This document shows positions 1 through 64,000 of a stretch of 64,000 nt of DNA, piece by piece. Location of the stretch: assembly GCA_035994985.1 (NCBI GenBank), contig DASYKZ010000013.1, forward strand, positions 1,834 through 65,833, in the 5' to 3' direction. The position numbers were made by a program, and so were the translations under genes. This stretch comes from Minisyncoccota bacterium. GTDB taxonomy: Bacteria > Patescibacteriota > Minisyncoccia > Phycocordibacterales > UBA9973. Within the stretch, counting starts at the first letter, position 1. Each line of letters opens with the position of its first letter. Below the pieces are notes generated by a model. That model was not told the DNA's origin. It worked only from the letters and a program-made list of their open reading frames with translations, and did no database searches.

Positions 1-485
1 CTGCGGTATTTAGAAAAAGCCCTAATTGTATTGTCTCTACTACAACAACGACCACAGACACCAACACATGGAGAACGTTTTCTGACACTGCGGAGAAAAT
101 CACATTTAAATATCCAGAATCGCTCGGAACTACCTATATAAACCCAGTCGACTGGCCGCCAAAGCTGGAAACAAAGAACGCCCCACTCACGTGTGTGGAG
201 GCAGGGCAGGAAACAGCCAGAGCAGGGCAGACTTCCAAACAAACCATAAACGGCAAGGCATATTGCATAACCAAAATTTCTGAAGGTGCAGCTGGCAGCA
301 CCTATACACAGTACGCTTACGCGACCCAGATACAAAACAAAACATTCTTCCTTACTTTTTCCCTGCGTTCCGTTCAATGTGCCAATTATGATAATCCGCA
401 AAAAACTGCCTGTGAAAAAGAGCGCGCTACATTCAGTATTGATTCTATAATAGATAAAATAGCCGGGACTATTGTGCAAGCGTAG
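1..485 (+). CDS. hypothetical protein, 5'-partial (frame open from window start to stop at 485)
   Basis: Frame 3 has no stop from nt 3 to 485; ORF track gives only the internal ATG at 195; followed by an intrinsic terminator. Confidence 0.4.
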   Translation, partial: AVFRKSPNCIVSTTTTTTDTNTWRTFSDTAEKITFKYPESLGTTYINPVDWPPKLETKNAPLTCVEAGQETARAGQTSKQTINGKAYCITKISEGAAGSTYTQYAYATQIQNKTFFLTFSLRSVQCANYDNPQKTACEKERATFSIDSIIDKIAGTIVQA

Positions 486-496
486 AAATTTAAAAT

Positions 497-530
497 AAAA
501 ACCACTCTTAATAAGAGTGGTTTTTATTTT
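497..530. terminator. bidirectional rho-independent terminator (ACCACTCTT-aat-AAGAGTGGT hairpin flanked by A-run and T-run)
   Basis: Perfect 9-bp stem 501-509/513-521, T-tract 521-530, A-tract upstream; sits between convergent genes. Confidence 0.6.
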
Positions 531-562
531 CTGGGTCGCGTCTATTTAATTTTCATGATTCA

Positions 563-1705
563 TTATTGGTTAGTTGTGTCAGATGGACCTACGACAATAA
601 TCTTCGTAGAAGAAGAAACTTTTAGACCCTTACTATTTTCTGCTGTGACAGTGGCAATATAGGTTCCAGCTTCATTGTAAATATGGCTAAAAGTTGATGT
701 CTGAACAAAGACAGGTTTTGTTTTTGCTATAAGCGCCATTCCGGTGATATTGTCTCCCCAATCCATAGAGTAAGAGAGAGAATCATTATTCGGGTCGTAA
801 GCATTTACAGTTACGGTTGCCTCTCTTCCGACGGTTACCTTGCTATCGCCGCTCAAGCTCGTGATTACGGGAGTTGTACTATTGCTAATTGCTGGAGTGG
901 TAAATGATGCCTCTTCTGAGATTGTTGCTCCACCTGTACTAGCAGAGCCTACAGTTACATAGTACTTTGTATCTGGCTTCAGGCCTGTCAAGATTACCTT
1001 ATGGTTTAGAACTTTTACAGGACGGGAAATATTCGGATTACCGGATGTATTTATCGGTGATGTCGTGCCGTACCAAACTGAACTTGAAGCAGCCACATCG
1101 GTCTTCCAGACTAGTGTTGCCTGACGGGATGACTTATCAGATGTTGCAGAGAAATCACTGATTATCGGTGCTGCGGGAGCAGGCTTGCCTGTGATGTGTA
1201 CCGTGGTACTAGAGCTTGTGCTTGCCCCGGTTTCATTTGTGACCGTGAACTTTACAGTATATGTGCCCGGGTTAGCATAGGCATGAGTAAACGTGCTTGT
1301 CTGTACAAAGATAGGTGTAGCTGTCTTTGCCAGCATATTTGAGTCATTTTCTCCCCAATTAACTGCATAACTTAGAGATCCGTTATGTGAATCCGAAGCT
1401 TTTACAGTCCATGTGCCCATTTGTCCGGTTTTAAGGACAGTCGGCGCAGTGATGCCGGAGATACTTAGTGAAGCTGGATATGTTTTCGTGGCGGCTTTTG
1501 CTCGGTTTCCAAACAAACCTCCGAATATTCTACTCCAGATAGAGTTGTTGGTTTTTACCTTTGTGCTGGCTTCTACTTTTGCTTTTCCTTGGTAGCCGTT
1601 ATTTCCATCATTGTTTGCGGAAGTAATGAGAGGAGTGGAAGCCAAAGCTACTATTAATAAGGAAACAGCGAGAGATAATTTTAGTTTTTTGTTGATTTTT
1701 TTCAT
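563..1705 (-). CDS. secreted protein with two PKD-like domains and a central Ig/Fn3-like domain
   Basis: N-terminal signal peptide (MKKINKKLKLSLAVSLLIVALASTPLITSA); repeated blocks 'SLSYxxxWGxN...TFxHxYxxxGTYxxTVT' typical of PKD domains. Confidence 0.6.
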   Translation of the reverse strand: MKKINKKLKLSLAVSLLIVALASTPLITSANNDGNNGYQGKAKVEASTKVKTNNSIWSRIFGGLFGNRAKAATKTYPASLSISGITAPTVLKTGQMGTWTVKASDSHNGSLSYAVNWGENDSNMLAKTATPIFVQTSTFTHAYANPGTYTVKFTVTNETGASTSSSTTVHITGKPAPAAPIISDFSATSDKSSRQATLVWKTDVAASSSVWYGTTSPINTSGNPNISRPVKVLNHKVILTGLKPDTKYYVTVGSASTGGATISEEASFTTPAISNSTTPVITSLSGDSKVTVGREATVTVNAYDPNNDSLSYSMDWGDNITGMALIAKTKPVFVQTSTFSHIYNEAGTYIATVTAENSKGLKVSSSTKIIVVGPSDTTNQ

Positions 1706-1911
1706 AATAATTTTTTATATTAAGTTAATAATGTATAAGTGTTATACTGATAATTTTATGTCTTAGGTATCCTTAAAATACTTAAGTACACGACCCTACA
1801 AGGGGGTAGACGTCTCAAGATAAGGCTTACTTACGTAGACATAGCGATTTTTATATTGTATTTTATATAATAGAGACATGTAAGGAATGTCTTTCTTGCA
1901 CGTCTCGTACT

Positions 1912-2454
1912 ATGCAATCAGATATCAAGCGCAAATTTGAAGAAATATATAGTGAGGAGTCAGACGCTATATTCAGGTTCTGCCTGACCCGGGTTTCAAA
2001 CCGGGAACAGGCATTGGATTTGGCCCAAGAGACTTTTTTGCGCCTGTGGACTAGCCTAATGGAAAAGAAGGATATATTGAATAATAAGGCATTTTTATTC
2101 ACTGTAGCCCGCCGCCTTATTATTGACTGGTATCGCAAGAAGAAGAGTGTTTCGCTAGAAAATATAATGTATAAAGACGGAGAAATGGAATATGAGCCGA
2201 TGGACGAGAAGACAGCGAAAGACTCTAATTTTGGTGCGGAAGGAAGATATCTTGTGGATAAAATCAATGAACTGCCGCCGACAGCGAGAGACCCGATATA
2301 CTTGTCTTTTGTAGAGGGCTTGTCGCCCAAGGAAATAGGTGATATTTTGGGCATATCAGCCAATGCGACATCAGTCCGGATTAATAGGGGTTTGTCGGAA
2401 CTGCGCAAGATTACAGGTTATGATATAAAAGAAAATAAAAATGAAACAGAATAA
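1912..2454 (+). CDS. RNA polymerase sigma-70 family, ECF subfamily sigma factor
   Basis: Region 2 (FLRLW...DWYRKK) and region 4 (LSPKEIGDILGISANATSVRINRGLSELR) motifs; 180 aa. Confidence 0.85.
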   Translation: MQSDIKRKFEEIYSEESDAIFRFCLTRVSNREQALDLAQETFLRLWTSLMEKKDILNNKAFLFTVARRLIIDWYRKKKSVSLENIMYKDGEMEYEPMDEKTAKDSNFGAEGRYLVDKINELPPTARDPIYLSFVEGLSPKEIGDILGISANATSVRINRGLSELRKITGYDIKENKNETE

Positions 2455-3439
2455 ATTACAAAAAGAAATAGAAGCTGGAATAGAAGAGGTCAGGCGGCTT
2501 AAAATGACTTCTCTTGAGAATGCGCGGGTGCTGGAAGGTATTTTAAGCTCTGAACCCCCGAGTGGGAAATCTATACAGAGTCCCTATGGATTTTATTCCT
2601 TCAGATTAATTTTTAATAAAAAGTATTTTATATATTCTGGCTCGGCTATCTGCCTAGTCGTTATTCTTTTTAGTGGAGCTATTTTTGCTTCTGCAGGGAG
2701 CCTGCCGGGAAGCATTTTATATCCCTTGAAGGTAAAAGTGGTAGAGCCTGCTCGGGGCGCTTTTATAACTTCTCCCATAGCCAAAGTAGAATATGAAAAT
2801 GACTTAGCCACCAAGCGATTGGTTGAAGCTGAGATTCTGGCTTATGATGGCAAACTGGATACGTCCACAGAAGAAGAAATAAACTCTCTTTTAGAAAATC
2901 ATACTGCGGCTTTTAATAAAGCTGTCGACACGTTCCGTAAAAGTGAATCCTTTGACCAGAGTGCAGATGACACTGTCGCTCTTAATTTCCAAGCTGCGAT
3001 GAATGCACATGCCCGGGTTCTTGAAGTTATAGGCGAGAACAAAAGTGATAAAAATAATGGAAGTGAAACTAGAGAAATTAAAATTTCAAAAACTGCGCGG
3101 GAGAACGCAAGCAAGATAGGGCTAAATTTAAAAGATAAAGAAGAACAAACATCCGAGAAATATAAAAAGAGAATTGTTGACGTGCAGGCTATTATTGATA
3201 AAACTTCCACAGATATCAATGATAGCAATGCTGATACATCGTCTTCCAAGCAAAGGATAATAGACGGCACCAATAAAACTCTTGACGAGGCCAGAAAATT
3301 GCTCAAAGAGTCAGACGAGGACAATAATAGCGGCGACTCAAAAGGCGCCTATCAAAAACTGCGCGACTCTGAAAGTTCCGTAAAAGAAACAAGCATTTTT
3401 CTTAAAGCCGGGCTGGAACTGAGAGGAAGAGGTATATAA
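2441..3439 (+). CDS. putative anti-sigma factor / membrane protein co-transcribed with ECF sigma (DUF5667-like)
   Basis: Start overlaps sigma gene by 14 nt; one TM helix (residues ~60-85) followed by long charged coiled/extended domain. Confidence 0.45.
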   Translation: MKQNKLQKEIEAGIEEVRRLKMTSLENARVLEGILSSEPPSGKSIQSPYGFYSFRLIFNKKYFIYSGSAICLVVILFSGAIFASAGSLPGSILYPLKVKVVEPARGAFITSPIAKVEYENDLATKRLVEAEILAYDGKLDTSTEEEINSLLENHTAAFNKAVDTFRKSESFDQSADDTVALNFQAAMNAHARVLEVIGENKSDKNNGSETREIKISKTARENASKIGLNLKDKEEQTSEKYKKRIVDVQAIIDKTSTDINDSNADTSSSKQRIIDGTNKTLDEARKLLKESDEDNNSGDSKGAYQKLRDSESSVKETSIFLKAGLELRGRGI

Positions 3440-3472
3440 AATTTATACATATTTTGTGTTATAATATAAATT

Positions 3473-5215
3473 ATGCAAATTTTTTATCATTATTTGAAAA
3501 AATACTGGAAGCTTTGCGCGCTTGTACTTGTTCTTGCGCTGATTAACCAGTTCTTCTCTTTGCTTGAGCCATATATCACCCAACTAATTATCGACAGGTA
3601 CGCCACTCATTTTACTTCGCTTACCAAATCTCAATTTTTAAACGGTGTCGGGCTGCTTATCCTCGCTTTTATTGGCACTGCTCTCATTTCGCGGATCGCG
3701 AAGAACTTTCAGGACTACTATTTAAATACCATCAGCCAGCGTTCTGGCGCAGACATGTATCGGGAGGGCGTAAAACATTCGCTTGCTCTTCCATACGGTA
3801 TTTTTGAAGATGAGCGAAGCGGGGAAACGCTGGGCAAGCTCCAGAAGGCAAGACAAGACACAGAAGCACTCATGGTGGCTATCGTAAATACTGTTTTCAT
3901 CTCTCTTGTCATTTTTATCTTCATCGCTATTTATTCTGCGACGATTTATTGGGCAATTCCGATTGTATTCTTCGCAATGGTGTTTATTATCGGCGGCGTC
4001 AGCCTGCTTATGTCCAAACGAATCAAGAGTATCCAAAACGTAATTGTAGCCGAGACGACAGCGCTCGCTGGCTCAACGACTGAATCGCTTCGCAATATCG
4101 AACTAGTGAAATCTCTCGGTTTGACCGGCCAAGAAGTGGAACGCTTAAATACTACAACAAAAAAAATTCTTAAGCTGGAATTAAAAAAGCTCCGCTATCT
4201 TCGCAGCCTGGACTTCGTACAAGGGACGATTACTAATGCCATACGCGCAGGCATGATTTTCTTTCTTTTATACCTGATTTACAATAGGACTATTACCATC
4301 GGCCAATATTTCTCGCTTAATATTTATTCCTTCTTCTTATTCTTTCCGTTGCAACAAGTTGCGCCTTTTATTTCAATGTACCGCCAGGCTGAGGCTTCGC
4401 TTGCCAATTACAGCAAACTCATGGAAATGCCACCGGAGCCAACGCCAGCTACGCCGAACCCAATTGGCGAAGTGAAAAACCTTGAATTCAAGAATGTTTC
4501 TTTTGGCTATAAATCCACAAATGAAAACGCCCTTTCTAATATTTTTTATAAAATCTCGCGCGGCAACACGATTGCCTTCGTCGGCCCATCCGGTTCTGGC
4601 AAGACATCCTTGGTAAAGTTATTAGTAGGACTGTATGTGCCGACCGAAGGGGAAATATATTTCAACGGTTTTCCATTTGAATCTATTGACAAAGAAGAGC
4701 TCCGCCGGCAAATCGGCTTCGTGACGCAAGACACGCAGCTTTTTGCGGGTACCATACGAGAGAACCTACTTTTCGTAAAGCCGGACGCGACAGACCCCGA
4801 GTGCCTAGATGCCTTGAATAAAGCGCAATGCCAAAACTTACTGGAGAGGGGAGGCAAGGGGCTCGATACTGTTATCGGCGAGGGGGGAGTAAAAGTTTCC
4901 GGCGGGGAAAAGCAGAGGCTCTCCATTGCCCGCGCGCTTCTGCGCCAGCCGTCAATTTTGATATTTGATGAAGCGACGTCGTCCCTCGATTCTTTGACCG
5001 AAGAAGAAATCACCAAAACCATCCGCGACGTGTCTACAGGCCATTCGCGCATTACTATACTCATCGCCCACAGGCTCTCGACGATTATGCACGCAGACAC
5101 TATTTATGTACTTGAAAAAGGCAAAATGACTGAATCAGGTTCGCACGCGGAACTTCTCGGCAAACAAGGGCTGTATTCAGCAATGTGGAGGCAGCAAATA
5201 GGCGAAAGAGCGTAA
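3473..5215 (+). CDS. ABC transporter, fused permease/ATP-binding protein (type I exporter, MsbA-like)
   Basis: 6 N-terminal TM helices; Walker A GPSGSGKTS, signature VSGGEKQRLSIARAL, Walker B ILIFDEATSSLD. Confidence 0.9.
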   Translation: MQIFYHYLKKYWKLCALVLVLALINQFFSLLEPYITQLIIDRYATHFTSLTKSQFLNGVGLLILAFIGTALISRIAKNFQDYYLNTISQRSGADMYREGVKHSLALPYGIFEDERSGETLGKLQKARQDTEALMVAIVNTVFISLVIFIFIAIYSATIYWAIPIVFFAMVFIIGGVSLLMSKRIKSIQNVIVAETTALAGSTTESLRNIELVKSLGLTGQEVERLNTTTKKILKLELKKLRYLRSLDFVQGTITNAIRAGMIFFLLYLIYNRTITIGQYFSLNIYSFFLFFPLQQVAPFISMYRQAEASLANYSKLMEMPPEPTPATPNPIGEVKNLEFKNVSFGYKSTNENALSNIFYKISRGNTIAFVGPSGSGKTSLVKLLVGLYVPTEGEIYFNGFPFESIDKEELRRQIGFVTQDTQLFAGTIRENLLFVKPDATDPECLDALNKAQCQNLLERGGKGLDTVIGEGGVKVSGGEKQRLSIARALLRQPSILIFDEATSSLDSLTEEEITKTIRDVSTGHSRITILIAHRLSTIMHADTIYVLEKGKMTESGSHAELLGKQGLYSAMWRQQIGERA

Positions 5216-5273
5216 GCAGGCGCAAAATAGCTTAAAAAAATTCTGAAAAAGTGTTACACCCTGTAATAGAGTT

Positions 5274-5301
5274 TTGCAAAAACTTCACTACGGGGTACAA
5301 T
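5274..5301 (+). promoter_or_regulatory. sigma70-like promoter TTGCAA-N16-TACAAT placed 7 nt upstream of ATG 5309 (leaderless configuration)
   Basis: TTGCAA 5274-5279, TACAAT 5296-5301. Confidence 0.45.
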
Positions 5302-5308
5302 AGAGTCA

Positions 5309-6508
5309 ATGTTAAAGGAGGGACAACTAAGGGTGACATACGGGGGCTGGTACCAGCGGACGACGCTTCATTTGAGTGAAGTGCATTTTTTGTTTATGGG
5401 CGGCGAGTCAAAATTAAATTTATCAAAGGAAAAACTGAAAAAACTTCACAAAAGCCTTCATCTTGTAAAAGTTTCCAGAGAGCCGGGATATTTTGAATAC
5501 GTAAGGGCGGTTACTGAGTCCGGCATTGAAATCCGCTACTATGAAGACGGCCTGTATACGCTCGAGATTATTACTGATAATGCGGAAGACATAGACAAGA
5601 CACATCAAACCCTGGAAGATTATTTCCAAACCAGGTTACAGCCTGCTTTATCTTATATTTTCTCCCGCGGTGCGCCGACGCCAAAACAGCTTGCTAACAT
5701 CAAGACGGTTCATCCGGTAGTGGTAAGTTTTCGAGAGAAAGAAAATAGCAAAGAGGGTAATACTTTTAAGGTTGATGAATCAATTTTTGGAGAAGTGTAT
5801 TCTAAAATCACCAGCAACAATCTTACTGTATACAAAACCCCGAAGTATATTTTTATATCTGCTTCCACTGGCTCTACTAAATCCTTAGTAGATTTAATCG
5901 GTATGCAAATTTTCTTCCGTGAATTCAAAGACCAACTGGAAAAATATTTACATATCCACCGTACCATCTGGGAAGAAATCTCTACTATCAAAGAAGCGAA
6001 AGTGATTAAGGGCAAAGACGTGGAGACTCTCCGCGGAAAGCTCGATACGTATCAGAAGACCATCAATCTCATCAGCAACAGAATCAATCAGATGGGTTCA
6101 TATGTGAGTACTCGTTCAAGCATCGCGAAACATTTGGAAATTGAAAAAGATCTCGTGCAGCTTTTCGAATATAAATTTGAGACTCTTACAGATACGCTGA
6201 CCTATATAAAAGAAATATGGAAAATGACCGGAGACTATCTTGCATCGGCTATTGCCAATATGGTGGAAATAAAAAATCAGAGTACAAGCAACAATTTGAA
6301 ATCTCTCCAGACTATTACCAGTATCGGAGTCATTTCCGGAGTGCTTGGCTACTTGTCAGCCAGCAAGCTGCCCTCCATAAGCTTTTCTGGGCTTATATAT
6401 TTTATAATCCTGTTCGGCATGACCTGGCTCATGAATTATGTTATAATCAGAAAATACAAGAACAAGGAATATAGCTTGAAATTTGGCGAACGGGCTAAAA
6501 ATCTCTAA
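5309..6508 (+). CDS. hypothetical membrane protein (large cytoplasmic N-domain + two C-terminal TM helices; CorA-like topology, GMN motif degenerate to GMT)
   Basis: C-terminal ...IGVISGVLGYL...IILFGMTWLMNYVIIRKYKNKEY; alternative SD-led GTG start at 5332. Confidence 0.4.
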   Translation: MLKEGQLRVTYGGWYQRTTLHLSEVHFLFMGGESKLNLSKEKLKKLHKSLHLVKVSREPGYFEYVRAVTESGIEIRYYEDGLYTLEIITDNAEDIDKTHQTLEDYFQTRLQPALSYIFSRGAPTPKQLANIKTVHPVVVSFREKENSKEGNTFKVDESIFGEVYSKITSNNLTVYKTPKYIFISASTGSTKSLVDLIGMQIFFREFKDQLEKYLHIHRTIWEEISTIKEAKVIKGKDVETLRGKLDTYQKTINLISNRINQMGSYVSTRSSIAKHLEIEKDLVQLFEYKFETLTDTLTYIKEIWKMTGDYLASAIANMVEIKNQSTSNNLKSLQTITSIGVISGVLGYLSASKLPSISFSGLIYFIILFGMTWLMNYVIIRKYKNKEYSLKFGERAKNL

Positions 6509-6527
6509 ATAAATCAGAAGTACCAGA

Positions 6528-7697
6528 GTGAAACAAAAGACAATACATGCGCTAAAAAATATATTTGTAATTAGCCATTTTGGCTTTTTTTCTGTATTCT
6601 TCGTTTTACTGGTAATTGTATTTTTTACTTTTCCGGAAATTTTCACGGGGGCTGTATCCACGACCAATCAAGGAGCCATGAATAAGGGAGACCAAAAGAA
6701 GGAGGAAAGGGTTAAAATAGCCGATATACAGCCCCTAGATAAAGCCGCCTATGATAAAAAAATGCTGGAACTGGCCAACAATCCGGTTCCTAAAGGTCCA
6801 ACCACAAAAATTGTTAAAGACAAAAAGACCGGAGTAGAAACTGTCGTGACTCTGCCTGCTCCTGTTGCAGCCCCGGTTATCTGGCCGGCAAAAACTGTGT
6901 ACCCGAACGACGGGGCTCTCTTGCCGTTCAACCGCATAATTGCTTACTACGGAAACTTGTATTCCACAAAAATGGGAGTGCTGGGTCAATACCCTGAGGC
7001 TGAAATGCTGCAAAGGCTGGATAAAGAAGTAAAAAAATGGGAACTCGCAGACCCAAGCACTCCCGTCATCCCCGCGCTTCACTACATCGCCGTGGTCGCG
7101 CAGGGGAGCGAAGGGAAAGACGGAAAGTACAGAGCGCGCATGCCGGGCACGGAAATAGACAAAGTTCTTGCCATGGCGGCAAAAATAAATGCAATTGTTT
7201 TTCTGGATATTCAAGTCGGCTTTTCAAACGTGCAGAGTGAAGTTCCCCTGCTGGAAAAATATTTAAAGCTTCCAAACGTGCACTTAGGCCTTGACCCGGA
7301 ATTTTCCATGAAGAGCGGCATCAGGCCGGGGAAGATTGTCGGCACCATGGATGCCAGTGATGTAAACTTTGCCGCAAATTTTTTGGCGAAAGTTGTGAAG
7401 GAAAACAATCTTCCTCCTAAAATTCTTATCGTTCACCGCTATACCGGAAAGATGGTGACAAATTATAAAGAAATCAAGCCATTGCCGGAAGTGCAGATTG
7501 TAATAAATATGGATGGCTGGGGCGGGGGAGCGAAAAAAATCGGCACGTACAAGAACTTTATATATCCCCAGCCGGTTCAATTTACAGGTTTTAAATTGTT
7601 TTACAAAAACGATATTTTAACCCCAGGAACTGCAATGCTGACCCCGAAAGAAGTTTTAGGCTTAAACCCAAGGCCTATTTATATACAGTATCAGTAA
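6528..7697 (+). CDS. hypothetical membrane-anchored protein (possible TIM-barrel glycoside-hydrolase-like fold)
   Basis: N-terminal TM helix, GTG start; no recognisable catalytic signature. Confidence 0.35.
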   Translation: MKQKTIHALKNIFVISHFGFFSVFFVLLVIVFFTFPEIFTGAVSTTNQGAMNKGDQKKEERVKIADIQPLDKAAYDKKMLELANNPVPKGPTTKIVKDKKTGVETVVTLPAPVAAPVIWPAKTVYPNDGALLPFNRIIAYYGNLYSTKMGVLGQYPEAEMLQRLDKEVKKWELADPSTPVIPALHYIAVVAQGSEGKDGKYRARMPGTEIDKVLAMAAKINAIVFLDIQVGFSNVQSEVPLLEKYLKLPNVHLGLDPEFSMKSGIRPGKIVGTMDASDVNFAANFLAKVVKENNLPPKILIVHRYTGKMVTNYKEIKPLPEVQIVINMDGWGGGAKKIGTYKNFIYPQPVQFTGFKLFYKNDILTPGTAMLTPKEVLGLNPRPIYIQYQ

Positions 7698-7775
7698 TAT
7701 CCACAGTACTCTATGCTTGTTTTATGGTATAATAAGCAGGTTAGTTAGGAATTATTAGTCTAATATAAAAATAAT

Positions 7776-8258
7776 ATGAATAAAACAGTTATAAGCATCA
7801 TTGTTTTAGTTTTAGTAATCGGAGGATTGTTTTTTGTTTTAAAAAGCAAGAAATCAGAAGCGCCTGTAGTAGATGAAAATCAAGTTGGTACCACTACCGA
7901 TGCCGAGGGGAACATTATTCCTATAAGTACAGTCACTACAACGACCACTACGGAGCAAACCACTACCATAGATGAGGGAGTGAAAGAATTCACAGTGACA
8001 GGCAAGAATTTTTCTTTTAGCCCGTCCACTATCACGGTAAACAAGGGAGATAAAGTAAAAATAACGTTTAAGAACACAGAAGGGATGCATAATTTCATCA
8101 TTGATGAGTTTGGCGCTGCTACCAAGACATCTCAGTCTCCGGATACAGAAGTCATAGAATTTACCGCAACCAAGACAGGGAGCTTTGAATACTACTGCTC
8201 TGTCGGTAATCACCGGGCGATGGGCATGAAGGGAAGTCTCGTAGTTAAATCCCAGTAG
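7776..8258 (+). CDS. cupredoxin (plastocyanin/amicyanin-like blue copper protein), membrane anchored
   Basis: Type-1 copper ligand pattern H(MHNF)...C-x3-H-x2-M (YYCSVGNHRAMGM); N-terminal TM anchor. Confidence 0.7.
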   Translation: MNKTVISIIVLVLVIGGLFFVLKSKKSEAPVVDENQVGTTTDAEGNIIPISTVTTTTTTEQTTTIDEGVKEFTVTGKNFSFSPSTITVNKGDKVKITFKNTEGMHNFIIDEFGAATKTSQSPDTEVIEFTATKTGSFEYYCSVGNHRAMGMKGSLVVKSQ

Positions 8259-8298
8259 TAGAGCAGAGCTCACTACGGGACAAGTAAGCAAAAACAAA

Positions 8299-8670
8299 AT
8301 GAAAGAAAAAAGAAGTTTTTCTATTCGGGCCCGCATCCAAAGCTCCACTCATGCGTGGCGGGGGCTTGGTGTTTTGCTTAAAACCAGCCACAATATGTGG
8401 GCGGGGATAGTTACTGCGTTGCTTGCCGTATACTTAGGCTTCATTTTAAATATCTCCGCCACAGAGTGGCTGTTCTTGATATTCTCTATTTTCCTGGTGT
8501 TTGTGACCGAAGCCCTGAACTCAGCCATAGAAATAGATATAGACCTCACCTCGCCGGAAACTCATCCCTATGCGCGCGACACCAAGGACGTAGCCGCAGC
8601 GGCAGTATTATTGACCACTCTGCTCTCACTTATAGTGGCGTTCATAATTTTCTTGCCAAAGATTCTGTAA
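8299..8670 (+). CDS. dgkA: diacylglycerol kinase / undecaprenol kinase family (DgkA)
   Basis: 123 aa, 3 TM, conserved E-x-x-N-S-A-I-E motif (TEALNSAIEID). Confidence 0.7.
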   Translation: MKEKRSFSIRARIQSSTHAWRGLGVLLKTSHNMWAGIVTALLAVYLGFILNISATEWLFLIFSIFLVFVTEALNSAIEIDIDLTSPETHPYARDTKDVAAAAVLLTTLLSLIVAFIIFLPKIL

Positions 8671-8687
8671 ATTGATAAAATTAAGCT

Positions 8688-9131
8688 ATGAATAACAATG
8701 CAAAAATCTTTTTGGGAGTAATAGGTATTTTAATTTTAGGCACGATTGCGACTGTAATTTTGCGCGGCGGTGCAACCGCGCCGGCAGGGCCGGGGAAATA
8801 CGATGAATTCGCGACTTGCCTAAAAGACAAAGGCGCGGTATTTTACGGGGCTTTCTGGTGTCCGCATTGCCAGGCTGAAAAGAAGCTCTTTGGCTCTTCA
8901 GTAAAGCTTTTGCCGTACGTAGAGTGTTCTACAGCTGATGCAAGCGGACAGACGCAAATCTGCATAGATAAAGGCGTAAAGAGCTATCCTACATGGGAAT
9001 TTGCCGATATGTCCCGTCTTACCGGAGAAATTCCATTGCAACAACTGGCAGATAAAACTTCCTGCGTCCTTCCGGGCGGCGAAGCAGCTCCCGCACCCGT
9101 AGAATCAGGAGCAAGCACTACCGTACAATAA
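8688..9131 (+). CDS. thioredoxin-like (DsbA/BdbD-like) protein with CxxC (WCPHC), membrane anchored
   Basis: N-terminal TM; CPHC active-site motif. Confidence 0.6.
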   Translation: MNNNAKIFLGVIGILILGTIATVILRGGATAPAGPGKYDEFATCLKDKGAVFYGAFWCPHCQAEKKLFGSSVKLLPYVECSTADASGQTQICIDKGVKSYPTWEFADMSRLTGEIPLQQLADKTSCVLPGGEAAPAPVESGASTTVQ

Positions 9132-9139
9132 ATAAAATT

Positions 9140-9682
9140 ATGAGTTTTGAAAATGTCCACTATGTAAATATGTTTCTTGGGCTTGGCGCTATTCTGCTCC
9201 AGATACTTTCCGTACTTGTCCTCTTAATGCTGGTGTTTTGGCGGAAAGGAAATCCAATTCTCCGATTCATAAAAAATAATTTTCTCCCAATCGGTTTTCT
9301 GATTACCTTTGGAGCTGTGCTCACTTCTTTCTTTTACTCTGATATTATGGGCTACGTGCCGTGCATTTATTGCTGGTGGGACAGGGTGCTTATTTTCCCG
9401 CAAGCTGCCATCTTCGGTATTGCGTGGCTGAGGAAGGATAGAAATGCTTTTTGGTACTCTCTTGTGTTGACAGTCTTTGGCCTATACAAATCTCTGCAGC
9501 ACCTCCGTCTATATTATTACGGCGAAGGAGGCGCTCCTTGCGACGCTTCCGGTGTTTCCTGCGTGCAGAGGCTGGTAAGTGAGTTTGGCGGATATATTTC
9601 CATCCCCATGCTTGCCTTTACGGGATTTTTCGCCCTCGCAACTCTTTTATTAGTGGTTCATTTTTACAAAAAAGAAAATTAA
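9140..9682 (+). CDS. disulfide bond formation protein B-like (DsbB/BdbC family)
   Basis: 4 TM helices; first loop CIYC pair, second loop C-x6-C pair (CDASGVSC). Confidence 0.6.
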   Translation: MSFENVHYVNMFLGLGAILLQILSVLVLLMLVFWRKGNPILRFIKNNFLPIGFLITFGAVLTSFFYSDIMGYVPCIYCWWDRVLIFPQAAIFGIAWLRKDRNAFWYSLVLTVFGLYKSLQHLRLYYYGEGGAPCDASGVSCVQRLVSEFGGYISIPMLAFTGFFALATLLLVVHFYKKEN

Positions 9683-9683
9683 T

Positions 9684-10367
9684 ATGAATAAATATATAAG
9701 CATCGCAATCGTTGTGATAATAATTATTTTCGGAGTCTGGCTCTTCATGAGGGGCAATAAGGCAGAAAACGCTGTTATCAACCCCGAACCATCTCCAGAA
9801 GTTCAAACTGCCCAAACAGAGAATAAAGAAAATATTAATAATGTAGATAACACAAAAAAAATGACCAAAGAAACAACAGAGGCAACATTAAAGACAAATA
9901 TGGGCAGCATCACTTTTGAGTTTTACGCAAAAGATGCGCCAAACACCGTAGTCAATTTTGAAAAGCTGGCTAAAGAAGGCTTTTACAATGGAACCAGATT
10001 TCACAGGGTAATCAAAGGTTTTATGATTCAAAGCGGAGACCCGCAGTCTAAAGATGACTCCAAGGCAAGCCTCTGGGGTACAGGAGGTCCGGGGTATAAA
10101 TTTGCCGACGAAATAAATGCGCAGTCCGACTTATATACAAAGACGGGATACAAGAAAGGCATCGTGGCCATGGCCAATTCCGGCCCAAACACAAACGGCA
10201 GCCAGTTTTTCATCATGACCGAGGATTATCCGCTTCCTCCTCTCTATACTATTTTCGGACGCGTCACTTCCGGGCAAGATGTGGTGGACAAGATTGCCTT
10301 GGTTAAAACCGGCGCGAACGACAGGCCCGTAGACCCTGTTACCATAGAAAGCATTACCCTTAAGTAA
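9684..10367 (+). CDS. ppiB: peptidyl-prolyl cis-trans isomerase, cyclophilin type, membrane anchored
   Basis: FHRVIKGFMIQSGDP, MANSGPNTNGSQFFI cyclophilin signatures. Confidence 0.9.
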   Translation: MNKYISIAIVVIIIIFGVWLFMRGNKAENAVINPEPSPEVQTAQTENKENINNVDNTKKMTKETTEATLKTNMGSITFEFYAKDAPNTVVNFEKLAKEGFYNGTRFHRVIKGFMIQSGDPQSKDDSKASLWGTGGPGYKFADEINAQSDLYTKTGYKKGIVAMANSGPNTNGSQFFIMTEDYPLPPLYTIFGRVTSGQDVVDKIALVKTGANDRPVDPVTIESITLK

Positions 10368-10373
10368 AAAACC

Positions 10374-10856
10374 ATGAATACAAAAATTATTCTAAGCGTT
10401 CTGACCATAATCTTTGTTATTGGTGCCTGCGCTGTGGTTATAAAATCGAGCGGTCAGAATGCCGGAGCAGTGCTTCCGAGCCCGGAAATACCGCTCATCC
10501 CAGTAGAAGCTTCTCCAGAGTTATCGGAGCCCATAAAACCCACAGAAAACCCAAGCAATAATTCTCTGCAATTCGGCCAAGCAGTAACTTTAAAAGTAGA
10601 TGAAAATATTACTTTTTCTGACGGTCTCAAGGTGACTCTGAAAAAAATAGATGATTCTAGGTGTCCTAAAGATGTACAATGCATCTGGACAGGGGAGCTT
10701 GCTGGAACTTTTAGCCTCTCCGGCGGGAAAATGGTCGGAGAAAAAGAAATCCGTATAGGAAGTCTGACCGGTAAAGGGTATAGCATAGACGGATATATGT
10801 TTTCCCTGGAGAGTGCTATGGCAGACAGCATGACTATCATTGTATCCCTCAAGTAG
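10374..10856 (+). CDS. hypothetical secreted/lipoprotein-like protein
   Basis: N-terminal hydrophobic signal with GAC (possible lipobox). Confidence 0.4.
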   Translation: MNTKIILSVLTIIFVIGACAVVIKSSGQNAGAVLPSPEIPLIPVEASPELSEPIKPTENPSNNSLQFGQAVTLKVDENITFSDGLKVTLKKIDDSRCPKDVQCIWTGELAGTFSLSGGKMVGEKEIRIGSLTGKGYSIDGYMFSLESAMADSMTIIVSLK

Positions 10857-10863
10857 CTCATAC

Positions 10864-11499
10864 ATGCTGACATTCACAAAAAAAGAAAAAGCATTCTTAA
10901 AGAAACTAAATACGCCGGCGAAAGTGCAGGACTTTCTAAACGGACTCAAATTCAATTTTGAGAAAAACGGAGCGGATACTTTCAAGTCTCCGCTTTTTGT
11001 AATCCGAAAAAAGAACGCCCACTGCATAGAAGGAGCAGTGCTCGGCGCGTATATACTTTCACTCCATGGCTTCACTCCGTATGTGCTTCATCTGCAAACT
11101 ACCAAAGGTGACTTTGACCATGTCGTTACTCCATTCAAAGTCGGAAAATATTGGGGCGCGCTGTCCAAGACTAATCACGGAATACTGCGCTATAGAGAGC
11201 CTATATATAAAAACGTACGGGAACTCGCGATGTCGTACTTTCACGAATACTTTTTGGACAATGGGAAGAAGACTCTCCGGAAATATTCTGCTCCGCTTAA
11301 TTTAAATACAGTTAAACTTGCCCGCCATGGCGGGAACAAAAATTGGGCAAGTGCCGAAGGGGACCTATGGTATATAGACCATGCCTTGGATAAAGTAAAA
11401 CATTACGACATTGTCCCCAAAAATCATCTCAGGCATTTACGCAAGGCAGATAAAGTTGAAATAAAGGCTGGGAAAGTGGTAGAATATAAAAAAATATGA
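10864..11499 (+). CDS. hypothetical protein, possible transglutaminase-like cysteine-peptidase fold
   Basis: Cys in ...NAHCIEGAVLGAYIL... followed by His/Asp (DFDHVV); start moved to second ATG to avoid overlap with upstream gene. Confidence 0.35.
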   Translation: MLTFTKKEKAFLKKLNTPAKVQDFLNGLKFNFEKNGADTFKSPLFVIRKKNAHCIEGAVLGAYILSLHGFTPYVLHLQTTKGDFDHVVTPFKVGKYWGALSKTNHGILRYREPIYKNVRELAMSYFHEYFLDNGKKTLRKYSAPLNLNTVKLARHGGNKNWASAEGDLWYIDHALDKVKHYDIVPKNHLRHLRKADKVEIKAGKVVEYKKI

Positions 11500-11774
11500 T
11501 ATTGGAATACTTTAAAATATTCTTCGCTATCTTGGCGGAAGAAATAGGAGACAAGAGCCAACTGGCCACTCTGGGCTTTGCTTCTCACCACGGCAAATGG
11601 ATTGCTTTTACGGCTTCAGCTGCTGCTCTCATAATCGCTTCTTTTATAGCCAGCTTCGCGGGAGACTATTTGCAAACTAAAATTAATGTAAGATATTTAT
11701 CTATCGGCTCGGGAATACTTTTCATCATAATCGGAATTTGGACAATCTCCTCGGCTTTGCGAGTCAATCATTAA
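11496..11774 (+). CDS. UPF0016 (GDT1/TMEM165/MneA) family single-repeat cation transporter
   Basis: Diagnostic E-x-G-D-K-S motif (AEEIGDKSQLAT); 92 aa, 3 TM (half-size form). Confidence 0.6.
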   Translation: MILEYFKIFFAILAEEIGDKSQLATLGFASHHGKWIAFTASAAALIIASFIASFAGDYLQTKINVRYLSIGSGILFIIIGIWTISSALRVNH

Positions 11775-11799
11775 ATTCAACTAAATATAACTAACTTTG

Positions 11800-11828
11800 T
11801 AAAACCCCTTTTAATAAAGGGTTTTTGC
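11800..11828 (+). terminator. rho-independent terminator (CCCCTTTT-aat-AAAAGGGG + T-run)
   Basis: Seen directly after UPF0016 gene. Confidence 0.55.
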
Positions 11829-11909
11829 TAAATAATAGGGTTGACAAAATAGGTATAATATGTTATTCTTCTAAAGAATTTTAGTTTCTTTGTAAATTGG
11901 AGGTAATCC

Positions 11910-12881
11910 GTGGCAAAAATTCTCGACTTTTTTGATCCCGCTGATGTGCGGGGTGGGCTTTGGAGATTGATTGTGCTTGGTCTCGTTTCAATGACGATAC
12001 TTCGCACTATCATGAATCCCTCTCCGGTTATTTTTACTATCGGAGAAGCAGGAACCGGGGACTATGTCTCCATGATTGCTATGAGTGCGTTACTTATAGC
12101 AATTGACGCGATGCTACTAGTTTTGCTGTCGTGGGGTAACCTTCGCGACTGGCGGGATGCTCTTGGTGTTGCGGCAATGGTGGGAGCTACTCATGTAGTA
12201 TTTCCATTGTTAACTTTTAGCCTCACTGCGGGAGCGGCTTTGTTCACTAGCGCCCTTAATCTTCCGACTGTGATAGCAGGTGGAGTGCAAACAGCGATTT
12301 TTTTCATCGCATTTGTATTTGTCGCAATGCATCTCCGGGAGGTTCATTCGGCGGTACGGGAAAGGGATCCAGAATTCTTTGAACCCGATGCACCGGTTGC
12401 AACTTGGGCTGGAGTTAAACAAATCTGGCCGGCGGTGTTCGCTGTTTCAGTTGATGCGCTAATGGTTGGCCCTGCAAAAGTTGCTTTTATGGCCCGCTAT
12501 TCAACACTTCAGTTTGGGTTTTCATTTCTGTTCATAGGGACTATAGTTTTTGTCTTGGTGTTCGGGAGTGGAATTATTGTTCTTGTTCTGAAAAAGTTCG
12601 TTAAGAACCATAGCTCTATCTCGGAACGAGTTCATAGCCTTGACTGGATCGGCTCTCTTGGATTGGTTGCAGTTTTTATTCACTTCAGTATCTTCGCATT
12701 TGTGTATGTCTTGTTTACTCTAGCGAAGGTGGAGTGGAAGATGGAATGGTTACTTCAAACTCAGACTATCTGGGGAAGTACGACAGTCATCTTTTCTCTG
12801 TATCTAATTTTCGGACGGATACGAGAAATTAAAGAGGCAAGTCGGCAACGTGCTGGCATGGCCGAATCCATAACGGTCTAA
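11910..12881 (+). CDS. hypothetical polytopic membrane protein (GTG start with canonical GGAGG SD; locally GC-rich)
   Basis: 8-9 predicted TM helices; aaattGGAGGtaatccGTG. Confidence 0.5.
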   Translation: MAKILDFFDPADVRGGLWRLIVLGLVSMTILRTIMNPSPVIFTIGEAGTGDYVSMIAMSALLIAIDAMLLVLLSWGNLRDWRDALGVAAMVGATHVVFPLLTFSLTAGAALFTSALNLPTVIAGGVQTAIFFIAFVFVAMHLREVHSAVRERDPEFFEPDAPVATWAGVKQIWPAVFAVSVDALMVGPAKVAFMARYSTLQFGFSFLFIGTIVFVLVFGSGIIVLVLKKFVKNHSSISERVHSLDWIGSLGLVAVFIHFSIFAFVYVLFTLAKVEWKMEWLLQTQTIWGSTTVIFSLYLIFGRIREIKEASRQRAGMAESITV

Positions 12882-13004
12882 AAAAAATTTGTGGAAAAAA
12901 TTAGAATAAGCTATATCTGGATGAAACCGGTATAGCTTATTTTTGCTTAAAATATAATGCTTGGATAAAGGGAAAAATTGATATACAATATTAGTCCAAC
13001 TAAT

Positions 13005-14345
13005 ATGAGACGTACGCATTTATTTGAATCTATAGGATGGGAAAGGGAACATGTCATCAACAGGAGCCTGCCTGAGGTATATAAATCCGTTCCTATTCCC
13101 AAAGATTTCTCCTTCTGGAGAAAAATGATGGCTTTTGCCGGTCCGGGGTTTCTCGTTGCTGTCGGGTATATGGACCCGGGCAATTGGGCTACAGATTTGG
13201 CCGGCGGAGCAAAATTCGGCTACACGCTTCTCTCTGTAATTTTAATATCAAACTTTTTCGCCATGCTGCTCCAGCATCTGGCGCTCAAGCTGGGGATTGT
13301 CACAGGCCGGGACTTGGCCCAGATGTGCCGGGAACAATACTCAAAAAAAACAGCGATATTTTTATGGCTCATGGCGGAGATTATGATAATGGCCTGCGAT
13401 TTGGCGGAAGTGCTCGGCTCGGCCATTGCTCTTAATCTGCTTTTCGGAATACCGATTATCGTCGGCGTTCTCATAACTGCGCTCGACGTACTTTTAATTT
13501 TACTTTTGCAGAACAAGGGATTTCGTTATATAGAAGCAGTCGTGGTCACCTTGATTGCTACTATTTTCCTAGCTTTTTTAGCGGAGATAATTTTGTCCGC
13601 CCCGGCAATCATTCCTCTCATCAAAGGCTTTATACCAACTTTTGAACTCGCTTTTAATCCACAGATGCTCTACATTGCAATCGGTATCCTGGGCGCGACA
13701 GTGATGCCCCACAATTTATATCTGCACTCGGCAATCGTCCAGACAAGGAATTATGAAGAGTCGGAAGTTGGCAAGAGAGAGGCGGTCAAGTTTGCGACCA
13801 TAGACTCTACCGCGGCATTGTTCCTGGCTTTATTTGTAAATGCCGCCATACTTATCGTATCGGCCGCTGTTTTTTACTATCAGGGTTATCACGATGTTGC
13901 CGAAATTGCCGATGCGTACAAGCTCTTGGCTCCGCTCCTTGGCACCGGGCTCGCTAGTATCCTCTTTGCAGTAGCGCTCCTTGCTTCAGGCCAAAATGCC
14001 ACGATTACCGGCACTCTGGCTGGGCAGATAATCATGGAAGGGTTTATAAACTTAAGGGTAAAACCATGGCTCCGCCGGATGATTACCAGGCTGCTCGCTA
14101 TCATTCCTGCCGTGGTTGTGATAGGTCTATATGGCAACAAAAGCGTCACCAGCCTGCTTATTTTGAGCCAGGTGATTCTTAGTATTCAGCTTTCGTTCGC
14201 CGTATTCCCGCTGGTTATGTTTACAAGCAGCAAAAAAATCATGGGAAATTTTGCCAACAGCAAATTAGTTACCATATCTTCCTGGACAATCGCCCTATGT
14301 ATAGCCAGCTTAAACGGATGGCTGATCTTCAATATTTTTACTTGA
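13005..14345 (+). CDS. mntH: Nramp-family divalent metal (Mn2+/Fe2+) transporter MntH
   Basis: GPGFLVAVGYMDPGNWATDL and MPH Nramp signature motifs; ORF track's 12978 start is a TTG. Confidence 0.85.
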   Translation: MRRTHLFESIGWEREHVINRSLPEVYKSVPIPKDFSFWRKMMAFAGPGFLVAVGYMDPGNWATDLAGGAKFGYTLLSVILISNFFAMLLQHLALKLGIVTGRDLAQMCREQYSKKTAIFLWLMAEIMIMACDLAEVLGSAIALNLLFGIPIIVGVLITALDVLLILLLQNKGFRYIEAVVVTLIATIFLAFLAEIILSAPAIIPLIKGFIPTFELAFNPQMLYIAIGILGATVMPHNLYLHSAIVQTRNYEESEVGKREAVKFATIDSTAALFLALFVNAAILIVSAAVFYYQGYHDVAEIADAYKLLAPLLGTGLASILFAVALLASGQNATITGTLAGQIIMEGFINLRVKPWLRRMITRLLAIIPAVVVIGLYGNKSVTSLLILSQVILSIQLSFAVFPLVMFTSSKKIMGNFANSKLVTISSWTIALCIASLNGWLIFNIFT

Positions 14346-14361
14346 TACTTACTTAAAATTA

Positions 14362-15393
14362 TTATTCTTTTTTATCGTCTTTGGCAGACTGTTCGTCTTC
14401 TTTGTCTTTTTCTTTTCCGTGTCCGTGGGCATCCACTTCATATGAAGTGTTTTGCTGTTCAAAGAAGTTTACGAGTTCAAATACATCAGTCGCTGTAGAC
14501 ATCCACTTGGCAGGGTTAGTGACGTTGAAGTGCGCTTCAAGGCCGAGCTCTTCCAGCCTTCTGTCGGCTACATACTGCACATATTGGTTTACATAGTCTA
14601 CGTTGAGGCCGAGAATTCCTTTCGGGAATAGGTCCAAGTTATATGCGGCCTCCAAGTTTACTCCGTCGATAATTATTTGCCTGATTTCTTGGGCAAATTC
14701 GGAAGTAAGTAAGTCTGGATTTTCTTCAAGCACGGTATGGATGAGCTGGATGCCGAACTTCAGGTGCAAGGATTCATCCCGGAGCACCCAGTTTATCATT
14801 GAGCCTAAGTTCCGGAGCTGGTTCCTCTGGCGGAAGGAGAGCGCCACCATAAAGCCGGAGTAAAACCAGATTCCTTCCATGACAATGTTGTAGCCGACAA
14901 GGTTGCGGACAAAGTCTTTTTTTCCTTCGATTGATTCAATATCCAGAGTCTTCTCTGTCATTTTTGCCAAGTACTGGTTTACAAAAGCTTCTTTCTTGCG
15001 CATTGATTCAGTATCAATGTGCACGTCGTATACTTTTGTTCTGTCCAAAGGGAAAGTCTCAAGCACGTATTCAAAAGCCATGCAGTGGTTTGCTTCTTCA
15101 AACATCTGTTTGGCTAGGTATAGGTGGCATTCTGGAGATTTTAAGTACGGATACACTCCGAGGGCAAGCACGCGGTTTACTATAAGTTCGCCGGGATTGA
15201 AAAAGGCCATCAGGAATTCCACAGCGTGGCGCTCGTCTTCGGTCATAGTCTTCCAGTCAGCGAGGTCTTCGCCGAGAGGTATTTCGTGGGGGAACCATGT
15301 GTTTCGCACGGCTTGGTTGTAAAGGTCATAAGCCCACTTGTACTTCATGGGATGCAAAGTCATGTCTTCCGGAGAAGCTTTTCCTAAAATCAT
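14362..15393 (-). CDS. nrdB: class I ribonucleotide reductase small (R2/beta) subunit
   Basis: Ferritin-like di-metal ligands (EANHCMAFEY, DESLHLKFG), acidic C-terminal tail. Confidence 0.85.
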   Translation of the reverse strand: MILGKASPEDMTLHPMKYKWAYDLYNQAVRNTWFPHEIPLGEDLADWKTMTEDERHAVEFLMAFFNPGELIVNRVLALGVYPYLKSPECHLYLAKQMFEEANHCMAFEYVLETFPLDRTKVYDVHIDTESMRKKEAFVNQYLAKMTEKTLDIESIEGKKDFVRNLVGYNIVMEGIWFYSGFMVALSFRQRNQLRNLGSMINWVLRDESLHLKFGIQLIHTVLEENPDLLTSEFAQEIRQIIIDGVNLEAAYNLDLFPKGILGLNVDYVNQYVQYVADRRLEELGLEAHFNVTNPAKWMSTATDVFELVNFFEQQNTSYEVDAHGHGKEKDKEDEQSAKDDKKE

Positions 15394-15428
15394 ATATTTT
15401 TCATTCGCTTATTTTACTTTGTTAATAA

Positions 15429-18050
15429 TTACTGACAACTGTCACACAATAAAGCATCTTGAGGGTCTTCAGGCAGATGTATCTTGAGCTTATTAAGAGA
15501 AGGCGCTGGTGTCCCCGCCATAGCGGCAACTGGTGGCGGGGTTGGAGCTTTAACTGTGCTTACAGTATCCATAACTACTTGAGATAAAACCGGGCTGACA
15601 GATTGTGCCTCTGCCAGTTCTTTTTGTTCTGTTTGCATTGGCTGCTTATCTTTTAGCACAGCGAAACCTCTCTTGCCGAGGGCTTCAGCTTTGTTGACCG
15701 AAGTAGTAGATTGTTCAGCGACGTGGCGGGGCTTCATGTGCAAGTAGTATGTGGTCTTGAGCCCCTTGTCCCATGCAGTTGTATAGATATTCATAATTTC
15801 ATTAATGTCGCGGACTTCCAGATACATATTGCGGGAGATTCCCATGTCCACCCATTTCTGCGCCCGGGCCGCTACTTCTATAAAGGCATAAGGGGATACA
15901 GAGAAAGAAGTTTTGTAGATTCTTTTTATATGGTCAGGGATTTCTTCAATATCTGCGAGGTCTCCATGATGTTCAAGGATTTTTTCCCGTGTCGTCTCCC
16001 AAAGATTTTCTGCCTGTAAAGCTTTCATCATGTTTGGGTTTACTTCCAGGTATTTTCCGGAAATTTTATTTCGGGAAAACATTTGGGTAAACCTTGGGTC
16101 GATGCCCGGGCTTGTGCCTGCCACCAGTCCGATATTTGCATTCGGAGCAATCGCGAGCAAGGTAGCGTTCCTGATTCCTTTTTTGACTTTAGAGCGGAGA
16201 GTATCCCAGTCAAGGGCAGGCAATATTCTTGCTGATTCTTTTACTACGGTAAGCTCGCGGTTCCGGTCGTGTTCCAATTTTGCGAGAGTATCCAGAGGCA
16301 CTTCTCCCTTTGACCAGCCAGAACCCTTGAAGTTCTTGTAGCTTCCGCGTTCTTCGGCCATATTTGCGGATTCGTCTATAGACATATAAGAAATAAATTC
16401 AAAGATTTGGTCTGCGAAGTCATATGCGGCGGCATCTTCATATGAATAGCCGAGCTGTTCTATAGAATCCGCGAAACCCATGAGTCCGAGTCCCACAGCC
16501 CTGTTTTCATTGTCAGCCTTAATTGCTTCAGGGATTGGGAGCTTGTTGATATCGACGAGGTTGTCGAGCTGTCGGGTGGCCAGGCGTACGGAATCTTCCA
16601 GCCTATGCCAGTCTATCTGGCCGTCTATGATATGACGGGCCATATTTATGGAAACTAGGTTGCAGACGGCTACATTTTCCCTGTCTGTCGGCAAAGTGAC
16701 TTCGGTGCAGAGGTTGGAACAGTGAATAGTGCCGGTGTTGTTGTTTAAAGCCCTTAAGTTTATGGCATCTTTCCAGGTGAGCCATGGGTGGGAAGTAGTT
16801 TCGAGAGAAATCAAGATGTTTTTGTATTGCTGGCGGGCAGGGATGACTTCATGCATCTTCATACGGCCCGCTTTAGCGAGTTCCACGTATTCATTGTATC
16901 TTTTTGAAAATTCCTTGCCCACTAATTCGTTCAAATCTTGGACTTCGTTTGGGTCAAACAAATACCAATCGTCGCCTTCAAGCACTCTTTTCATAAATTC
17001 ATCTGAAATAAATACCGCAGTATTGGCAGTTCTGGTTCTTCGGTAATCATCTCCATTGTTTTGTTTTAAGTCTAGGAAATCCTGGAAGTTCAAGTGCCAG
17101 TTTTCCATGTAGAAACAGAGGGCGCCTTTTTTCTTGCCGCCCCGCTGCACAGCCCGCACTGCAGAGTCTATTATATGGATGAAAGGCACCGGTCCGGATG
17201 AAACAGTATTGTTTGATTTTAAAACAGAGCCTTCGGCACGGAGCTTGGTGACTGAAAGCCCGATGCCGCCCGTTGCCTTGGACAGCAAGAGTACATCAGA
17301 TACGGTCTTGCCGATGTGTTCCATGTCATCATGAATTTCCATCAAGAAACAATTTGAAAGCTTTGGATTCGGAGTGCCGGCGCCGATGTTTGAACTTCCA
17401 GCAGACAAATATTCCAGCTTGGACATTTTATTGTAAAACTTTTTCGCCCACTCGTTTGGGTTTTTTTCATTCAAAGACATGCCCATAGCCACTCTCATCC
17501 AAAAATACTGGGGAGTCTCTAGCGGAGCCTGCTTCTCATTTTTCATCAGGTAGCGGTTTTGCATCGTAGAGAGCCCGGAGTATTTATATAGTTCATCGTT
17601 TTCTACTTTCAAATCTTTTGCCAAATCATCAAGGTCGAAAGTCGTAGCCATTCTCGTGTCGAGAAGGCCCCTGTCGACTGCATCCATTACGTATTCCTTG
17701 AAATGCTTGCTGTGCAGCTTTGAAAATTCCTCTTCGCTTACAGTTTTTGACTCATCATTGTCGTAATCTCCTATGACTTTTTTGTAAATTACCTTCAAAA
17801 GCAGGCGGGTAGCTATTTTGTCGAATTCTTCGCCGTATTGCGCGTTTTGCAGGGCAGCGTTTATGGTCGCTGCGTCCATTTCTTCGGTAGTGATGCCGTC
17901 ATATAGAGTGAGCTGGGTCTCTGTAGCTATCTGTATAACCTTACTAATCGGATCCTTTAGCCCATAACATGCTCTTTCAATAGATTTGTTGATGCGGTTT
18001 GCATCGAAAGGCATTTTTGTGCCGTCTCTTTTAGTAATAGTTATATTCAT
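15429..18050 (-). CDS. nrdA: class I ribonucleotide reductase large (R1/alpha) subunit with N-terminal ATP-cone
   Basis: ATP-cone (ITKRDGTKMPFDANRINKSIERA), catalytic N/C/E core (CSNLCTE), C-terminal CDSC redox pair. Confidence 0.9.
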   Translation of the reverse strand: MNITITKRDGTKMPFDANRINKSIERACYGLKDPISKVIQIATETQLTLYDGITTEEMDAATINAALQNAQYGEEFDKIATRLLLKVIYKKVIGDYDNDESKTVSEEEFSKLHSKHFKEYVMDAVDRGLLDTRMATTFDLDDLAKDLKVENDELYKYSGLSTMQNRYLMKNEKQAPLETPQYFWMRVAMGMSLNEKNPNEWAKKFYNKMSKLEYLSAGSSNIGAGTPNPKLSNCFLMEIHDDMEHIGKTVSDVLLLSKATGGIGLSVTKLRAEGSVLKSNNTVSSGPVPFIHIIDSAVRAVQRGGKKKGALCFYMENWHLNFQDFLDLKQNNGDDYRRTRTANTAVFISDEFMKRVLEGDDWYLFDPNEVQDLNELVGKEFSKRYNEYVELAKAGRMKMHEVIPARQQYKNILISLETTSHPWLTWKDAINLRALNNNTGTIHCSNLCTEVTLPTDRENVAVCNLVSINMARHIIDGQIDWHRLEDSVRLATRQLDNLVDINKLPIPEAIKADNENRAVGLGLMGFADSIEQLGYSYEDAAAYDFADQIFEFISYMSIDESANMAEERGSYKNFKGSGWSKGEVPLDTLAKLEHDRNRELTVVKESARILPALDWDTLRSKVKKGIRNATLLAIAPNANIGLVAGTSPGIDPRFTQMFSRNKISGKYLEVNPNMMKALQAENLWETTREKILEHHGDLADIEEIPDHIKRIYKTSFSVSPYAFIEVAARAQKWVDMGISRNMYLEVRDINEIMNIYTTAWDKGLKTTYYLHMKPRHVAEQSTTSVNKAEALGKRGFAVLKDKQPMQTEQKELAEAQSVSPVLSQVVMDTVSTVKAPTPPPVAAMAGTPAPSLNKLKIHLPEDPQDALLCDSCQ

Positions 18051-18181
18051 AGGCTATTATTATAATATTTGTACAAGGTCCCCGCAAGTTAATATCTCTA
18101 AAATCATCATCACAGAAAGCCGGTGGAACTTCGTCAATACTCGCGCTAGAAAATCCTTTAGAATTTTGCTAGAATAGCCCC

Positions 18182-18646
18182 ATGAAGGCAAAAAAAATAG
18201 AGACGAAAAGAATGAGAATAATGGCTTTTGGAACTTTTGACGGATTGCACCCCGGACACATAAATTTCCTAAAACAGGCAAAAAAACAGGCAAAAAAAAC
18301 CTTTCTTATCGTTTCAATTGCGCGCGATAAAAATGTTTTTAAGCTCAAAGGGGAGTATCCAAATAAAAACGAAGCAGAGAGGAAAATTTTATTAAAAAAT
18401 TGTCCCTTGGTAGATAAAGCAGTTCTCTCGGGCGCAAAAAATCATATTCCGCATATTTTAAAAGAGTCTCCGGACATCATCGCGCTCGGATATGACCAAA
18501 AAGCGTACGTAAAAAATTTAAAAAAAGATTTGAAAAATAAAGGCCTTACGGTAAAAATAGTCCGCTTGAAGCCGTACAAAGAGAAAATTTATAAAAATAA
18601 ATTACTTCGCATCTTGAAGCCGCAGCGCCGACAAAAATCCGAGTAA
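18182..18646 (+). CDS. HxGH-motif nucleotidyltransferase (FAD synthetase/cytidylyltransferase-like)
   Basis: AFGTFDGLHPGH motif. Confidence 0.5.
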   Translation: MKAKKIETKRMRIMAFGTFDGLHPGHINFLKQAKKQAKKTFLIVSIARDKNVFKLKGEYPNKNEAERKILLKNCPLVDKAVLSGAKNHIPHILKESPDIIALGYDQKAYVKNLKKDLKNKGLTVKIVRLKPYKEKIYKNKLLRILKPQRRQKSE

Positions 18647-19750
18647 CATTATCGCCCCCAGAACAAAAAATAAATATTCAAAAGAAGGGACAAAAAATAA
18701 AATACAAATGGCGAGAAGGGGACCGATAATAAAAGCAAAAGGAAACATATTTCTATACACGCCGATTAGTCCCGCGTCAGAGGCATTAATTTTTTTGAAA
18801 AAATAACTTTCATCCATCACTTCGATAGTGGCTGCCCCGATTCTCGTCATAAATAATACGAGGGCCCACACAAAAATATTTTTAGTGTTAAGAAAATAAA
18901 TAGTAATGGTAGCTACGGCAATAATAAAAAATCCAAAAATCAATAATTTTCTTTCGCCAATCGTGTCCGACAAGCGGCCGAGCGGATAATCCAAGAGGAC
19001 AAACGGCACGAGCATCACAGTCAAGATAGCTCCGATGCTTTTCCATTCAAAGCCGATGTATTGGTGCAGATATATCGGTGTGTAAATTATCATCCAGGAG
19101 TAAAAAAAACAAAGTAGGAATTCGCTAAAGTAAATTCTTTTTAAATCTATGTCTCTTCCAGCCTGTGTCAAAGTTTCGCGCACAGAAATTTTCTTATAGA
19201 GTGGGTCTTTGAAATTTTTCAAATGAGGGAAGATAAAAAAGAATGAAGAGAATGTAAAGAGTGCCGCCAGCGCGTATACTCCAAAGTAAGAGCCTCTCGA
19301 GAGAGTAAACACGGCGATGGAGGGCGCTATAACCAGCGCCAGGTTTATAATCGTGAGAAAGCTTCCCCGTGTCCTTCCGACTATTCCTTTTACGGTAAAT
19401 TCTTCGATAAAGACATCGCGGGTGAGGACCAGGCAATAGTTGGTAACAGTATACAGCAGGAAAGAAATTACGATGACATAGCTCGATTTAGCAAAGCCCA
19501 TGCTAAGAAGCACGAGGGAATTAGCGAGGACAAAGAATATGGTGGTTTTATAGTTTCCAAAACGGCTGAGCACACGGGGCATTTCAAGCAGAACCAATAT
19601 AGACAGGATAGAAGCAACTGTAAAGATAAGGCCTACCAGCTTTTCGCTGACTGCGGTCTCCAAAAAGCTCGAATTGATATATACCACGAGCGCGTATTGG
19701 ATAGAGAAAATAAAGCTTATAGAATAGAGGAGCTTGAATGGATGTTTCAT
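18602..19750 (-). CDS. MFS-type membrane transporter
   Basis: ~12 TM helices, 382 aa. Confidence 0.5.
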   Translation of the reverse strand: MKHPFKLLYSISFIFSIQYALVVYINSSFLETAVSEKLVGLIFTVASILSILVLLEMPRVLSRFGNYKTTIFFVLANSLVLLSMGFAKSSYVIVISFLLYTVTNYCLVLTRDVFIEEFTVKGIVGRTRGSFLTIINLALVIAPSIAVFTLSRGSYFGVYALAALFTFSSFFFIFPHLKNFKDPLYKKISVRETLTQAGRDIDLKRIYFSEFLLCFFYSWMIIYTPIYLHQYIGFEWKSIGAILTVMLVPFVLLDYPLGRLSDTIGERKLLIFGFFIIAVATITIYFLNTKNIFVWALVLFMTRIGAATIEVMDESYFFKKINASDAGLIGVYRNMFPFAFIIGPLLAICILFFVPSFEYLFFVLGAIMLLGFLSALRLQDAK

Positions 19751-19756
19751 GATTAA

Positions 19757-21688
19757 TTAGACGCTCAATATCACAGGTATGACCAAAGGCCTTTTTTCCG
19801 TTTTTTGATATAAGAATTTTGATACATTCTCTCCGAGTTCCGCCTTGATGAGGTCAAAATTGTCCGTTCGCGCCCTGGCTGCGGCATCTTCAACTAATTT
19901 TTTAATTATGATTCTCACTTGCCGCAGCAGTTCCTGATTTTCTTTCAAGTATACGAACCCGCGGGAAATGAGGTCGGGAGATTTTTTTAACTTTCCGGTT
20001 TTTTGGTCGAGAAGGGCGATGATGACAAACATTCCGTCCTGGGCAAGCATTACCCGGTCGCGCATGACCACTTCCTGCACATCTCCCACCGAAAGCCCGT
20101 CGACGACCATCATCGTGGCCGGAGCTTTTTCTTTGCGGACAGATATTTTTTCTCCTTTAGTTATTTCTACGATAGTTCCATTGTCCGGCACTACGATATT
20201 TTCCTTAGGAAAATTATTCCGTTCGCGGATGATTTGGGCGTGGATGCGCAGCATCGAATGGTTTCCATATCCCGGCATAAAGAATTTTGGATTGACGGCT
20301 TTGTTTATCCAGACGAGGTCTTCCTGCCTCGCGTGTCCGCCGGAGTGGATTTCCGCGATTCCGTAGTGGATAAGTTTCAGGTCGTGCCGGTACAGATGGT
20401 CTTTCAATTTTTGGATGTTGACTTCGTTTCCCGGAATCACCGATGAAGAAAACATGACGGTATCCTGCGCGTTTAATCTGATATATTTATGTTTGCCGGT
20501 CGCCATCCGCATCAACGCCGCGAATTCCTCGCCTTGCGCTCCGGTAGCTATGACCACGATGCGGTTTGGCGGATAGTTGTCTATATCCTGGGCCTGGATA
20601 AATGTATCTGGTTTCGGCTTCATCAGTTCGGCGAGCTTGGCTATGTCGACGTTGTTCTTCATGCTGCGGCCTTCCACCACAATTTTTTTATTGTATTTCT
20701 CGCAGATTTCTACAATTTTTATCATACGGTCAAATTGCGAGGCAAAGGTCCCGATGATGAGCCGGCCGTTTGTCGTCCGGATTATTTCCTCTATATTTTT
20801 CTGGACTTCTTTTTCAGATATTGAAAATCCGGGGACTTCGGCGTTGGTCGAGTCGGCGATGAGGAGCAAGTTTTTTTGCTTGCCGAGGCCTGTCCACTTT
20901 TTTTCTTCTTTCGGGGTCGGCTTGCCGGCCTCATGCTCTAGCTTCATATCTCCTGACACGATTATATTTCCGTCCGGAGTGCCTACTATTACCCCCATGG
21001 AGTCGGGAATCGAATGATATACCGGGAAAAAGCCCAAAGAAAGCTGGTTAAACTTAATTTTTGTATCTTCATCCACTACGTGCAGAGTAAGGGGCGCCTT
21101 ATTAGGATATTCTTCCTGCCGTTTCTTTATCATCAGCATGGTCAGGTTTTGGCCATATATTGGCGGGTTGCCGATGCGGTCCATAATAAATGGTATGCCG
21201 CCGATATGGTCCAAGTGGCCGTGAGTTATGGCTACTGCCCGGATTTTGTCCTTTCGCTCCTCCAGATATTTGAAATTAGGCAATGTGAAATCCGCGCCCA
21301 TAGCTTCTTCTTCATCTATAAAGTGGAAACCGACGTCCAAGACAATGATGTCGTCCTTCGACTCCACTAAGAGCATATTACGTCCTACTTCTTCCACTCC
21401 GCCAAGCGGAATAATACGGATGACATCTTCTCCGGGTGGTGGAATTTTACTTTCGGTTTTAAATGGGCTTTTTCCTCTCATGCTTCCTTTAGACGGACCA
21501 TGCCCTCCTTTGGAGTATTGGTATGTAGAGCTTTTAGATGACCTGGTCTTTTCCCTGGTTTTTGGTCTTCCAGCCGGACGATTTTGTGGATGGCCCGCGT
21601 TTTGTGCATGCGGAGCGGGGTGAGAGGCTTTAGGTTTTTTGTCTTCTTCTCTCACGAGAGAGCTGAAGGGTAGTCTTGTTTTTTTCAT
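19757..21688 (-). CDS. rnj: ribonuclease J (metallo-beta-lactamase/beta-CASP) with ~80-aa basic low-complexity N-terminal extension
   Basis: AITHGHLDHIGG motif, beta-CASP and C-terminal domain length. Confidence 0.85.
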   Translation of the reverse strand: MKKTRLPFSSLVREEDKKPKASHPAPHAQNAGHPQNRPAGRPKTREKTRSSKSSTYQYSKGGHGPSKGSMRGKSPFKTESKIPPPGEDVIRIIPLGGVEEVGRNMLLVESKDDIIVLDVGFHFIDEEEAMGADFTLPNFKYLEERKDKIRAVAITHGHLDHIGGIPFIMDRIGNPPIYGQNLTMLMIKKRQEEYPNKAPLTLHVVDEDTKIKFNQLSLGFFPVYHSIPDSMGVIVGTPDGNIIVSGDMKLEHEAGKPTPKEEKKWTGLGKQKNLLLIADSTNAEVPGFSISEKEVQKNIEEIIRTTNGRLIIGTFASQFDRMIKIVEICEKYNKKIVVEGRSMKNNVDIAKLAELMKPKPDTFIQAQDIDNYPPNRIVVIATGAQGEEFAALMRMATGKHKYIRLNAQDTVMFSSSVIPGNEVNIQKLKDHLYRHDLKLIHYGIAEIHSGGHARQEDLVWINKAVNPKFFMPGYGNHSMLRIHAQIIRERNNFPKENIVVPDNGTIVEITKGEKISVRKEKAPATMMVVDGLSVGDVQEVVMRDRVMLAQDGMFVIIALLDQKTGKLKKSPDLISRGFVYLKENQELLRQVRIIIKKLVEDAAARARTDNFDLIKAELGENVSKFLYQKTEKRPLVIPVILSV

Positions 21689-21708
21689 TTATATTTTTTT
21701 ATTATTAA

Positions 21709-23511
21709 TTAGTGAGCGAATATTTTCCAAACATTATATTTTTCCTTGTTCCATAGATATACTTGCGCGAAACGGTCCGAAGGGAAAGTGACGTGGCCGA
21801 CGGAAACTCCCATAAGATTTGATGATACTACATATATAAAGTCTGGCGTGTACAAGAAAATTGCCGGCATGTCTTTCTTGATTTCGTTTTCAAACTGGAT
21901 ATATTTTTTAGTTCTCGCCCCTGTATTGATTGTAAGAGACGCATCTTCCAAAATTTTGTCCACCGCTGCGTTGGTGTACATGGCTATGTTGAGCCCCGGA
22001 TCTTTTCTTTGGGAAGAATGCCAGAAAGCAAAGAGGTCAGATTCGTTGTTGATAATCTGTCCAAAGAGGAGCGCGTCATACTCCCGCGGACGGATTACGT
22101 CTTGGTTCAAAGTTCCAACTTCAAAAGTTTTTATGTCGACTTTGATTCCGATTACTTTCAAATCTTCCTGTATCTTCGAAGCAGCCTTCACAAGCTCCGG
22201 AGCGTCGCTCGTAGATATAGAAAACTCGAGCGGGGTAGTCGTCTTTTTGCCTACAGCTACAGATTTGCCTTTTACGACCTTTTTTTCTTGGGATGTTTTT
22301 TCCAGATACCCTTCGCTATTTTTTGTCCAGCCATCGTCGCTCAAGCCTTTTTCTACTTTTTGTAAAATCTCTTCACGGGAAGCTTGGCTGTCTGTGTTTG
22401 ATGCATCTGATTGCTGATATTGGGTCATGCCGGGGGGTATAGGTCCGTCTATAATGACTCCATAGCCCGAGAGCACTTCGCGCACTATCCCGTCTTTGTC
22501 TATCGCTTGGTTTATGGCGCTAATGACGACCTTGTCCGCAAAAAGCCTGTTGGCATTTTGGTTGAAGAAAAGTCCGAACACTCTCGGCAGCACCGCAAAC
22601 TCTATTTTATAGCCGGCCTTTTTTAGGTTCTCTGCATTTGTGGGGGAGATAGAGCTGATTTGGCTTACCTGCCTGTTTTCGAGGGCCTTTACCATGTCGT
22701 CTTCATTGGAATAAAAATGCAAATCTATATTATCTATATATGGCCTCCCCAGCGCAAACTTTTTGAACGACGCCAGTTCATAGCTGTCTATGGCGCCCGA
22801 GCCTTCCTTGCTTACGTTTGTTACCATATACGGTCCCGAGCCGACGGGGTTTGTGTTTACAGAATTTAATTCTATCGGCGACCCGCTCCATAGATGCGTC
22901 GGCAGGATTCCGAGCGTCGTATTTTCCAGGAATGAGGCAAAAGGCTGCCTGAGCTTGAATTCAATAGTTTTCTCATCGAGTTTGGAAACAGTTACTCCGT
23001 CCCAGTTTGCCTTGTGCGGACTTTTGATGACAGAATCTTTGACCGTGTTTATGGTAAATACTATGTCGTCAATAGTGACCGGCTTGCCGTCATGGAAATA
23101 AATATTGTCTTTTAAAGTGAAAGTGTAGGTAAGTCCGTCTGCTGAAACCTCATATTTCTCGGCCAAGTCGGGAATCAGGTTTCCGCTTGAGTCTTTTCTC
23201 ATCAGCCCAGAATAAACGAGCGACACCATGTCTTGGTCAGCAGAGGAAGTTGCAAGTATTGGATTTGCAAAGCGGGGAGCGCCGACAATTCCTTCTGATA
23301 TAGACCCGCCGTACATGGGCACGCCCACCATGAAATAATTATTAATACTGTTTAATATTAAGAGCGTGCTCAAGAGTAGGGTGGCCACAAGTACGGAAAA
23401 AACGATTCTTTCTTTTTTAGAAAAGGTAAGAAGAGCAGAATTTATCTGAGCCATTTTTGGTAACTTTGAACCAGCCTTAAGCTTAGGTATGCGGTTATAG
23501 AAATTTTCCAT
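21709..23511 (-). CDS. ABC transporter substrate-binding protein, family 5 (oligopeptide/nickel type), membrane anchored, orphan
   Basis: SBP_bac_5-like motifs (YTFTLKDNIYFHDGKPVT); no adjacent permease genes. Confidence 0.7.
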   Translation of the reverse strand: MENFYNRIPKLKAGSKLPKMAQINSALLTFSKKERIVFSVLVATLLLSTLLILNSINNYFMVGVPMYGGSISEGIVGAPRFANPILATSSADQDMVSLVYSGLMRKDSSGNLIPDLAEKYEVSADGLTYTFTLKDNIYFHDGKPVTIDDIVFTINTVKDSVIKSPHKANWDGVTVSKLDEKTIEFKLRQPFASFLENTTLGILPTHLWSGSPIELNSVNTNPVGSGPYMVTNVSKEGSGAIDSYELASFKKFALGRPYIDNIDLHFYSNEDDMVKALENRQVSQISSISPTNAENLKKAGYKIEFAVLPRVFGLFFNQNANRLFADKVVISAINQAIDKDGIVREVLSGYGVIIDGPIPPGMTQYQQSDASNTDSQASREEILQKVEKGLSDDGWTKNSEGYLEKTSQEKKVVKGKSVAVGKKTTTPLEFSISTSDAPELVKAASKIQEDLKVIGIKVDIKTFEVGTLNQDVIRPREYDALLFGQIINNESDLFAFWHSSQRKDPGLNIAMYTNAAVDKILEDASLTINTGARTKKYIQFENEIKKDMPAIFLYTPDFIYVVSSNLMGVSVGHVTFPSDRFAQVYLWNKEKYNVWKIFAH

Positions 23512-23541
23512 AAGAAGAAATTTTAAACGTAGAAGATGTAT

Positions 23542-23784
23542 TTAGCTGCTTGCCTTTATCAAGATAGATAAAAATGCAAATGCGGCAAAAAGAATCGAAC
23601 AAACAATAGACAAGTAAAAGAGAAACTTTTCAAATCCCCGGCGAGTGTGGTGAAAGCTTCCGGTATCATTGCCGCCTAAAGCGCCACCCAAGCCTGCTCC
23701 GGACTGCTGGAGCATAATAGCTGTTACCAATATTACAGAAAGGATAATCTGCGCGTACGGCAGAATATTCGCTATTAGATTCAT
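23542..23784 (-). CDS. secG: preprotein translocase subunit SecG
   Basis: 80 aa, 2 TM, MLQQSGAGLGGALGG glycine-rich loop. Confidence 0.75.
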   Translation of the reverse strand: MNLIANILPYAQIILSVILVTAIMLQQSGAGLGGALGGNDTGSFHHTRRGFEKFLFYLSIVCSILFAAFAFLSILIKASS

Positions 23785-23868
23785 ATAGACCCATTATCGC
23801 ATATAGGGTCCAAAAAGGCAAACTTGTTCAAAAAAGCTCCTATTTTATGACTAAATTCCCACTAAAAG

Positions 23869-23877
23869 TTATCCACA
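23869..23877 (+). promoter_or_regulatory. perfect DnaA-box consensus TTATCCACA (intergenic)
   Basis: Exact 9-mer; shares 17-nt context aagTTATCCACAgtttt with site at 43994. Confidence 0.3.
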
Positions 23878-24102
23878 GTTTTTCCACTACTATTATTTAT
23901 AAGGAATATAATATATGAGAATACGAAGTTTGTTATTCATGGTCATCCTTCCGAAGATTCGTAAAGAATTTTCAAACCATTATTAATGGTTGTTAATTTG
24001 AAAGTTTGGAGAAATTTTCAAATATCCTACCGACTCATCCTATAGATATCCTACCTACGGGGCTCCCACACGGCAGCCCCCATTCCTTTTTTGTAGCAGA
24101 TA

Positions 24103-25125
24103 TTGTATATTAAAATAATGAATATTTTAGATTTATTTCAAAAGCTATTCCACAATTTCAACTCTAGGGCGATGAAGGACGCCACCATAGCCTTCAAAAA
24201 ACATTTAGATGACGGCGGCAAGATGATGCTCGCCATGGGCGGAGCCATGTCTTCGGCGCAGATGGGCATCACGCTTGCGGCGATGATAAAAGAAAACAAG
24301 ATTCATGCCATTTCCTGCACTGGTGCAAACCTTGAAGAATCAGTTTTCAGGTTGGTAGCTCACGACAGCTACAAGGACTATCCCGACTATAGATATTTCA
24401 CCAAAGAAGACGACCAGAAAATTTTGGAAAGAGGCGAGCGCCGGGTGACGGATACATCCATACCCGAAGAAGAAGCTTTTCGCGTCGTCGAGCCGATTAT
24501 TTTAAAGCAATGGAAAGATGCCGAAGCCAAAGGCGAGCGGTACTTTCCGCACGAATATTTTTACCAAATTCTATTGTCGGACGACAAAGAAAATAGTTTG
24601 AAAGATAAATACGAAGGCAATCCGGAATACTGCTGGCTCTTGGAAGCAGCCAAGAAAAATCTTCCGATGGTGGTGCCGGGCTGGGAAGATTCCACTCTCG
24701 GAAACATTTTTGCCGGATACTGCAAGGCAGCAGATGGAGAAACAGGCGTCAGCCCGACCGTCATGAAGACTGGTGTGGAATATATGATGTCATTATACGA
24801 TTCATACATAGAGCTTTCTAAAGACGGGCCAGGGCTTGGATTTTTCCAAATTGGCGGCGGAATTGCTGGAGACTTTCCAATCTGCGTCGTGCCTTCCATA
24901 AAATATGATTTGAAAAAACCCGTGCGCCCGTGGGGATATTTCTGCCAGATTTCAGACTCTACTACTTCATATGGCTCATATTCCGGCGCGACGCCAAATG
25001 AAAAAATCACTTGGGACAAGCTGACCAAAGATACTCCGATGTTTGTCATAGAATCCGATGCCACCATCGTCGCTCCGCTCATCTTTGAAGCTATTTTAGA
25101 CAGGTATACTTTGAGCGAGAAATAA
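24103..25125 (+). CDS. deoxyhypusine synthase-like protein (DHS family)
   Basis: GGGIAGDF and SGATPNEKITWDKL resemble DHS GGGxxKH / SGARPDEAVSWGKI; TTG start in ORF track, alternative ATG 24118 preceded by TATATT-6 nt. Confidence 0.6.
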   Translation: MYIKIMNILDLFQKLFHNFNSRAMKDATIAFKKHLDDGGKMMLAMGGAMSSAQMGITLAAMIKENKIHAISCTGANLEESVFRLVAHDSYKDYPDYRYFTKEDDQKILERGERRVTDTSIPEEEAFRVVEPIILKQWKDAEAKGERYFPHEYFYQILLSDDKENSLKDKYEGNPEYCWLLEAAKKNLPMVVPGWEDSTLGNIFAGYCKAADGETGVSPTVMKTGVEYMMSLYDSYIELSKDGPGLGFFQIGGGIAGDFPICVVPSIKYDLKKPVRPWGYFCQISDSTTSYGSYSGATPNEKITWDKLTKDTPMFVIESDATIVAPLIFEAILDRYTLSEK

Positions 25126-25129
25126 AACC

Positions 25130-26095
25130 ATGAAAAGCGTTCTTAGATTTTTCATACTTCTCCTTATCTTGGGAGCTATTGTCTATCACTTTCGGGCAGA
25201 GCTTATGAATAAGTTTGAGCTCGCCAAGTCGCAAATTTTTCCAGACTCACCTTGCATAGAGCCTATACCGTATACACTCGGCACCTTTGATGCCAAGTTT
25301 GGAATTTCCAAAGAATACTTCCTCGGCGCTCTGGCCGACGCCGAGGCTGTCTGGGAAAAGCCGCAAGGAGACTATTCCGGTAAAAATCTTTTTGAATATG
25401 TTCCGGCGGATTCCGGCAATAGCGTCATGAAGTTAAATTTAATTTATGATTACCGCCAGCAGGCGACGAGCAAATTGAGCAGTCTCGGCATAGTCGTCAA
25501 TGACAATAGGGCTTCATACGATATGCTCAAGGCCAAATTTGATGCGCTCAAAATACAGCTTGATAAAGACAAGACTTCTTTCAATGCCAAAGTAGCGGCT
25601 TTCAACAGAAGGGGGCAGGCCTACGAAAAAGAAGTAAAATATTGGAATGCGAGGGGCGGCGCATCCGGAGAAGAATACAATAAACTCCAAGCGGAAAAAT
25701 CAGCCCTAGACATTGAGTCCAGACAAATACAAATTTTGCAAAACAATCTGAACGGAAAGACAGACGAGGTAAATGCACTCGTCGTCACTTTAAACAGGCT
25801 TATCACCTCGCTCAATCTTTCCGTCGAAAAATACAACACCACGAGCACCGCGCGCGGAGAGAGCTTTGAGGAAGGAGTGTATAGCAGCGATGGGTTGCGT
25901 AAGGAAATAGATATCTATGAATTTAGCAACCGCGCGAAGCTGGTGCGGGTGCTCGCGCACGAGCTTGGGCACTCGCTCGGCCTTGAGCATGTGGCTGACC
26001 CAAAAGCCATCATGTATAAATTAAACCAAGGCAACAGCGAAGCATTGACCGCGGACGATCTCGCCGCCTTACAAAAGCTTTGCGGTGTAAAATAG
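25130..26095 (+). CDS. zinc metalloprotease, matrixin/metzincin-like, membrane anchored
   Basis: HELGHSLGLEH (HExxHxxGxxH) motif; N-terminal TM; central coiled-coil. Confidence 0.75.
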   Translation: MKSVLRFFILLLILGAIVYHFRAELMNKFELAKSQIFPDSPCIEPIPYTLGTFDAKFGISKEYFLGALADAEAVWEKPQGDYSGKNLFEYVPADSGNSVMKLNLIYDYRQQATSKLSSLGIVVNDNRASYDMLKAKFDALKIQLDKDKTSFNAKVAAFNRRGQAYEKEVKYWNARGGASGEEYNKLQAEKSALDIESRQIQILQNNLNGKTDEVNALVVTLNRLITSLNLSVEKYNTTSTARGESFEEGVYSSDGLRKEIDIYEFSNRAKLVRVLAHELGHSLGLEHVADPKAIMYKLNQGNSEALTADDLAALQKLCGVK

Positions 26096-26220
26096 GGTGG
26101 TGTATAATTAGTGTATTATAAATATTTAATAAAATTGTGCCGCGTTTTAAGTCGCATCTAAACTGAGGACGCGACATGATTCAGCAGAATCAATTACGCG
26201 GCATGATTTCGCAAAATCAT

Positions 26221-26373
26221 ATGCTTACAACTATCGCAGCTGTTTTAATTGTTCTTTGGCTTATAGGGTATATAGGTTTTCCGGTATTGGGAAGCTTTGT
26301 GCATATCCTTCTTTTGATAGCCGTCATCTTCTTCCTCATCCGCATTATTCGCGGAGAAAACCCATTGAAATAA
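26221..26373 (+). CDS. small membrane protein, lmo0937-like family (paralog 1)
   Basis: MLTTIAAVLIVLWLIGYIGF...LLLIAVIFFLIRIIRG; 50 aa; paralog at 37606. Confidence 0.55.
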   Translation: MLTTIAAVLIVLWLIGYIGFPVLGSFVHILLLIAVIFFLIRIIRGENPLK

Positions 26374-26401
26374 AGGGTATTATTAGTTTAACTTAAAACA
26401 T

Positions 26402-26758
26402 ATGGATTCATTTACTTCACCGACCACAAAGCCATTGTACCGGGGCACGCAAGTCGTCTGGTATATCTTAGGTGTCTTGGAAATTTTATTGGCCTTTCGT
26501 TTTGCCCTAAAATTACTGGCGGCAAATCCAAATGCCGGATTTAGCAATTTTATTTATAAAGTTACCTATATTTTCGCAGCTCCATTTCTAAACGTATTTC
26601 AAATAAGCAGGGTAGAGGGCAGTATTTTTGAATGGACTACCATTCTTGCCATGCTCGTATATTGGCTCGTCGCCTGGGGCATCATCAAAATATTTCTTAT
26701 GAGCAAGAGCGTGTCCACTCCAGAAGCGGCAGTCAAACTGGAAAATCAGGAAAAATAA
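26402..26758 (+). CDS. YggT family membrane protein (paralog 1)
   Basis: LAFRFALKLLAANPNAGFSNFIYKVT..PFL YggT signature. Confidence 0.65.
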   Translation: MDSFTSPTTKPLYRGTQVVWYILGVLEILLAFRFALKLLAANPNAGFSNFIYKVTYIFAAPFLNVFQISRVEGSIFEWTTILAMLVYWLVAWGIIKIFLMSKSVSTPEAAVKLENQEK

Positions 26759-26771
26759 CTCTAATAAATAC

Positions 26772-28046
26772 ATGAATACAAAAGTTAAAAAATTAATAGC
26801 GATAATTCTCGCATTGATTATTTTGGCAGGCATAGGTTTTATTATTTTCAAGAAACATATCGGCGGTATCAGCATCCCAAGCAGGACGGACAATATTGCC
26901 AAGCAAAATCCTGCCGGCGGGGAAGAGGTTTCTTTTTTAAAAGCTCCGGACGGTTTCCGGGTCAGCTTGTATGCCAAGGGTTTGCCGGGTGCGCGGGTTA
27001 TCGAAATCGACCCCAAAGGGCGTATATTAGTTTCCGAAACAAGTGAAGGCAAGATAATGGCACTGTCGGACACAGATAGTGACGGCGTTGCCGACCAGCA
27101 AAAAGTTTTACAAAGCGGGCTTGAAAGTCCCCATGGCATGGCTTTCAAGTGCGCCGAAGACAACAGTGACAATTGTTCTCTATATGTAGCCGAAAGAAAT
27201 CAGCTTGTCCGTTTCTCATATGACGCCGACGGTCCCTCTCTCGGCAAAAAGGAAGTGCTTATGGGCATAAGTTCAGCCATTACCGACCACCATTTTACAA
27301 GGTCGCTTCTTTTCCTGCCTTCTCCGAACGAAGACACACTGCTTGTTTCCGTCGGCTCTTCCTGCAATATCTGCAATGAAAAAGATACCGACCATGCTTC
27401 TATACTTTCTTACAACATAAAAACCGGCAAAAAAGAAGTGTATGCCAAGGGCCTCCGCAATGCCACGTTTATGGCCTTGAGTCCCGTTAGTGGAAAAGTG
27501 TTTGCCACAGAGATGGGGCGCGATAGCCTCGGCGATAATATTCCACCGGATGAAATAAATATAATCAATGGAAATAGCCCTTCGGCAAGCTCAGGACAAA
27601 ATTCGATTCCGAATTTTGGTTGGCCGATTTGCTATGGCAAGCAGATACACGATACCCAGTTTGACAAGAAACAATATTTCCGCGACCCTTGCAGTGACAC
27701 CGTTCCTTCTTTTATAGATTTACAGGCGCATTCCGCCCCGCTCGGGCTTTCGTTTGTTCCTGAAAGTCCGCCAACTGGCGGATGGCCGGAAGATTATTGG
27801 TACAACATGCTCGTCGCCTATCATGGCTCTTGGAACCGCTCTACACCCACTGGATATAAAATAGTGCGAATAAAAATGAACGCTAAAGGCGAATACCTCG
27901 GCACCGAAGATTTCATCACTGGATTTCTAAATTCTGATGGAAAAAAGAATGGCCGCCCCGTGGAAATAAAAATTCTCTCTGGCGGTGTAGCTTATATTTC
28001 CGATGATAGCGCCGGAGCTGTTTACAAGTTATCCGTAGTACAGTAA
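26772..28046 (+). CDS. membrane-anchored beta-propeller protein, PQQ-dependent sugar (glucose/sorbosone) dehydrogenase-like
   Basis: ESPHGMAF, YKIVRI, VAYISDDSAGAVYKL propeller-blade motifs. Confidence 0.45.
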   Translation: MNTKVKKLIAIILALIILAGIGFIIFKKHIGGISIPSRTDNIAKQNPAGGEEVSFLKAPDGFRVSLYAKGLPGARVIEIDPKGRILVSETSEGKIMALSDTDSDGVADQQKVLQSGLESPHGMAFKCAEDNSDNCSLYVAERNQLVRFSYDADGPSLGKKEVLMGISSAITDHHFTRSLLFLPSPNEDTLLVSVGSSCNICNEKDTDHASILSYNIKTGKKEVYAKGLRNATFMALSPVSGKVFATEMGRDSLGDNIPPDEINIINGNSPSASSGQNSIPNFGWPICYGKQIHDTQFDKKQYFRDPCSDTVPSFIDLQAHSAPLGLSFVPESPPTGGWPEDYWYNMLVAYHGSWNRSTPTGYKIVRIKMNAKGEYLGTEDFITGFLNSDGKKNGRPVEIKILSGGVAYISDDSAGAVYKLSVVQ

Positions 28047-28080
28047 ATTTATCAGAACAAAAGATGTGTTATAATAGAGT

Positions 28081-28296
28081 ATGTTTCAAAATTATTTACT
28101 TAAAAAGATGCTTCGCACTCAAGGCGTGCCGCCGGGGCAAATCGATGCCTTTGTCACCATGATTGAAAAAAATCCTGAGCTTTTCAAAAAGATTGCCGCT
28201 GAAGTAGAGGGGAAAGTAAAAGGGGGAATGGACCAAATGCAGGCCGGCATGGAAGTCATGCAGAAATACCAAGACGAGCTCAAGAAATTGGTCTAA
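28081..28296 (+). CDS. hypothetical small protein
   Basis: 71-aa ORF with ordinary composition. Confidence 0.3.
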   Translation: MFQNYLLKKMLRTQGVPPGQIDAFVTMIEKNPELFKKIAAEVEGKVKGGMDQMQAGMEVMQKYQDELKKLV

Positions 28297-28324
28297 AACC
28301 TTATTTAAAAAAGATACATAGGTT

Positions 28325-28376
28325 ACTTGTCAATTACTTGACAATTAAATATAGATTGGTTTACAATTGGTTTACA
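28325..28376 (+). promoter_or_regulatory. operator-like repeats upstream of island gene: imperfect inverted repeat ACTTGTCAA/TTGACAAT plus tandem perfect 11-mer ATTGGTTTACA x2
   Basis: 28355-28365 and 28366-28376 identical; TACAAT -10-like element embedded. Confidence 0.45.
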
Positions 28377-28380
28377 ATCT

Positions 28381-29430
28381 ATGTTAACAAAAACCGAAAT
28401 ATTAAAAATAGCGAAAGAGAAGGATAAACTTTACTCTAAGGATTTAGTGTTGCAGTTTAAGGTCTCTAGGCAATATGTTAATCTTTTGATATCCATGCTA
28501 GTCGGAGAGCGTAAACTTGTAAAAATCGGCTCTACAAGAAAAGCATTTTACGTTCTTCCTGAATACGCACAAAAACATCAAGAAATATTTCCGCTTATAT
28601 ATTCTAAATCATTTAAAAATGAGGGACTTGAAGAGCATAGAGTTATAAGTCAAATAGAAGAGACTTTCCCGACATTAAAAAATCTTCCAGAAAACATACG
28701 TAGTATTTTTACCTATGCGTTTTCAGAAATGTTTAACAATGCAATTGAGCACTCCAAATCTGTGCGTATAGGGGTAGAAGTATCTATCCCTAAAAAAGAA
28801 CTTTCTTTCATTATACAAGACTCAGGCATAGGCGTTTTTCGTAACGTTATGAAGGAGCGAGGTCTAAAGTCTGAAATAGAAGCAATTCAAGATATTTTAA
28901 AAGGAAAGACGACAACTATGCCCAAATCTCATTCAGGTGAAGGTATATTTTTTACGTCAAAGTCTGGAGATGTTTTTATTCTCGATAGTTTTGGTTATCA
29001 ATTAATTGTAAATAATAAGACACCAGATGTTTTCATAAAGACTGTTAGAAAAATAAAAAGAGGCACTCGGGTAATGTTTAAAATCTCTGCTTTATCAGAT
29101 AGACATTTACAAGATGTTTTTAAAAAATATACAAACCTAGATGATAAAAGTGATTATGGTTTTGACAAGACGGAAATAAGAGTGAAACTTTATACTATTG
29201 GCGGTGTCCATATTTCTCGTTCACAAGCACGGCGAGTCTTAGACGGTCTTGAAAAATTCAAGATAATTGTTTTTGATTTTGAGCAAGTTTCTACGGTAGG
29301 ACAGGCATTTGCTGATGAAGTTTTTAGAGTTTTTCATCATAAATATCCAAAGATTAAGCTTGAAGTAGAAAATATGAATGAGGGGGTAAAATTTATGATT
29401 GAAAGAGCACAGAATGAAGCTTCCATATAA
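28381..29430 (+). CDS. wHTH - GHKL (histidine-kinase-like) ATPase - STAS-like (DUF4325-like) fusion protein
   Basis: N-box FNNAIEHS, G1 DSGIGV, G2 GEGIFF; C-terminal STAS-like segment; N-terminal winged helix. Confidence 0.6.
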   Translation: MLTKTEILKIAKEKDKLYSKDLVLQFKVSRQYVNLLISMLVGERKLVKIGSTRKAFYVLPEYAQKHQEIFPLIYSKSFKNEGLEEHRVISQIEETFPTLKNLPENIRSIFTYAFSEMFNNAIEHSKSVRIGVEVSIPKKELSFIIQDSGIGVFRNVMKERGLKSEIEAIQDILKGKTTTMPKSHSGEGIFFTSKSGDVFILDSFGYQLIVNNKTPDVFIKTVRKIKRGTRVMFKISALSDRHLQDVFKKYTNLDDKSDYGFDKTEIRVKLYTIGGVHISRSQARRVLDGLEKFKIIVFDFEQVSTVGQAFADEVFRVFHHKYPKIKLEVENMNEGVKFMIERAQNEASI

Positions 29431-29447
29431 GTATTAAAATTATAAAC

Positions 29448-30074
29448 ATGCCACACATTTTATTACATATTACTGACCCGGAAAAGATTTACTCAGAAAT
29501 TTCAAAAGCCCTTTTACCGCACAAGGAAAAAGAGGTTGCTTCCATGGTCTTTATCGTCGAAGGTTCTCTCGAAAATCCACGAATCGCCATACGATATCCC
29601 GGCAGAAAATTAGTAAAGAGAAACCTCACCTATCCGAGGGCAAACTCATCCCTATGGGCAAATCTTCTTGATTTTGAAGTGATTCCTTTCAATCAAGGTG
29701 AACAAGGAAACTCTAAAATTTTTACGTACGCAAATTTACTTAAAGACTTTGAGCTGTATAAAAAAGATAATAATCTTTTTTGGCAGATGCTGGAGGAACT
29801 ATATAATAAAAATACGATTACCAAAGAGCCACCAAAGCTTGAGGGTATAGACTCAAGACAATTTTTAGAAATGCTCAAATGGATGTGGCTTCAGGAAGAT
29901 TTAAATTACAAATTGTCTTGGCAGGAAGTCGGCTCTGAAATACCATATAGACTTCAAAATAAAACAGGAGGTCTTACCAGCAAGGGTGCCGGACGTGCAA
30001 AATTTTTTGCCGCTCTTGTTCTACTTAAAAACAATTACTTTGATTATAATACTGTTAGAAAAATAATACCTTAA
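29448..30074 (+). CDS. hypothetical protein, 208 aa (candidate restriction endonuclease partner of convergent MTase)
   Basis: Stop codon overlaps stop of convergent MTase gene by 4 nt; no recognisable motif. Confidence 0.45.
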   Translation: MPHILLHITDPEKIYSEISKALLPHKEKEVASMVFIVEGSLENPRIAIRYPGRKLVKRNLTYPRANSSLWANLLDFEVIPFNQGEQGNSKIFTYANLLKDFELYKKDNNLFWQMLEELYNKNTITKEPPKLEGIDSRQFLEMLKWMWLQEDLNYKLSWQEVGSEIPYRLQNKTGGLTSKGAGRAKFFAALVLLKNNYFDYNTVRKIIP

Positions 30075-31171
30075 GCTATTTTCTTGCCGCGCGGCCCTAG
30101 TTTATGAGTTTCGTCTATATAGCCCTTTTTTAAACGGTCATTTATGATGTCGCAATATTTTTTATCAATTTCTGCAGATATAAAGTTGCGATTCAGTTTT
30201 TTACAAACATCTATTTCTGCACCGCTCCCGCCAAAGAGAACAAAGACTGTATCTTTTGGCTTCGTCGCCCCTTTGATTAGCATCTCCGTCAATTTCTGAG
30301 GAATTTGGCAGGCGTGATTAGTTTTTTCTTTACTTACATTTTTTACCAGATTAAATTCAAACCAAGAGTACGGCATCCTGCCCTTGGAGCCATTTGCTAT
30401 ATTTTGCTTTACTCTTTTGTCCGTCGGATTTTTATAAGGAAGCGCCACAGCATCTTTGAAAAATTTATTGTGAGCACTTTTCCGTACGTGTAAAATACTT
30501 CGATGAGCTGTGGTAAATCTCCTCGGCGTATGTCCTACGTTTGTATTGTACACCCAGACATATTCATTGATATTTGGAAAAAGTAAATCAAGATACTTCA
30601 CCCGCAAGTGCGCATTCTGCTTGGGGTAATTGAGCATAAAAAGATTACCATCGGGCTTGAGGACACGCATAGACTCTTTAGTTAACTCTATATACCAGTT
30701 TATATAATCTTCAAATTTTCTAGTGTAATTATTTTCATTGTACTTTATGCCTACATTGTAATCAGGATCACCAAAAATCATATCTACACTGTTGTCTGGT
30801 AAATTTTTTAAAACGTGCATGACATCTCCGTTGTAAACTTTGTTCAAGTAATCAGATACTTTACCTTTTTCTTTCAAGTTATTTTTAACGGGCAGTATGA
30901 AGCCTGGAGTAACCATAGTATCTTGCTGTGACATTAAGTCCTTCATTGATTTCAATAGACGAATTGAGTGTTTTACACCTTTTTCTTTTACCAGATAGCC
31001 TTTCCTTTCTAAATAATCTACGTGTTGGTGCGCAGTAGGGATAGATACATTAAAATGACCTGCTATGTCACTTAAAGCAGGGGAATAGCTGTTTTTTTGT
31101 TGGAATTTATCCAAGTAATCAAAAAGCTGCGCTTGTTTTTTTGTAAGTTGTGAGTTTAATATTTTTGACAT
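30071..31171 (-). CDS. beta-class N4-cytosine/N6-adenine DNA methyltransferase with N-terminal LexA-like wHTH
   Basis: Motif IV variant MIFGDPDYN precedes motif I VLFGGSGAE (beta permutation); HTH SDIAGHFNVSIPTAHQHVDYLERKGYL; alternative upstream start 31228. Confidence 0.8.
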   Translation of the reverse strand: MSKILNSQLTKKQAQLFDYLDKFQQKNSYSPALSDIAGHFNVSIPTAHQHVDYLERKGYLVKEKGVKHSIRLLKSMKDLMSQQDTMVTPGFILPVKNNLKEKGKVSDYLNKVYNGDVMHVLKNLPDNSVDMIFGDPDYNVGIKYNENNYTRKFEDYINWYIELTKESMRVLKPDGNLFMLNYPKQNAHLRVKYLDLLFPNINEYVWVYNTNVGHTPRRFTTAHRSILHVRKSAHNKFFKDAVALPYKNPTDKRVKQNIANGSKGRMPYSWFEFNLVKNVSKEKTNHACQIPQKLTEMLIKGATKPKDTVFVLFGGSGAEIDVCKKLNRNFISAEIDKKYCDIINDRLKKGYIDETHKLGPRGKKIA

Positions 31172-31177
31172 ATATGT

Positions 31178-31227
31178 ACTGTATATTATAATACCTAAAC
31201 ATAACCTAAACAAGAGGTTTATCCACA
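31178..31227 (-). promoter_or_regulatory. MTase promoter/operator: TATAAT -10, direct repeats GTTTAGGT x2, and a perfect DnaA box TTATCCACA (31219-31227)
   Basis: Minus-strand reading: ttgtggataaacctcttGTTTAGGTtatGTTTAGGTatTATAATatacagtacatataATG. Confidence 0.45.
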
Positions 31228-31331
31228 AGAACAGGATTAAAAAGCACTGAAGCTCAATTAAGATGGTTGCGGTAGGGGGGGATTGAAGTTATAGAGTTTT
31301 TTAAGTATAATTCATAAAGCGAAATAATTTA

Positions 31332-33185
31332 ATGCGATATATAGGAAATAAGACAAGACTAATTAACAACATATCTGATTTTGTTAAAGATAATAATATA
31401 AAAGGTAAATCTTTTTGTGATATTTTTTCGGGCACAGGCAGCGTGAGTGATTTTTTTAAATCAGATTATAAGATAATAGCGAACGATTTCTTATTTTGTT
31501 CAGCAGTAATAACAAGAGCCAAAATATATAATAACAAGGAACCGAAATTTAAAAAATTTGTAGATAAATATGGGATAGACCCATTTAATTATTTTAGAAA
31601 TAAAACACATATTTACAAAAAACATTATTTTGTTACAAATAACTATTCACCAAAAGCAAATCGTAAATTTTTTTCCGAAGAAAACTCTATTGCGATAGAC
31701 TCGATTAGAATTGAAATTGAAGAAATTTATAAAAATTTTATTTTTGATGAGAAAGAGTATTATTTTTTGTTGGGAAGTTTGCTGGAAAGTGTAATGAGTT
31801 TTTCTAATACAAGTGGTACCTATGAAGCATTTCTCAAAACATGGGACAAAAGAGCTCTAAAAAAGTTTTTTTTATCTCCAATTAAAATCAATGAAACTAA
31901 GGTTGTAAATGTTGATAATAAAGTATATAACGAAGACGCTAATTCTTTAATTAGAAAAATTGGTGGCGATGTGCTGTACATAGACCCCCCTTACACAATT
32001 ACAGAATATTCATCTGCTTATCATGTATTAGAAACTATTGCTCGTTATGATTATCCTGAAGTAGCTGGAATTACTGCACGCAGAATAGATAATGATAAAA
32101 AATCATCTTATACAAGAGTAAAGACTGCACTCATGTCTTTCGAAGATTTAATAAGACAAGCTCAGTTTAACGATATAATCATAAGTTATAGCAATCAGTC
32201 AATTATACCCTTAAAAGAATTAGAAAAAATGTTATCTCGTTATTCTATAGATGGAAAAATTAACAAAAAACTTATTAATTATAGAGAGTATAGAAACATC
32301 CGCTCAAGCAAAAAAACTCCAGGATTGTTTGAGGTTTTAATTCATATTAAGAAGAACAATGAAATTATTAAGTCTCCCTTGAATTATTCTGGAAGCAAAG
32401 ATAATTTAATGAATCAAATTCATAAGTACTTACCGGAACATATAACCACTTTTGTTGATGTGATGGGAGGAGCTTTTAATGTAGGGGTAAATATTATTGC
32501 TGATGAAGTTATTTATAATGAGTACAATCCTTTTGTTTATGAATTGATAAAAAAATTATTGAAATCAAATTCAAAAGAAACTATAAAATATATAGAAAAT
32601 AAAATTAGTATACATTCCTTAAAGAAAGGTAACTCACTAAAGTATAATATTTTCAGAAATATATATAACAAATCTAAAAAATCGTTAGATTTGTTTATTC
32701 TAACAACCTTTTGTTTTCAAAATCAAATACGGTTTAATTCGTCTCTAGATTTCAATACACCAGTTGGGAATTGTGCGTATAACTCGACTATTCGAGATAG
32801 GCTTGAAAAATTCAAACCAAAAACAAAAAAAATAAGATTTTTAAATGAAGATTTTTTGAAGATAAATTTTAATAAATACGACAAAGAAATATTATTTTAT
32901 TTTGATCCACCTTATTTTATTACTAATGCAACCTATAATGATGGAAAAAGGGGATTTAATGGTTGGGATGCAGATTTAGAGGCAAAAATGTTAGAATACA
33001 TTTCAGCTGTTCATAATGGCGGTTTCAGATTTATTCTATCAAACATTTTATACCATAAGAATAAAGAAAATCATTTATTATTAGAATGGATAGAGTCACA
33101 CAATTTTAACATTGTTGAATTACAACACCCCACTCGAAAGGAGGTTTTAATTACTAACTATAATTTAAATAATGGTATAAGATAA
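31332..33185 (+). CDS. fused tandem Dam-like (D12-class) N6-adenine DNA methyltransferase (two complete MTase domains in one polypeptide)
   Basis: Domain 1: YIGNKTRL..FSGTGSV and IDPPY; domain 2: YSGSKDNL..MGGAFNVG and FDPPY. Confidence 0.8.
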   Translation: MRYIGNKTRLINNISDFVKDNNIKGKSFCDIFSGTGSVSDFFKSDYKIIANDFLFCSAVITRAKIYNNKEPKFKKFVDKYGIDPFNYFRNKTHIYKKHYFVTNNYSPKANRKFFSEENSIAIDSIRIEIEEIYKNFIFDEKEYYFLLGSLLESVMSFSNTSGTYEAFLKTWDKRALKKFFLSPIKINETKVVNVDNKVYNEDANSLIRKIGGDVLYIDPPYTITEYSSAYHVLETIARYDYPEVAGITARRIDNDKKSSYTRVKTALMSFEDLIRQAQFNDIIISYSNQSIIPLKELEKMLSRYSIDGKINKKLINYREYRNIRSSKKTPGLFEVLIHIKKNNEIIKSPLNYSGSKDNLMNQIHKYLPEHITTFVDVMGGAFNVGVNIIADEVIYNEYNPFVYELIKKLLKSNSKETIKYIENKISIHSLKKGNSLKYNIFRNIYNKSKKSLDLFILTTFCFQNQIRFNSSLDFNTPVGNCAYNSTIRDRLEKFKPKTKKIRFLNEDFLKINFNKYDKEILFYFDPPYFITNATYNDGKRGFNGWDADLEAKMLEYISAVHNGGFRFILSNILYHKNKENHLLLEWIESHNFNIVELQHPTRKEVLITNYNLNNGIR

Positions 33186-33190
33186 CAAAT

Positions 33191-34552
33191 ATGGAAGAAA
33201 ATATACTTAAAATAAATAAAAAATTTTACGACTCACTAAGTGAAGGTGATAACAAGAAAGTATTAAAAATTTATGGATATAACTCGCCAGACGAATTCTT
33301 ATCTGGCGTAATTAGTAAGTTGAATGAGGAATACAGTTTCTTGAAAATAAATAAGTTTAATTTTTTATCTACTGAGGAGATCGTCGACTATCATACATAC
33401 AACGGATTTATTAGTGGTAAATTTGTTGATTATGATTTAATCACAGTATCCTTTACTACAATAAAAGGTAAAGAAGGAAATGTGTTTATGAGTCAGCAAG
33501 TTATGCCGATGATAACGAGTAAGTTAAAAAATGATAAAAAATTTATATTGAGCAATAGAGTAAAGAAAATATGCTTACTAACAACACATAAATCTGATAT
33601 TTACTCACCTGACAAGAATATAATAACTGATAGTGGTATTTCAAATATTCAGATGAGTGTTAAATATATAAATACGATAGGCTTTGACATAGTTGATATT
33701 TTCCATATTAAGAACCTAAGCACGAAATCAAGATACTATAATATCGATGAATTAATTGATCACTCAAATTATTTACAGAAAAAAAATCCAACAAACTCAC
33801 AATTTCAACAAATAACAAAAAAAGATTATGTATATAGTGCTGATTTTGAAAATGAACCAGTTGGACAAGAAGTTAAATTTTTTGCCTTAAAATTATATGC
33901 AGCAGTTATTTTATTAAAAGGCAGAAATATCCATATTGATAATGCATTACAGAAAAGCAATGATATTACTCTGCAGGTTTTAAATGATTTTATTCAATAT
34001 CTCTTAAACATTGATATATCTTTATACAATATATTCAAGGATTTATCCGAAGAAATAGAATATGAGACAGAAATTGACACAAGTACAATGCCTGAAGAAG
34101 CAGTTAGACCTAAAAAAGATGATTCCATGCCTGGTCATAAACAACAACCAATATATAGCTTTAATGCAAAAGGACGAAAAATATACAAAACACAAAGAAT
34201 ATTCAAAAAGAATGCATTTGAAATTCATGGTTATTTTTGTGCTTGCCATGAAGAAAAACATTATTATTTCACATCTGAGGCAACTAATAAAAAATACGTT
34301 GAGGGTCATCACATGATACCAATGGAGTTCCAAGATCAATATTGGAAAGATAGGCAAATTAATCTTGATTGCACTATTAATTTAATTCCACTTTGCTCTC
34401 ATTGTCATGGGAAAATACATAAGTCCATTAAACCTGAACGAGTGCAGATAATCACAGAAGTTTATAATAAACACAAAGATCAACTACTTACAATAGATAG
34501 TAAACTTACATTTGATAAGTTCGCAGAACTCTATAACGTCTATATTTACTAA
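33191..34552 (+). CDS. putative restriction endonuclease with C-terminal HNH nuclease domain
   Basis: YVEGHHMIP...NLIPLCSHCHGKIH HNH motif; large N-terminal putative recognition domain; immediately downstream of MTase. Confidence 0.7.
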   Translation: MEENILKINKKFYDSLSEGDNKKVLKIYGYNSPDEFLSGVISKLNEEYSFLKINKFNFLSTEEIVDYHTYNGFISGKFVDYDLITVSFTTIKGKEGNVFMSQQVMPMITSKLKNDKKFILSNRVKKICLLTTHKSDIYSPDKNIITDSGISNIQMSVKYINTIGFDIVDIFHIKNLSTKSRYYNIDELIDHSNYLQKKNPTNSQFQQITKKDYVYSADFENEPVGQEVKFFALKLYAAVILLKGRNIHIDNALQKSNDITLQVLNDFIQYLLNIDISLYNIFKDLSEEIEYETEIDTSTMPEEAVRPKKDDSMPGHKQQPIYSFNAKGRKIYKTQRIFKKNAFEIHGYFCACHEEKHYYFTSEATNKKYVEGHHMIPMEFQDQYWKDRQINLDCTINLIPLCSHCHGKIHKSIKPERVQIITEVYNKHKDQLLTIDSKLTFDKFAELYNVYIY

Positions 34553-34638
34553 AATCGTAGGAGTATTTTAATTGTTTTAATTTTTAAATAAGTTTCAACA
34601 TTGCCCCAAACTCTCAACAACTATGCTAAAATTATTCA

Positions 34639-35034
34639 ATGTTATTGAATAGAATTTTGGATTTCAATATACTTGTACTGCGGAAGAAAAAGTATACACG
34701 GTGGGACTATAAAAAATACAAGGAGGAAGCTCGGGCTTTGGTTCGTGAGAAGATTGCCCGACTGAATGCGCACTATGGTTTCAAAGTAGGGAAGGTGGCG
34801 ATACGGGATACAAAGTCCCGCTGGGGCAGCTGCTCAAAGCAGGGGAATTTGAATTTCAATTATAAAATTTTATTTCTTCCGTCGCATATTGCCGACTATA
34901 TTATTGCGCACGAATTGTGCCATTTGAAGGAATTTAATCATTCTGTAAACTTTTGGAACTTGGTCAATGAGGTGGCACCAAATCACAAGGCTATCCGGGC
35001 CGAACTCAAGCGGACTGCGCATCTTTACCGATAA
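34639..35034 (+). CDS. YgjP/DUF45 family (M48-like zinc metallohydrolase), short/N-terminally truncated
   Basis: WGSCS..., HELCHLKEFNHSVNFW motif; in-frame stop 4 codons upstream of ATG. Confidence 0.55.
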   Translation: MLLNRILDFNILVLRKKKYTRWDYKKYKEEARALVREKIARLNAHYGFKVGKVAIRDTKSRWGSCSKQGNLNFNYKILFLPSHIADYIIAHELCHLKEFNHSVNFWNLVNEVAPNHKAIRAELKRTAHLYR

Positions 35035-35111
35035 AAAATTGTAATTAATTTGTATTTTATACGTCTTATATTATTATAAGGTCGCTTTTATTAATCAACA
35101 ATAATAAAAAC

Positions 35112-35459
35112 ATGAATTCTTATAATTATATAACTACAGAAGAAAAAGTTTACGACGAAGGGCTGGTCACCTGGTATCTCCTTGATTTGGTCCAGCTTCT
35201 TTTAATATTCCGCTTCTTCTTAAAGCTTGCCGGCGCAAACCCTGTCGGCATGTTTACGAATTTTATTTATCAGGTTACAAATGTGCTCGTCTCTCCGTTT
35301 GTCGGCATTGCAAACTCCATATCCATACAAAATGCCGGAGTGTTTGAGTGGAGTTCTTTCTTTGCCATATTTGTGTATTATCTCGTGGCTGTAGCTATAA
35401 TCAGGCTCTTTTTTACGAGCAGAGTAGTCTCGCTGCACCAGCAGGCCCAAGTAAAATAA
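35112..35459 (+). CDS. YggT family membrane protein (paralog 2)
   Basis: LIFRFFLKLAGANPVGMFTNFIYQVTNVLVSPFV. Confidence 0.65.
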   Translation: MNSYNYITTEEKVYDEGLVTWYLLDLVQLLLIFRFFLKLAGANPVGMFTNFIYQVTNVLVSPFVGIANSISIQNAGVFEWSSFFAIFVYYLVAVAIIRLFFTSRVVSLHQQAQVK

Positions 35460-35463
35460 TCTT

Positions 35464-35598
35464 ATGATTACCAAACGCAAAGAGGGATACCATGTGGTTT
35501 CCGAGAAGGGGAAGAACCTAGGCGGGCCATATAAGACCCGGGCAGAGGCGGCAAAGCGCTTACAGCAGGTGGAGTACTTTAAGCACAAAAAGAAATAA
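35464..35598 (+). CDS. small basic hypothetical protein (44 aa; MITKRKEGYHVVSEKGKNLGGPYKTRAEAAKRLQQVEYFKHKKK)
   Basis: Found by eye, not in ORF track (<60 aa). Confidence 0.3.
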   Translation: MITKRKEGYHVVSEKGKNLGGPYKTRAEAAKRLQQVEYFKHKKK

Positions 35599-35632
35599 AG
35601 GCAAAAAATAGGAAAAGTGCTATAATTTCTAC

Positions 35633-36124
35633 ATGATTACAAAAGATGAATATATTAAAAGTTTGGTTCACGAGATAGATATTATCAAGCACCTGTACAC
35701 GAAGATAGACGCCAGTAAATTGGATTATCGGCCGACGCCAAAACAGCGCTCGACCTTGGAGCTGCTCCAATACTTGGGGCAAGCTGTGCATACTCCTATT
35801 AGCGCTTATATTGCCGGCAATCAGGAAAAATACATCGAGCTTATGGGAAATAAAGAGCTCGTTACCTATGAAAATTTTATCCAAAAGATGGATGAACAGG
35901 CAGCCTTTGTGAAAGAAACTGGGGGCACTCTCTCCGAAGAAGACCTAAAAAAAGAATCTACGATTTTTGGACACACGGCTAGTCTGGCTATGCACCTGCT
36001 CCATACCCTGCAATCAGTCACTGCTTATAAGATGCAGCTATTTCTGTATATAAAAGAAAGCGGCAATGCGGACATAGGCACGAGTAATGTATGGGCCGGA
36101 AAGGATGCGCCGGTAAAGGGATAG
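35633..36124 (+). CDS. DinB/YfiT-like (DinB_2) four-helix-bundle protein
   Basis: DYRPTPKQRSTLELLQYLG pattern; TATAAT 7 nt upstream of ATG. Confidence 0.4.
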   Translation: MITKDEYIKSLVHEIDIIKHLYTKIDASKLDYRPTPKQRSTLELLQYLGQAVHTPISAYIAGNQEKYIELMGNKELVTYENFIQKMDEQAAFVKETGGTLSEEDLKKESTIFGHTASLAMHLLHTLQSVTAYKMQLFLYIKESGNADIGTSNVWAGKDAPVKG

Positions 36125-36152
36125 ATTGTAATAAAATTAACAGTTAGCCGTC

Positions 36153-36521
36153 ATGTCATATATGGAACACAACAAAGGAAATGCGGGCATTATCGCTTTA
36201 TTAGTAATTCTTCTTTTATTTGCAGGGTATCTTTACTATAACCCAAGCACCGGGTATCAGCGGGTATCCGGCACCAGTCTGACGGCTACTCCATATTATT
36301 CCACCTATCCTACAGTGCCGAGCTATTCTTCTTCCAATAGCCGGGCATACTCTTATTCTCAAACTCCAGCCAGAGCTTCTTCTGCGGGGTATTCGTACTA
36401 CACTGCTCCCGCTTCTACATACACGACCACGACGACATACCCATCGTATCCAGCTCAACAAAATTGCTACATCACGAGCTACAATCCATACGACGGCAGC
36501 CCCATCACTACGTGCCAATAA
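36153..36521 (+). CDS. membrane-anchored Tyr/Ser/Thr/Pro-rich low-complexity protein
   Basis: TM helix then YSxY/TTTTYPSYP repeats. Confidence 0.4.
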   Translation: MSYMEHNKGNAGIIALLVILLLFAGYLYYNPSTGYQRVSGTSLTATPYYSTYPTVPSYSSSNSRAYSYSQTPARASSAGYSYYTAPASTYTTTTTYPSYPAQQNCYITSYNPYDGSPITTCQ

Positions 36522-36589
36522 AAATACCTGGCATGCAATAAAATAATTTAAATATTTTTAATCTTTCAAATATATAGTACAATTGCTGT

Positions 36590-37312
36590 ATGGCTGCTTT
36601 GCATAACCCGATAACTCATAGGGAAGAAAATAATTTTAAAACTAATTCCAGGCTCAATTGGCTGCGGGCGGCAGTCTTGGGTGCCAACGACGGTATCGTT
36701 TCGGTGGCATCTGTCGTCGTCGGCGTCGCTGGAGCTACGGATAGCCGAAGCTTTGTCTTGACTGCCGGTGTAGCGGCACTTGTCGCCGGAGCTTTGTCTA
36801 TGGCCGTGGGGGAGTATGTGTCGGTAAGCTCGCAACGTGACACCGAAAGAGCATTGCTTGCCAAAGAGCGCATCGAGCTCGAAACCATGCCCGAAGAAGA
36901 ACTGGAAGAACTTACGCAAATTTATGAAAAGAAAGGCCTGTCCCGGTCAACGGCTGAAGTAGTCGCCAAAGAATTGACGGCACATGATGCCTTTGCCGCG
37001 CACGTGGATGCCGAGCTGCATATCGACCCGGATGATTTGACCAATCCCATGCACGCGGCCTATGCCTCCGCTCTTGCTTTTTTCTCCGGAGCCATCATTC
37101 CCATCTTGGCTATTCTTTTATCATCTGCACGGACGCATGTGCTGGCGACATTTATTTCTTGCATCATCGCCCTTATCATCACCGGAATGCTCTCGGCTTA
37201 TGTAGGCGGGGCAAACAAGCTCACCGCTACGGTGCGGGTAGTGCTCGGGGGAATATTGGCCATGCTCGTGACCTTTGGAATTGGGAAGCTGTTTGGCGTA
37301 TCCGGCGTCTAA
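36590..37312 (+). CDS. VIT1/CCC1 family iron/manganese transporter
   Basis: RLNWLRAAVLGANDGIVSVASVV signature; 5 TM. Confidence 0.8.
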   Translation: MAALHNPITHREENNFKTNSRLNWLRAAVLGANDGIVSVASVVVGVAGATDSRSFVLTAGVAALVAGALSMAVGEYVSVSSQRDTERALLAKERIELETMPEEELEELTQIYEKKGLSRSTAEVVAKELTAHDAFAAHVDAELHIDPDDLTNPMHAAYASALAFFSGAIIPILAILLSSARTHVLATFISCIIALIITGMLSAYVGGANKLTATVRVVLGGILAMLVTFGIGKLFGVSGV

Positions 37313-37422
37313 AAATATTTTGTAAATATATTGTAAGTTTTTTTCATCTTGCACGTCATAATAAAATGTACGTGTTTTTTAATAAAGGTCATTTTATTAG
37401 CAATTAATATAAAAATAATAAT

Positions 37423-37575
37423 ATGGATCAAGATAATAATAACCAAAATAATAACGGACAAGGCATGGGGTCATCTTCCACAGACACCAAAACTTGCCCA
37501 AATTGCGGCAGCAGCATGTCCAAGAAAGGCGATAAATGGATGTGCGACAATTGCAAAAACGAAATGTCTGCTTAG
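37423..37575 (+). CDS. small zinc-ribbon protein (50 aa, CPNCG...CDNC)
   Basis: Found by eye, not in ORF track; sits immediately upstream of lmo0937-like paralog 2. Confidence 0.4.
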   Translation: MDQDNNNQNNNGQGMGSSSTDTKTCPNCGSSMSKKGDKWMCDNCKNEMSA

Positions 37576-37605
37576 AGATTATTAACCTAACCTTAAATCA
37601 ATCAT

Positions 37606-37761
37606 ATGCTTACAACAATCGCAATCGTTTTAGTCGCGCTATGGCTTCTGGGCTTCGTTGGTTTTCACGTGCTCGGCAGCTTTATTCATATTCTTTTGGT
37701 AATAGCGATTATCCTTTTCCTCGTACGCCTTATCCAAGGGAGGAATCCTATAGCCAGCTAG
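37606..37761 (+). CDS. small membrane protein, lmo0937-like family (paralog 2)
   Basis: MLTTIAIVLVALWLLGFVGFHVLGSFIHILLVIAIILFLVRLIQGRNPIAS; ~70% nt identity to 26221-26373. Confidence 0.55.
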   Translation: MLTTIAIVLVALWLLGFVGFHVLGSFIHILLVIAIILFLVRLIQGRNPIAS

Positions 37762-37897
37762 GCGTAAGAAACTTAAATCTCAATCGTCAATATTACATAG
37801 TTAGCCTCGACTGAAAAACTGGGATTTATTCTGGTAGACAAGTCGGGGCTAACGACGTTTAAGGCGACATTATTAATATATAATCAATATAAATTTT

Positions 37898-38107
37898 ATG
37901 CCAAAATACGGACCAAAAGCAGGAAAGAAAATAGAAAAGGTGATGCATGAGTGGAAGAAAGGGACGCTGAAAAGCGGCAAGAGCAATAAAAAAGTGCGTA
38001 GCCGCAAGCAGGCCATCGCCATAGGTATTTCCGAAGCTCGCCGGGCCGGAACTAAAGTTCCTAAAAAGAAAAAAGCCAAAGCCCAAAAAAGTAAAAAGAA
38101 TTCTTAA
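37898..38107 (+). CDS. small basic conserved protein (MPKYGPKAGKKIEKVMHEWKKGTLKSG...)
   Basis: 69-aa ORF, Lys-rich tail. Confidence 0.45.
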   Translation: MPKYGPKAGKKIEKVMHEWKKGTLKSGKSNKKVRSRKQAIAIGISEARRAGTKVPKKKKAKAQKSKKNS

Positions 38108-38751
38108 GATCCATCAAGGTCGTTCCAGGCCAGGATTTTCCATTTATCTTTTTTGAACCAGTGTCTAGTCAAGGACACTATGGCCATGCTCGCATTGTTT
38201 ACCGGATTATAGGAACTCAATTTATTGTAAACTGATGCGCTAAGTGTATCTCCTTCCAGCATATACGCCACCACCATCTTGAGGAATATTCCATGAGTTA
38301 CCATGATGATTCTTTCCTCCCGCCTTCTCTTTATAAATTTCAACAGCTTTTTTGCACGCGCTTTTAAATCTACGAAATTCTCTTCGTCGGAAATGCGCAG
38401 ATTGTCCTCATGGAAGCTTTTATCCATCTGGTCTACGATGAGTTTTACTTTTGCATCTTCGCCCCACTGGCCGATGATTTCTGAAGGGTTTCTCCGCTCT
38501 ACCAACAAATCAGAGTATTCCACTTTCATGTTGAGTTCTTTGCCGATAATTTCTGCGGTCTCACGGGTGCGCTCAAAAGGGCTTGCGACGATGGCTTGGG
38601 GGCGGCCCCTGTGCTTTGGAAAGCGCTTTGCCGTCTCCAGGGCCTGAGTCCGGCCGAGCTCGGTCAGTCCGCCTTCAGCTCCTTGCCGGATGTTTTGGGC
38701 ATTGAGGACGGTTTCTCCGTGCCGGACGAAATATATAAGCTTGGTTGACAT
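38104..38751 (-). CDS. histidine phosphatase family protein (phosphoglycerate mutase-like)
   Basis: LIYFVRHGET (RHG catalytic motif), second His in VTHG. Confidence 0.8.
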   Translation of the reverse strand: MSTKLIYFVRHGETVLNAQNIRQGAEGGLTELGRTQALETAKRFPKHRGRPQAIVASPFERTRETAEIIGKELNMKVEYSDLLVERRNPSEIIGQWGEDAKVKLIVDQMDKSFHEDNLRISDEENFVDLKARAKKLLKFIKRRREERIIMVTHGIFLKMVVAYMLEGDTLSASVYNKLSSYNPVNNASMAIVSLTRHWFKKDKWKILAWNDLDGS

Positions 38752-38816
38752 ATATTGCTATTTTACTATAGATTTGTGCTATACTTAAGCTTATTAATAT
38801 TTAATATATAAATTTT

Positions 38817-39002
38817 ATGGCAACACTTATGGCTTTGTGTATGAAATGTAGGACTAACAACAAACCTACAATGCGGGAGATGAAGGACCCAGTAGTGACA
38901 AAGAACGAAAAGAATAGATACTCTGCAAAGGGCAAATGTTCTGTGTGCGGAGGTAACATGTTTAAATTCATGTCTGAGGCGGATGCAAAGCCTCTGATGT
39001 AA
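38817..39002 (+). CDS. small zinc-ribbon protein (CxxC...CxxC)
   Basis: CMKC...CSVCGG. Confidence 0.4.
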   Translation: MATLMALCMKCRTNNKPTMREMKDPVVTKNEKNRYSAKGKCSVCGGNMFKFMSEADAKPLM

Positions 39003-39071
39003 TTTAGCGAAATTATGCCGCGCACCGTCCATTGAAGCGCGGCGCAATTATAAACCTAATTTCAAAATCAT

Positions 39072-39134
39072 ATGGCAAAAGGTACAGGCGCAAGGAAAGA
39101 AAAGAAGAAACCAAAGAAAGTAAAGACAAAATAA
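39072..39134 (+). CDS. Lys-rich micro-ORF (MAKGTGARKEKKKPKKVKTK) followed directly by intrinsic terminator
   Basis: 20 codons, found by eye, not in ORF track. Confidence 0.25.
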   Translation: MAKGTGARKEKKKPKKVKTK

Positions 39135-39142
39135 AACCAACT

Positions 39143-39168
39143 AAAAAGCCCCCACTCGGGGGCTTTTT
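39143..39168 (+). terminator. rho-independent terminator AAAAAGCCCCC-actc-GGGGGCTTTTT
   Basis: Perfect GC-rich stem with flanking A/T runs. Confidence 0.6.
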
Positions 39169-39193
39169 AGTTGCTAGTGGCTTCAGAGTTTAC

Positions 39194-40279
39194 ATGCTAC
39201 AATCGCGGTATATGAACTTCATAAAATTTATCAGAATTTTTCTTTTAGTATTAATTGTTATAGGTATAGGACTTTTAGCGACTCAAAAATTCTGGGTGCC
39301 GAAAGTAGTTTATATGATTTTAAAGACGGACGGAAATCAAATACAACAGGCAACTTCTGTGGCAGCTAATGGAGAAGAGCTGTATTATGCCAAAGATGGG
39401 AAAATTTTTGTATTTAATACATCAAATAGCACAACAAAGCTTCTCACAGGGCTTCCGAATGTAACTAGCATAAGGTCTTTAACTTTTAGTGAGGATGGTA
39501 GGCATCTTCTTTTTACAGGTTATATAGACAACGAGAGTTCCATATTATATGATTATGACTTTGAAACCAAAAAAACAACAAATCTATATTCAGGGCCTTA
39601 TTTGACAGCTACATTTTCTCCGAATGGCAAATACGTCTTGGCAGAAGGGGGAGGTTACGTTGGGGATGGCAAAATAGCAATTATAAACTTAGAGACAAAA
39701 GATAAAATCGCTGATGGTTATGCGAGAACGATTAGATGGTCTCCTGATGGAAAAAAATATGCATTACAGGCGGCTGAAATAGATTTAAATAACTCTACTG
39801 GAGAGCATCAAACAATTAACTCTGTATTTGTTACTGCTGTTGAATCAGATAATATACAATACACAAATAGACCTACTATAGGAAACCTTGGTTCAAGTTA
39901 TGAACTCATACGATGGATAGATAATGATACTTTTGTATACAAGCAAATTGTTTTCGACCCTCCTTTTTTGCCTAAAGACCAACATAGCAAAAATGACAGC
40001 GAAAGAAAATATTGGCAAAACCATTACCAAAATAGTAAAAAATTGTACTTTAGCATAAATGTAAAAACTCTTGAAAAGAAAGAGGTTAAAGAACAAGAGA
40101 TAACATATCCAAAATATGATCCAAATACAGAACTACTCTCTCCACTTAAAGATTGGAAAATTGATCGAGTGGATGAAGACGAAATGGATGTAAGCCACTA
40201 TTATGTTGTTCGATTAAGCGATAAATTACGTGTTAAACTTGATGATAATATTACTACTGCCTGGCGACCTATAAAATAG
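39194..40279 (+). CDS. membrane-anchored beta-propeller (TolB/WD40-like repeat) protein
   Basis: Repeated FSPNGKYVLAEG / RWSPDGKKYAL blade motifs; ORF track's 39032 start reads through the upstream terminator. Confidence 0.5.
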   Translation: MLQSRYMNFIKFIRIFLLVLIVIGIGLLATQKFWVPKVVYMILKTDGNQIQQATSVAANGEELYYAKDGKIFVFNTSNSTTKLLTGLPNVTSIRSLTFSEDGRHLLFTGYIDNESSILYDYDFETKKTTNLYSGPYLTATFSPNGKYVLAEGGGYVGDGKIAIINLETKDKIADGYARTIRWSPDGKKYALQAAEIDLNNSTGEHQTINSVFVTAVESDNIQYTNRPTIGNLGSSYELIRWIDNDTFVYKQIVFDPPFLPKDQHSKNDSERKYWQNHYQNSKKLYFSINVKTLEKKEVKEQEITYPKYDPNTELLSPLKDWKIDRVDEDEMDVSHYYVVRLSDKLRVKLDDNITTAWRPIK

Positions 40280-40282
40280 CAT

Positions 40283-40312
40283 AAAAAAGCCCCTATTATG
40301 GGGCTTTTTTAT
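40283..40312 (+). terminator. rho-independent terminator AAAAAAGCCCC-tattat-GGGGCTTTTTT
   Basis: Seen directly downstream of 39194-40279. Confidence 0.65.
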
Positions 40313-40314
40313 GC

Positions 40315-40343
40315 TTGACTTGGATTTTCACTTAGTATATACT
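40315..40343 (+). promoter_or_regulatory. candidate 16S rRNA promoter TTGACT-N17-TATACT
   Basis: -35 at 40315-40320, -10 at 40338-40343, ~260 nt upstream of mature 16S 5' end. Confidence 0.5.
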
Positions 40344-40551
40344 TGCACCAGCGTCTTTCCTTGTATGGGATAGGGCGTTTTTGTTTCCATGGGCTAGATT
40401 TATCTTGCTCTTGCAACGAAAACTCTTTGAAAAGTGAATAAAATTGAGAACCCCGATTCAGATAGTCTCTGGGTCGGGAAGCAAGTCTCAAGAAGTTTTT
40501 TGAGTAATAATTTACGAGCTAGGACGGACAGATATATAAAGCAAAAGCATT

Positions 40552-40575
40552 GCTGTTTTTTGTTTTGTTTCGTTC
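40552..40575 (+). other. 5' half of rRNA precursor processing stem (pairs with 42327-42350, 22/24 bp)
   Basis: GCTGTTTTTTGTTTTGTTTCGTTC vs reverse complement of GAACGAAACAAAACAAAGTACAGC. Confidence 0.55.
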
Positions 40576-40599
40576 TTACCCTTTCAATAGGGAATAACT

Positions 40600-42165
<1,566 letters not shown>

Positions 42166-42326
42166 ATTTGAAAAATATCCCAATTTTAATTTATTAGAAT
42201 TGTGTATACCACCCGTTGGTATCGGATTTATTGAGTCGGTATTGTGTAGCTCAATTGACTACACAATGGAAAATAATAGAACTTCCTAAAAACTATTTGG
42301 CCGGAAGGAAAGACTTCTAAGTTATA

Positions 42327-42350
42327 GAACGAAACAAAACAAAGTACAGC
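42327..42350 (+). other. 3' half of rRNA precursor processing stem
   Basis: Complementary to 40552-40575. Confidence 0.55.
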
Positions 42351-42360
42351 AAACTACAAA

Positions 42361-42388
42361 AAACACCTCGCGCAAGCGAGGTGTTTTT
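42361..42388 (+). terminator. rho-independent terminator ending the 16S transcript (AAACACCTCGC-gcaa-GCGAGGTGTTTTTT)
   Basis: Perfect 11-bp stem plus T-run. Confidence 0.65.
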
Positions 42389-42391
42389 TAG

Positions 42392-42419
42392 TTGACATTT
42401 TAATAACTTTATATATAAT
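42392..42419 (+). promoter_or_regulatory. sigma70-like promoter TTGACA-N16-TATAAT
   Basis: TTGACA 42392-42397; TATAAT 42414-42419; drives ~320-nt structured leader before Ddl-like gene. Confidence 0.45.
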
Positions 42420-42741
42420 AATTTATGGGTATAAACAACACTATGGGTTCACTAGAGAGTCAGTCTACGCAAGACTTTTGTCTAGTGCAAGGATTCGATG
42501 CCTTGAGTGGAGTTCTTTAAGGAAATGTATTGTGCAGTATCAGCTGGAGGTTTTGAGAGAAAAGGGATCTATAAATGCTAATGGTAGGCGTTGTCAGAAA
42601 GTATAATTGACCTTTGATTCAAATAACCGTGAGTGAGAGACCAGCCGTATATGGAAATAAAGAACTTTGGCTCAGGGAGGGGTTGCTTTGGCAAAACCTC
42701 CCTTTAATTTTTGTAAAATACTTTTATGGTACAATTTATTC

Positions 42742-43683
42742 ATGCAATCAGGCACGATAAAGCGAATTGGAATATTGCGGGGCGGAACAGGGAACGATTA
42801 TACTTCCTCTCTCCGTCATGGCGGCGATATTATTTCTCTTATCACGGAAAATCTTAGCGACAAATATAAAACGTTTGATATTTTAATTGATAAAGAAGGG
42901 GTCTGGCATTTAAACGGCCTGCCTGTAAAGCTGGAAGATTTGGCACACAGGATTGATATCGCTTGGAATACTTTGCACCCAAGCTTTGGTAATACATTAG
43001 AAAATTTATCTATACCGCATGTGAGTACCCGAGCTTTTTCTCATACGCTCGCGACGAGCCGTGAAATGCTCGCGGAGCATATGAGAAAAGCTGGCATAGA
43101 GCTGCCCCGGCATCTAGTCATACCCGTGTACCAAAAAGATTTCGACGGTGATAGAAGTAAATACTCTATAAAAAAAGCCAAGGAAATCCATGAAAAATTC
43201 GGCGCACCGTGGATTGTAAAATCTTTCACTCCCGATTCCAGCATGGGCATACATTTGGCGAAAACTTTTGATGAATTGGTGGGCGCGATAGAAGACGGAG
43301 TGAAACATGAAAAAAGTATCTTGGTGGAAGAATTTATTTCGGGCAAAATTGCTTCGTTCCATTCCGTGCCTCATTTCCGGGGCGAGGACATTTACAATTT
43401 TCCTCTTGGCAACACATATGGCAATTTTTCATCTTCTGAAAAAGATACATTACATGTTCTCGTCCGGCAGCTCTATACCCACCTTGGCGCGGGGCATTAT
43501 ATGAAGTCCGATTTTGTTTTGAACTCTGTGGGTAAAACTGGGAAAATTTATCTATTAAATATAGAACTTAGCCCGGACCTGCGGCCAGATTCGCATTTTT
43601 CCCAAGTCTGCGATATGGCAGGCGTAAAACCGCACCATGTGATAGAGCATATTCTGGAGCAGACCCATATTTTAGAGCTCTAA
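42742..43683 (+). CDS. D-alanine--D-alanine ligase-like ATP-grasp protein with substituted catalytic motifs
   Basis: KRIGILRGG, LHPSFGNTLENLSIPHVS (cf. LHGxxGEDGxxQGxLExxxIPYVG), PWIVKS..SSMGI; ORF track's 42667 start lies inside a leader hairpin. Confidence 0.55.
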   Translation: MQSGTIKRIGILRGGTGNDYTSSLRHGGDIISLITENLSDKYKTFDILIDKEGVWHLNGLPVKLEDLAHRIDIAWNTLHPSFGNTLENLSIPHVSTRAFSHTLATSREMLAEHMRKAGIELPRHLVIPVYQKDFDGDRSKYSIKKAKEIHEKFGAPWIVKSFTPDSSMGIHLAKTFDELVGAIEDGVKHEKSILVEEFISGKIASFHSVPHFRGEDIYNFPLGNTYGNFSSSEKDTLHVLVRQLYTHLGAGHYMKSDFVLNSVGKTGKIYLLNIELSPDLRPDSHFSQVCDMAGVKPHHVIEHILEQTHILEL

Positions 43684-43794
43684 ATTTTATGTTATAATAG
43701 TACTTACAGATTGTTTTTATCTGTAGCGGGTGGTCGCACTCACATAGGCACACATGTTGGAGTTTCGCCATCACCCGCTTCAAATGCAAATAAT

Positions 43795-43826
43795 TAAAAA
43801 ACACACTCCTCAGGGAGTGTGTTTTT
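43795..43826 (+). terminator. rho-independent terminator AAAAAACACACTCC-tcag-GGAGTGTGTTTTT
   Basis: Directly after Ddl-like stop. Confidence 0.6.
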
Positions 43827-43858
43827 GCCTGAGAGGAGTTATTTATCCCAGTACTAAA

Positions 43859-43880
43859 ATTTTAGTACTGTTTATAGCAT
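43859..43880. promoter_or_regulatory. perfect 22-bp palindrome CAGTACTAAAA|TTTTAGTACTG in AT-rich intergenic region
   Basis: Exact reverse-complement symmetry. Confidence 0.4.
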
Positions 43881-43993
43881 AGGCTTTGATTTTTTGAGTT
43901 TTAAATTATATGTGCGCTTTATTTTTAATAATCAAAAATTTAGTACGGGATTCTCAAATTTTATAATCGTTAGCGCTTTTTAAAATTTGGAAG

Positions 43994-44002
43994 TTATCCA
44001 CA
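43994..44002 (+). promoter_or_regulatory. perfect DnaA-box consensus TTATCCACA (intergenic, upstream of secA region)
   Basis: Exact 9-mer with shared flanks to site 23869. Confidence 0.3.
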
Positions 44003-44161
44003 GTTTTGCTTGAAAAGTATTGTATTATGTTTTGATATGCGGGATAATTAATATAGTTCGTTGCGGTAATTTTTAAAAGTATTTTCTCAAATTTATTTTT
44101 GGAAAATATTTTTAGGTCGTTTACTGCAAACTAAATTAATAATTTAATTTAAAAAAATATT

Positions 44162-44263
44162 ATGGCAGCAAAAAAGAAGAAGAAGGCAGCTCCAAAGAAA
44201 AAGGTAGTTGCAAAGAAGAAGAAGGCAGCTCCAAAGAAGAAAGCAGCAAAGAAGCGAGCGTAG
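44162..44263 (+). CDS. Lys/Ala-rich micro-ORF (MAAKKKKKAAPKKKVVAKKKKAAPKKKAAKKRA) with internal direct repeat, followed by intrinsic terminator
   Basis: 33 codons; found by eye, not in ORF track. Confidence 0.3.
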   Translation: MAAKKKKKAAPKKKVVAKKKKAAPKKKAAKKRA

Positions 44264-44283
44264 TTTCTACTGTTCTCACTTAC

Positions 44284-44316
44284 AAAAAACCCCACCATTG
44301 CGTGGGTTTTTTGTTT
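44284..44316 (+). terminator. rho-independent terminator AAAAAACCCCAC-cattgc-GTGGGTTTTTTGTTTTT
   Basis: Seen directly after micro-ORF. Confidence 0.65.
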
Positions 44317-44350
44317 TTAATAAAGGGAAGTTTGTGCTAGAATATAACTT

Positions 44351-46897
44351 ATGTCTATATTTAGTAAGATATTTGGAGACGAAAGCTCCAAATTTGTTAA
44401 TAACAGCAAGGAAATTATAGCCAAAATCAATGCCTTTGAGGCGGATATGGGTAAGCTCGCAGATGCTGATTTTCCAAAGAAAACCCAGGAGTTTAGAGAC
44501 AGGCTGTCCTTAAAGGGAAGCAAAGAAACTTTGAAAGATATCTTGCCCGAAGCTTTTGCTTTGGTGCGGGAAGCAGCCAGGCGAAATTTGGGCGAGAGGC
44601 ACTACGACGTCCAGCTCATCGGAGGACTCGCCCTTGATAGCGGAAAAATAGTGGAAATGAAAACTGGTGAAGGAAAGACACTGGTGGCCACTTTGCCCGC
44701 ATACCTCAATGCCATAGAAGGCAAAGGGGTACATATTATTACTGTCAACGATTATCTCGCAAGGAGAGACGCGGTACTCATGGGCCAAGTCTACAATTTT
44801 CTCGGCCTCTCCGTCGGCGTCATCAATTCAAATAATGTTTCCTATATGTACGATGCGGCACATATAAAAGAAGATAAAGAGCGCGATACAGTGGGAGAAT
44901 TTAAAATTGTATATGAATTTCTAAAACCATCTACCAGAAAAGAATCCTACGCCGCAGACATTACCTACGGAACTAATCATGAATATGGCTTTGATTACCT
45001 TCGTGACAACTTGGCCACCAGAGTGGAAGACCTCGTCCAAAGAGAGCACAACTTTGCGATTGTGGACGAAGTAGACTCTATTCTCATAGACGAAGCCCGC
45101 ACTCCGCTCATTATTTCTTCTTCAGCGGGCGATTCGGAAGATTTTTACGTTAAATTTTACCAGATAGCCAAACAGCTGAAGCGGGATGTGGACTATGAAG
45201 TGGACGAAAAATTCAAGGCCATTACCCTTACAGATGCGGGTATTTCCAAGGCGGAAGGGCTTCTCGGCGTGGACAATATTTACACCGAAAAAGGCATAAA
45301 ACAGGTGCACCATCTGGAGACAGCCGTAAAAGCGCAGGCTATTTTTGAGAAAGACAAGGATTATGTGGTCAAAGACGGCGAAGTCATCATCGTAGACCCT
45401 TTTACTGGACGCTTGCAGCCAGGCCGCCGCTGGAGCGAGGGCATCCACCAAGCTATCGAAGCCAAAGAGGGCGTGAAAATCGAAAAAGAAACCCGCTCCA
45501 GCGGCTCCATCACATTTCAAAACTATTTCAGGTTTTACAAAAAGCTTTCCGGCATGACCGGTACTGCGCTTACCTCGGCAGAAGAATTTTTGAAAGTGTA
45601 TGGCCTTGATGTCATAGTAGTGCCGACGCACCGGCCAGTAATACGTAAAGACTTTCCAGATTTAATCTTCCAAAATGAGAAAGGGAAATTTCAAGCAATC
45701 GCCAAGAGAATCAAAGAATTAAACGATAAGGGCCAGCCGGTCCTAATCGGTACTATTTCAATCGAAAAAAACGAACTCCTTTCCGCATACCTAAAAGCTG
45801 AAGGAGTACAGCATACTATATTGAATGCCAAGAACCATGAAAAAGAAGGGGAAATCATAGCACAAGCGGGCAAACGGGCTGCCGTCACCATCGCTACAAA
45901 CATGGCCGGCCGCGGAATAGACATCAAGCTTGGCGGAAATCCTATCGTGCCCGAAGAATATGAATTCGTAAAAAATGCCGGCGGACTTTTTGTCTTGGGA
46001 ACAGAGCGGCACGAAGCGAGAAGGATAGACAACCAACTCCGTGGGCGCTCTGGACGCCAGGGCGACCCGGGAGGAACTCAATTTTATGTGTCGCTTGATG
46101 ATGACCTTATGCGGGTATTCGGCTCGGAGAAAATAAAAAATATGATGGGGAGGTTTGGCATACCGGAAGACCAACCTATTGAAAACCGCTTTATCGGGCG
46201 TACACTAGAGGGCGCGCAGGCAAAGATTGAGGGATTCCATTTTGATGCCCGAAAAAACACTCTTGAATACGACGATGTTATGAACCATCAGCGGAAAATT
46301 ATTTATGAAAGGCGCCAGAAAATGCTGCGCGCAGACAAGGGAGGTATTGAGACCTTGCTCCTTGAGGTGGCTTTGGGAAGGGAAGGCTTTGATAAAACAG
46401 TAGAGGAGAAAAAGGAGCAGCTTGGCGAGGAAGCTTTTAATGAAACAGTGCGCCGGGTGGCTCTCTATGCTACAGATGTGCTTTGGATGGAACATCTGGA
46501 ATCTATGGACTATCTGCGTTCCTCGGTAAACCTGCGGGCATACGGACAGAGGGAGCCGATAGTGGAATACAAGAAAGATGGACTCACTATGTTTAAAGAA
46601 ATGGAGGAATCTTTCAAAGAGCAAGTCGCTTCTCTCGTCCAGAATATCAATATTGAAGAAGCAAAGAATATGAAGAAAGAAGAAATTGTGGAGGCGGGGC
46701 AAACATTGGTCACGAGCCATACGGAGCCGACTGAACTTGGAGGTAAAAATACCGCTCTAAATATTGACGGTAAGGAAGTCGGTAGAAATGACCCTTGCCC
46801 ATGTGGAGCGATAAATCCGGCTACCGGTGAAGTCTACAAGTGGAAAAAATGTGGAATGATAAATGCTCCGCAGCACCGAAAATCTTTGATTAATTAG
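44351..46897 (+). CDS. secA: preprotein translocase ATPase SecA
   Basis: MKTGEGKTLVATLPAYLNA Walker A, DEAD-like motor, C-terminal CPCG...KWKKCG metal-binding tail; TAGAAT 7 nt upstream of ATG. Confidence 0.95.
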   Translation: MSIFSKIFGDESSKFVNNSKEIIAKINAFEADMGKLADADFPKKTQEFRDRLSLKGSKETLKDILPEAFALVREAARRNLGERHYDVQLIGGLALDSGKIVEMKTGEGKTLVATLPAYLNAIEGKGVHIITVNDYLARRDAVLMGQVYNFLGLSVGVINSNNVSYMYDAAHIKEDKERDTVGEFKIVYEFLKPSTRKESYAADITYGTNHEYGFDYLRDNLATRVEDLVQREHNFAIVDEVDSILIDEARTPLIISSSAGDSEDFYVKFYQIAKQLKRDVDYEVDEKFKAITLTDAGISKAEGLLGVDNIYTEKGIKQVHHLETAVKAQAIFEKDKDYVVKDGEVIIVDPFTGRLQPGRRWSEGIHQAIEAKEGVKIEKETRSSGSITFQNYFRFYKKLSGMTGTALTSAEEFLKVYGLDVIVVPTHRPVIRKDFPDLIFQNEKGKFQAIAKRIKELNDKGQPVLIGTISIEKNELLSAYLKAEGVQHTILNAKNHEKEGEIIAQAGKRAAVTIATNMAGRGIDIKLGGNPIVPEEYEFVKNAGGLFVLGTERHEARRIDNQLRGRSGRQGDPGGTQFYVSLDDDLMRVFGSEKIKNMMGRFGIPEDQPIENRFIGRTLEGAQAKIEGFHFDARKNTLEYDDVMNHQRKIIYERRQKMLRADKGGIETLLLEVALGREGFDKTVEEKKEQLGEEAFNETVRRVALYATDVLWMEHLESMDYLRSSVNLRAYGQREPIVEYKKDGLTMFKEMEESFKEQVASLVQNINIEEAKNMKKEEIVEAGQTLVTSHTEPTELGGKNTALNIDGKEVGRNDPCPCGAINPATGEVYKWKKCGMINAPQHRKSLIN

Positions 46898-46903
46898 AAA
46901 TTT

Positions 46904-47356
46904 ATGGAAGAAATAAATAGACCAAAAGTAGGAACGGGAATTTTCATTCTTAACGACAAGAAGCAAGTTTTATTTCAGAAAAGAACAGGCGCTCATGGAA
47001 CTGATAGCTGGGCTTTGCCGGGTGGACATTTAGAATGGCAGGAAAGTTTTCTAGAAAATGCTATTAGAGAAGGTAAAGAAGAGACTGACCTAGACATTCA
47101 AGATGTAGAAGTCGTTGGTGTCACTAATGACATATTTAAGGAAGAGAAAAAACACTATGTAACGATTTACATGAAAGTAACGAAATGGAGCGGAACTCCC
47201 AAAATAACTGAACCGGATAGATGCTTAGAAATGGATTGGTTTAATTTGGATAAGTTGCCTACGCCAATGTTTGTTTCAGATATAAACTTTTTTGAACTAA
47301 ATACGTTATGTTTATGTGGAAGTGGTAATAAATACAAGGAATGTCATGGAAAGTAA
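46904..47356 (+). CDS. NUDIX hydrolase with C-terminal SEC-C zinc-binding motif
   Basis: NUDIX box GGHLEWQESFLENAIREGKEETDLD; C-terminal CLCGSGNKYKECHG (canonical SEC-C). Confidence 0.75.
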   Translation: MEEINRPKVGTGIFILNDKKQVLFQKRTGAHGTDSWALPGGHLEWQESFLENAIREGKEETDLDIQDVEVVGVTNDIFKEEKKHYVTIYMKVTKWSGTPKITEPDRCLEMDWFNLDKLPTPMFVSDINFFELNTLCLCGSGNKYKECHGK

Positions 47357-47696
47357 TTCAGAAAAAATAATGATCAACATTGGTGATTTTGCAAAACTGG
47401 AAATAAAAATAGGCACAGTTGTGTCTGCGGAAAAAATACCCGAAGGGGACAAGCTTTTGAAGCTTGTCTTTGATATTGGAGGCAATGAACATAGACAAGT
47501 CATGTCTGGCATAGCAGAATTTTTCCCCGACCCCTCTTCGCTTATCGGTAAACAAATGCCCCTGGTACTAAATCTTGAGCCTCGCAAACTACGCGGGTAT
47601 GAAAGCCAAGGAATGATACTGGCAGCTGACGTTGGTGGGAAAGCTGTTCTATTACAGCCTGAAACAGAAGTTCTTTCCGGGAGTGTCGTTAAATAA
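47346..47696 (+). CDS. csaA: tRNA-binding domain protein (CsaA/Trbp111/EMAP-like)
   Basis: KIGTVVSAEKIPEGDKLLKL...ESQGMILAA OB-fold tRNA-binding signature; start moved to second ATG. Confidence 0.7.
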   Translation: MESNSEKIMINIGDFAKLEIKIGTVVSAEKIPEGDKLLKLVFDIGGNEHRQVMSGIAEFFPDPSSLIGKQMPLVLNLEPRKLRGYESQGMILAADVGGKAVLLQPETEVLSGSVVK

Positions 47697-47774
47697 AAAA
47701 TAAAGATATTCTAAAAATTCAAGTTTTTTATCCACATCAAGGCATATGGAGCCGTGTGATATAATTAGAAAATT

Positions 47775-48512
47775 ATGAGCCAATCATACTACATTTTACA
47801 GGACAGAGATCTACTCTTGGACAACCAAGGCAAGCGGTATCATTTAAAAATAAGAGACTTGCCCGAAGAAGAAAAACCCCGGGAAAAACTTTTAAAACAT
47901 GGCTTGGGGGCCTTGTCTGTTTCCGAGCTCTTGGCTGTAGTTTTAAATATCGGTACGACCAAGGAAGGAGTGCTGGAAATGTCAGAGAGGATACTCAAAG
48001 AGTATGGCGAGGGCGGCATCATGAGCCAAAAAAATCCTGCGGTGTTATCCAAAGACCTTGATTTGCCTATCGGCAAATCCATGCAAATCGTAGCCTGCTC
48101 GGAACTGGGCCGGAGATTCTTCCAAAAGAATGATTCTTCTCTCCCCACTATCCGGACTGCCAGCGAAATATTTAATTATGTGGGCGGCATGCGCAATCTC
48201 TCCAAAGAGCACTTGCGGGGCATTTATCTCAATGCCCATTACAAGGTTATCCACGATGAGGTCATTTCCATCGGCACAGTAGATGCTAATATCATCCATC
48301 CTCGGGAAGTGTTCAAGCCGGCGCTGGAGCATTCTGCCGTGGCCGTTATTTTGGTGCACAATCATCCTTCAGGCATTGCTGCTCCAAGCGAAGCCGACCT
48401 GTCGGTGACTGCCCAGCTTGTCGAAGCAGGCAAGCTTTTAGGGGTGGACTTAATAGACCATGTGATTGTCACCAAAGACGATTTCCTTAGTATTCCTGCC
48501 AGGTATAATTAG
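47775..48512 (+). CDS. radC: RadC-like JAB/MPN domain protein
   Basis: N-terminal HhH, JAMM motif HNHPSG. Confidence 0.85.
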   Translation: MSQSYYILQDRDLLLDNQGKRYHLKIRDLPEEEKPREKLLKHGLGALSVSELLAVVLNIGTTKEGVLEMSERILKEYGEGGIMSQKNPAVLSKDLDLPIGKSMQIVACSELGRRFFQKNDSSLPTIRTASEIFNYVGGMRNLSKEHLRGIYLNAHYKVIHDEVISIGTVDANIIHPREVFKPALEHSAVAVILVHNHPSGIAAPSEADLSVTAQLVEAGKLLGVDLIDHVIVTKDDFLSIPARYN

Positions 48513-48522
48513 ATATCAAAAT

Positions 48523-48921
48523 ATGTTTTCCTCTACTCTTTCACCATATACAATATCGCTTGCAAGACCTCTTGCCAAATATTGGCTTGTGAATGACAAG
48601 CCAGCCGCAAGGATATACGTACCTGCGCAAACTCCGCTTGAAGAACAGTCTTTTCATAAGAGCATGCTTTTCCATATTAAAGCGGGGGATTATATCACCA
48701 CTCTTGCCACTATCCTCCGGTTTTTCCAGGAATCCATCCATGATGAGAAAATAACCCCGGAAATGCGGGAGCTCCAACTCGCCTCCATCGGAAATATAAT
48801 CAAAGACCTGCTGTATCTCAACAAGCACTACACGATAGTGTCTAAAGATGAGAAAAAAGCCCAGAAAAAGCCAGATATTTCCCTTAAAAAAGTAAAAGTT
48901 CTAAATGGTAATATGCTCTGA
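48523..48921 (+). CDS. hypothetical protein
   Basis: ORF only; start moved to ATG after radC stop. Confidence 0.35.
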   Translation: MFSSTLSPYTISLARPLAKYWLVNDKPAARIYVPAQTPLEEQSFHKSMLFHIKAGDYITTLATILRFFQESIHDEKITPEMRELQLASIGNIIKDLLYLNKHYTIVSKDEKKAQKKPDISLKKVKVLNGNML

Positions 48922-50133
48922 ATGAAAAATTCTCTGAAAAATTTAAAATTGAAAAGGCGGGCAATTGCGGCGATGGCCTCCATGCATCTTTTTGGCAACT
49001 CTTCCAAAAAGATGAAGGTCATAGGCGTGACTGGTACAAACGGCAAGACCACAGTAGCGACCCTCTTGTATAGAATAGCCATTAAGCTTGGGTTAAAAGC
49101 CGGCCTTATCAGTACAGTTGAAAATCTGGTAAACGGCGAGAAAATGTCAGCGAATTACAAACTGCATAATGCTCCCTCTACCACGCCCGACCCTATCTTT
49201 TTGCACAAATTATTAAATAAAATGGCCCACGAGAAATGCGAGTACGTGTTTATGGAGGTCACTTCGCATGCTCTCGACCAGGATAGGGTTGCCGGCGTAC
49301 ACTTTGCCGGTGGAATTTTTACCAATCTCACCCACGACCATCTGGACTATCATGGGAACATTGAAAATTATTTTGGCGCCAAAAAGAAATTTTTCAAGAT
49401 GCTGCCGCCTGCCGCTTTTGCGCTTTCAAATGCTGATGATAAATATGGACCGAGGATGCTAGAGGGAATCCGGGCTAAAAAATACACATATGGCCTAAAG
49501 AGCAAATCGGATTTTAGTGAAAAGCTAGAAACAAAATTAATCGGAGATTTTAATATATACAATGCTCTTGCCGCATATGCTGCGCTTACCTTGCTGGGCA
49601 TTGATGGTGGGAAAGTAAAAGAAGTGCTAAAAAACATCGAAGCCCCAAGAGGGCGCTTTGAACATTTCACATCGCCAAATGACGTATTGGTTATTGTAGA
49701 CTATGCGCATACCCCGGATGCGCTCGAGAATGTTTTAAAGACTGTGCAAAGCATTTTACCCGCCTCTGGAGGGGAAAAAAGGGGCAAAGTAATTTCTGTG
49801 TTTGGCTGTGGGGGCGACCGCGACCCGCTCAAGCGCCCTATAATGGGGAAAATCGGAGCAATGTTTTCTGATATCGCTATCTTTACTTCTGATAACCCAA
49901 GAGGGGAGAATCCCGAGAAAATAATAGAAGAAATGAAGGCAGATTTATCTGCGGAGGAATTAAGTAAAGTAAAATCCATTCCTGACAGGCGGGAAGCTAT
50001 CTTGGAATCAATCAAACTTGCGCAAAACGGCGACATTATTCTTTGCGCCGGCAAGGGGCATGAAGACTATCAGGAAATCAAAGGAGTGAAAAACCATTTT
50101 GACGACATGGAGGAATATAAAAAAGCTTTCTAA
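48922..50133 (+). CDS. murE: Mur ligase, UDP-MurNAc-L-Ala-D-Glu:diamino acid ligase (MurE-like, short form)
   Basis: IGVTGTNGKTTVATLL P-loop, DYAHTPDALENVL. Confidence 0.75.
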   Translation: MKNSLKNLKLKRRAIAAMASMHLFGNSSKKMKVIGVTGTNGKTTVATLLYRIAIKLGLKAGLISTVENLVNGEKMSANYKLHNAPSTTPDPIFLHKLLNKMAHEKCEYVFMEVTSHALDQDRVAGVHFAGGIFTNLTHDHLDYHGNIENYFGAKKKFFKMLPPAAFALSNADDKYGPRMLEGIRAKKYTYGLKSKSDFSEKLETKLIGDFNIYNALAAYAALTLLGIDGGKVKEVLKNIEAPRGRFEHFTSPNDVLVIVDYAHTPDALENVLKTVQSILPASGGEKRGKVISVFGCGGDRDPLKRPIMGKIGAMFSDIAIFTSDNPRGENPEKIIEEMKADLSAEELSKVKSIPDRREAILESIKLAQNGDIILCAGKGHEDYQEIKGVKNHFDDMEEYKKAF

Positions 50134-50165
50134 AAATATTTTGTTTTTTGTGCTAATATCATTTT

Positions 50166-51530
50166 ATGGTTGATACTATGGTTGATTTCAAGCAATTTTT
50201 TAAAGGCAAAAAGATTACTCTGATGCGGATAGGCTTGCTCGGGCGGGGGGTGGGCGACGCTGCTTTTTTGGCTGAATGCGGAGCCGAAGTTCTGGTAGTG
50301 GACGATGCCCCCAAAAAAGTAATGCAGCTCTCAGTCGACAAGCTGAAGAAATACAAAAATATTAAGTTTAAGTTTGGAAAATATGACCTCAAAGATTTTA
50401 GAAATTGCGACTTTGTGCTGAAAGGTGCAGGTACACCCATAGATTCACCTGAAATAACTCATGCTAAAAAGCACAATATTCCGATAGAAATGGACGTGTC
50501 TCTTTTTGCCAAGCTGGCTCCAGATGTTACCGTTATCGGAGTTACGGGAACAAGAGGGAAATCCATGACTACTGCGCTTATTTATGAAATTTTGTCCCAA
50601 GATATTAAAAACAAAAAGGTTTTTTTAGGCGGGAATGTGCGCGGGATTGCGACATTGCCGTTTCTTAAAAAAGCGAAAGCGGGAGATATTCTAGTGTGTG
50701 AGCTTGACTCTTGGCAGTTGCAGGGTTTTGGTGATTCAAAAATCTCGCCAAATATTGCCGTGTTCACTTCCTTTATGCCCGACCATATGAACTACTATAG
50801 GAATAGTATGAAAAAGTATTTTGGGGATAAGGCGAACATTTTTAAGTATCAAAAAAAGGAAGACGTATTAATTATTCGTCCGAATGTGAAAAAACTAATA
50901 CAAAAAGAACTTAAAAACCTGCCTGCCGGTAGGCAGGGCAGGCTGATTGTGATAAAGGCAGAAGATGCAGATGAGTATACGTCGACCCTGCCCGGAAAAT
51001 TCCAGAAAGAAAATCTGGCTTGCGCCGTAGCTGTGGCTCTGGAATTTGATATATCTGTCTCGCAAATAAAGAAAGCAGTGAGAAATTTTAAAGGATTGGA
51101 AGGAAGGCTGCAGTATTTAAAAACAGTTAAAAGGGTAAAAATATACAACGACAATAACGCTACTACTCCGGAAGCAACCATGGCGGGAATTGAAGCGCTT
51201 TCACTGAATTTTAAAGATAAAAAAATTATATTAATTTGCGGCGGAGCGGATAAAAATTTACCCCTTGATGATTTTATAAAAGTTTTAAATAAATATTGCA
51301 AAATTGTCATTACTATTCCCGGCAAAGGGACTGATAGGCTGCTTGGTAAAAAGCTAAAAACAGAAAATTACCAAGCCAAAAATTTAAAAGAAGCTGTAGC
51401 CAAAGGGGAAGAGTACGCAGAAAAGGGTGATATAATTCTTTTCTCTCCGGCCTTCAGTTCGTTTAGCCAATACAAAAATGAGTACGAGCGAGGTGATGAA
51501 TTTATCAAAATTACAAAAAACTTGAAATAA
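50166..51530 (+). CDS. murD: UDP-N-acetylmuramoylalanine--D-glutamate ligase (MurD-like)
   Basis: Rossmann N-domain GLLGRGVGDAAFLAECGAEV; VIGVTGTRGKSMTTALI. Confidence 0.7.
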   Translation: MVDTMVDFKQFFKGKKITLMRIGLLGRGVGDAAFLAECGAEVLVVDDAPKKVMQLSVDKLKKYKNIKFKFGKYDLKDFRNCDFVLKGAGTPIDSPEITHAKKHNIPIEMDVSLFAKLAPDVTVIGVTGTRGKSMTTALIYEILSQDIKNKKVFLGGNVRGIATLPFLKKAKAGDILVCELDSWQLQGFGDSKISPNIAVFTSFMPDHMNYYRNSMKKYFGDKANIFKYQKKEDVLIIRPNVKKLIQKELKNLPAGRQGRLIVIKAEDADEYTSTLPGKFQKENLACAVAVALEFDISVSQIKKAVRNFKGLEGRLQYLKTVKRVKIYNDNNATTPEATMAGIEALSLNFKDKKIILICGGADKNLPLDDFIKVLNKYCKIVITIPGKGTDRLLGKKLKTENYQAKNLKEAVAKGEEYAEKGDIILFSPAFSSFSQYKNEYERGDEFIKITKNLK

Positions 51531-51531
51531 G

Positions 51532-52698
51532 GTGAAATACTTATTAATAAAAATATTTTGGTTTTTTGGAAGACCGGTGCAAAAATTATATTGGTTTATA
51601 TTTCGACCAACCTTAAGGGGTGTTAAATGTATTATTGAAAATAATGACAAGTTTTTACTAGTGAAATTAAACTATGCTCACCACAAATGGATAATTCCTG
51701 GCGGAGGGATCAAAAAGAATGAGTCATCTTTACAAGCGGTCATTAGAGAAACTAAAGAAGAAGTCGGTATTGATATAAAAGATTTAGTGTATATAGGTTC
51801 ATATATAAGCCAAAAAGATTATAAAGAAACTATTGTTGAGATTTTCCTCACTAATTCAGATATACTAGATACTAAGATAGATCCAATAGAAATTGAAAAG
51901 GCTGAATGGTTTGAAAGATCAAATTTTCCTGAAAATATTGGCGTTTCAATTCCTAAAGTTTTTAAAATATATGACGAATTTAGACTTAAAAAAAATAATA
52001 AAATTGCGAAAAAACGAGATTTTATAATTGAATTCAATGATAAAAAAATATATGGAGACATTATTTCCAAAGATTCTCAAATAGATATTTTATTTATTCA
52101 CGGCGCCGGCACTACAAACAGAGTACGATATGAACAATTTAGAGGATTTCTTGCTTCAAAAAATATTTCTTCAGCTATGGTCGACCTTATCGGTCATGGT
52201 GAAACTGGAGGCGATATTAAAAATACCAGTTTACAAGAAAGGACAGAAGAAATTTTAGCTGTTGTAAAGGATTTGAAAATTGAGACACCTCTTAAAATTA
52301 TCGCATTTAGCATGGGAGGATACAACGCCATAAAACTTACTGAACTTTTAGAGGTAGAACTTCTGGTTTTATTTGCCCCGGCAGTATATGACACAAGAGC
52401 TCGTGAGGTAAAATTTGGAGCAGGTTTTTCTGAAATTATTAGAAGCGAATATAGCTGGCAAAAAAGCGATGCATGGAATATATTAGATACATATAAAGGA
52501 AAACTATTGCTGTGCATAGGAGATAAAGATGATGTGATACCTTTTGAGATTGTTCAGACAATATATGATAGTGCAAAAAATGCAAAGTATAAGGAAATAT
52601 TTATTATGCCGGAAAGCGGACATAAGGTAAGCTTATATTTGAAAGAAAAACCTGATATGATGGAGATTGTTACTCAAAAAATAATAAAACTTCTATAA
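51532..52698 (+). CDS. NUDIX hydrolase - alpha/beta hydrolase fusion protein
   Basis: NUDIX box GGGIKKNESSLQAVIRETKEEVGIDI; C-terminal HGAG...FSMGG (GxSxG)...D...H triad. Confidence 0.65.
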   Translation: MKYLLIKIFWFFGRPVQKLYWFIFRPTLRGVKCIIENNDKFLLVKLNYAHHKWIIPGGGIKKNESSLQAVIRETKEEVGIDIKDLVYIGSYISQKDYKETIVEIFLTNSDILDTKIDPIEIEKAEWFERSNFPENIGVSIPKVFKIYDEFRLKKNNKIAKKRDFIIEFNDKKIYGDIISKDSQIDILFIHGAGTTNRVRYEQFRGFLASKNISSAMVDLIGHGETGGDIKNTSLQERTEEILAVVKDLKIETPLKIIAFSMGGYNAIKLTELLEVELLVLFAPAVYDTRAREVKFGAGFSEIIRSEYSWQKSDAWNILDTYKGKLLLCIGDKDDVIPFEIVQTIYDSAKNAKYKEIFIMPESGHKVSLYLKEKPDMMEIVTQKIIKLL

Positions 52699-52699
52699 A

Positions 52700-54037
52700 A
52701 TGAAAGAGTTGGATTTATCAAAAATTAATAAGATATTTTTCCTCGGAATCGGGGGAATTGGCATTTCGGCCATAGCCCGCATGATGCTGCTTGAGGGTAA
52801 AACTGTGCTCGGTTCAGACATAGGGGAAAATGAAGTGACATCTGAGCTCAAGAAATTTGGAGCTTTGATAGAGACAGGGCAGGAGCTAAGCCTCATCCCC
52901 AAAGACGTCGACCTCATAATTTACACTATTGCTGTGCCGAGATATGACCCAAAGCTATTTGCTGAAATCAAAAGCGCTTTCAATGTGCCGATATTGAGCT
53001 ATCCAGAGATGCTCGGCGTAGTCACCGCCGACAAGAACACCATCGCCGTTTCCGGCACCCATGGCAAGACGACGACGACGGCAATGATAGCCAAGATTTT
53101 GATTGATGCCAAAAAAGACCCGTCAGTAATTATCGGCTCTTTTTTCGTAGAGAACCAAGAGAATAAAACAAACATCATAGTAGGCAAAAGCGACCTCTTC
53201 GTGGTTGAAGCCTGTGAATACGAACGCTCATTTTTAAATATAAAGCCTAAAATTTTAGTAATTACAAATATAGAGGCCGACCATCTAGATTACTATAAAG
53301 ATTTGGAAGACATAGAGTCAGCCTTTTCTGAGCTTACGCTCCAGACCGAGAATTTTATAGTCCGCAACTCAAACGATATGTCCATGAAAAATGTCCTGCA
53401 AAATGTCTTACAAAGGAGTTCCAAAGCTAAAATCATAGATTATACTAAATATTTGGATAAAGTTCCAAAGCTATTGGTGGCCGGGGAGCACAATAGGATG
53501 AATGCAGCGGCAGCTTTAGCGGTAGCTGAAATTTTACAAATACCTGATGAGGCTGCCTTCAAGGCTCTCTCTCTATTCAAAGGCACATGGCGCCGGCTCG
53601 AGAAGAAAGGGGAAACCAAAGAGGGCGTGATAATATACGACGATTATGCCCACCATCCGACCGAGATAAGGGCCAGCCTGCAGGCGCTTCGCGAGCTTTA
53701 CCCCGCAAATTCAAAAAGAATTATAGTCCTGTTTCAGCCCCACCTCTACAGCCGGACCAAGGCGCTCTTTGAGAATTTTACTAAAAGCTTTACGGGTGCG
53801 GACAAAGTCCTGATTCTGCCTATCTATTTTGCCCGGGAGGAGAAGGACGAAAGCATTTCGAGCGAAAAACTCGCCGAGGCTATCCGGCGGGAAAGGGCCG
53901 ATTCTGAGGCTTTTTCTAGCTTTGAACTGGCAGAAAATGCTATAAAAAGCCTTAATTTAGGAGCAAATGACGTATTTGTGACCATGGGAGCCGGCGAGGC
54001 GCATAAGGTTACCGACAAAATCTTCCAAATTGGTTAG
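52700..54037 (+). CDS. murC: UDP-N-acetylmuramate--L-alanine ligase MurC
   Basis: IFFLGIGGIGISAIARMMLLEGKTVLGSD and IAVSGTHGKTTTTAMIAKIL. Confidence 0.85.
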   Translation: MKELDLSKINKIFFLGIGGIGISAIARMMLLEGKTVLGSDIGENEVTSELKKFGALIETGQELSLIPKDVDLIIYTIAVPRYDPKLFAEIKSAFNVPILSYPEMLGVVTADKNTIAVSGTHGKTTTTAMIAKILIDAKKDPSVIIGSFFVENQENKTNIIVGKSDLFVVEACEYERSFLNIKPKILVITNIEADHLDYYKDLEDIESAFSELTLQTENFIVRNSNDMSMKNVLQNVLQRSSKAKIIDYTKYLDKVPKLLVAGEHNRMNAAAALAVAEILQIPDEAAFKALSLFKGTWRRLEKKGETKEGVIIYDDYAHHPTEIRASLQALRELYPANSKRIIVLFQPHLYSRTKALFENFTKSFTGADKVLILPIYFAREEKDESISSEKLAEAIRRERADSEAFSSFELAENAIKSLNLGANDVFVTMGAGEAHKVTDKIFQIG

Positions 54038-54111
54038 ATTGTTTTCCCCAAGTCAAAACTATGCTATTTTTTATATATTTTGTCAAGTTTAAGGCTTTAA
54101 AATATCCTTAT

Positions 54112-54133
54112 AAATAAGGATATTTTGTATTTG
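54112..54133. promoter_or_regulatory. perfect 10-bp-arm palindrome ATATCCTTAT-aa-ATAAGGATAT immediately upstream of a TTGACA hexamer (54141-54146)
   Basis: Exact reverse-complement symmetry. Confidence 0.35.
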
Positions 54134-54299
54134 ACACCCCTAAAATTTATTGCATAACCATTGACTTTTTTGGCTTAAAGTGATAATATATTTGCAGGTC
54201 TTTATCCCATAGGCGCTTGCTAAATAAGCTTATAGATAAGGACTTTTGTCTAAGTCATACATAGAAGTACGGAGTTTCGCGGAGCACAACCGCTAAAAT

Positions 54300-55019
54300 A
54301 TGAAAAACAAACATGGTTCGGTTTCGGTCTCAGTTCCGGTAATATGTAAATGTCATCCCATTCCTAGTGGGAGCGGAATTCTCCGAAGCAAAAATTTAAT
54401 ACGAGTTATAGAGTCTTTTGTCATATTGCCGGCAATCGCCCTTTCTATCATTTTTGGTGGTATTTTAGGTTCGATGAAAGGTGATATTGGATATCCTCAA
54501 ATCGTCCTTGCCCAGCAAGAGATGGATGTGAGCGGCCTGCCAATTTTTGACAAACAGACTGTGGAAGACAAAGCTCACATGCTTGAAGCTCAGGCGAACG
54601 CCATCGATGCTTACTTTGCCGCCCGAGGTATGCCGATGAAAGGTACAGGAATGAAGATGGCTGAAGAAGCCTACAAGAATGGCATCGACTGGCGCTTACT
54701 ACCGGCTATCGCTGTACGTGAATCTACGGGAGGCAAGCATGGTTGTAAATCAGTACCTAATTCAGATTTTGGTTATGGTTCATGTAAAATTCCGTTTGAT
54801 TCCAAGGATCACGAAATTGAGGTTGTAGCTAGAAATCTAGGTGGCAATAATCCAAATACCGCTAAGCACTATGATGGCAAAACCACTAAACAAATTTTAC
54901 AAAAATACAATCCTCCATCCGTCATTCCTCATTATTACGAGCAAGTTTTAGCTATCATGAATGCAATAGGGGAAGACCCAGGTAAGGCAGCTACCACAGT
55001 AGCTATTTCAAATACATAA
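54300..55019 (+). CDS. membrane-anchored putative peptidoglycan hydrolase (glucosaminidase/GH73-like)
   Basis: LLPAIAVRESTGGKHG...NSDFGYGS resembles glucosaminidase core; weak. Confidence 0.35.
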   Translation: MKNKHGSVSVSVPVICKCHPIPSGSGILRSKNLIRVIESFVILPAIALSIIFGGILGSMKGDIGYPQIVLAQQEMDVSGLPIFDKQTVEDKAHMLEAQANAIDAYFAARGMPMKGTGMKMAEEAYKNGIDWRLLPAIAVRESTGGKHGCKSVPNSDFGYGSCKIPFDSKDHEIEVVARNLGGNNPNTAKHYDGKTTKQILQKYNPPSVIPHYYEQVLAIMNAIGEDPGKAATTVAISNT

Positions 55020-55035
55020 TTACTTAAAGAGAAAA

Positions 55036-55080
55036 TAAAAAAAATCCCACACATAAGACTTATGTGTGGGATTTTTTGTT
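55036..55080. terminator. bidirectional rho-independent terminator ATCCCACACATAAG-ac-CTTATGTGTGGGAT flanked by A8 and T6
   Basis: Between convergent 54300 gene and rpsA. Confidence 0.65.
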
Positions 55081-55094
55081 TAGTATCCGGAATA

Positions 55095-56261
55095 TTATTC
55101 CAGATATACCAAAGTCATCTTCTGGTCTTTCGGTTCAAAGAGGGTGATTTGGAAGTTGTATGTCTTACCAAGTTCCAATTTTTGATGCAGTTCCGCCTCA
55201 GAAGCAAAAGTGGAATTGTGTACCAGTCCGGCCACTCCTTCCTTGATGGAGATGAGCGCGCCATGCCTGTTGTACTTGATTACTACTCCTTTGATGATGT
55301 CTCCTTTGGATAGTTTTTTCTCAAATTCTTTCCATGGATTCTCCTTTAAAGCCTTGATAGACAAGGATATTTTGCCTTCTTTTATTTCGATTACTTTGGC
55401 CTGGACTTGGTCGCCAAGTTTAAACATCGCCCGGGGATCCTCTACCAGGCCCCAGTCGAGTTCAGAAATATGCACTAGTCCTTCCAGTCCGTCTTCCAGC
55501 TTTAGAAACACTCCAAAGTCTACAATACCAGCTACAGTACAGTTTAGATTGTCTCCGACATTGTATTTGCTCAGTATTTCTTTCTTGTCTTCAGGGTTGT
55601 TGTCTTTTTCAGAGAATATAAGTTTGCCTTCGGCGGGAAGGGTAGAGATGATGATTACCGGAATGCTCTCTCCGACTAATTTCTTCAGTTCTTTTAGTAT
55701 CTTGTCTTTGTCGGAGTCTAATACGCGCGGGTAGTGCTCGGCTTTGAGCTGGGAAGCCGGCAAGAAGCCTTGGATACCTTGCCACTCCAGGATAAGTCCG
55801 CCTTTGTTGGCATCTTTCACTTCAAGGTTTAATACTGTCTTTGCCTTGATGGCTTTTTCAGCTTCATTCCAAGTGACTGCCTGCTTTGCCTCTTTTAGGG
55901 AAAGCTCGGTGTATCCTTCAGTATTTTCCACGTCGACGACTTTGGCTTTTATCATGTCGCCCACCCGTATTTTCTTGATTATATCTTTAGCGTTGATAAA
56001 CTCGCGGCCATAAATGATGCCTGTGCCAAATGGCGCCAAGTCGATGAAGACTGACGATTTTTGGACCAGTATGACCATTCCCTCTACTATAGAGTCCGCT
56101 TGGGGCTTGATAAGGCTCCTCGTGACTATAGACTTCAAAACTGGGTTCTCTGCTACTGTTGTTTCTTCTTTATCCATACTATTAATTTTATGCGCCTCTG
56201 GCGCGAAAAAATCCGCCTCAAAGCGGATAAAAGGTCTAGGTTCTAAAGAGGCTACGTACAC
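55095..56261 (-). CDS. rpsA: 30S ribosomal protein S1 (short, 4 S1 domains)
   Basis: Repeated S1 OB-fold motifs (G..V.G.V..I...G.FV). Confidence 0.8.
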   Translation of the reverse strand: MYVASLEPRPFIRFEADFFAPEAHKINSMDKEETTVAENPVLKSIVTRSLIKPQADSIVEGMVILVQKSSVFIDLAPFGTGIIYGREFINAKDIIKKIRVGDMIKAKVVDVENTEGYTELSLKEAKQAVTWNEAEKAIKAKTVLNLEVKDANKGGLILEWQGIQGFLPASQLKAEHYPRVLDSDKDKILKELKKLVGESIPVIIISTLPAEGKLIFSEKDNNPEDKKEILSKYNVGDNLNCTVAGIVDFGVFLKLEDGLEGLVHISELDWGLVEDPRAMFKLGDQVQAKVIEIKEGKISLSIKALKENPWKEFEKKLSKGDIIKGVVIKYNRHGALISIKEGVAGLVHNSTFASEAELHQKLELGKTYNFQITLFEPKDQKMTLVYLE

Positions 56262-56356
56262 TCAATAGGGTTACCCTAAATCCATGCTTTTAATAAATAC
56301 TCAAATACATCAACATATTACTATAAACTCACAAAAATGCAAGCTGTTTTATTGCT

Positions 56357-57310
56357 TTATTTTTTTTCAGATTGTCTGAGTATTTCACTAGCTTCTTCCT
56401 TGCTTATATATCCATTCTTTACCCAACCGTTAACAGTACTCTTAAAAGTGTGAGGACCTGCAACAGCAGCTTTTTTGATATCACTAAGTACAAATTTCTT
56501 TACGAAGGGAAAATCCATTACTTCTTCTCGTGTAATATAGTTTACTTTTATCCAATCCTTTATTGTTGATTCGAAGGTTGCTGGACCCGTAATAGCAGCT
56601 TTTTTGATATCATTGATTACAAATTCTCTTACGAATGGAAGAGCTTGTATCTCCTTAAAGGTTATATATTCATCTTTTATCCAATCCTTTATTGTTGATT
56701 TGAAAGTTGATGGACCTATAACAGCAGCTTTTTTGATATCACTAAGTACAAATTTCTTTACGAAGGGAAGATTGACAATTTCTGCTTTCGTGATGATTCC
56801 TGTTTTTACCCAATTATTAACAATTCCCTTAAAAGTATAAGGACCTGTGTTTTGGGCTTCTTCTATTTCTTTAATTGCTCTAGCCTTTTTTTTCTCAGCA
56901 GATTCTGGGGGTTGTGTCGGTCTTGGTGGAGGAGAGTAAGTTTTTTGATTACGTGGTGGAGTAGAAGAATAAGTTTTATTTGAGCCTGAAGTTGGTGGCG
57001 GAGTCCATCGACCGTGCTTTCGGTCATATCTTGTTTTTTGTTCTTGGTTAGTTAAGGTATTTTTTGCTTCTGAATATAAACTGAAAATTTCCTTGTAAGA
57101 TTCCTCTAGCTCTTTGTGTTTTCCATCTGGATGAAATTGAGTAGCTGATTTTCTGAAAGCTTTATTAATCTCATCAGTTGTAGCACTTGTTGAAAGTTTA
57201 AGCCGAGAATAAAAATCCTGCCCAGATAGCTGGTTAGCTAATTGAGCTAGCCGAGCTTTTTCTGCGGGCAAATTATTTTCTTTTGTTCCATGGCCAGGGA
57301 CACTATCCAT
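56357..57310 (-). CDS. J-domain (DnaJ-like) protein with four C-terminal ~40-aa tandem repeats
   Basis: J-domain DFYSRLKLS...EINKAFRKSATQFHPDGK; repeats GPxTFKSTIKDWIKxxYIT..E...LPFVKKFVLSDIKKAAV; ORF-track start 57394 is an alternative. Confidence 0.65.
   Translation of the reverse strand: MDSVPGHGTKENNLPAEKARLAQLANQLSGQDFYSRLKLSTSATTDEINKAFRKSATQFHPDGKHKELEESYKEIFSLYSEAKNTLTNQEQKTRYDRKHGRWTPPPTSGSNKTYSSTPPRNQKTYSPPPRPTQPPESAEKKKARAIKEIEEAQNTGPYTFKGIVNNWVKTGIITKAEIVNLPFVKKFVLSDIKKAAVIGPSTFKSTIKDWIKDEYITFKEIQALPFVREFVINDIKKAAITGPATFESTIKDWIKVNYITREEVMDFPFVKKFVLSDIKKAAVAGPHTFKSTVNGWVKNGYISKEEASEILRQSEKK
56400..56880 (-). repeat. intragenic ~120-bp tandem DNA repeats (x4) encoding the 40-aa protein repeats
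   Basis: AGCAGCTTTTTTGATATCACTAAGTACAAATTTCTTTACGAAGGGA recurs at ~56469, ~56592, ~56713. Confidence 0.6.
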
Positions 57311-57394
57311 AATATTTTCATTATACGTATTTATAATGAAATAACAAGTAAATACAGCTACCTTTTTCTTAGATTTTTTGCTATAATAAACCAA

Positions 57395-58039
57395 ATGATT
57401 ATCACATATTTCGGAAAACAGTTTTTTAAGATAGAGCAGGGCAAGCTGGTCATAGCTTTCAATCCCGTCAGCAAGGCCTCAAAAACAGGCATCAATACCA
57501 AGTTTGGTGCAGACATTGCTCTGGTTACCGCGAACCATGCTGATTACAATGGCCTTGAGCAGCTCTCCCACGGAGAGCGTTCGCCCTTTATCGTGAATGG
57601 TCCGGGAGACTACGAAGTCAAAGAAATTTTCATCAAAGGCGTATTGTCCAACGCTTCCATTGCCGGCAGGAATTATATCAATACCATTTATTCATTTTCA
57701 GTCGACAATATAAATATTGTATTTTTGGGAGTGCTCGGAAACATAGAGCTTTCCAAAGAAGCCCGCGAAGCAATCAGCAATTCTGATATTCTTTTTATAC
57801 CTATAGGAGGCAAAGACTCCGGGACCGGAGCAAGCTTACTAGATGCCAAAGGCGCGGCCAAGCTGGCCTCTGTCCTAGAACCCAAGCTCATCATACCGAT
57901 GGATTACGACGCTGCCTCGCTCAAAGCATTCCTCAAAGAATCCGGAGAAGAAAAAGCTGAAGTCGTAGACAAGCTGACGCTTAAATTAAAAGATTTAGAT
58001 AATAAAGAGGGGGAAGTAATCGTACTTCAGGCAATTTAA
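57395..58039 (+). CDS. MBL-fold metallo-hydrolase-like protein with degenerate metal-binding motif
   Basis: ALVTANHADYNG in place of HxHxDH; GDILFIPIGG; TATAAT 6 nt upstream of ATG. Confidence 0.4.
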   Translation: MIITYFGKQFFKIEQGKLVIAFNPVSKASKTGINTKFGADIALVTANHADYNGLEQLSHGERSPFIVNGPGDYEVKEIFIKGVLSNASIAGRNYINTIYSFSVDNINIVFLGVLGNIELSKEAREAISNSDILFIPIGGKDSGTGASLLDAKGAAKLASVLEPKLIIPMDYDAASLKAFLKESGEEKAEVVDKLTLKLKDLDNKEGEVIVLQAI

Positions 58040-58056
58040 TAATTTAAATTAAATAT

Positions 58057-58269
58057 ATGAAAAAATTTATACACCACCTTAGAAAGCAGCCCGAAGAAGC
58101 GAGAAGACATATCTTGCACCTTCTTACCCTTATTTTTGCAATTATTCTGATAGCCTTATGGGTGTATTCCTTAGGAGCAAATTTCAGCAATCCGGATACG
58201 GAAGCGAAAATATCCGAGGGAGTAAAGCCGTTTTCCGCACTGAAAGATAATATATCGTCATTATGGTAA
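58057..58269 (+). CDS. small membrane protein, hypothetical
   Basis: One TM helix; overlaps gyrA start by 7 nt. Confidence 0.3.
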
Positions 58270-60752
58270 GAAAAATTACTAAATCAAATTCCAATGAGGA
58301 TAGTCATAGCGAAGAGGCGCCAAAAGATTCCATTCTGCAGGTAGACGTCGTCGCAGAAATGAAAGAATCGTATCTGGCATACGCCATGTCAGTTATTACT
58401 GCGCGCGCGCTGCCAGACGTCCGGGACGGGCTCAAGCCGGTGCACCGCAGGATTCTTTTTGCAATGGGAGAAATGGGGCTGACGTATTCATCGCGTTTTC
58501 GTAAATCAGCCACAGTAGTCGGAGATGTACTAGGCAAATACCATCCGCACGGAGACGTAGCTGTGTATGACTCTATGGTAGGCATGGCGCAGGAGTTTTC
58601 TTTCCGCTACCCATTTATTTTAGGACAGGGAAACTTTGGCTCTATCGACGGAGATAGTGCCGCGGCAATGCGTTATACCGAGGCAAAAATGTCTAAGATT
58701 TCAGCCGAACTCATGAGAGACCTTGAAAAAGAAACTGTAGACTTTCGTCCAAACTATGACGGCACGCGAAAAGAGCCGATTGTATTTCCGGCGAGCGTAC
58801 CAGCGCTTCTTTTAAACGGAACCCTCGGCATTGCCGTCGGCATGGCCACAAATATCCCTCCGCACAATCTGGGCGAAGTGCTGGACGCTACTATGCACCT
58901 GATTGAAAACGAAGATGCCACTACTGATGATTTGATGCAATTTATAAAAGGTCCGGACTTTCCGGTCGGCGGCATAGCCTACGGTTCCAAAGATATGCTT
59001 CATGCGTACTCATCCGGACGGGGAGGAGTGGTGACCAGAGGCGAAGCAAATATTACCGAAGATAAAAATGGCAATCCGCAAATCATCATTACCAGCATTC
59101 CTTTCCGGGTAAACAAGGCGAATTTAATTATAGCGATAGCCGAGCTGGTGCAAGAAAAAAAGCTTGATGGTATCAAAGGGTTGCGTGATGAATCCACGAG
59201 AGATATCCGCATAGCCATAGATTTAAAAAATACCGCTCATCCAGAAAAAGTTTTGAATTATATTTACAAAAATACCCAGCTGGAGCAAAATTTCAATTTC
59301 AATATGGTGGCGCTCGTAGACGGCGTGCCGCAAACCCTTTCCCTGAAATCCATCTTGGAGCAATTCATCTTGCACAGAAAAGACGTAGTGAAGCGGAGAA
59401 GCGCGTACGACCTCCGCAAGGCCGAAGAGCGCGAGCATATACTCCTCGGTCTCAAGAAAGCGCTTGATAAAATCGATAAAGTCATCAGCATTATCCGGGC
59501 TTCTAAAAATTCACAGGTGGCAAAGGTAAATCTTATAAAAGAATTCAAGTTCTCAGATTTGCAGGCTGCGGCTATCTTGGAGATGAAGCTGTCCAAGCTA
59601 GCTGGACTTGAGAGGAAAGCCGTGGAAGATGAACTCAAAGAAAAGCAGAATTTTATAGCCGAGATGAAAGCCATACTGGCGAGCCCTAAAAAAATCCTAA
59701 AAATAATCAATGATGAAATAAAAGAAATCCGCGACAAATACAGCGATGAGCGGCGCACTAGAATAGTCAAAGGCGGAGTCAAAGAAATTTCCGATGAAGA
59801 CCTTATACCCGAAAAAGAAACCATGCTCGTGCTCACCGCTGGAGGATATGTAAAATGCACCGACCCAAAAGAATATAAAGCCCAGAAGCGCGGCGGAGTA
59901 GGGGTAATCGACCTTGAAACAAAAGAGGAAGACTTTGTGACTATGCTTGTCTCCGGCTCGACGCACGACAATCTATTATTCTTTACAAATAAAGGAAAAG
60001 CATATCAGATGAGAATGTACGATATTCCGGAAGGACGGCGCGCCACAAAAGGCAAGTCTATCATGAATTTCCTGTCTCTCTCTGCTGACGAAAAAGTTAC
60101 TTCAATTTTAGCAATGCCCAAAAAGAAGGAAGAGATGGCTTCATCGCTTATGTTAGTCACAAAACACGGTACAGCTAAAAAAATGGCTACAGTTTCTTTT
60201 CAAGACGTGCGCCAGAGCGGGATTATCGCCATCCGGCTCGACAAAGGAGACCAGCTGATATCTGCCTTAGCTATAAACAAAGGCGACGAAGTCATGATTG
60301 CCACAGGCGACGGACAATCCATCAGATTCAAAGAATCGGATGTACGGGAAATGGGCCGGACAGCAGGCGGAGTGACGGGCATAAAACTAAAAAAGGGAGA
60401 TGAAGTTATCGGCGTAGATGCAATAAGAAAAAAGCAAGAAAACTATGAAAAGGCGGCATTCTTGACCATGAGTGCGAACGGTTTTGGTAAAAAAACTGCT
60501 CTTAAAGAATACAAAGTTCAAAAGCGCGGAGGCTCGGGCATCAAGACCGCAAAAGTGACTCCAAAAACTGGCAAGCTTATCGTGGCGAAAGTATTAGGAG
60601 GCGAAGAAGAGGAACTTATAGCCATGTCTAAGAAAGGCCAAGTCATCCGCACTGCCCTCAAAGACATTCCAAACCTAGGACGCCAAACCCAAGGGGTGAC
60701 CATCATGCGCCTCCGCGACGGCGACGGCATTGCCTCGCTGGCCTGTATTTAA
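58263..60752 (+). CDS. gyrA: DNA gyrase subunit A
   Basis: [31 protein letters not shown], catalytic Tyr region, GyrA-box-like QKRGGVG, C-terminal propeller repeats. Confidence 0.9.
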
Positions 60753-60768
60753 TGTTACAATATAAAAT

Positions 60769-61305
60769 ATGTTTACCGATCCGGTAAAAAACTTAAAAGC
60801 TTTCGGTTTACGGGAAGACAATATTGTTGCGGACTTGGGCGCGGGGACGGGGTATTATACTCTCCCTGCCGGAGCTATTGTATCCAAAGGAAAAGTGTAT
60901 GCAGTGGAAATAACTAAAGATTTTTTGACTACTATTAAAAACAAGGTAGAGGAAGCTCATTTAAACAATGTAGAAATTTTATGGGGCAATGTCGAGGTAA
61001 TCGGCGGCACGCGCATAGGAGATGGTATTCTGGATGCTGTCATCGCTTCCAATATCCTTTTTCAAGTAGAAGACAAGAGTAATTTTATTGAAGAAATCAG
61101 AAGAATATTAAAGCCTCATGGCAAGGTGCTGGTCATTGACTGGACAGTGGATTCCGAAGGGGATTCTGCGGCTATATCACTCAAGGGAGCGTTGCCGAAA
61201 GAAAGAGCTTTTGAAATGTTTGAAAAGAAAGGCTTTGCTTTAGACCGTGACATTGATGCAGGTGCGCATCATTATGGTATGATATTAGTGAAAACCAATG
61301 AGTGA
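60769..61305 (+). CDS. class I SAM-dependent methyltransferase
   Basis: Motif I VADLGAGTGYYTL; TACAAT 7 nt upstream of ATG. Confidence 0.7.
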   Translation: MFTDPVKNLKAFGLREDNIVADLGAGTGYYTLPAGAIVSKGKVYAVEITKDFLTTIKNKVEEAHLNNVEILWGNVEVIGGTRIGDGILDAVIASNILFQVEDKSNFIEEIRRILKPHGKVLVIDWTVDSEGDSAAISLKGALPKERAFEMFEKKGFALDRDIDAGAHHYGMILVKTNE

Positions 61306-61425
61306 AACAAATATGGTTTTCCTAACCCCGCACATAATAGCTTTTAATTAAAGTGTCCATATTATTTTATAAATTATGTGCGGGGTGATGATTTTAATAC
61401 TCATTTCATTCGTTAAAAATCAATC

Positions 61426-62721
61426 ATGAAAGGAACCTTCCAACTCATTCTAATAATTATATTCATCGCCGGGGCTATCTTTGGCGTGCTGGTTTTTTCA
61501 GGCGCTATACCTTTGGGCGGCGGCAGCGAGAACACCGCCACGGGTACAGTCGTACTGTGGGGAACTACGAGTTCCGCAGTCATGTCGCCTATTCTTGAAG
61601 AATTTAATAAAGCCAATAAAACATTTTCCGTAAGTTATGAACAGAAATCAGCGGATAGCTTTGACCAGAATTTACTGGAAGCCTTAGCTTCGGGCGCGGG
61701 TCCTGATATGTTTTTCTTGCCGGATAACTTGGCTTTTCATTATTCCAATAAAATTTTTCCGATACCGTATACCAGCTACCCGCTTGTCACTTTCAAAAAT
61801 ACGTTTGCCGGAGCCGGGGAGGTATTTCTGACTTCCGGCGGTATTCTAGCTTTTCCCATAACCATTGACCCGCTTATGTTGTATTACAACAGGAGCATGC
61901 TCGATTCAAATTCAATTATCTATCCGCCTAAAACATGGAATGAATTAGCCACCCAGGCCCAATTACTTACAAAAAAAGACGGAACAAATAAAATAATAAA
62001 AAGCGCTGTAGGGCTTGGTGATTTTTCAAATGTCGCTCATGCCAAAGATATACTTGTGGCTATGTTCATGCAGGCAGGCAATCCTATCGTGACAGCAAAA
62101 AATGAATCTCTTAGTTCTTCTTTGGACGACTTTATAAGCGGGGAAGTTGATCTCGGTTCTATTTTACAATACTATATTTCGTTTGCCGACCCGGCAAGTC
62201 CGATGTATTCATGGAATAAATCTTTTCCAAATTCCACTAATGCGTTTAGCTCTGAGGACGCGGCTTTTTATTTCGGCTTTGCTTCAGAATTTCAGTTTTT
62301 AGTAAACAGAAACCCAAATCAAAATTTGGGAGTAGCTCCGATACCGCAGCTGGGAGATGCATCTTCCAAGTTGACTGCCGGCCGAGTTACCGGGCTGGCC
62401 ATCTCCAGCGCTACTAAAAATCTGGCTACTGCGTTTACCGCAGCTAGCTTGATTGCTACAGGTAACTTTGCCTCAAAACTTTCAAATGCTCTGGCTACTC
62501 CTCCGGCGAGGCGGGATTTGCTTGCTGCTAAACCCGGCGATAGCTACTCTCCTATTTTTTATGATTCCGCACTGTACGGCAAAAGCTGGCTTGATCCGTC
62601 CCCTGACGGAACAAACAATATTTTCCGGACCATGGTGGAGTCCACCCTTTCAAACAACAGGACGGCGAGCGACGCTGTGGATGACGCTAGTTCCAAATTA
62701 GACCTTTTATTGTTAAGATAA
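61426..62721 (+). CDS. ABC transporter substrate-binding protein, family 1 (sugar-type), membrane anchored, orphan
   Basis: SBP_bac_1-like N-lobe (VVLWGTTSSAVMSPILEEFNK...DMFFLPDN). Confidence 0.65.
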   Translation: MKGTFQLILIIIFIAGAIFGVLVFSGAIPLGGGSENTATGTVVLWGTTSSAVMSPILEEFNKANKTFSVSYEQKSADSFDQNLLEALASGAGPDMFFLPDNLAFHYSNKIFPIPYTSYPLVTFKNTFAGAGEVFLTSGGILAFPITIDPLMLYYNRSMLDSNSIIYPPKTWNELATQAQLLTKKDGTNKIIKSAVGLGDFSNVAHAKDILVAMFMQAGNPIVTAKNESLSSSLDDFISGEVDLGSILQYYISFADPASPMYSWNKSFPNSTNAFSSEDAAFYFGFASEFQFLVNRNPNQNLGVAPIPQLGDASSKLTAGRVTGLAISSATKNLATAFTAASLIATGNFASKLSNALATPPARRDLLAAKPGDSYSPIFYDSALYGKSWLDPSPDGTNNIFRTMVESTLSNNRTASDAVDDASSKLDLLLLR

Positions 62722-62725
62722 ACAT

Positions 62726-63256
62726 ATGAGCAAAACTACAAAATTTTTAATTTCTTCCGCAGGTTCTCTCTCAATACTCATTATGCTTGTCATGCCTGCT
62801 TTATCTTTTGCACAAGTGCCGAAAGGGATACAAATAGAAAATGGAGTAACCGGCGGATTGGTTCCTTGTGGCAGAGCCGTGACTTCAAGCGCTAAAAAAG
62901 GGGATGTAGTGGGAACCACTGCTCCTGGCACTAACGGTGAAAATGAAAATGTTGTAGCCAAGGTTGATACAGGCTCAGTAGTTAAAAACCCATGCGGCTT
63001 TGACGATGCCATAACACTCGTGAATAATATCATCAGCTATATACTTTTTTATCTGGCTATTCCCATCGTGGCGATAATGTTTGTGTACGCAGGCGTCCTT
63101 CTGGTGACTTCGGGCGGGGATACGGGAGCAAGGACAAAGGCCAAGAGTGCTTTCCTAAACGCGGCTATCGGCCTTATTTTAGCTTTCGGCTCGTATATTA
63201 TCATTAAACTCATTTTGCATACACTCGGTTACAACGGGGCTTGGATTGGTTTTTAA
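62726..63256 (+). CDS. TrbC/VirB2-like pilin-type small secreted membrane protein (paralog 1)
   Basis: Signal peptide, hydrophilic region, then two hydrophobic helices separated by short Gly loop (VYAGVLLVTSGGD...AAIGLILAFGSYIII). Confidence 0.4.
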   Translation: MSKTTKFLISSAGSLSILIMLVMPALSFAQVPKGIQIENGVTGGLVPCGRAVTSSAKKGDVVGTTAPGTNGENENVVAKVDTGSVVKNPCGFDDAITLVNNIISYILFYLAIPIVAIMFVYAGVLLVTSGGDTGARTKAKSAFLNAAIGLILAFGSYIIIKLILHTLGYNGAWIGF

Positions 63257-63280
63257 ATTACTTATTGATATAATATAAAC

Positions 63281-63832
63281 ATGAAATTTTTTAAGAAAAA
63301 TATAGCTATGAGCTTATCATCAATATTCATTATGGTAGTTGTATTATTCAGTCCCGTAGTAAAAATTAATGCGCAATCACAATTTCAACCATGTGTTTAC
63401 AACTCTCAAGGTAATGCTATAAATAATCCGTGTGGTTTATTATATCCAAACTCACAAACACCACCAACACAACCCGTCGGCACTACTCCAGCAGAACAGC
63501 CTGTTGGCACCACTCCTAGTGAACAACCCGTCGGCACTACTCCTTCCGGCTCCGCCAGCAATAGCGACGGTAAAATTCATAACCCGCTTGGAGCTACAAA
63601 CTCAATACCTGATTTAATTAAAAATGCTTTAGAGGATGTGCTCAAAATATGTATACCCGTCGTTGCTCTGGCCATTATTTATTGCGGTTTTCTTTTTGTC
63701 TTTGCCATGGGCAATCCTGAAAAATTAAAAAAAGCCAAAGATGCCCTCTTATACACCGTGATAGGTGCAGCCATACTTTTGGGAGCTTTGGCTATAGCCG
63801 ATATTATAGTGACCACTGTGCAGGGACTTTAA
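63281..63832 (+). CDS. TrbC/VirB2-like pilin-type small secreted membrane protein (paralog 2) with QPVGTTP x3 repeat
   Basis: Same architecture; IPVVALAIIYCGFLFVFAMGNPEKLKKAKDALLYTVIGAAILLGALAIA. Confidence 0.4.
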   Translation: MKFFKKNIAMSLSSIFIMVVVLFSPVVKINAQSQFQPCVYNSQGNAINNPCGLLYPNSQTPPTQPVGTTPAEQPVGTTPSEQPVGTTPSGSASNSDGKIHNPLGATNSIPDLIKNALEDVLKICIPVVALAIIYCGFLFVFAMGNPEKLKKAKDALLYTVIGAAILLGALAIADIIVTTVQGL

Positions 63833-63857
63833 TGACGACTTTAATTAAAAGAACATT

Positions 63858-64000
63858 ATGACAGCTTTAGTAACCACAGTTCACAACATCTTAAATGCCG
63901 TTATTCCGGTCATGATATCTTTAGGCGTCGTCTATTTCGTCTGGGGCGTAGTGCAGTACGTCATTGCCGATGCTGAAGAAGCGAAGAAAACCGGCAAAGA
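63858..64000 (+). CDS. TrbC/VirB2-like paralog 3, 3'-partial at window end
   Basis: MTALVTTVHNILNAVIPVMISLGVVYFVWGVVQYVIADAEEAKKTGK matches hydrophobic core of the two upstream paralogs. Confidence 0.35.
   Translation, partial: MTALVTTVHNILNAVIPVMISLGVVYFVWGVVQYVIADAEEAKKTGK

Follow-up and report, generated by a model that had tools for sequence, protein, structure and literature searches.

[quoted passage not shown]

The stretch of DNA analyzed in our study (64,000 nucleotides, hereafter the window) is part of the genome of an uncultivated Candidatus Nomurabacteria (Patescibacteria/CPR). It contains a 16S rRNA gene and about 61 genes, approximately 24 of which have a TAnAAT-like hexamer near their ATG, compared with about 3 in shuffles (Table 1). 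A preliminary description of this DNA had reported at least twelve genes with a TATAAT-like hexamer just upstream of the start, and both the ATG and a -10-like hexamer were found at all 12 coordinates. The gap had been given as 6-8 nt; we measured 6 or 7 nt, and some individual values were off by 1-2 nt, among them those for 42742 (6 nt, not 8), 35633 (6), and 36590 (6). In 9 of the 12 starts, TGn lies directly 5' of the hexamer, forming an extended -10 element. Our study identified further sites with the same pattern at 8688, 18050(-), 23511(-), 23784(-), 28081, 29448, 34639, 38751(-), 39212, 48922, 56177(-), and 62726.

Table 1. Features of the window, with the hexamer-ATG distance of each site.
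Feature	Coordinates	Strand	Remarks
TGTTATAAT + 7 nt + ATG, ABC transporter gene 3473-5215	3457..3475	+	ABC_membrane domain from residue 17
TACAAT + 7 nt + ATG, gene 5309-6508	5296..5311	+	
TGATAAAAT + 6 nt + ATG, thioredoxin-like gene	8673..8690	+	absent from earlier list
GGAGG + 6 nt + GTG, gene at 11910	11894..11912	+	only ORF of the window whose 5' end has a strong SD-like site
TATAAT + 8 nt + ATG, ribonucleotide reductase large subunit 15429-18050	18048..18064	-	absent from earlier list
TGCTAGAAT + 6 nt + ATG, cytidylyltransferase-like gene	18167..18184	+	divergent from 18050
TGCGATAAT + 8 nt + ATG, secG	23782..23801	-	absent from earlier list
TATATT + 6 nt + ATG, deoxyhypusine-synthase-like gene	24106..24120	+	
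TGTTATAAT + 5 nt + ATG, small ORF 28081-28296	28067..28083	+	absent from earlier list
TGCTAAAAT + 6 nt + ATG, YgjP-like gene	34624..34641	+	JGI start identical; absent from earlier list
TGCTATAAT + 6 nt + ATG, gene 35633-36124	35618..35635	+	
TACAAT + 6 nt + ATG, VIT1-family gene	36578..36592	+	
TAAAAT + 8 nt + ATG, histidine phosphatase gene	38749..38765	-	domain from residue 6
16S rRNA gene	40600..42168	+	neither tRNA nor 23S following
TGGTACAAT + 6 nt + ATG, D-Ala-D-Ala ligase gene (ddl)	42727..42744	+	kept in 40/50 orthologues
Intrinsic terminator-like hairpin (CCCACCATTGCGTGGG) + T tract	44291..44316	+	just 5' of secA promoter
TGCTAGAAT + 7 nt + ATG, secA	44335..44353	+	kept in 74/80 species
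TGATATAAT + 9 nt + ATG, radC (short-leader class)	47757..47777	+	predicted 5' UTR ~2-3 nt
TGGTAATAT + 7 nt + ATG, Mur ligase gene 48922-50133	48906..48924	+	weak; 6/63 orthologues
TGCTAATAT + 6 nt + ATG, second Mur ligase gene (50166)	50151..50168	+	variable among relatives
TGCTATAAT + 7 nt + ATG, MBL-fold hydrolase gene (57395)	57379..57397	+	domain from residue 3; 32/35 orthologues
TGTTACAAT + 7 nt + ATG, methyltransferase gene (60769)	60753..60771	+	6/6 orthologues
TGTTAAGAT + 6 nt + ATG, T4SS-pilin-like gene	62711..62728	+	absent from earlier list
TGATATAAT + 6 nt + ATG, second T4SS-pilin-like gene	63266..63283	+	
Other short-leader class sites	9140, 11496, 28381, 31171(-), 37898, 48523, 57310(-), 58263		

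The 16S rRNA gene, from which we infer the mature 3' end, finishes in ...GGAAUAAUUCAAUUUGAAA with the tail element AAUUCAAUUU, and CCUCC was not found after helix 45. Its 3' tail, GGAATAATTCAATTTGAAA (about 42157-42175), replaces GGATCACCTCCTTA; therefore, the anti-SD sequence is absent. We compared 48 loci including the window, restricted to relatives with a captured 16S end: the tail GGAWTAATTCAATTTGAAA is the same or nearly the same in 47 of 47 relatives, the sequence beyond it diverges, and a compensatory C-G/G-C change in helix 45 accompanies it across the clade. It is important to consider that an anti-SD might be present after all, in another 16S copy, in a downstream exon after an insertion, or in a tail swapped during maturation: CPR rRNA genes frequently carry insertion sequences (PMC9297842; PMC11270868), and the 64 kb window shows a single rRNA locus. 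Several observations make this very unlikely. No CCUCC-bearing exon was found within 1.5 kb 3' of the 16S gene in the 48 loci, where CCTCC occurs 25 times against about 41 by chance, at scattered positions and outside any GATCACCTCCTT context, and the tail is kept while its flanking sequence has diverged. In addition, neither the window nor the 1.1 Mb from relatives shows an SD signal on the mRNA side, as true anti-SD loss predicts (PMC6107228), and Tsurumaki et al. independently reported that about half of Parcubacteria lack the anti-SD motif (PMC9297842).

Regarding the mRNA side, the earlier statement that SD motifs are nearly absent agrees with our counts: GGAG, GAGG, or AGGA occurs in positions -20 to -1 of 3 of 60 genes in the window, versus 4.6 +/- 2.0 in shuffled sequences and 7.3 at the window-wide rate. 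The same holds for 1.1 Mb from 80 related species (100 genes versus 94 +/- 8, with no positional peak); SD motifs are enriched in neither set. The gene at 11910 had been described as having the only clear SD and an atypical composition. The first part stands; the second does not, as its GC (0.46) and GC3 (0.43) are both ordinary, and no Pfam family was found for it. A single strong match among about 60 starts is roughly what chance would produce. With SD sites unenriched and a tail lacking CCUCC clade-wide, the proposal that these SD-poor, leaderless-type genes are the counterpart of a 16S rRNA without anti-SD is supported.

The -10 pattern itself exceeds chance. With starts assigned mechanically as the first ATG, a hexamer matching at least five of six positions lies 6-8 nt upstream of 19 of 60 genes, compared with 3.2 +/- 1.7 in composition-preserving shuffles of the upstream regions (5000 shuffles, highest value 10), and other spacer triplets give 0-7 genes. 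In the window, TGnTAnnnT-N6-ATG occurs eight times, always at a gene start, and the N7 version occurs six times, four of them at gene starts (12 of 14 together). AT-rich intergenic DNA combined with wrong start codons, the true starts lying downstream behind ordinary leaders, could produce such a pattern, given that TAnnnT hexamers are common in this DNA (1-3 per spacer position off-peak) and that some starts are ambiguous (24103/24118, 42667/42742, 57290/57395, and 39032/39212). We consider this extremely unlikely in view of the excess over shuffles and of a positional peak found only at 6-8 nt. Moreover, 9 of the 12 listed ATGs are the earliest possible start codon of their ORF, and the Pfam domains of the 12 proteins begin within residues 1-17; among the additional sites, the ATP-cone of the ribonucleotide reductase large subunit begins at residue 4. 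Within the stretch spanned by locus L001, JGI gene calls agree on seven pattern starts: 35633, 36590, 42742, 44351, and 50166, all from the list of twelve, plus 34639 and 38751.

A start-free analysis of the 80 related species (1.1 Mb), in which codons were counted downstream of TGnTAnnnT with no gene starts assumed, argues against mis-assigned starts as well. At spacer 6 there are 187 ATGs, 157 of them opening ORFs of at least 80 codons, and at spacer 7 there are 130, with 100 opening such ORFs; these 257 represent a strong enrichment, and GTG and TTG at the same distances remain at background level. Leaderless initiation requires ATG, and this ATG-only enrichment agrees with that requirement. 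At secA, ddl, and other operon-head ATGs, the relatives retain TRTGnTAnnAT followed by 6-7 nt. For the clade as a whole, the logo reads TRTGnTAwaAT, a weak TTG stands 17 nt 5' of the motif, and the spacer profile of the extended -10 has its maxima at 6, 7, and 8 nt (74, 29, and 14 of 838 genes). Conservation differs between genes: the arrangement is kept in all three orthologues found of the histidine phosphatase gene (38751), and orthologues of the second Mur ligase gene have the motif at 6-8 nt in 14 of 58 cases and at other short spacers in 17 of 58. Roughly one third of the genes, here and in about 80 relatives, have a -10 box 6-7 nt before the ATG, which implies mRNAs without a leader.

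The position of the motif relative to operons bears on its function. It precedes 42% of divergent genes and 63% of those with a gap of more than 400 nt in the clade, but 3% of overlapping genes, and it is mostly missing at operon-internal orthologues (murC, 3/50; S1, 1/40). Terminators equivalent to that of the window adjoin the secA -10 box in most relatives; the motif often follows an intrinsic terminator directly, which leaves no space for a leader. The TAnAAT-like element could instead be an AT-rich, non-SD signal for ribosome or S1 binding in leadered mRNA, as in Bacteroidetes and GeneMarkS-2 group B: all genes are preceded by A/T-rich sequence that is poor in G, the window encodes an S1-domain protein (55095-56261), and some motif genes lie only 0-33 nt after the preceding gene. 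However, in group B the motif is found before internal genes as well as first genes (PMC6028130), whereas here it marks operon heads, and internal orthologues lack it. The TRTGn extension with a weak -35 at 17 nt is a hallmark of RNA polymerase recognition, and the adjoining terminators, the sharp 6-7 nt spacing, and the enrichment of ATG alone likewise speak against a ribosome-binding signal. Similar boxes also lie 8-10 nt 5' of two tRNA genes (L053 and L080), which are untranslated. We therefore regard a translation signal as quite unlikely, and the sequence evidence supports the motif acting as a promoter.

Not all genes follow this arrangement. Nine more genes in the window have the -10 box 9-13 nt 5' of the start, and about 10 of about 32 operon heads lack one within 15 nt (e.g., 1912, 6528, 26402, 54300, and 61426). 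Leadered mRNAs also exist, since at least 54300 has a conserved structured leader. The predicted promoters of 48922, 60769 (16 nt past the gyrA stop), 62726, and 63281 lie 0-33 nt after the preceding gene, and their ATGs could alternatively or additionally be read from polycistronic read-through transcripts. Internal cistrons are closely coupled (42% of same-strand gaps are of 10 nt or less, with peaks at -4, +1, +3, and +4) and have A-rich, G-poor upstream positions (A up to 68% and G 6-10% at -8 to -1). Their start regions are predicted to be unstructured, with a folding energy trough of -1.6 versus -3.9 kcal/mol (p about 1e-21).

Among CPR metagenome contigs, leaderless-type starts make up 65 of 384 in those without anti-SD and 12 of 144 in those with it (p = 0.012), and a positional SD peak over the control appears only in the latter (20 versus 5); these contigs are few, short, and noisy, include shadow ORFs, and at least one is probably chimeric. 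Flavobacteriia/Bacteroidota, Mycoplasma, Carsonella, and other symbionts with tiny genomes are not known to place their promoters predominantly at the ATG, and in most Bacteroidota the anti-SD is kept but sequestered; the window lineage combines a sharp leaderless signature with anti-SD loss. These groups include bacteria without anti-SD or SD use (PMC6107228, PMC7782861) and, as here, CCUCC-less members show neither SD nor a motif complementary to the variant tail, and have A-rich unstructured start regions.

That some Parcubacteria have lost the anti-SD is already published, and leaderless architecture is likewise an established class. [quoted passage not shown] The likeness extends to the first genes of operons, where the start codon is the transcript 5' end, and to the quarter to half of operons concerned. 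Group C nevertheless keeps a canonical anti-SD and relies on SD sites for genes that are internal or leadered, whereas the window lineage, a CPR member, has neither and shows low-GC TRTGn extended -10 promoters; the main text of PMC6028130, as far as we could find, does not mention CPR. Tsurumaki et al. (2022, RNA 28:1041, PMC9297842) detected the CCTCCT motif in no more than 48% of the 16S genes of Parcubacteria and deduced that a subgroup forms no SD helices; this subgroup shares superphylum and rRNA feature with the window lineage, and its anti-SD loss reportedly overlaps with that of uL1. Their work treats the rRNA and r-protein side only: it describes neither promoter-ATG units nor coupling nor the missing SD sites, and never uses the word "leaderless". 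We found no paper joining anti-SD loss and leaderless architecture in this lineage.

In archaeal group D of GeneMarkS-2 (Haloferax, Sulfolobus), most operon heads are likewise leaderless with SD-independent initiation at a 5' AUG, but TBP/TFB are used there, with a promoter box about 26 nt upstream, compared with a bacterial -10 at 6-7 nt here. Mammalian mitochondrial mRNAs begin at or beside the start codon; they derive from processed polycistronic precursors and use specialised factors, with no promoter per gene, so that they are an analogy without evolutionary link. Their SSU rRNA also lacks the anti-SD (PMC10582724).

Our results are best explained, with good probability, by the loss of SD and anti-SD together with sigma-A-type extended -10 promoters (TRTGnTAnnAT; -35 weak or absent) that would drive transcription units from the ATG itself. 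The preferred start position, 7-8 nt past the hexamer, would coincide with the A of the ATG, and the AUG, preceded by no more than 1-3 bases if any, would form the 5' end of the mRNA. In the initiation pathway we infer, a ribosome carrying fMet-tRNA and IF2 would directly recognize the 5'-terminal AUG. Downstream cistrons, with neither promoter box nor SD, would most likely be translated through termination-reinitiation coupling and ribosome access to their A-rich, G-poor, unstructured start regions; such SD-independent initiation of the remaining genes is consistent with anti-SD loss. At the level of sequence, each element tested of the leaderless interpretation held: the motif and its spacing, operon-head position, conservation, ATG exclusivity, missing SD, and missing anti-SD. 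With the SD sites and their 16S partner both gone, this lineage looks like a case of coherent, yet largely foreseeable, rewiring of translation initiation.

Each of the twelve ATGs for which the preliminary description had reported a TATAAT-like hexamer does have one upstream (3473, 5309, 18182, 24118, 35633, 36590, 42742 (ddl), 44351 (secA), 50166, 57395, 60769 and 63281; start-codon coordinates also serve here as gene names). The short gap between hexamer and ATG holds as well, being 6 or 7 nt in all twelve cases, and only a few of the individual values first given had to be corrected by 1-2 nt. The hexamer is extended by a TG one base to its 5' side at nine of these twelve sites and at 17 of the 24 sites that we classified as leaderless-type. 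As for the start codons, the listed ATG is the first possible start of the ORF in nine of the twelve genes, the Pfam domains of these proteins start within residues 1-17, and the JGI pipeline selected the same ATG for seven genes with this pattern in the stretch covered by locus L001 (35633, 36590, 42742, 44351 and 50166, together with 34639 and 38751). For the DnaJ-domain gene, the alternative ATG included in the table looks more plausible as a start than the TTG chosen by JGI.

Our count in the window used about 60 genes called with a simple codon model, in which the first ATG was mechanically assigned as the start; a box was scored when at least 5 of 6 hexamer positions matched, A2 and T6 were present and the spacer was 6-8 nt. 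Such a box precedes 19 of the 60 genes, compared with 3.2 +/- 1.7 for shuffled upstream sequences (maximum 10 in 5000 shuffles), and the other spacer triplets gave 0-7 genes. When gene calls are ignored, TGnTAnnnT-N6-ATG occurs eight times in the window, each time at a gene start, and four of the six N7 sites are gene starts too. In the curated list, a box lies at 5-8 nt in 24 of about 61 genes, and a further nine genes carry it 9-13 nt upstream, so that their predicted leaders measure just 2-7 nt. Not every gene is leaderless: a box within 15 nt is missing from about ten operon heads of the window, and the ORF at 54300 has a conserved leader with a hairpin. A generic promoter scan requiring a -35 element is uninformative for these sites, which it misses because they lack a good -35.

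The SecA protein of the window was recovered unchanged on JGI metagenome contigs, and in the GTDB species genomes it is closest (77-88% identity) to proteins of 80 MAGs, labelled mostly as Candidatus Nomurabacteria, Paceibacterota or Patescibacteria, which places this uncultivated organism in the Parcubacteria/Paceibacteria group of the CPR. The window has a GC content of about 42%, with a GC-poor stretch of 32-34% at about 28-36 kb, and its rRNA content is one bacterial 16S gene; no tRNA, 23S or 5S genes were found in its 64 kb. A GC-poor island within this sequence encodes two DNA methyltransferases and a DUF4325 protein; it is probably mobile and concerned with restriction-modification or defence.

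In the pooled set of 838 genes from 80 related loci (1.1 Mb), the spacer of the extended -10 peaks sharply at 6 nt (74 genes), followed by 7 nt (29) and 8 nt (14), with 0-4 genes almost everywhere else. The aligned logo reads T-R-T-G-n-T-A-w-a-A-T, with T in 85% and G in 76% at the TG positions and R before them; its spacer is rich in T, and 17 nt upstream there is a weak TTG. Sigma-A promoters of low-GC Gram-positive bacteria take this form, and the boxes contain the TGn plus TAnnnT of sigma-70/sigma-A extended -10 promoters, for which a -35 is dispensable. The motif is also specific to gene position: its frequency is 3% in overlapping genes, 42% in divergent genes and 63% behind gaps of more than 400 nt, and its conservation among orthologues follows the place of the gene in the operon, as shown in the table. 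In most species the secA box comes directly after an intrinsic terminator hairpin and its T tract, so that neither a leader nor a second promoter would fit there.

Coordinates of the features in the window and conservation of the extended -10 motif among orthologues
Feature	Coordinates (strand)	Position in operon	Motif in orthologues	Remarks
secA	44351-46897	operon head	74/80	window terminator 44291-44316
ddl	42742	operon head	40/50	
MBL-fold gene	57395	operon head	32/35	
Methyltransferase	60769	operon head	6/6	
Histidine phosphatase		operon head	3/3	
Mur ligase	48922	operon-internal	6/63	
murC		operon-internal	3/50	
S1 protein gene	55095-56261 (-)	operon-internal	1/40	388 aa, or 360 aa from ATG 56177 (TAAAAT 7 nt upstream)
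DnaJ-domain gene, JGI start	TTG 57394 (-)			zero intergenic space before divergent 57395
DnaJ-domain gene, alternative start	ATG 57310 (-)			TATAAT 9 nt upstream; 84-nt divergent promoter region
Membrane protein ORF	54300			JGI start TTG 54426
Hairpin region before 54300	54240-54302			GCGGAGCA(N2-4)ACCGC, 5-7 nt before ATG
16S rRNA gene	40600-42168 (+)			
16S 5' leader	40552-40575			GCTGTTTTTTGTTTTGTTTCGTTC
Complement of the leader	42327-42351			GAACGAAACAAAACAAAGTACAGC, about 160 nt past the 16S 3' end
Helix-like insertion in 16S	~41760-41810			CGACAAAGTTTTTGTCCCTCAAAGTTTTCGGGACGAAATTTTTGCCG
Possible small RNA	42392-42712 (+)			TTGACA-16-TATAAT
GC-poor island	~28300-34600			GC 0.27-0.36, GC3 0.21-0.36
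N6_N4_Mtase with LexA-type DNA-binding domain	30071-31171 (-)			within the GC-poor island
D12-class DNA methyltransferase	31332-33185			within the GC-poor island

A scan that is free of start assignments gave the same spacing. Of 3141 TGnTAnnnT sites in 81 species, 187 have an ATG at spacer 6 and 130 have one at spacer 7, and 157 and 100 of these ATGs, respectively, open an ORF of at least 80 codons; the other spacers have an ATG 20-115 times, with at most 30 such ORFs each. The ATG is exclusive in this role, as neither GTG nor TTG is enriched downstream of TGnTAnnnT in the 81 species, where both remain at background level. AUG-only use is a requirement of leaderless initiation (compare PMC8459731). 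If the motif were a translation signal of the non-SD kind that defines group B of the GeneMarkS-2 genome classes (the Bacteroidota type), it would be shared by first and internal genes; here it is limited to operon heads, and internal genes are merely rich in A. Two features of group C, the class with frequent leaderless transcription, were found here: a -10 motif about 6-8 nt from operon-first starts, and its confinement to the heads. In a control free of translation, which lends the promoter reading little support, only 2 of 40 tRNA gene heads have TGnTAnnnT at 8-10 nt and a few more have near-matches, many of these genes being apparently co-transcribed from upstream. The two boxes lie 8-10 nt before the mature 5' end in the related loci L053 (tRNA-Leu at 6665) and L080 (tRNA-Ala at 2676), for example TGGTATAAT-N8-tRNA-Leu, and the near-matches in L019, L036, L041, L055 and L076; some tRNA transcripts may start almost at the mature end too.

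On the ribosomal side, the 16S rRNA continues after helix 45 as GGAATAATTCAATTTGAAA, with the tail GGAATAATTCAATTT and without CCUCC. The E. coli 16S has GGATCACCTCCTTA at the same place. The 16S end is covered by the loci of 47 related species, in all of which the tail is conserved as GGA(A/T)TAATTCAATTTGAAA, and the sequence beyond it diverges at once; helix 45 itself shows a compensatory exchange among relatives (GGCTAGCGGAAGCTGGTC vs GGGTAGCGGAAGCTGCTC). The mature 3' end would be expected within ...AAUUCAAUUU(GAAA). A hidden anti-SD exon 3' of the 16S was considered and rejected, none having been found: within 1.5 kb downstream CCTCC is not enriched and never occurs in the context GATCACCTCCTT, which makes it unlikely that the anti-SD is split or displaced. 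Pairing of the mRNAs with the real tail as an alternative anti-SD was likewise rejected. In 564 genes without a promoter box, where 5- and 6-mers were counted at -22..-1, tail-complement 6-mers occur in 94 genes, compared with 83 +/- 8 in shuffles, and the only enriched k-mers are generic A/T words such as AAATT and AATTA.

No other rRNA gene accompanies the 16S gene. Its 5' leader, kept in most relatives with a full 16S, is nearly perfectly complementary to a sequence downstream of the gene, and the two probably form a precursor processing stem. The 16S length varies from ~1530 to 1640 nt among relatives, and the gene has an extra helix-like insertion relative to the E. coli sequence. Just after the 16S terminator lies the best sigma-70 consensus in 20 kb, with 12 of 12 positions matching, followed by ~290 nt without a convincing ORF (JGI calls one of 31 aa); at their end, immediately ahead of the ddl promoter, is the hairpin GGGAGGGG...CCTCCCTTTAATTTTT. 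This region may be an unannotated small RNA; its conservation is limited to one 57-nt patch in 1 of 80 relatives, and it has no Rfam match.

The absence of SD sites from the mRNAs, also part of the preliminary description, stood up to a count against shuffled sequences. SD-like 4-mers occur at -20..-1 in 3 of 60 genes, compared with 4.6 in shuffles and 7.3 from the window-wide rate, and we found no SD enrichment or positional peak in the window or the 80 relatives. Upstream G content in the window genes is 2-10% at -9..-1 and 13-15% at -11 and -10, and 80% of them have a pyrimidine (T or C) at -1. Gene 11910 does carry, as first described, the only clear SD (GGAGG-N6-GTG), the sole strong one at a genuine ORF 5' end, and a single strong match is about what chance predicts. 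The atypical composition attributed to this gene was not borne out, since its GC and GC3 are ordinary and only a crude codon score is low, as expected of a hydrophobic protein.

We also compared both sides in 120 metagenome contigs recovered with a CPR-like helix-45 pattern. According to their tails, 32 have GGATCACCTCCTT, 80 lack CCTCC and its 4-nt parts (CTCC, CCTC), 7 have only a partial core and 1 is too short. The 80 anti-SD-less contigs fall into at least five tail types. The anti-SD-less, internally conserved tails that follow a GGCA-type helix 45 include GGAWTAATTCAATTTGAAA, GGATTAATTCCAATTGGA, GGAWTATTTCAAG and GGATCATTTTTT/GGATCAATTAAAC, among others, and canonical GGATCACCTCCTTTCT tails occur alongside them; apparently the anti-SD either gave way to several different replacements or was lost once, with divergence afterwards. 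Considering first-ATG ORFs of at least 100 codons outside rRNA-like DNA, a box at 6-8 nt precedes 65 of 384 ORFs on the anti-SD-less contigs vs 12 of 144 on the anti-SD-bearing ones (Fisher p = 0.012, in a small and noisy sample). An SD peak over the control window appears in the anti-SD-bearing set only (20 vs 5), and none is present in the largest anti-SD-less group (6 vs 6). SD-like sites in the group with tail GGATTAATTCCAATTGGA were discounted: five of the seven are on contig L177, where five genes with strong AGGAG/GGAGG (200-3300 in 16S orientation) adjoin a 16S without anti-SD. The GC content of this flank is 0.55, compared with 0.43-0.49 across the 16S, and we set these sites aside because L177 is probably a chimera that was joined in assembly at the conserved rRNA gene, the simplest account of this contrast. 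The comparison points in the direction of the earlier proposal, in which the 16S change has its counterpart in the mRNA architecture.

Internal cistrons show a geometry of close coupling. Among same-strand gene pairs, 42% are separated by no more than 10 nt, with peaks at -4 (ATGA), +1, +3 and +4; the 20 nt upstream of internal genes contain 40-68% A and, near the start, 6-10% G, and codons 2-3 are A-rich. Predicted folding energies in 40-nt windows have a trough at internal starts (-1.6 vs -3.9 kcal/mol within genes, p ~1e-21), and folding is weaker in the predicted leaderless mRNAs as well, with -2.8 for their first 40 nt compared with -4.8 for internal windows (p ~5e-13). Coupling and low structure fit termination-reinitiation and initiation at unstructured starts, the SD-independent routes discussed previously (PMC6107228). 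ORF 54300 is of another kind: the hairpin before its ATG is conserved in 30 related species, with further semi-conserved sequence 5' of it, and its mRNA is leadered and probably regulated amid an otherwise leaderless setting. Rfam searches of 42150-42760 and 53950-54500 at permissive thresholds gave no credible match. The S1-domain protein of the window, with three clear S1 repeats, is relevant to SD-independent initiation; the bS1 of E. coli has six.

The leaderless reading of the boxes is supported by these sequence comparisons. RNA polymerase holoenzyme would recognize TRTGnTAnnAT and start on the A of the ATG, 7-8 nt past the hexamer, a position suggested by the 6-7 nt spacing, the T or C at -1 and the A at +1. 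Ribosomes would then bind the 5'-terminal AUG directly and reinitiate at closely spaced downstream cistrons. A more radical reading, which we regard as rather improbable, is that in Nomurabacteria, and perhaps in all anti-SD-less Parcubacteria, initiation has been wholly rewired into a mitochondria-like, SD-free form, with heads read only as 5'-AUG leaderless mRNAs, later cistrons only by reinitiation, and the strictly conserved replacement tail GGAAUAAUUCAAUUUGAAA holding a new selected role instead of being a decayed remnant. Subunit maturation, 70S-type initiation and start-site or 5'-end recognition would be examples of such a role, equally doubtful with the reading to which they belong. 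If it were true, this large free-living or episymbiotic clade would be a natural bacterial model of SD-independent initiation and a model for leaderless initiation as an ancestral default.

A -10 box 6-8 nt from start codons defines group C, known from Actinobacteria and Deinococcus-Thermus, in which other genes keep their SD (PMC6028130). The organism studied here resembles this group in the box at operon heads and differs from it in that the remaining genes have no SD, a feature missing because the anti-SD is gone. Organisms without an anti-SD are generally without SD too (PMC6107228), and ribosome reduction in tiny genomes is accompanied by anti-SD loss (PMC7782861). Only 48% of Parcubacteria 16S genes had the anti-SD motif in the work of Tsurumaki et al. 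2022, who inferred that SD helices do not form there and reported an overlap of uL1 loss with anti-SD loss, the mRNAs being outside that study (PMC9297842); the ribosomal-protein operons lie outside both the window and the related loci. The anti-SD-less bacteria of Amin 2018 and Tsurumaki 2022 share with ours a helix 45 and tail without CCUCC, and the absence of SD or tail-complement motifs before ORFs. A literature search of open-access papers and bioRxiv gave no account of leaderless genes in CPR, Parcubacteria or Nomurabacteria, an absence that is not proof of novelty.

Our finding supplies the mRNA-side complement of the published anti-SD loss in Parcubacteria, tying an rRNA oddity to its consequence for the mRNAs; it is not a new principle, as both halves are known separately. 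It also provides an annotation rule for CPR MAGs, namely that the start is the ATG 6-7 nt after TRTGnTAnnAT, in genomes where start prediction is otherwise unreliable, as with the JGI TTG starts of dnaJ and the 54300 ORF. If 5'-end mapping bears this out, gene expression without any SD/anti-SD pairing would be established for a large clade that is abundant in the environment; its operon heads would be leaderless and its internal starts coupled and unstructured, and the leaderless translation of mitochondria and archaea would have a parallel in bacteria. The result is coherent and clade-wide, and these organisms may be a natural model for SD-free bacterial translation, each half of which has precedent.

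Follow-up and report, generated by a model that had tools for sequence, protein, structure and literature searches.

A 208-residue protein convergent with a LexA-type methyltransferase as the likely restriction component of a Type II module in Minisyncoccota

What is the function of a small protein that no named family claims, and whose gene meets a DNA methyltransferase gene tail to tail? We addressed this question for one gene pair in a stretch of 64,000 nucleotides from a Minisyncoccota bacterium (hereafter the window). Our findings support a model in which the 208-aa protein (R) is the restriction, that is DNA-damaging, component of a Type II restriction-modification (R-M) module, with the convergent beta-class methyltransferase (M) as its partner, an assignment that we consider likely. 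The preliminary description of this locus had put R forward as a candidate restriction endonuclease; linkage to M, controller genes, decay of R and replacement in its slot now support that proposal, and because this comparative context speaks for it, the restriction reading is stronger than it was from one gene overlap.

The convergent gene pair

The features of the locus are as follows.

29448..30074, + strand: candidate restriction enzyme gene (R), 208 aa; open reading frame, member of an unnamed family of ~210-aa proteins
30071..30074, no strand: TTAA common to both convergent genes (R stop with the last base of R's final sense codon; M stop)
30071..31171, - strand: partner DNA methyltransferase gene (M), 366 aa; PF01555, PADLOC MTase_II, NCBI record P0207
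30989..31153, - strand: LexA-type winged-helix DNA-binding domain at the M N-terminus (residues 26-80 of a 385-aa reading frame; PF01726)
30140..30787, - strand: beta-class N6_N4 methyltransferase catalytic domain of M (PF01555)
30758-30769, - strand: M motif IV, DPDY (residue 135 of the 366-aa protein)
30221-30235, - strand: M AdoMet motif I, FGGSG (residue 313 of the 366-aa protein)
28300..34600, no strand: low-GC island by composition profile, GC 0.26-0.37 versus 0.44-0.46 in the flanks

The R reading frame opens with an ATG at 29448 and runs for 208 codons to a TAA at 30072-30074 on the + strand, 3 nt short of the gene end at 30077 reported earlier. The 4-nt tail-to-tail overlap of the stops, also reported then, is confirmed, with the TAA of M reading TTA on the + strand at 30071-30073. 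Overlap of the 3' ends, by 4-41 nt, is kept in 21 of 25 related convergent loci and is thus not due to chance. The low-GC island sits in a housekeeping region of the chromosome, as judged from flanking genes, and holds the R-M pair, the upstream HTH/HATPase/DUF4325 gene and a second R-M-like pair.

The partner M matches PF01555 N6_N4_Mtase in Pfam (E 3.9e-36) and PADLOC MTase_II PDLC03337 (E 2.5e-118), and its motif IV precedes motif I; the PF01555 match and this motif order place it in the beta class. Its closest solved relatives are the N6-adenine enzymes M.BceJIV, M.MboIIA, M.RsrI and CcrM and, going by the leading Asp of its motif, which is DPDY and not DPPY, M is probably an N6-adenine rather than an N4-cytosine enzyme. 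The mechanical reading frame reaches back to a TTG at 31228 (385 aa); the likely start, an ATG at 31171, yields the 366 aa of NCBI record P0207. The M N-terminus matches LexA (PF01726 LexA_DNA_bind, E 2.2e-8; TIGR00498 lexA, E 6.2e-9; PDB LexA 3k2z, E 2.8e-7) and also aligns with E. coli LexA. Most M relatives combine the LexA-type domain with a complete S24 self-cleaving domain, in which the Ala-Gly site, Ser and Lys are kept, whereas the window M lacks S24. One example of the LexA fusions is the 489-aa protein at locus L001. Upstream of M, only weak AT-rich palindromes were found as possible operators, none conserved among loci. Our literature search found no description of a LexA-type domain fused to a methyltransferase, nor of the SOS response tied to R-M control.

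A narrow protein family and its predicted structure

R homologues form 39 clusters at 50% identity in an exhaustive phmmer search (1.84 billion representatives) and 258 clusters in a profile search (5.8 billion proteins); at 90% identity the homologues, which are 50-68% identical to the window R, amount to 235-258 clusters. All matches fall into one narrow family, 203-247 aa long, with no fusions and no names. R had previously been called an orphan, which holds in the sense that no named family includes it but fails in that these homologues exist. Single-sequence and profile queries found no match in Pfam, NCBIfam, PADLOC (including its REase models), PHROGs or the PDB, and no homologue turned up in phage, plasmid and IMG/VR collections. 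R is a separate small polypeptide with no methyltransferase, helicase or ATPase domain in Pfam, NCBIfam or PADLOC, which sets it apart from Types I, III, IIG and IV. Five segments, all on the + strand, stand out.

29595..29603, + strand: invariant Y50-P51-G52, where the second strand of a beta-hairpin ends (alignments A1 and A3)
29670..29675, + strand: invariant D75-F76, at the start of strand 77-82 (alignments; kept in the 216-aa sister group too)
29745..29762, + strand: D100-F-E-L-Y-K105, on helix 94-105 (alignments, model)
29880..29909, + strand: W145-M-W-L-Q-E150-D151-L-N-Y154, at the end of helix 136-154, the family signature (alignments, model)
29991..30002, + strand: G182-R183-A-K185, a glycine-rich loop capping helix 183-194 (alignments, model)

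Used as a search pattern, the W145-Y154 signature retrieved 30 genome loci. W145, E150 and Y154 are invariant, sister group included, as is D100; K105 is invariant inside the family only, and the alignments hold no invariant His or Cys. D75 is a candidate metal ligand, and the G182-R183-A-K185 loop may contact DNA phosphates. The sister group consists of 216-aa reading frames at two loci (L121, L123) upstream of related methyltransferases. They are distant R homologues (hmmsearch, 27 bits; hhalign probability 88%, E 2.9e-6), missed by all database searches using the family profile. Like R they are methyltransferase-linked, and they keep Y50-P51, D75-F76, D100, W112, G133, W145, E150 and Y154; unlike R they have neither the G-R-x-K loop nor the E38 position, share ~20% identity with the window protein, and are co-directional with M, ending 4 nt ahead of it. 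A 232-aa reading frame convergent with a related methyltransferase (L120) was also considered as a relative, but hhalign gave a probability of 2.6%, which is not significant.

The AlphaFold model of R (pLDDT 94.9, pTM 0.91) has an alpha/beta N-terminal part (beta-alpha-beta-beta) and a helical C-terminal part, more than half of the whole being helical. Foldseek against the PDB found no match for the whole model, nor for residues 1-125. The fold search proposed in the preliminary description therefore yielded zero matches, neither a nuclease fold nor a confident non-nuclease one. That no PD-(D/E)XK or HNH motif is visible in R, as had been noted by eye, stands in domain searches and alignments alike. 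For PD-(D/E)XK, none of 21 family members matched a Pfam PD-(D/E)XK or RE_* model at E up to 10, no (D/E)xK is conserved within a strand, and Foldseek found no nuclease; the invariant acids lie at the start of a strand (D75) and on helices (D100, E150). An HNH, or beta-beta-alpha-Me, nuclease was rejected on the lack of any invariant His or Cys and of a Pfam HNH match, and the phospholipase D type (BfiI, HxK(x)4D) again on the lack of an invariant His. Likeness to GIY-YIG enzymes, through the FIVEG...IRYPG hairpin, is superficial: the first Tyr is missing, no helix with a conserved Arg comes afterwards, and neither Pfam nor Foldseek gave a match. A half-pipe glycosylase of the PabI kind was set aside in view of negative Pfam, PDB sequence and Foldseek searches and a mostly helical model. 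By eye, KGAGRAKFFAAL looks like the EndoIII hairpin; as a fold assignment helix-hairpin-helix was rejected, since the model has no helix ahead of the loop, the fold search returned no such protein, and the motif is missing in the sister group.

Genomic context and alternative readings

R lies beside an N6_N4 methyltransferase at each of the 24 distinct loci where the homologue is intact and the flanks can be read (23 fetched, plus the window), and among informative loci no intact R was found without a neighbouring M. The hosts are Patescibacteria, Elusimicrobia, Planctomycetales, Omnitrophica, DPANN archaea and Methanosarcinales. Convergent and co-directional gene orders both occur, and the partners show at least four architectures (LexA-fused beta methyltransferase; stand-alone, 265-315 aa; ~610 aa, co-directional; a 388-aa permuted form); the R family thus follows DNA methylation as such and not one partner polypeptide. 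The module has dedicated transcriptional control, by HTH_3 reading frames in relatives and by the LexA-type winged helix on the window M. At seven loci (L005-L009, L013, L032) an HTH_3 reading frame of 71-73 aa, matching the controller proteins C.BclI and C.AhdI in the PDB, stops 4-16 nt ahead of the R start, and small winged-helix genes hold the controller position in L016, L020 and L027. Decay of R recurs: it is frameshifted or truncated in L025, L027, L030, L032 and L035, beside an intact M in all of these save L032, where M is cut by the contig end, and L031 and L033 hold R remnants only. As the loci come from metagenome bins, assembly errors may account for some of these disruptions. At other loci, methyltransferases with 65-81% identity to the window M have different partners in the R slot, one a DUF6996/DUF6997 protein matching PADLOC REase_II PDLC03513 (1.5e-13), another the 216-aa distant relative of R, and a Thermus phage carries M (66% identity) without any R protein.

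Could R instead be a non-catalytic accessory of M, for example a DNA-binding protein that confers specificity or regulates, or one that reads methylation status, and no DNA toxin at all? No catalytic motif is recognised in it, its tight translational and transcriptional coupling to M would suit a regulator, and the glycine-rich G-R-x-K loop suggests binding to the DNA backbone. Yet the modules already have HTH regulators (the controller-type gene, the LexA-type domain, the small winged helix), R pairs with M of at least four unrelated architectures, a recognised REase family takes its slot beside closely related methyltransferases, and the phage copy of M works without it, while its repeated inactivation beside an intact M is more readily explained by toxicity than by a helper role; we hold an accessory role to be very improbable. 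Another possibility keeps the R-M assignment unchanged and is a variant of the restriction reading, namely that R acts by other chemistry, either as a base-excision 'restriction glycosylase' or AP-lyase like PabI, or through other non-phosphodiesterase damage. PabI sets a precedent (PMC10273834, PMC1874622), and the invariant Asp, Glu and Tyr of R would suit a glycosylase too, in a protein with neither an invariant His or Cys, nor a motif of the four metal or covalent nuclease classes, nor a match in the fold search. The three invariant carboxylates suit metal-dependent hydrolysis equally well, however, R is not similar to PabI by Pfam, PDB sequence or Foldseek, and its alpha/beta model with a helical C-terminal part has no half-pipe sheet; such chemistry seems to us quite unlikely.

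A further question concerns the window copy, which might be a non-functional relic, silent or inactive after loss of its controller gene and promoter, with M left solitary. Unlike in relatives, no controller gene lies upstream of R in the window, where the preceding gene stops 17 nt ahead of the R ATG, and a search for promoter-like sites found no clear or strong promoter of R's own directly upstream; the window M has lost the S24 domain, and decay of R is common in the family. Against this, the window R is complete in length and retains all of the family's invariant and nearly invariant residues in the alignments, a promoter-like site matching at 11 of 12 positions (28338-28367) could drive read-through from the gene upstream, and R is intact without a controller gene at other loci too (e.g. 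L001, L010, L017, L018). On balance, we regard a relic as unlikely.

Proposed working, known counterparts and recognition sequence

As a Type II restriction module, the pair would work with M marking a short host DNA sequence and R, probably as a homodimer, attacking unmethylated copies of that sequence on incoming DNA. The LexA-type winged helix of M probably represses M's own promoter. In many relatives, a small controller protein, whose gene immediately precedes R, would delay R expression; the window R, which has no such gene, may be read through from the gene upstream. We infer nuclease chemistry for R, with D75, D100, E150 and D151 as candidate residues together with Y50, Y154 and K105, and dimeric Type IIP behaviour is plausible.

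Among known systems, the controller-regulated Type IIP ones (PvuII, BamHI, BglII; control by C.AhdI, C.BclI or C.Esp1396I) resemble the module in having a small stand-alone R beside a beta-class N6_N4 M, often convergent, in the ~72-aa HTH_3 controller gene that R relatives carry immediately upstream, matching C.BclI and C.AhdI, and in the location within a low-GC island. On the other hand, R has no sequence or Foldseek similarity to solved restriction enzymes, including BamHI, BglII and PvuII, and no PD-(D/E)XK; the window lacks a controller gene and its M has a LexA-type domain. Type II methyltransferases of the SsoII, EcoRII and MspI type are C5-cytosine enzymes with an autoregulating N-terminal HTH. 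They share with the present system an M N-terminus fused to a DNA-binding domain and some loci without a controller gene, but their HTH is a different one and their target is C5-cytosine, whereas the domain here is LexA-type, mostly with a complete S24. The DUF6996/DUF6997 proteins (PADLOC REase_II PDLC03513) occupy the same gene slot as R beside methyltransferases 68-70% identical to the window M, and for this reason are likely an isoschizomer family, although they are unrelated to R in sequence (hhalign probability 0.2%), 259-262 aa long, and co-directional with M and upstream of it.

The partner of PabI is an N6-adenine methyltransferase, as M probably is. PabI, like R, was recognised by R-M gene context and not by homology, and had no match to earlier nuclease folds. 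That discovery through context revealed a new fold and base-excision chemistry (PMC10273834, PMC1874622), and as signs of toxicity the PabI family displays site avoidance, decay of R and its replacement by genes that are not homologous (PMC10273834), the last two being seen here as well. The two families nonetheless share neither sequence nor fold, the R model being beta-alpha-beta-beta plus helices with no curved sheet.

Five catalytic folds are known among Type II restriction enzymes. In the survey of Orlowski and Bujnicki, 56 characterised and 521 predicted enzymes were left unassigned and called priority targets (PMC2441816). Its very confident model, the lack of any detectable solved relative and the unusually clean genomic evidence make the R family a well-defined candidate for a novel restriction fold and, possibly, for a new specificity tool. 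More tentatively, and with considerable doubt, it could form a sixth structural and catalytic class of restriction enzymes: a compact alpha/beta-plus-helical fold without a solved relative, with an active site of D75, D100, E150 and D151 plus Tyr, no His and possibly non-canonical chemistry, spreading between ultra-small bacteria and archaea and mostly paired with an M fused to a complete self-cleaving LexA repressor. Patescibacteria and DPANN archaea are episymbionts depending on scavenged DNA and nucleotides, and the R family shows one R-M module moving between them. In relatives, the fusion of LexA to the methyltransferase suggests that R-M control is linked to the SOS response; if this is true, a complete self-cleaving LexA repressor on M would make the R-M system responsive to DNA damage.

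As to the recognition sequence, neither CTTAAG, at the gene junction, nor TTAA is depleted, and the same applies to GTWWAC (1.04), which is the site of M.BceJIV, the methyltransferase closest to M among the solved ones. CTAG has an observed/expected ratio of 0.64 in carriers versus 0.95 in controls, and GATC one of 0.36 in carrier loci versus 0.68 in 80 control loci, where it is already depleted; taxonomy and other R-M systems confound both comparisons. Of 237 palindromic patterns compared with controls from a single narrow clade, none is more depleted in carrier loci than GATC, and against the same controls its ratio in Patescibacteria carriers alone is 0.37 (Mann-Whitney p 4e-4). These ratios weakly suggest GATC as the leading candidate. 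In the window, which also holds the second R-M-like system, 29 GATC sites were observed outside the island versus 145 expected.

The convergent gene pair and the family of R

The 208-aa protein (R) had been put forward as a candidate restriction endonuclease, and our analysis supports this, mainly through comparative context rather than any catalytic signature: R is quite probably the restriction component of a Type II module. The system as a whole is of a known kind, the undescribed part being the R protein family. The pair comprises:

29448-30074 (+): R, a 208-codon ORF with an ATG start
30071-31171 (-): M, the partner DNA methyltransferase, 366 aa with its start at the ATG at 31171 in the public record

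The preliminary description set the end of R at 30077, 3 nt beyond the true one, and was right on the tail-to-tail overlap: the 4 nt TTAA at 30071-30074 are common to both genes, the minus-strand ORF ending at 30071. M has an N6_N4_Mtase domain (Pfam PF01555, E 3.9e-36), preceded at the N-terminus by a winged helix of LexA type (PF01726, E 2.2e-8); in PADLOC it matches PDLC03337, a model for Type II methyltransferases (E 2.5e-118). Its catalytic motif DPDY (residue 135) lies ahead of the AdoMet motif FGGSG (residue 313), the order of the beta class; the nearest solved structures are the N6-adenine enzymes M.BceJIV, M.MboIIA, M.RsrI, and CcrM.

The label of orphan does not suit R, homologues being plentiful, though the family is unnamed and its members are annotated as hypothetical in every source. 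Word-indexed searching across 5.8 billion proteins returned 235 homologous clusters (among the matches listed, 203-247 aa long, nearly all 207-215, with 55-68% identity), a profile search 258, and exhaustive phmmer over 1.84 billion representatives at 50% identity 39; the window's own protein is on record from a Candidatus Paceibacterota bin. Relatives occur in bacteria (many Patescibacteria lineages, Elusimicrobia, Planctomycetales, Omnitrophica, and Acidobacteriota) and in archaea (the DPANN Woese-, Pace-, Aenigmat-, and Iainarchaeota, Methanosarcinales, and Bathyarchaeia), and the 55-57% identity between archaeal and bacterial copies points to lateral transfer. Plasmid, phage, and IMG/VR collections yielded no homologue. 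Two 216-aa ORFs from loci sampled around related methyltransferases (L121:3347-3997 (+) and L123:2347-2997 (+)), each ending 4 nt before the methyltransferase, form a distant sister group (hmmsearch 27 bits; ~20% identity; hhalign probability 88%, E 2.9e-6, residues 16-154). None of the database searches with the family profile retrieved them, so the superfamily is wider than the 258 clusters.

Partners, decay, and replacement across loci

We fetched 36 loci with an R homologue and mapped R and M in each. In all 24 distinct loci with an intact R and readable flanks (23 fetched plus the window) an N6_N4 methyltransferase adjoins R, and the partners take at least four forms:

Window type: 69-89% identity in the catalytic domain, convergent, LexA-type N-terminus
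Stand-alone, 265-315 aa: 45-48% identity (L028, L036)
About 610 aa: co-directional, upstream of R (archaeal loci L002, L016, L027)
Permuted, 388 aa (L020, L033)

Of the 25 loci with a convergent partner, 21 show a 3' overlap of 4-41 nt. An HTH_3 gene of 71-73 aa, ending 4-16 nt ahead of the R start, is present in seven loci; among solved structures it matches the controllers C.BclI and C.AhdI. In three archaeal loci the controller position is taken by a small winged-helix gene. Frameshifts or truncations affect R in L025, L027, L030, L032, and L035, and some of these defects could be assembly errors; of the methyltransferases beside these five copies, four are intact, and the one in L032 runs off the contig end. 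In L031 and L033 R is reduced to remnants. In a locus from Woesearchaeota, an additional ORF of 224 aa that matches no family (L020:4625-5299 (+)) lies between an intact R homologue and the 388-aa methyltransferase.

The methyltransferase family comprises 2820 clusters with E no higher than 1e-40 (chiefly stand-alone proteins, 275-295 aa, 65-75% identity), which makes it about ten times larger than that of R; its neighbours were sampled. A DUF6996/DUF6997 protein stands directly upstream of the methyltransferase at L124:2210-2998, L125:2219-2998, and L126:711-1490, where the methyltransferases are 68-70% identical to that of the window, and a 99-aa remnant of one lies at L118:3698-3997. Given its match to the PADLOC Type II restriction-enzyme model PDLC03513 (1.5e-13) and its methyltransferase linkage, this protein, of unknown function in Pfam, appears to be a restriction enzyme. 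L120 combines a separate LexA gene, the methyltransferase, and a convergent 232-aa ORF, which proved unrelated on comparison with the R family. The jumbo Thermus phage phiLo (L117, MH673673.1 16851-17606) has a methyltransferase sharing 66% identity with the catalytic domain of M, with neither a homologue of R in the locus nor a small partner beside it; the surrounding small genes are annotated as putative restriction endonucleases and a transposase. Since the sampled neighbours differ, and one belongs to a recognised restriction-enzyme family, the slot beside one methyltransferase type has interchangeable occupants. Such a slot, together with phage carriage of the methyltransferase alone, is the behaviour expected of restriction-modification modules. 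A review of the PabI family gives the same signature of R decay, non-homologous replacement, and site avoidance (PMC10273834), the first two being common to that family and to R.

Predicted fold, chemistry, and recognition sequence

A very confident AlphaFold2 model of R from a 21-sequence alignment (mean pLDDT 94.9, pTM 0.91) begins with a short strand, helix 11-25, hairpin 33-39/44-50, a long loop, and strand 77-82, followed by helices 94-105, 109-121, 136-154, 158-161, 183-194, and 200-206. Family-invariant residues are V37, Y50, P51, G52, D75, F76, D100, K105, F111, W112, G133, W145, E150, N153, Y154, Y167, and G182, of which Y50, P51, D75, F76, D100, W112, G133, W145, E150, and Y154 remain so with the sister group included. 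D75, D100, E150, and D151 may form a metal site where the two halves join, and the G-R-x-K loop (182-185) is a candidate DNA-backbone contact. The alignment has no invariant His or Cys, so that HNH and phospholipase-D chemistry are disfavoured; no (D/E)xK on a strand was found in the family, and GIY-YIG was rejected on its pattern, which the family lacks. Restriction enzymes are described in five folds (PMC2441816), and R currently represents an undescribed family fitting none of them. Restriction by a non-phosphodiesterase chemistry takes a minor share of the restriction-component reading and is quite unlikely; a non-catalytic accessory role for R is very improbable.

Site avoidance was compared for 237 palindromic patterns between carrier loci and 80 controls, taken from the gyrA region of closely related Paceibacterota. 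The strongest depletion in carriers relative to controls is that of GATC (O/E 0.36 vs 0.68, the controls being one clade that already avoids GATC), with an O/E of 0.37 in Patescibacteria carriers alone (Mann-Whitney p 4e-4). Depletion is strongest in the window minus the island (29 observed vs 145 expected); the whole window, which also holds a second R-M-like pair, has 35 vs 161 (O/E 0.22), a value under that of every one of the 78 controls with sufficient expected sites (median 0.65, minimum 0.24). CTAG comes second (0.64 vs 0.95). Because motif IV of M begins with Asp, adenine methylation would be favoured, and GATC would thus fit better than the known m4C CTAG systems. The single-clade controls, their own avoidance of GATC, and the second pair confound this comparison, and GATC as recognition sequence of the R/M pair is a lead only.

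The island and the LexA fusions

R and M lie inside a low-GC island of ~6.3 kb (28.3-34.6 kb; GC 0.26-0.37 vs 0.44-0.46), in a chromosome segment with ribonucleotide reductase, RNase J, SecA, GyrA, and Mur ligases. Other features are:

28381-29430 (+): gene directly upstream of R, inside the island; 349 aa, HTH-like N-terminus, weak HATPase_c, C-terminal STAS-like DUF4325 (E 4.1e-15)
31332-34552 (+): second R-M-like pair in the island, GC 0.26-0.28, below that of R/M
31165-31192 (+): perfect 12/12 sigma-70 consensus (TTGACA, 16 nt, TATAAT)
26402-26758 (+) and 35112-35459 (+): two paralogous small membrane proteins (42% identity, E 3e-24), located a few genes beyond each end of the island

Whatever the function of the family, the window copy of R might be silent: it has no controller gene, and the nearest good promoter-like site precedes the 28381-29430 gene, which ends 17 nt ahead of the R start and is absent from all related loci. 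However, other loci with an intact R likewise lack a controller, and we consider silence unlikely.

In the second pair, a 617-aa protein in which two D12-class (Dam-like) methyltransferase domains are fused (PADLOC PDLC03287, E 3.4e-204) is followed after 6 nt by a 453-aa protein with a weak C-terminal HNH_2 match (E 0.014) and no PADLOC match. The sigma-70 consensus spans the M start codon and is oriented towards the double-D12 gene at 31332, so that the start regions of the two methyltransferase genes face each other. The membrane-protein paralogues are too divergent for a recent target duplication.

Most related loci (~19 of 21) have the methyltransferase as a fusion with a complete LexA repressor, comprising winged helix and Peptidase_S24 (E 4.9e-30), as in L001:5608-7074 (-), L005:5633-7123 (-), and most of L007-L030. 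These fusions keep the Ala-Gly cleavage region (LPLLGIIAAG), the catalytic Ser (GDSM/GNSM), and the Lys (TLK), which suggests, from sequence, a possible DNA-damage-responsive control of an R-M system; our literature search found no description of such LexA-linked control. The S24 part is lost in the window methyltransferase and in L026, and at L120 the LexA gene stands alone just upstream of the methyltransferase.

Follow-up and report, generated by a model that had tools for sequence, protein, structure and literature searches.

A tandem D12 methylase and a reader–HNH fusion protein form a putative Type IIS-like restriction–modification operon in a Candidatus Paceibacterota genome

The window, a stretch of 64,000 nucleotides from a Candidatus Paceibacterota genome, contains two co-directional genes that encode a methylase (M) and a putative restriction endonuclease (R; Table 1). 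The nuclease reading frame begins 5 nt past the methylase stop codon, and a promoter-like site, scored against the consensus although promoter usage in the host phylum may differ, ends 20 nt 5′ of the methylase start codon. The GC content of the pair is 27.3%, close to the 28% of the first-pass annotation, against 42.5% for the window outside the island. The island borders were searched for tRNA genes, flanking and tandem repeats and Rfam families, and none was found to mark them. The next gene 3′ of the pair encodes a YgjP-like peptidase, and none of the window ORFs around the pair matched AAA_5, McrBC or RE_LlaJI, so that neither an McrB-like motor nor an McrC-like nuclease was recognised there.

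Table 1. Position and basis of the features assigned to the gene pair (window coordinates; aa, residues of the respective protein).
Feature	Position	Strand	Basis
Promoter-like site TTGAAG-17-TATAAT	31283..31311	+	Consensus scan, 10/12 matches; pattern match only
Methylase gene, 617 aa	31332-33185	+	ORF
N-terminal D12 methyltransferase domain, aa 1-295	31332..32216	+	PF02086
C-terminal D12 (T4 Dam-like) methyltransferase domain, aa 347-617	32370..33182	+	PF02086, TIGR00571, 1yfj
Putative restriction endonuclease gene, 453 aa	33191-34552	+	ORF
Reader domain, LlaI.R1-like, aa 1-278	33191..34024	+	AF2, hhalign, domain fusions
Acidic, poorly conserved linker, aa 279-315	34025..34135	+	Low pLDDT, gapped region
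HNH nuclease module, aa 316-453	34136..34549	+	Family profile, Foldseek, PHROG, invariant ligands
HNH core CxC...HH...N...CxxCH...H	34238-34420	+	Motif

The first-pass annotation had read the methylase as a single polypeptide with two complete D12 domains, and each half alone matched nearly the whole PF02086 profile (MethyltransfD12, positions 1–248 of 253; cut-off 22 bits), at 128.8 bits for residues 1–340 and 81.8 bits for residues 341–617. Both domains have their own YxGxK, SAM-binding and DPPY motifs, which lie where that annotation had placed them: RYIGNKTR, DIFSGTGSV (motif I, nt 31419–31445) and DPPY (31983–31994) in the N domain; LNYSGSKD, FVDVMGGAFNVG (motif I, nt 32451–32486) and DPPY (32904–32915) in the C domain. 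Across 29 homologues, down to 53% identity, the residues G5, K7, D30, F32, G34, D218, P220 and Y221 of the N domain are invariant, as are Y352, G354, K356, F374, D376, G379, G380 and D525-P526-P527-Y528 of the C domain. Thus, neither domain is degenerate, and catalytic and SAM-binding residues are kept in both. The C domain exceeded the cut-off of the TIGR00571 dam model (121.9 bits; cut-off 114.85) and its alignment with T4 Dam (1yfj, E 5e-26) spanned the entire domain and brought the DPPY motifs into register; for the N domain, no relative of solved structure was found by sequence. When the two halves were compared with each other, they were alike at the motifs only.

By its sequence, the methylase is not unusual. 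It aligned over residues 1–611 with positions 1–642 of 646 of the PADLOC Type II methyltransferase model PDLC03287 (E 3e-204), more than 2,583 homologues were found, and it belongs to the large known family of M.FokI, M.BtsCI, M.StsI and M.LlaI, single chains of ~610–650 aa with two D12 domains that each carry FxGxG and DPPY. Members of the tandem family pair with many unrelated nucleases. M.BtsCI, a fusion of two methylases, one per strand, is 62% identical to M.FokI, and the BtsCI and FokI nucleases are unrelated despite their related methylases (PMC2831314). The window methylase is 36% identical to a Lactococcus plasmid methylase that stands beside a FokI_C-domain nuclease and ~40% identical to the methylase of the LlaI locus, values at which GGATG specificity should not be assumed. 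At identities of 36% or less, the tandem methylases adjoin other nucleases (FokI_C, MAG4270 or an unrelated HNH). The possibility that all pairs of a tandem methylase and an HNH protein form a single family is ruled out by Fructilactobacillus plasmid pLS1, where the 381-aa HNH protein beside a 36%-identical methylase has no similarity to the window nuclease.

The C-terminal HNH module of the 453-aa protein was assigned from family profile, motif and fold combined; the window protein itself lies under the Pfam gathering thresholds (HNH_2, 15.7 bits, cut-off 21; HNH, 10 bits, cut-off 21.4). HNH_2 or HNH was matched in 31 of the 32 family members (E up to 1; best E 3.5e-6 for HNH_2 and 3.2e-4 for HNH), and P0168, a more distant relative, reached 37.6 bits. 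The HNH motif, EGHHMIP...NLIPLCSHCHGKIH, lies at residues 371–410. Metal-binding and catalytic residues are kept: C350, C352, H357, H373, H374, N397, C402, C405, H406 and H410 are invariant among the 32 nuclease homologues of alignment A1, and the Cys4/HNH residues aligned with those of EcoKMcrA (PDB 6ghc) when the family profile was compared with it (E 8e-4). A Foldseek search with the AlphaFold2 (AF2) model matched McrA (probability 0.99), ScoMcrA and the HNH domains of IscB and Cas9, and PHROG HNH families also match the module. For residues ~326–420, no protein matched better in sequence and fold than EcoKMcrA and ScoMcrA; the HH...N...H...H residues align, and the first zinc cysteines are CxxC in EcoKMcrA and CxC in the window protein, followed by CxxC in both. 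The same HNH module is also found with many other N-terminal domains, and each nuclease chain has one HNH active site.

What precedes the HNH module? The AF2 model (pTM 0.89) consists of two well-folded modules with a low-confidence linker between them. In the N-terminal module, which we call the reader, pLDDT is mostly >90; over the linker (aa ~279–315), which is a variable and gapped stretch of alignment A1, block pLDDT falls to 59–63. The reader matched nothing in Pfam, NCBIfam or PADLOC. Comparison with the LlaI.R1 family by hhalign gave a collinear match (E 8.6e-5, 60% probability, 235 columns; E 3.4e-5, 72% probability, 153 columns), with 17% identity in the profile alignment. This match came only from profile–profile comparison using diverse members; neither direct BLASTP nor the A1 profile run against the single LlaI.R1 sequence was significant. 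The order of secondary-structure elements is common to the reader and LlaI.R1 models, two insertions of LlaI.R1 (~80–99 and ~240–265) being absent from the window reader. Q102, Q226 and K229, the most conserved reader residues, correspond in the alignment to Q126, S267 and K270 of LlaI.R1; these are part of "patch 3", which lies on the proposed DNA-binding face of LlaI.R1, a protein that binds non-methylated lambda DNA (bioRxiv 10.64898/2026.08.31.748284). We thus regard LlaI.R1, which is the subunit of LlaI that binds DNA, as a probable distant homologue of the reader. A PD-(D/E)XK site was considered, since domain 1 of LlaI.R1 is ERCC4-like, and rejected: conservation of acidic residues is near nil, with E187 the only invariant acidic residue in the close family (A1) and none in the wider alignment. 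We therefore treat the reader as a likely binding domain rather than a second nuclease.

To what extent are the two genes inherited together? In all distinct loci examined, from three phyla, a tandem D12 methylase lies directly 5′ of a full-length nuclease homologue (L001/L022, L003/L021, L004–L009 and L020), with a gap of 0–15 nt or a short overlap. The pair occurs in Paceibacterota, other Patescibacteria, Flavobacteriaceae and gut Clostridiales/Bacilli, and an HTH_3 controller-like gene lies upstream of it in L003. A locus search with A1 recovered only three full-length loci among species representatives. The flanking genes differ completely from locus to locus, and M and R are intact together. 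The adjacency of M and R across these groups strengthens the view that they form a restriction–modification (R-M) system.

The reader also occurs outside the HNH protein. It is fused to an McrB-like AAA_5 domain in P0170, P0176 and a protein of a Lactobacillus amylovorus plasmid, and such reader–AAA+ fusions stand between a 45–60% identical tandem methylase and an McrC/LlaJI nuclease. They are encoded directly 3′ of the tandem D12 methylase in L010, L011 and the L. amylovorus plasmid, where the methylase is 45% identical to that of the window. Methylases 53–76% identical to the window's are followed either by a reader–HNH protein, itself 32–67% identical to the window nuclease, or by a reader–AAA_5 protein and McrC/RE_LlaJI. 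In the LlaI-like locus L016, a reader protein is likewise encoded directly 3′ of a tandem D12 methylase. Thus, the reader is co-inherited with the methylase while the effector changes between HNH and McrB.

LlaI itself, a phage-defence system from Lactococcus lactis plasmid pTR2030, comprises C, M, the R1 reader, an McrB-like motor (R2) and an McrC-like nuclease (R3). The window locus resembles it in the succession of tandem D12 methylase and reader, the latter collinear with LlaI.R1 in the profile comparison, but it is without AAA+ motor or McrC-like nuclease and has the reader fused straight to HNH. Since the reader travels with the methylase, we take the window protein to be a reader joined to an HNH nuclease instead of serving an McrBC machine, and cleavage should consequently need neither nucleotide hydrolysis nor translocation.

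What is the likely mechanism? We think it probable that the pair is a horizontally acquired two-gene Type II (Type IIS-like) R-M operon. Two different D12-class adenine methyltransferases, fused in the 617-aa enzyme, would each modify the adenine of one strand within a short asymmetric site, and so protect host DNA, by analogy with M.FokI and M.BtsCI. The LlaI.R1-like reader of the 453-aa enzyme would bind the same site when it is unmethylated, and the flexible acidic linker would tether the McrA-type HNH nuclease (beta-beta-alpha-metal, Cys4 zinc), which would cut near the site, probably at a fixed offset. Because each chain has one active site, a double-strand break would need either two molecules or two sequential nicks. 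Both the AF2 model and natural domain swapping indicate that the recognition and cleavage modules are separable. The first-pass annotation had proposed a Type IIS-like system, and the conserved M–R adjacency together with the predicted two-module nuclease points the same way. Word avoidance was analysed in the 57 kb of the window outside the island, where no asymmetric 5-mer stood out: the observed/expected ratio was 0.83 for GGATG/CATCC (rank 33 of 512) and 1.09 for GCATC. The sole strong signal in these 57 kb was the palindrome GATC, which does not point to this R-M pair.

Several characterised systems share parts of this organisation. HpyAV/Hin4II is a Type IIS R-M system (CCTTC 6/5) with a fused methylase followed by an HNH enzyme; as in the window, M and R run in the same direction, the methylase has two domains, the nuclease (~420 aa) has a C-terminal HNH, and recognition and cleavage functions are separate (PMC2816704). 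In contrast, M.HpyAV combines a C5-cytosine with an N6-adenine domain where the window has two D12 adenine domains, and the HpyAV HNH was modelled on colicin E9 whereas that of the window is McrA-like with Cys4 zinc, a comparison made by description. FokI has the same order of N-terminal recognition module, linker and C-terminal one-site non-specific nuclease, and a tandem D12 methylase, but no Pfam FokI domain was detected in the window protein and its nuclease module is an HNH. The likeness to HphI and MnlI suggested in the first-pass annotation stands for architecture only: R.HphI and R.MnlI were not among the PDB, Pfam, NCBIfam and PADLOC matches, and the searches instead related the reader to LlaI.R1 and the nuclease to McrA-type HNH modules.

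Alternatively, the enzyme could be Type IIP-like, recognising a symmetric or degenerate site and cutting within it, with methylase domains that are redundant or differ in preference. The C domain does resemble T4 Dam, which methylates palindromic GATC, the AF2 model is compact as judged by its pTM, and numerous HNH restriction enzymes belong to Type IIP (PMC4081073). However, the methylase domains have diverged so far that no resemblance is recognisable away from the motifs, and yet both are strictly conserved; this pattern is described for M.BtsCI and M.FokI, in which either half modifies its own strand (PMC2831314). Moreover, reader and nuclease are separable modules with a variable linker between them, and the single-chain reader has no internal symmetry. 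We consider a Type IIP-like enzyme unlikely.

The HNH protein might also be a strand-specific nicking enzyme or depend on a partner, the pair then being an incomplete or decaying remnant of a larger system. A single active site per chain would fit nicking, and a need for partners would fit the reader's relatives, which work inside multi-protein McrBC-type machines, LlaI.R1 itself requiring R2 and R3. Decay is difficult to reconcile with two full-length ORFs that have all catalytic residues, and with a pair that stays intact while its neighbours, in the flanks examined, vary completely; as to nicking, FokI, with one active site, is described as cutting both strands by recruiting a second monomer (PMC2673415, PMC3273807). 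A nicking enzyme or remnant is thus very unlikely in our view.

Least probable of all is a modification-dependent (Type IV, McrA-like) nuclease that lies beside an unrelated methylase. This would be suggested by the automatic JGI name of the HNH protein ("5-methylcytosine-specific restriction protein A"), the closeness of its HNH module to EcoKMcrA and ScoMcrA and the presence of that module in plasmid proteins annotated as DUF3578-domain. However, the JGI name was probably prompted by the HNH module and nothing else. EcoKMcrA and ScoMcrA lack a cognate methylase and read modified bases or phosphorothioates, whereas the window family has a different N-terminal domain and a methylase that is always adjacent. 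That N-terminal domain matches no known modified-base reader (no Pfam match) and is probably related to LlaI.R1, which binds non-methylated DNA and belongs to a system protected by its methylase. The coupled pair is conserved across phyla, and a nuclease directed against what the methylase encoded just 5′ of it produces would kill the cell.

We return to the proposed Type IIS-like R-M operon and its reader. Tentatively, and with somewhat less than even confidence, we suggest that the reader is a portable, methylation-sensitive sequence reader that co-evolves with FokI/LlaI-type methylases and has been exchanged among three kinds of effector: (i) a free-standing R1 subunit as in LlaI, (ii) a fusion to an McrB-like motor, and (iii) a fusion to a plain HNH nuclease, as in the window.

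The methylase half, and the logic of methylase plus nuclease, are entirely conventional. If our interpretation is correct, the nuclease would found a family of restriction enzymes that is as yet uncharacterised; the names we found for its members are "hypothetical", "HNH endonuclease" or, probably by mistake, McrA. Members are present in candidate-phyla-radiation bacteria, Flavobacteriaceae and common gut Firmicutes, and the family could provide DNA technology with a new Type IIS specificity. Through homology, it would also connect a two-gene R-M system of the classical kind with the LlaI/McrBC-type machines, in a single-chain HNH form that should be far easier to assay than a three-protein motor complex. 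Should the reader indeed prove portable, this family would stand as a new prototype among single-chain Type IIS enzymes. It would also allow the class of recognition sequence used by LlaI-type defence systems to be approached simply in vitro, and would show how NTP-driven and NTP-independent restriction have been interconverted in nature.

The methylase and nuclease ORFs run in the same direction with 5 nt between them. The first-pass annotation had proposed two complete Dam-like (D12) methylase domains in one polypeptide, and we found that the Pfam profile of D12-class N6-adenine methyltransferases (PF02086) matches two stretches of the 617-aa protein. Each half scanned alone covered profile positions 1-248 of 253, with 128.8 bits for residues 1-340 and 81.8 bits for residues 341-617 (cut-off, 22 bits). 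The N domain carries RYIGNKTR, DIFSGTGSV, and DPPY, the C domain LNYSGSKD, FVDVMGGAFNVG, and DPPY, and the motifs quoted by the annotation lie where it had placed them. Neither domain is degenerate: in an alignment of 29 homologues with identities down to 53%, the motif residues of both are invariant. T4 Dam aligned end to end with the C domain (E 5e-26, DPPY on DPPY), which also passes the NCBIfam Dam-family cut-off; the N domain, also of the D12 class, is more divergent, and no solved relative was found for it by sequence. Because the two halves are alike at the motifs only, the protein is an old fusion of two different enzymes and not a recent duplication. The PADLOC model for Type II methyltransferases, PDLC03287, matches it along the entire length (E 3e-204), and with more than 2,583 relatives it is an ordinary member of a known family.

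Coordinates of the restriction-modification genes and neighbouring features in the window
Feature	Position	Strand	Remarks
349-aa protein	28381-29430	+	Low-GC island edge; C-terminal STAS-like DUF4325 domain
208-aa ORF	29448-30074	+	Convergent with HTH-methylase gene, 4-nt overlap
LexA-type HTH fused to beta-class N6_N4 methyltransferase	gene-caller start about 31171	-	366 aa; PF01555; PADLOC PDLC03337, E 2.5e-118
Possible operator	31157-31192		
Perfect TTGACA-16-TATAAT consensus	31165-31192	+	Consensus scan
Methylase ORF	31332-33185	+	617 aa
Nuclease ORF	33191-34552	+	453 aa; GenBank HEV7702463.1
131-aa ORF	34639-35034	+	Just 3' of nuclease gene

The 453-aa window protein alone gave no Pfam match above threshold. 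In an alignment of 32 homologues, C350, C352, H357, H373, H374, N397, C402, C405, H406, and H410 are invariant, and the family profile matched EcoKMcrA (6ghc, E 8e-4) at its HNH domain, lining up both the zinc cysteines and HH...N...H...H; the HNH assignment of the first-pass annotation thus keeps its metal-binding residues in a proper alignment. An AlphaFold2 model (mean pLDDT 89, pTM 0.89) consists of a well-folded alpha/beta domain (residues 1-278, hereafter the reader domain), an acidic linker of low confidence (residues about 279-315), and a C-terminal module whose only PDB matches by Foldseek are HNH domains: McrA (probability 0.99), ScoMcrA, IscB, and Cas9.

The window belongs to a Candidatus Paceibacterota MAG. 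Full-length homologues of the nuclease occur in other Paceibacterota and Patescibacteria, in one Flavobacteriaceae MAG, and, at E 2e-72 and 32-33% identity along their whole length, on abundant gut Clostridiales/Bacilli contigs. Immediately upstream of the homologue, all distinct loci examined encode a tandem D12 methylase sharing 54-76% identity with that of the window, with a 0-15 nt gap or a short overlap. The genes flanking the pair are unrelated from locus to locus; the Flavobacteriaceae locus has an extra 64-aa HTH_3 gene upstream, as a controller protein would be. Constant methylase adjacency and unrelated flanks mark the pair as a mobile R-M module that is complete in itself. With intact domains and this conserved adjacency, the Type IIS-like R-M system proposed for the pair is supported at the sequence level.

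Is the nuclease a modification-dependent enzyme instead? Family members are named only "hypothetical", "uncharacterized", "HNH endonuclease", or McrA in NCBI, UniRef, and JGI, and JGI automatically names the window gene "5-methylcytosine-specific restriction protein A" (McrA), a name that probably stretches a match of the HNH module alone to the whole protein. An McrA-like activity is unlikely, since the methylase is obligatorily adjacent and the N domain of the nuclease matches no known modified-base reader family.

The two halves of the nuclease have separate histories. When the family profile was run against 1.84 billion cluster representatives, 24 clusters matched at E < 1e-30, and in about 1,700 clusters the shared part was limited to the C-terminal HNH module (profile positions about 250-447), with other N-terminal domains ahead of it; plasmid proteins sharing the module include ones annotated as DUF3578-domain. 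Reciprocally, the reader domain occurs without HNH in two proteins from the profile search, P0170 (583 aa) and P0176 (668 aa), where it is fused to a McrB-like AAA_5 domain; their genes have on one side a tandem D12 methylase with 60% and 53-54% identity to that of the window, and on the other a McrC/RE_LlaJI nuclease. On the complete Lactobacillus amylovorus plasmid p2_CACC736 (NZ_CP104881.1; retrieved as L034 and L013), the reader profile matched (E 7e-13) a 590-aa gene in which the reader domain is followed by the GAPGTGKS P-loop of a McrB-like AAA+ domain. This gene spans the origin of the circular record, is missing from the gene table used, and is flanked by a 45%-identical methylase and a "LlaJI family restriction endonuclease"; it completes a methylase/reader-motor/LlaJI-type nuclease operon in a cultured strain. 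All three loci are LlaI-like, LlaI being the phage-defence system of Lactococcus lactis pTR2030.

Tandem D12 methylases were also found on plasmids beside a FokI C-terminal-domain enzyme (methylase 36% identical to that of the window), a "MAG4270 family" enzyme, a 381-aa HNH protein unrelated to the window nuclease, and the LlaI R1/R2/R3 genes, which confirms that they pair with many nucleases. Among known methylases of this kind, M.BtsCI is 62% identical to M.FokI and 48% to M.StsI (PMC2831314). Separately, in Bacteroidales and Alphaproteobacteria MAGs (L027, L029, L030, and L033, about 4000-6200 of each retrieved locus, and partly L032), HNH-module-only proteins precede a pair of unfused D12 methylase genes whose order is reversed, the C-domain-like gene coming before the N-domain-like one. 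This arrangement is a split and permuted version of the fused methylase, with yet another HNH nuclease as its partner.

What is the reader domain? In LlaI, a DNA-binding R1, a McrB-like motor R2, and a McrC-like nuclease R3 are separate proteins encoded after the tandem methylase; according to a preprint of September 2026, which presents the LlaI.R1 structure, R1 binds lambda DNA that is not methylated, and the LlaI target sequence is still unknown (bioRxiv 10.64898/2026.08.31.748284). Profile-profile comparison of the reader with the LlaI.R1 family, taken from a pTR2030-like plasmid, gave E 8.6e-5 and 60% probability over 235 collinear columns, the whole reader domain; a local re-run with reader domains only and the Lactobacillus protein added gave E 3.4e-5 and 72%. 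Single-sequence comparisons were not significant. Both families share the signature F-x5-K-x(1-2)-G-x(0-1)-N-x4-Q-x3-P and G-(Q/S)-x2-K-F. Window residues Q102, Q226, and K229 align with LlaI.R1 Q126, S267, and K270, which sit in the basic "patch 3" on the proposed DNA-binding face (same preprint); Q102 and K229 are invariant even in a wide alignment. In the AlphaFold2 models, strand and helix order is identical throughout, LlaI.R1 differing by two insertions. Homology of the reader to LlaI.R1 is therefore probable, not proven. In a LlaI-type locus on pUCCL629C, a pTR2030-like Lactococcus plasmid (L016, 6538-9208), the tandem methylase is fragmented into a series of short annotated ORFs, and the R1 ORF has been cut down to 252 aa, versus 331 aa in intact homologues, so this LlaI system appears decayed; R2, R3, and the downstream AbiA look intact.

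What might the mechanism be? As inferred from its family, the tandem methylase would mark the adenine of both strands at an asymmetric site. The reader domain would bind the unmethylated form of this site, as its co-inheritance with the methylase across different effectors and the DNA binding of LlaI.R1 suggest, and the tethered HNH domain would cut close by, with no need for nucleotide hydrolysis. Each chain has a single active site, so a double-strand break would take either a second molecule or two nicks in succession, as in FokI (PMC2673415, PMC3273807). The functionally closest characterised system is HpyAV/Hin4II, in which an HNH Type IIS enzyme that cuts CCTTC 6/5 comes after a fused two-domain methylase (PMC2816704); its methylase is a C5-cytosine and N6-adenine fusion, unlike that of the window, and the likeness drawn here is one of function and layout. 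A less probable alternative, a Type IIP-like enzyme cutting inside a symmetric site, is argued against by methylase domains that have diverged yet are strictly conserved, and by the modular nuclease. The flanks, which vary between loci, lend no support to a need for a further partner.

GC content is 27.3% for the gene pair, in line with the very low value (~28%) first noted, 34.2% for 28.3-31.2 kb, and 42.5% for the remaining window. These differences indicate a horizontally acquired island that was probably put together in two stages. Its borders showed no tRNA, flanking repeat, tandem repeat, or Rfam element. A promoter-like TTGAAG-17-TATAAT (consensus match) ends 20 nt 5' of the methylase start codon. 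The 131-aa ORF matches a YgjP-like metallopeptidase profile at 106-206/207 (C-terminal half) only; it is short either by nature or through truncation at island insertion.

Directly upstream of the tandem methylase (29448-31228, both strands), the HTH-methylase gene and the 208-aa ORF may form a second R-M pair. The ORF, which matched nothing in Pfam, NCBIfam, PADLOC, or PHROGs and turned up in no contigs but those of the same genome, could be an orphan-family restriction enzyme. The perfect promoter consensus overlaps both the likely HTH-methylase start codon and the palindrome ACATATATGT (31168-31177), and the surrounding segment may be an operator for the LexA-like HTH in a divergent control region between the two methylase genes. 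The 349-aa protein matches PHROG 3364 (unknown function), HATPase_c and HATPase_c_2 weakly (histidine-kinase-type ATPases, both below cut-offs), and no PADLOC defence model. Outside the island (1-28000 and 35101-64000), GATC is strongly depleted, with 29 sites in about 57 kb (both strands, 58 counted versus 287 expected; observed/expected 0.20, z -16), which suggests a lineage long exposed to a GATC-specific nuclease; the tandem-methylase/HNH system does not explain this depletion. GGCC (0.68) and TCGA (0.64) are mildly depleted there, GGATC shows no further depletion, and word avoidance is uninformative for asymmetric 5-mers.

Judged by NCBI, UniRef, and JGI names, the new part would be the nuclease architecture, in which a LlaI.R1-like reader is joined to HNH; the system itself is of a known kind. 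This nuclease variant is of modest specialist interest, with a concrete experimental pay-off.
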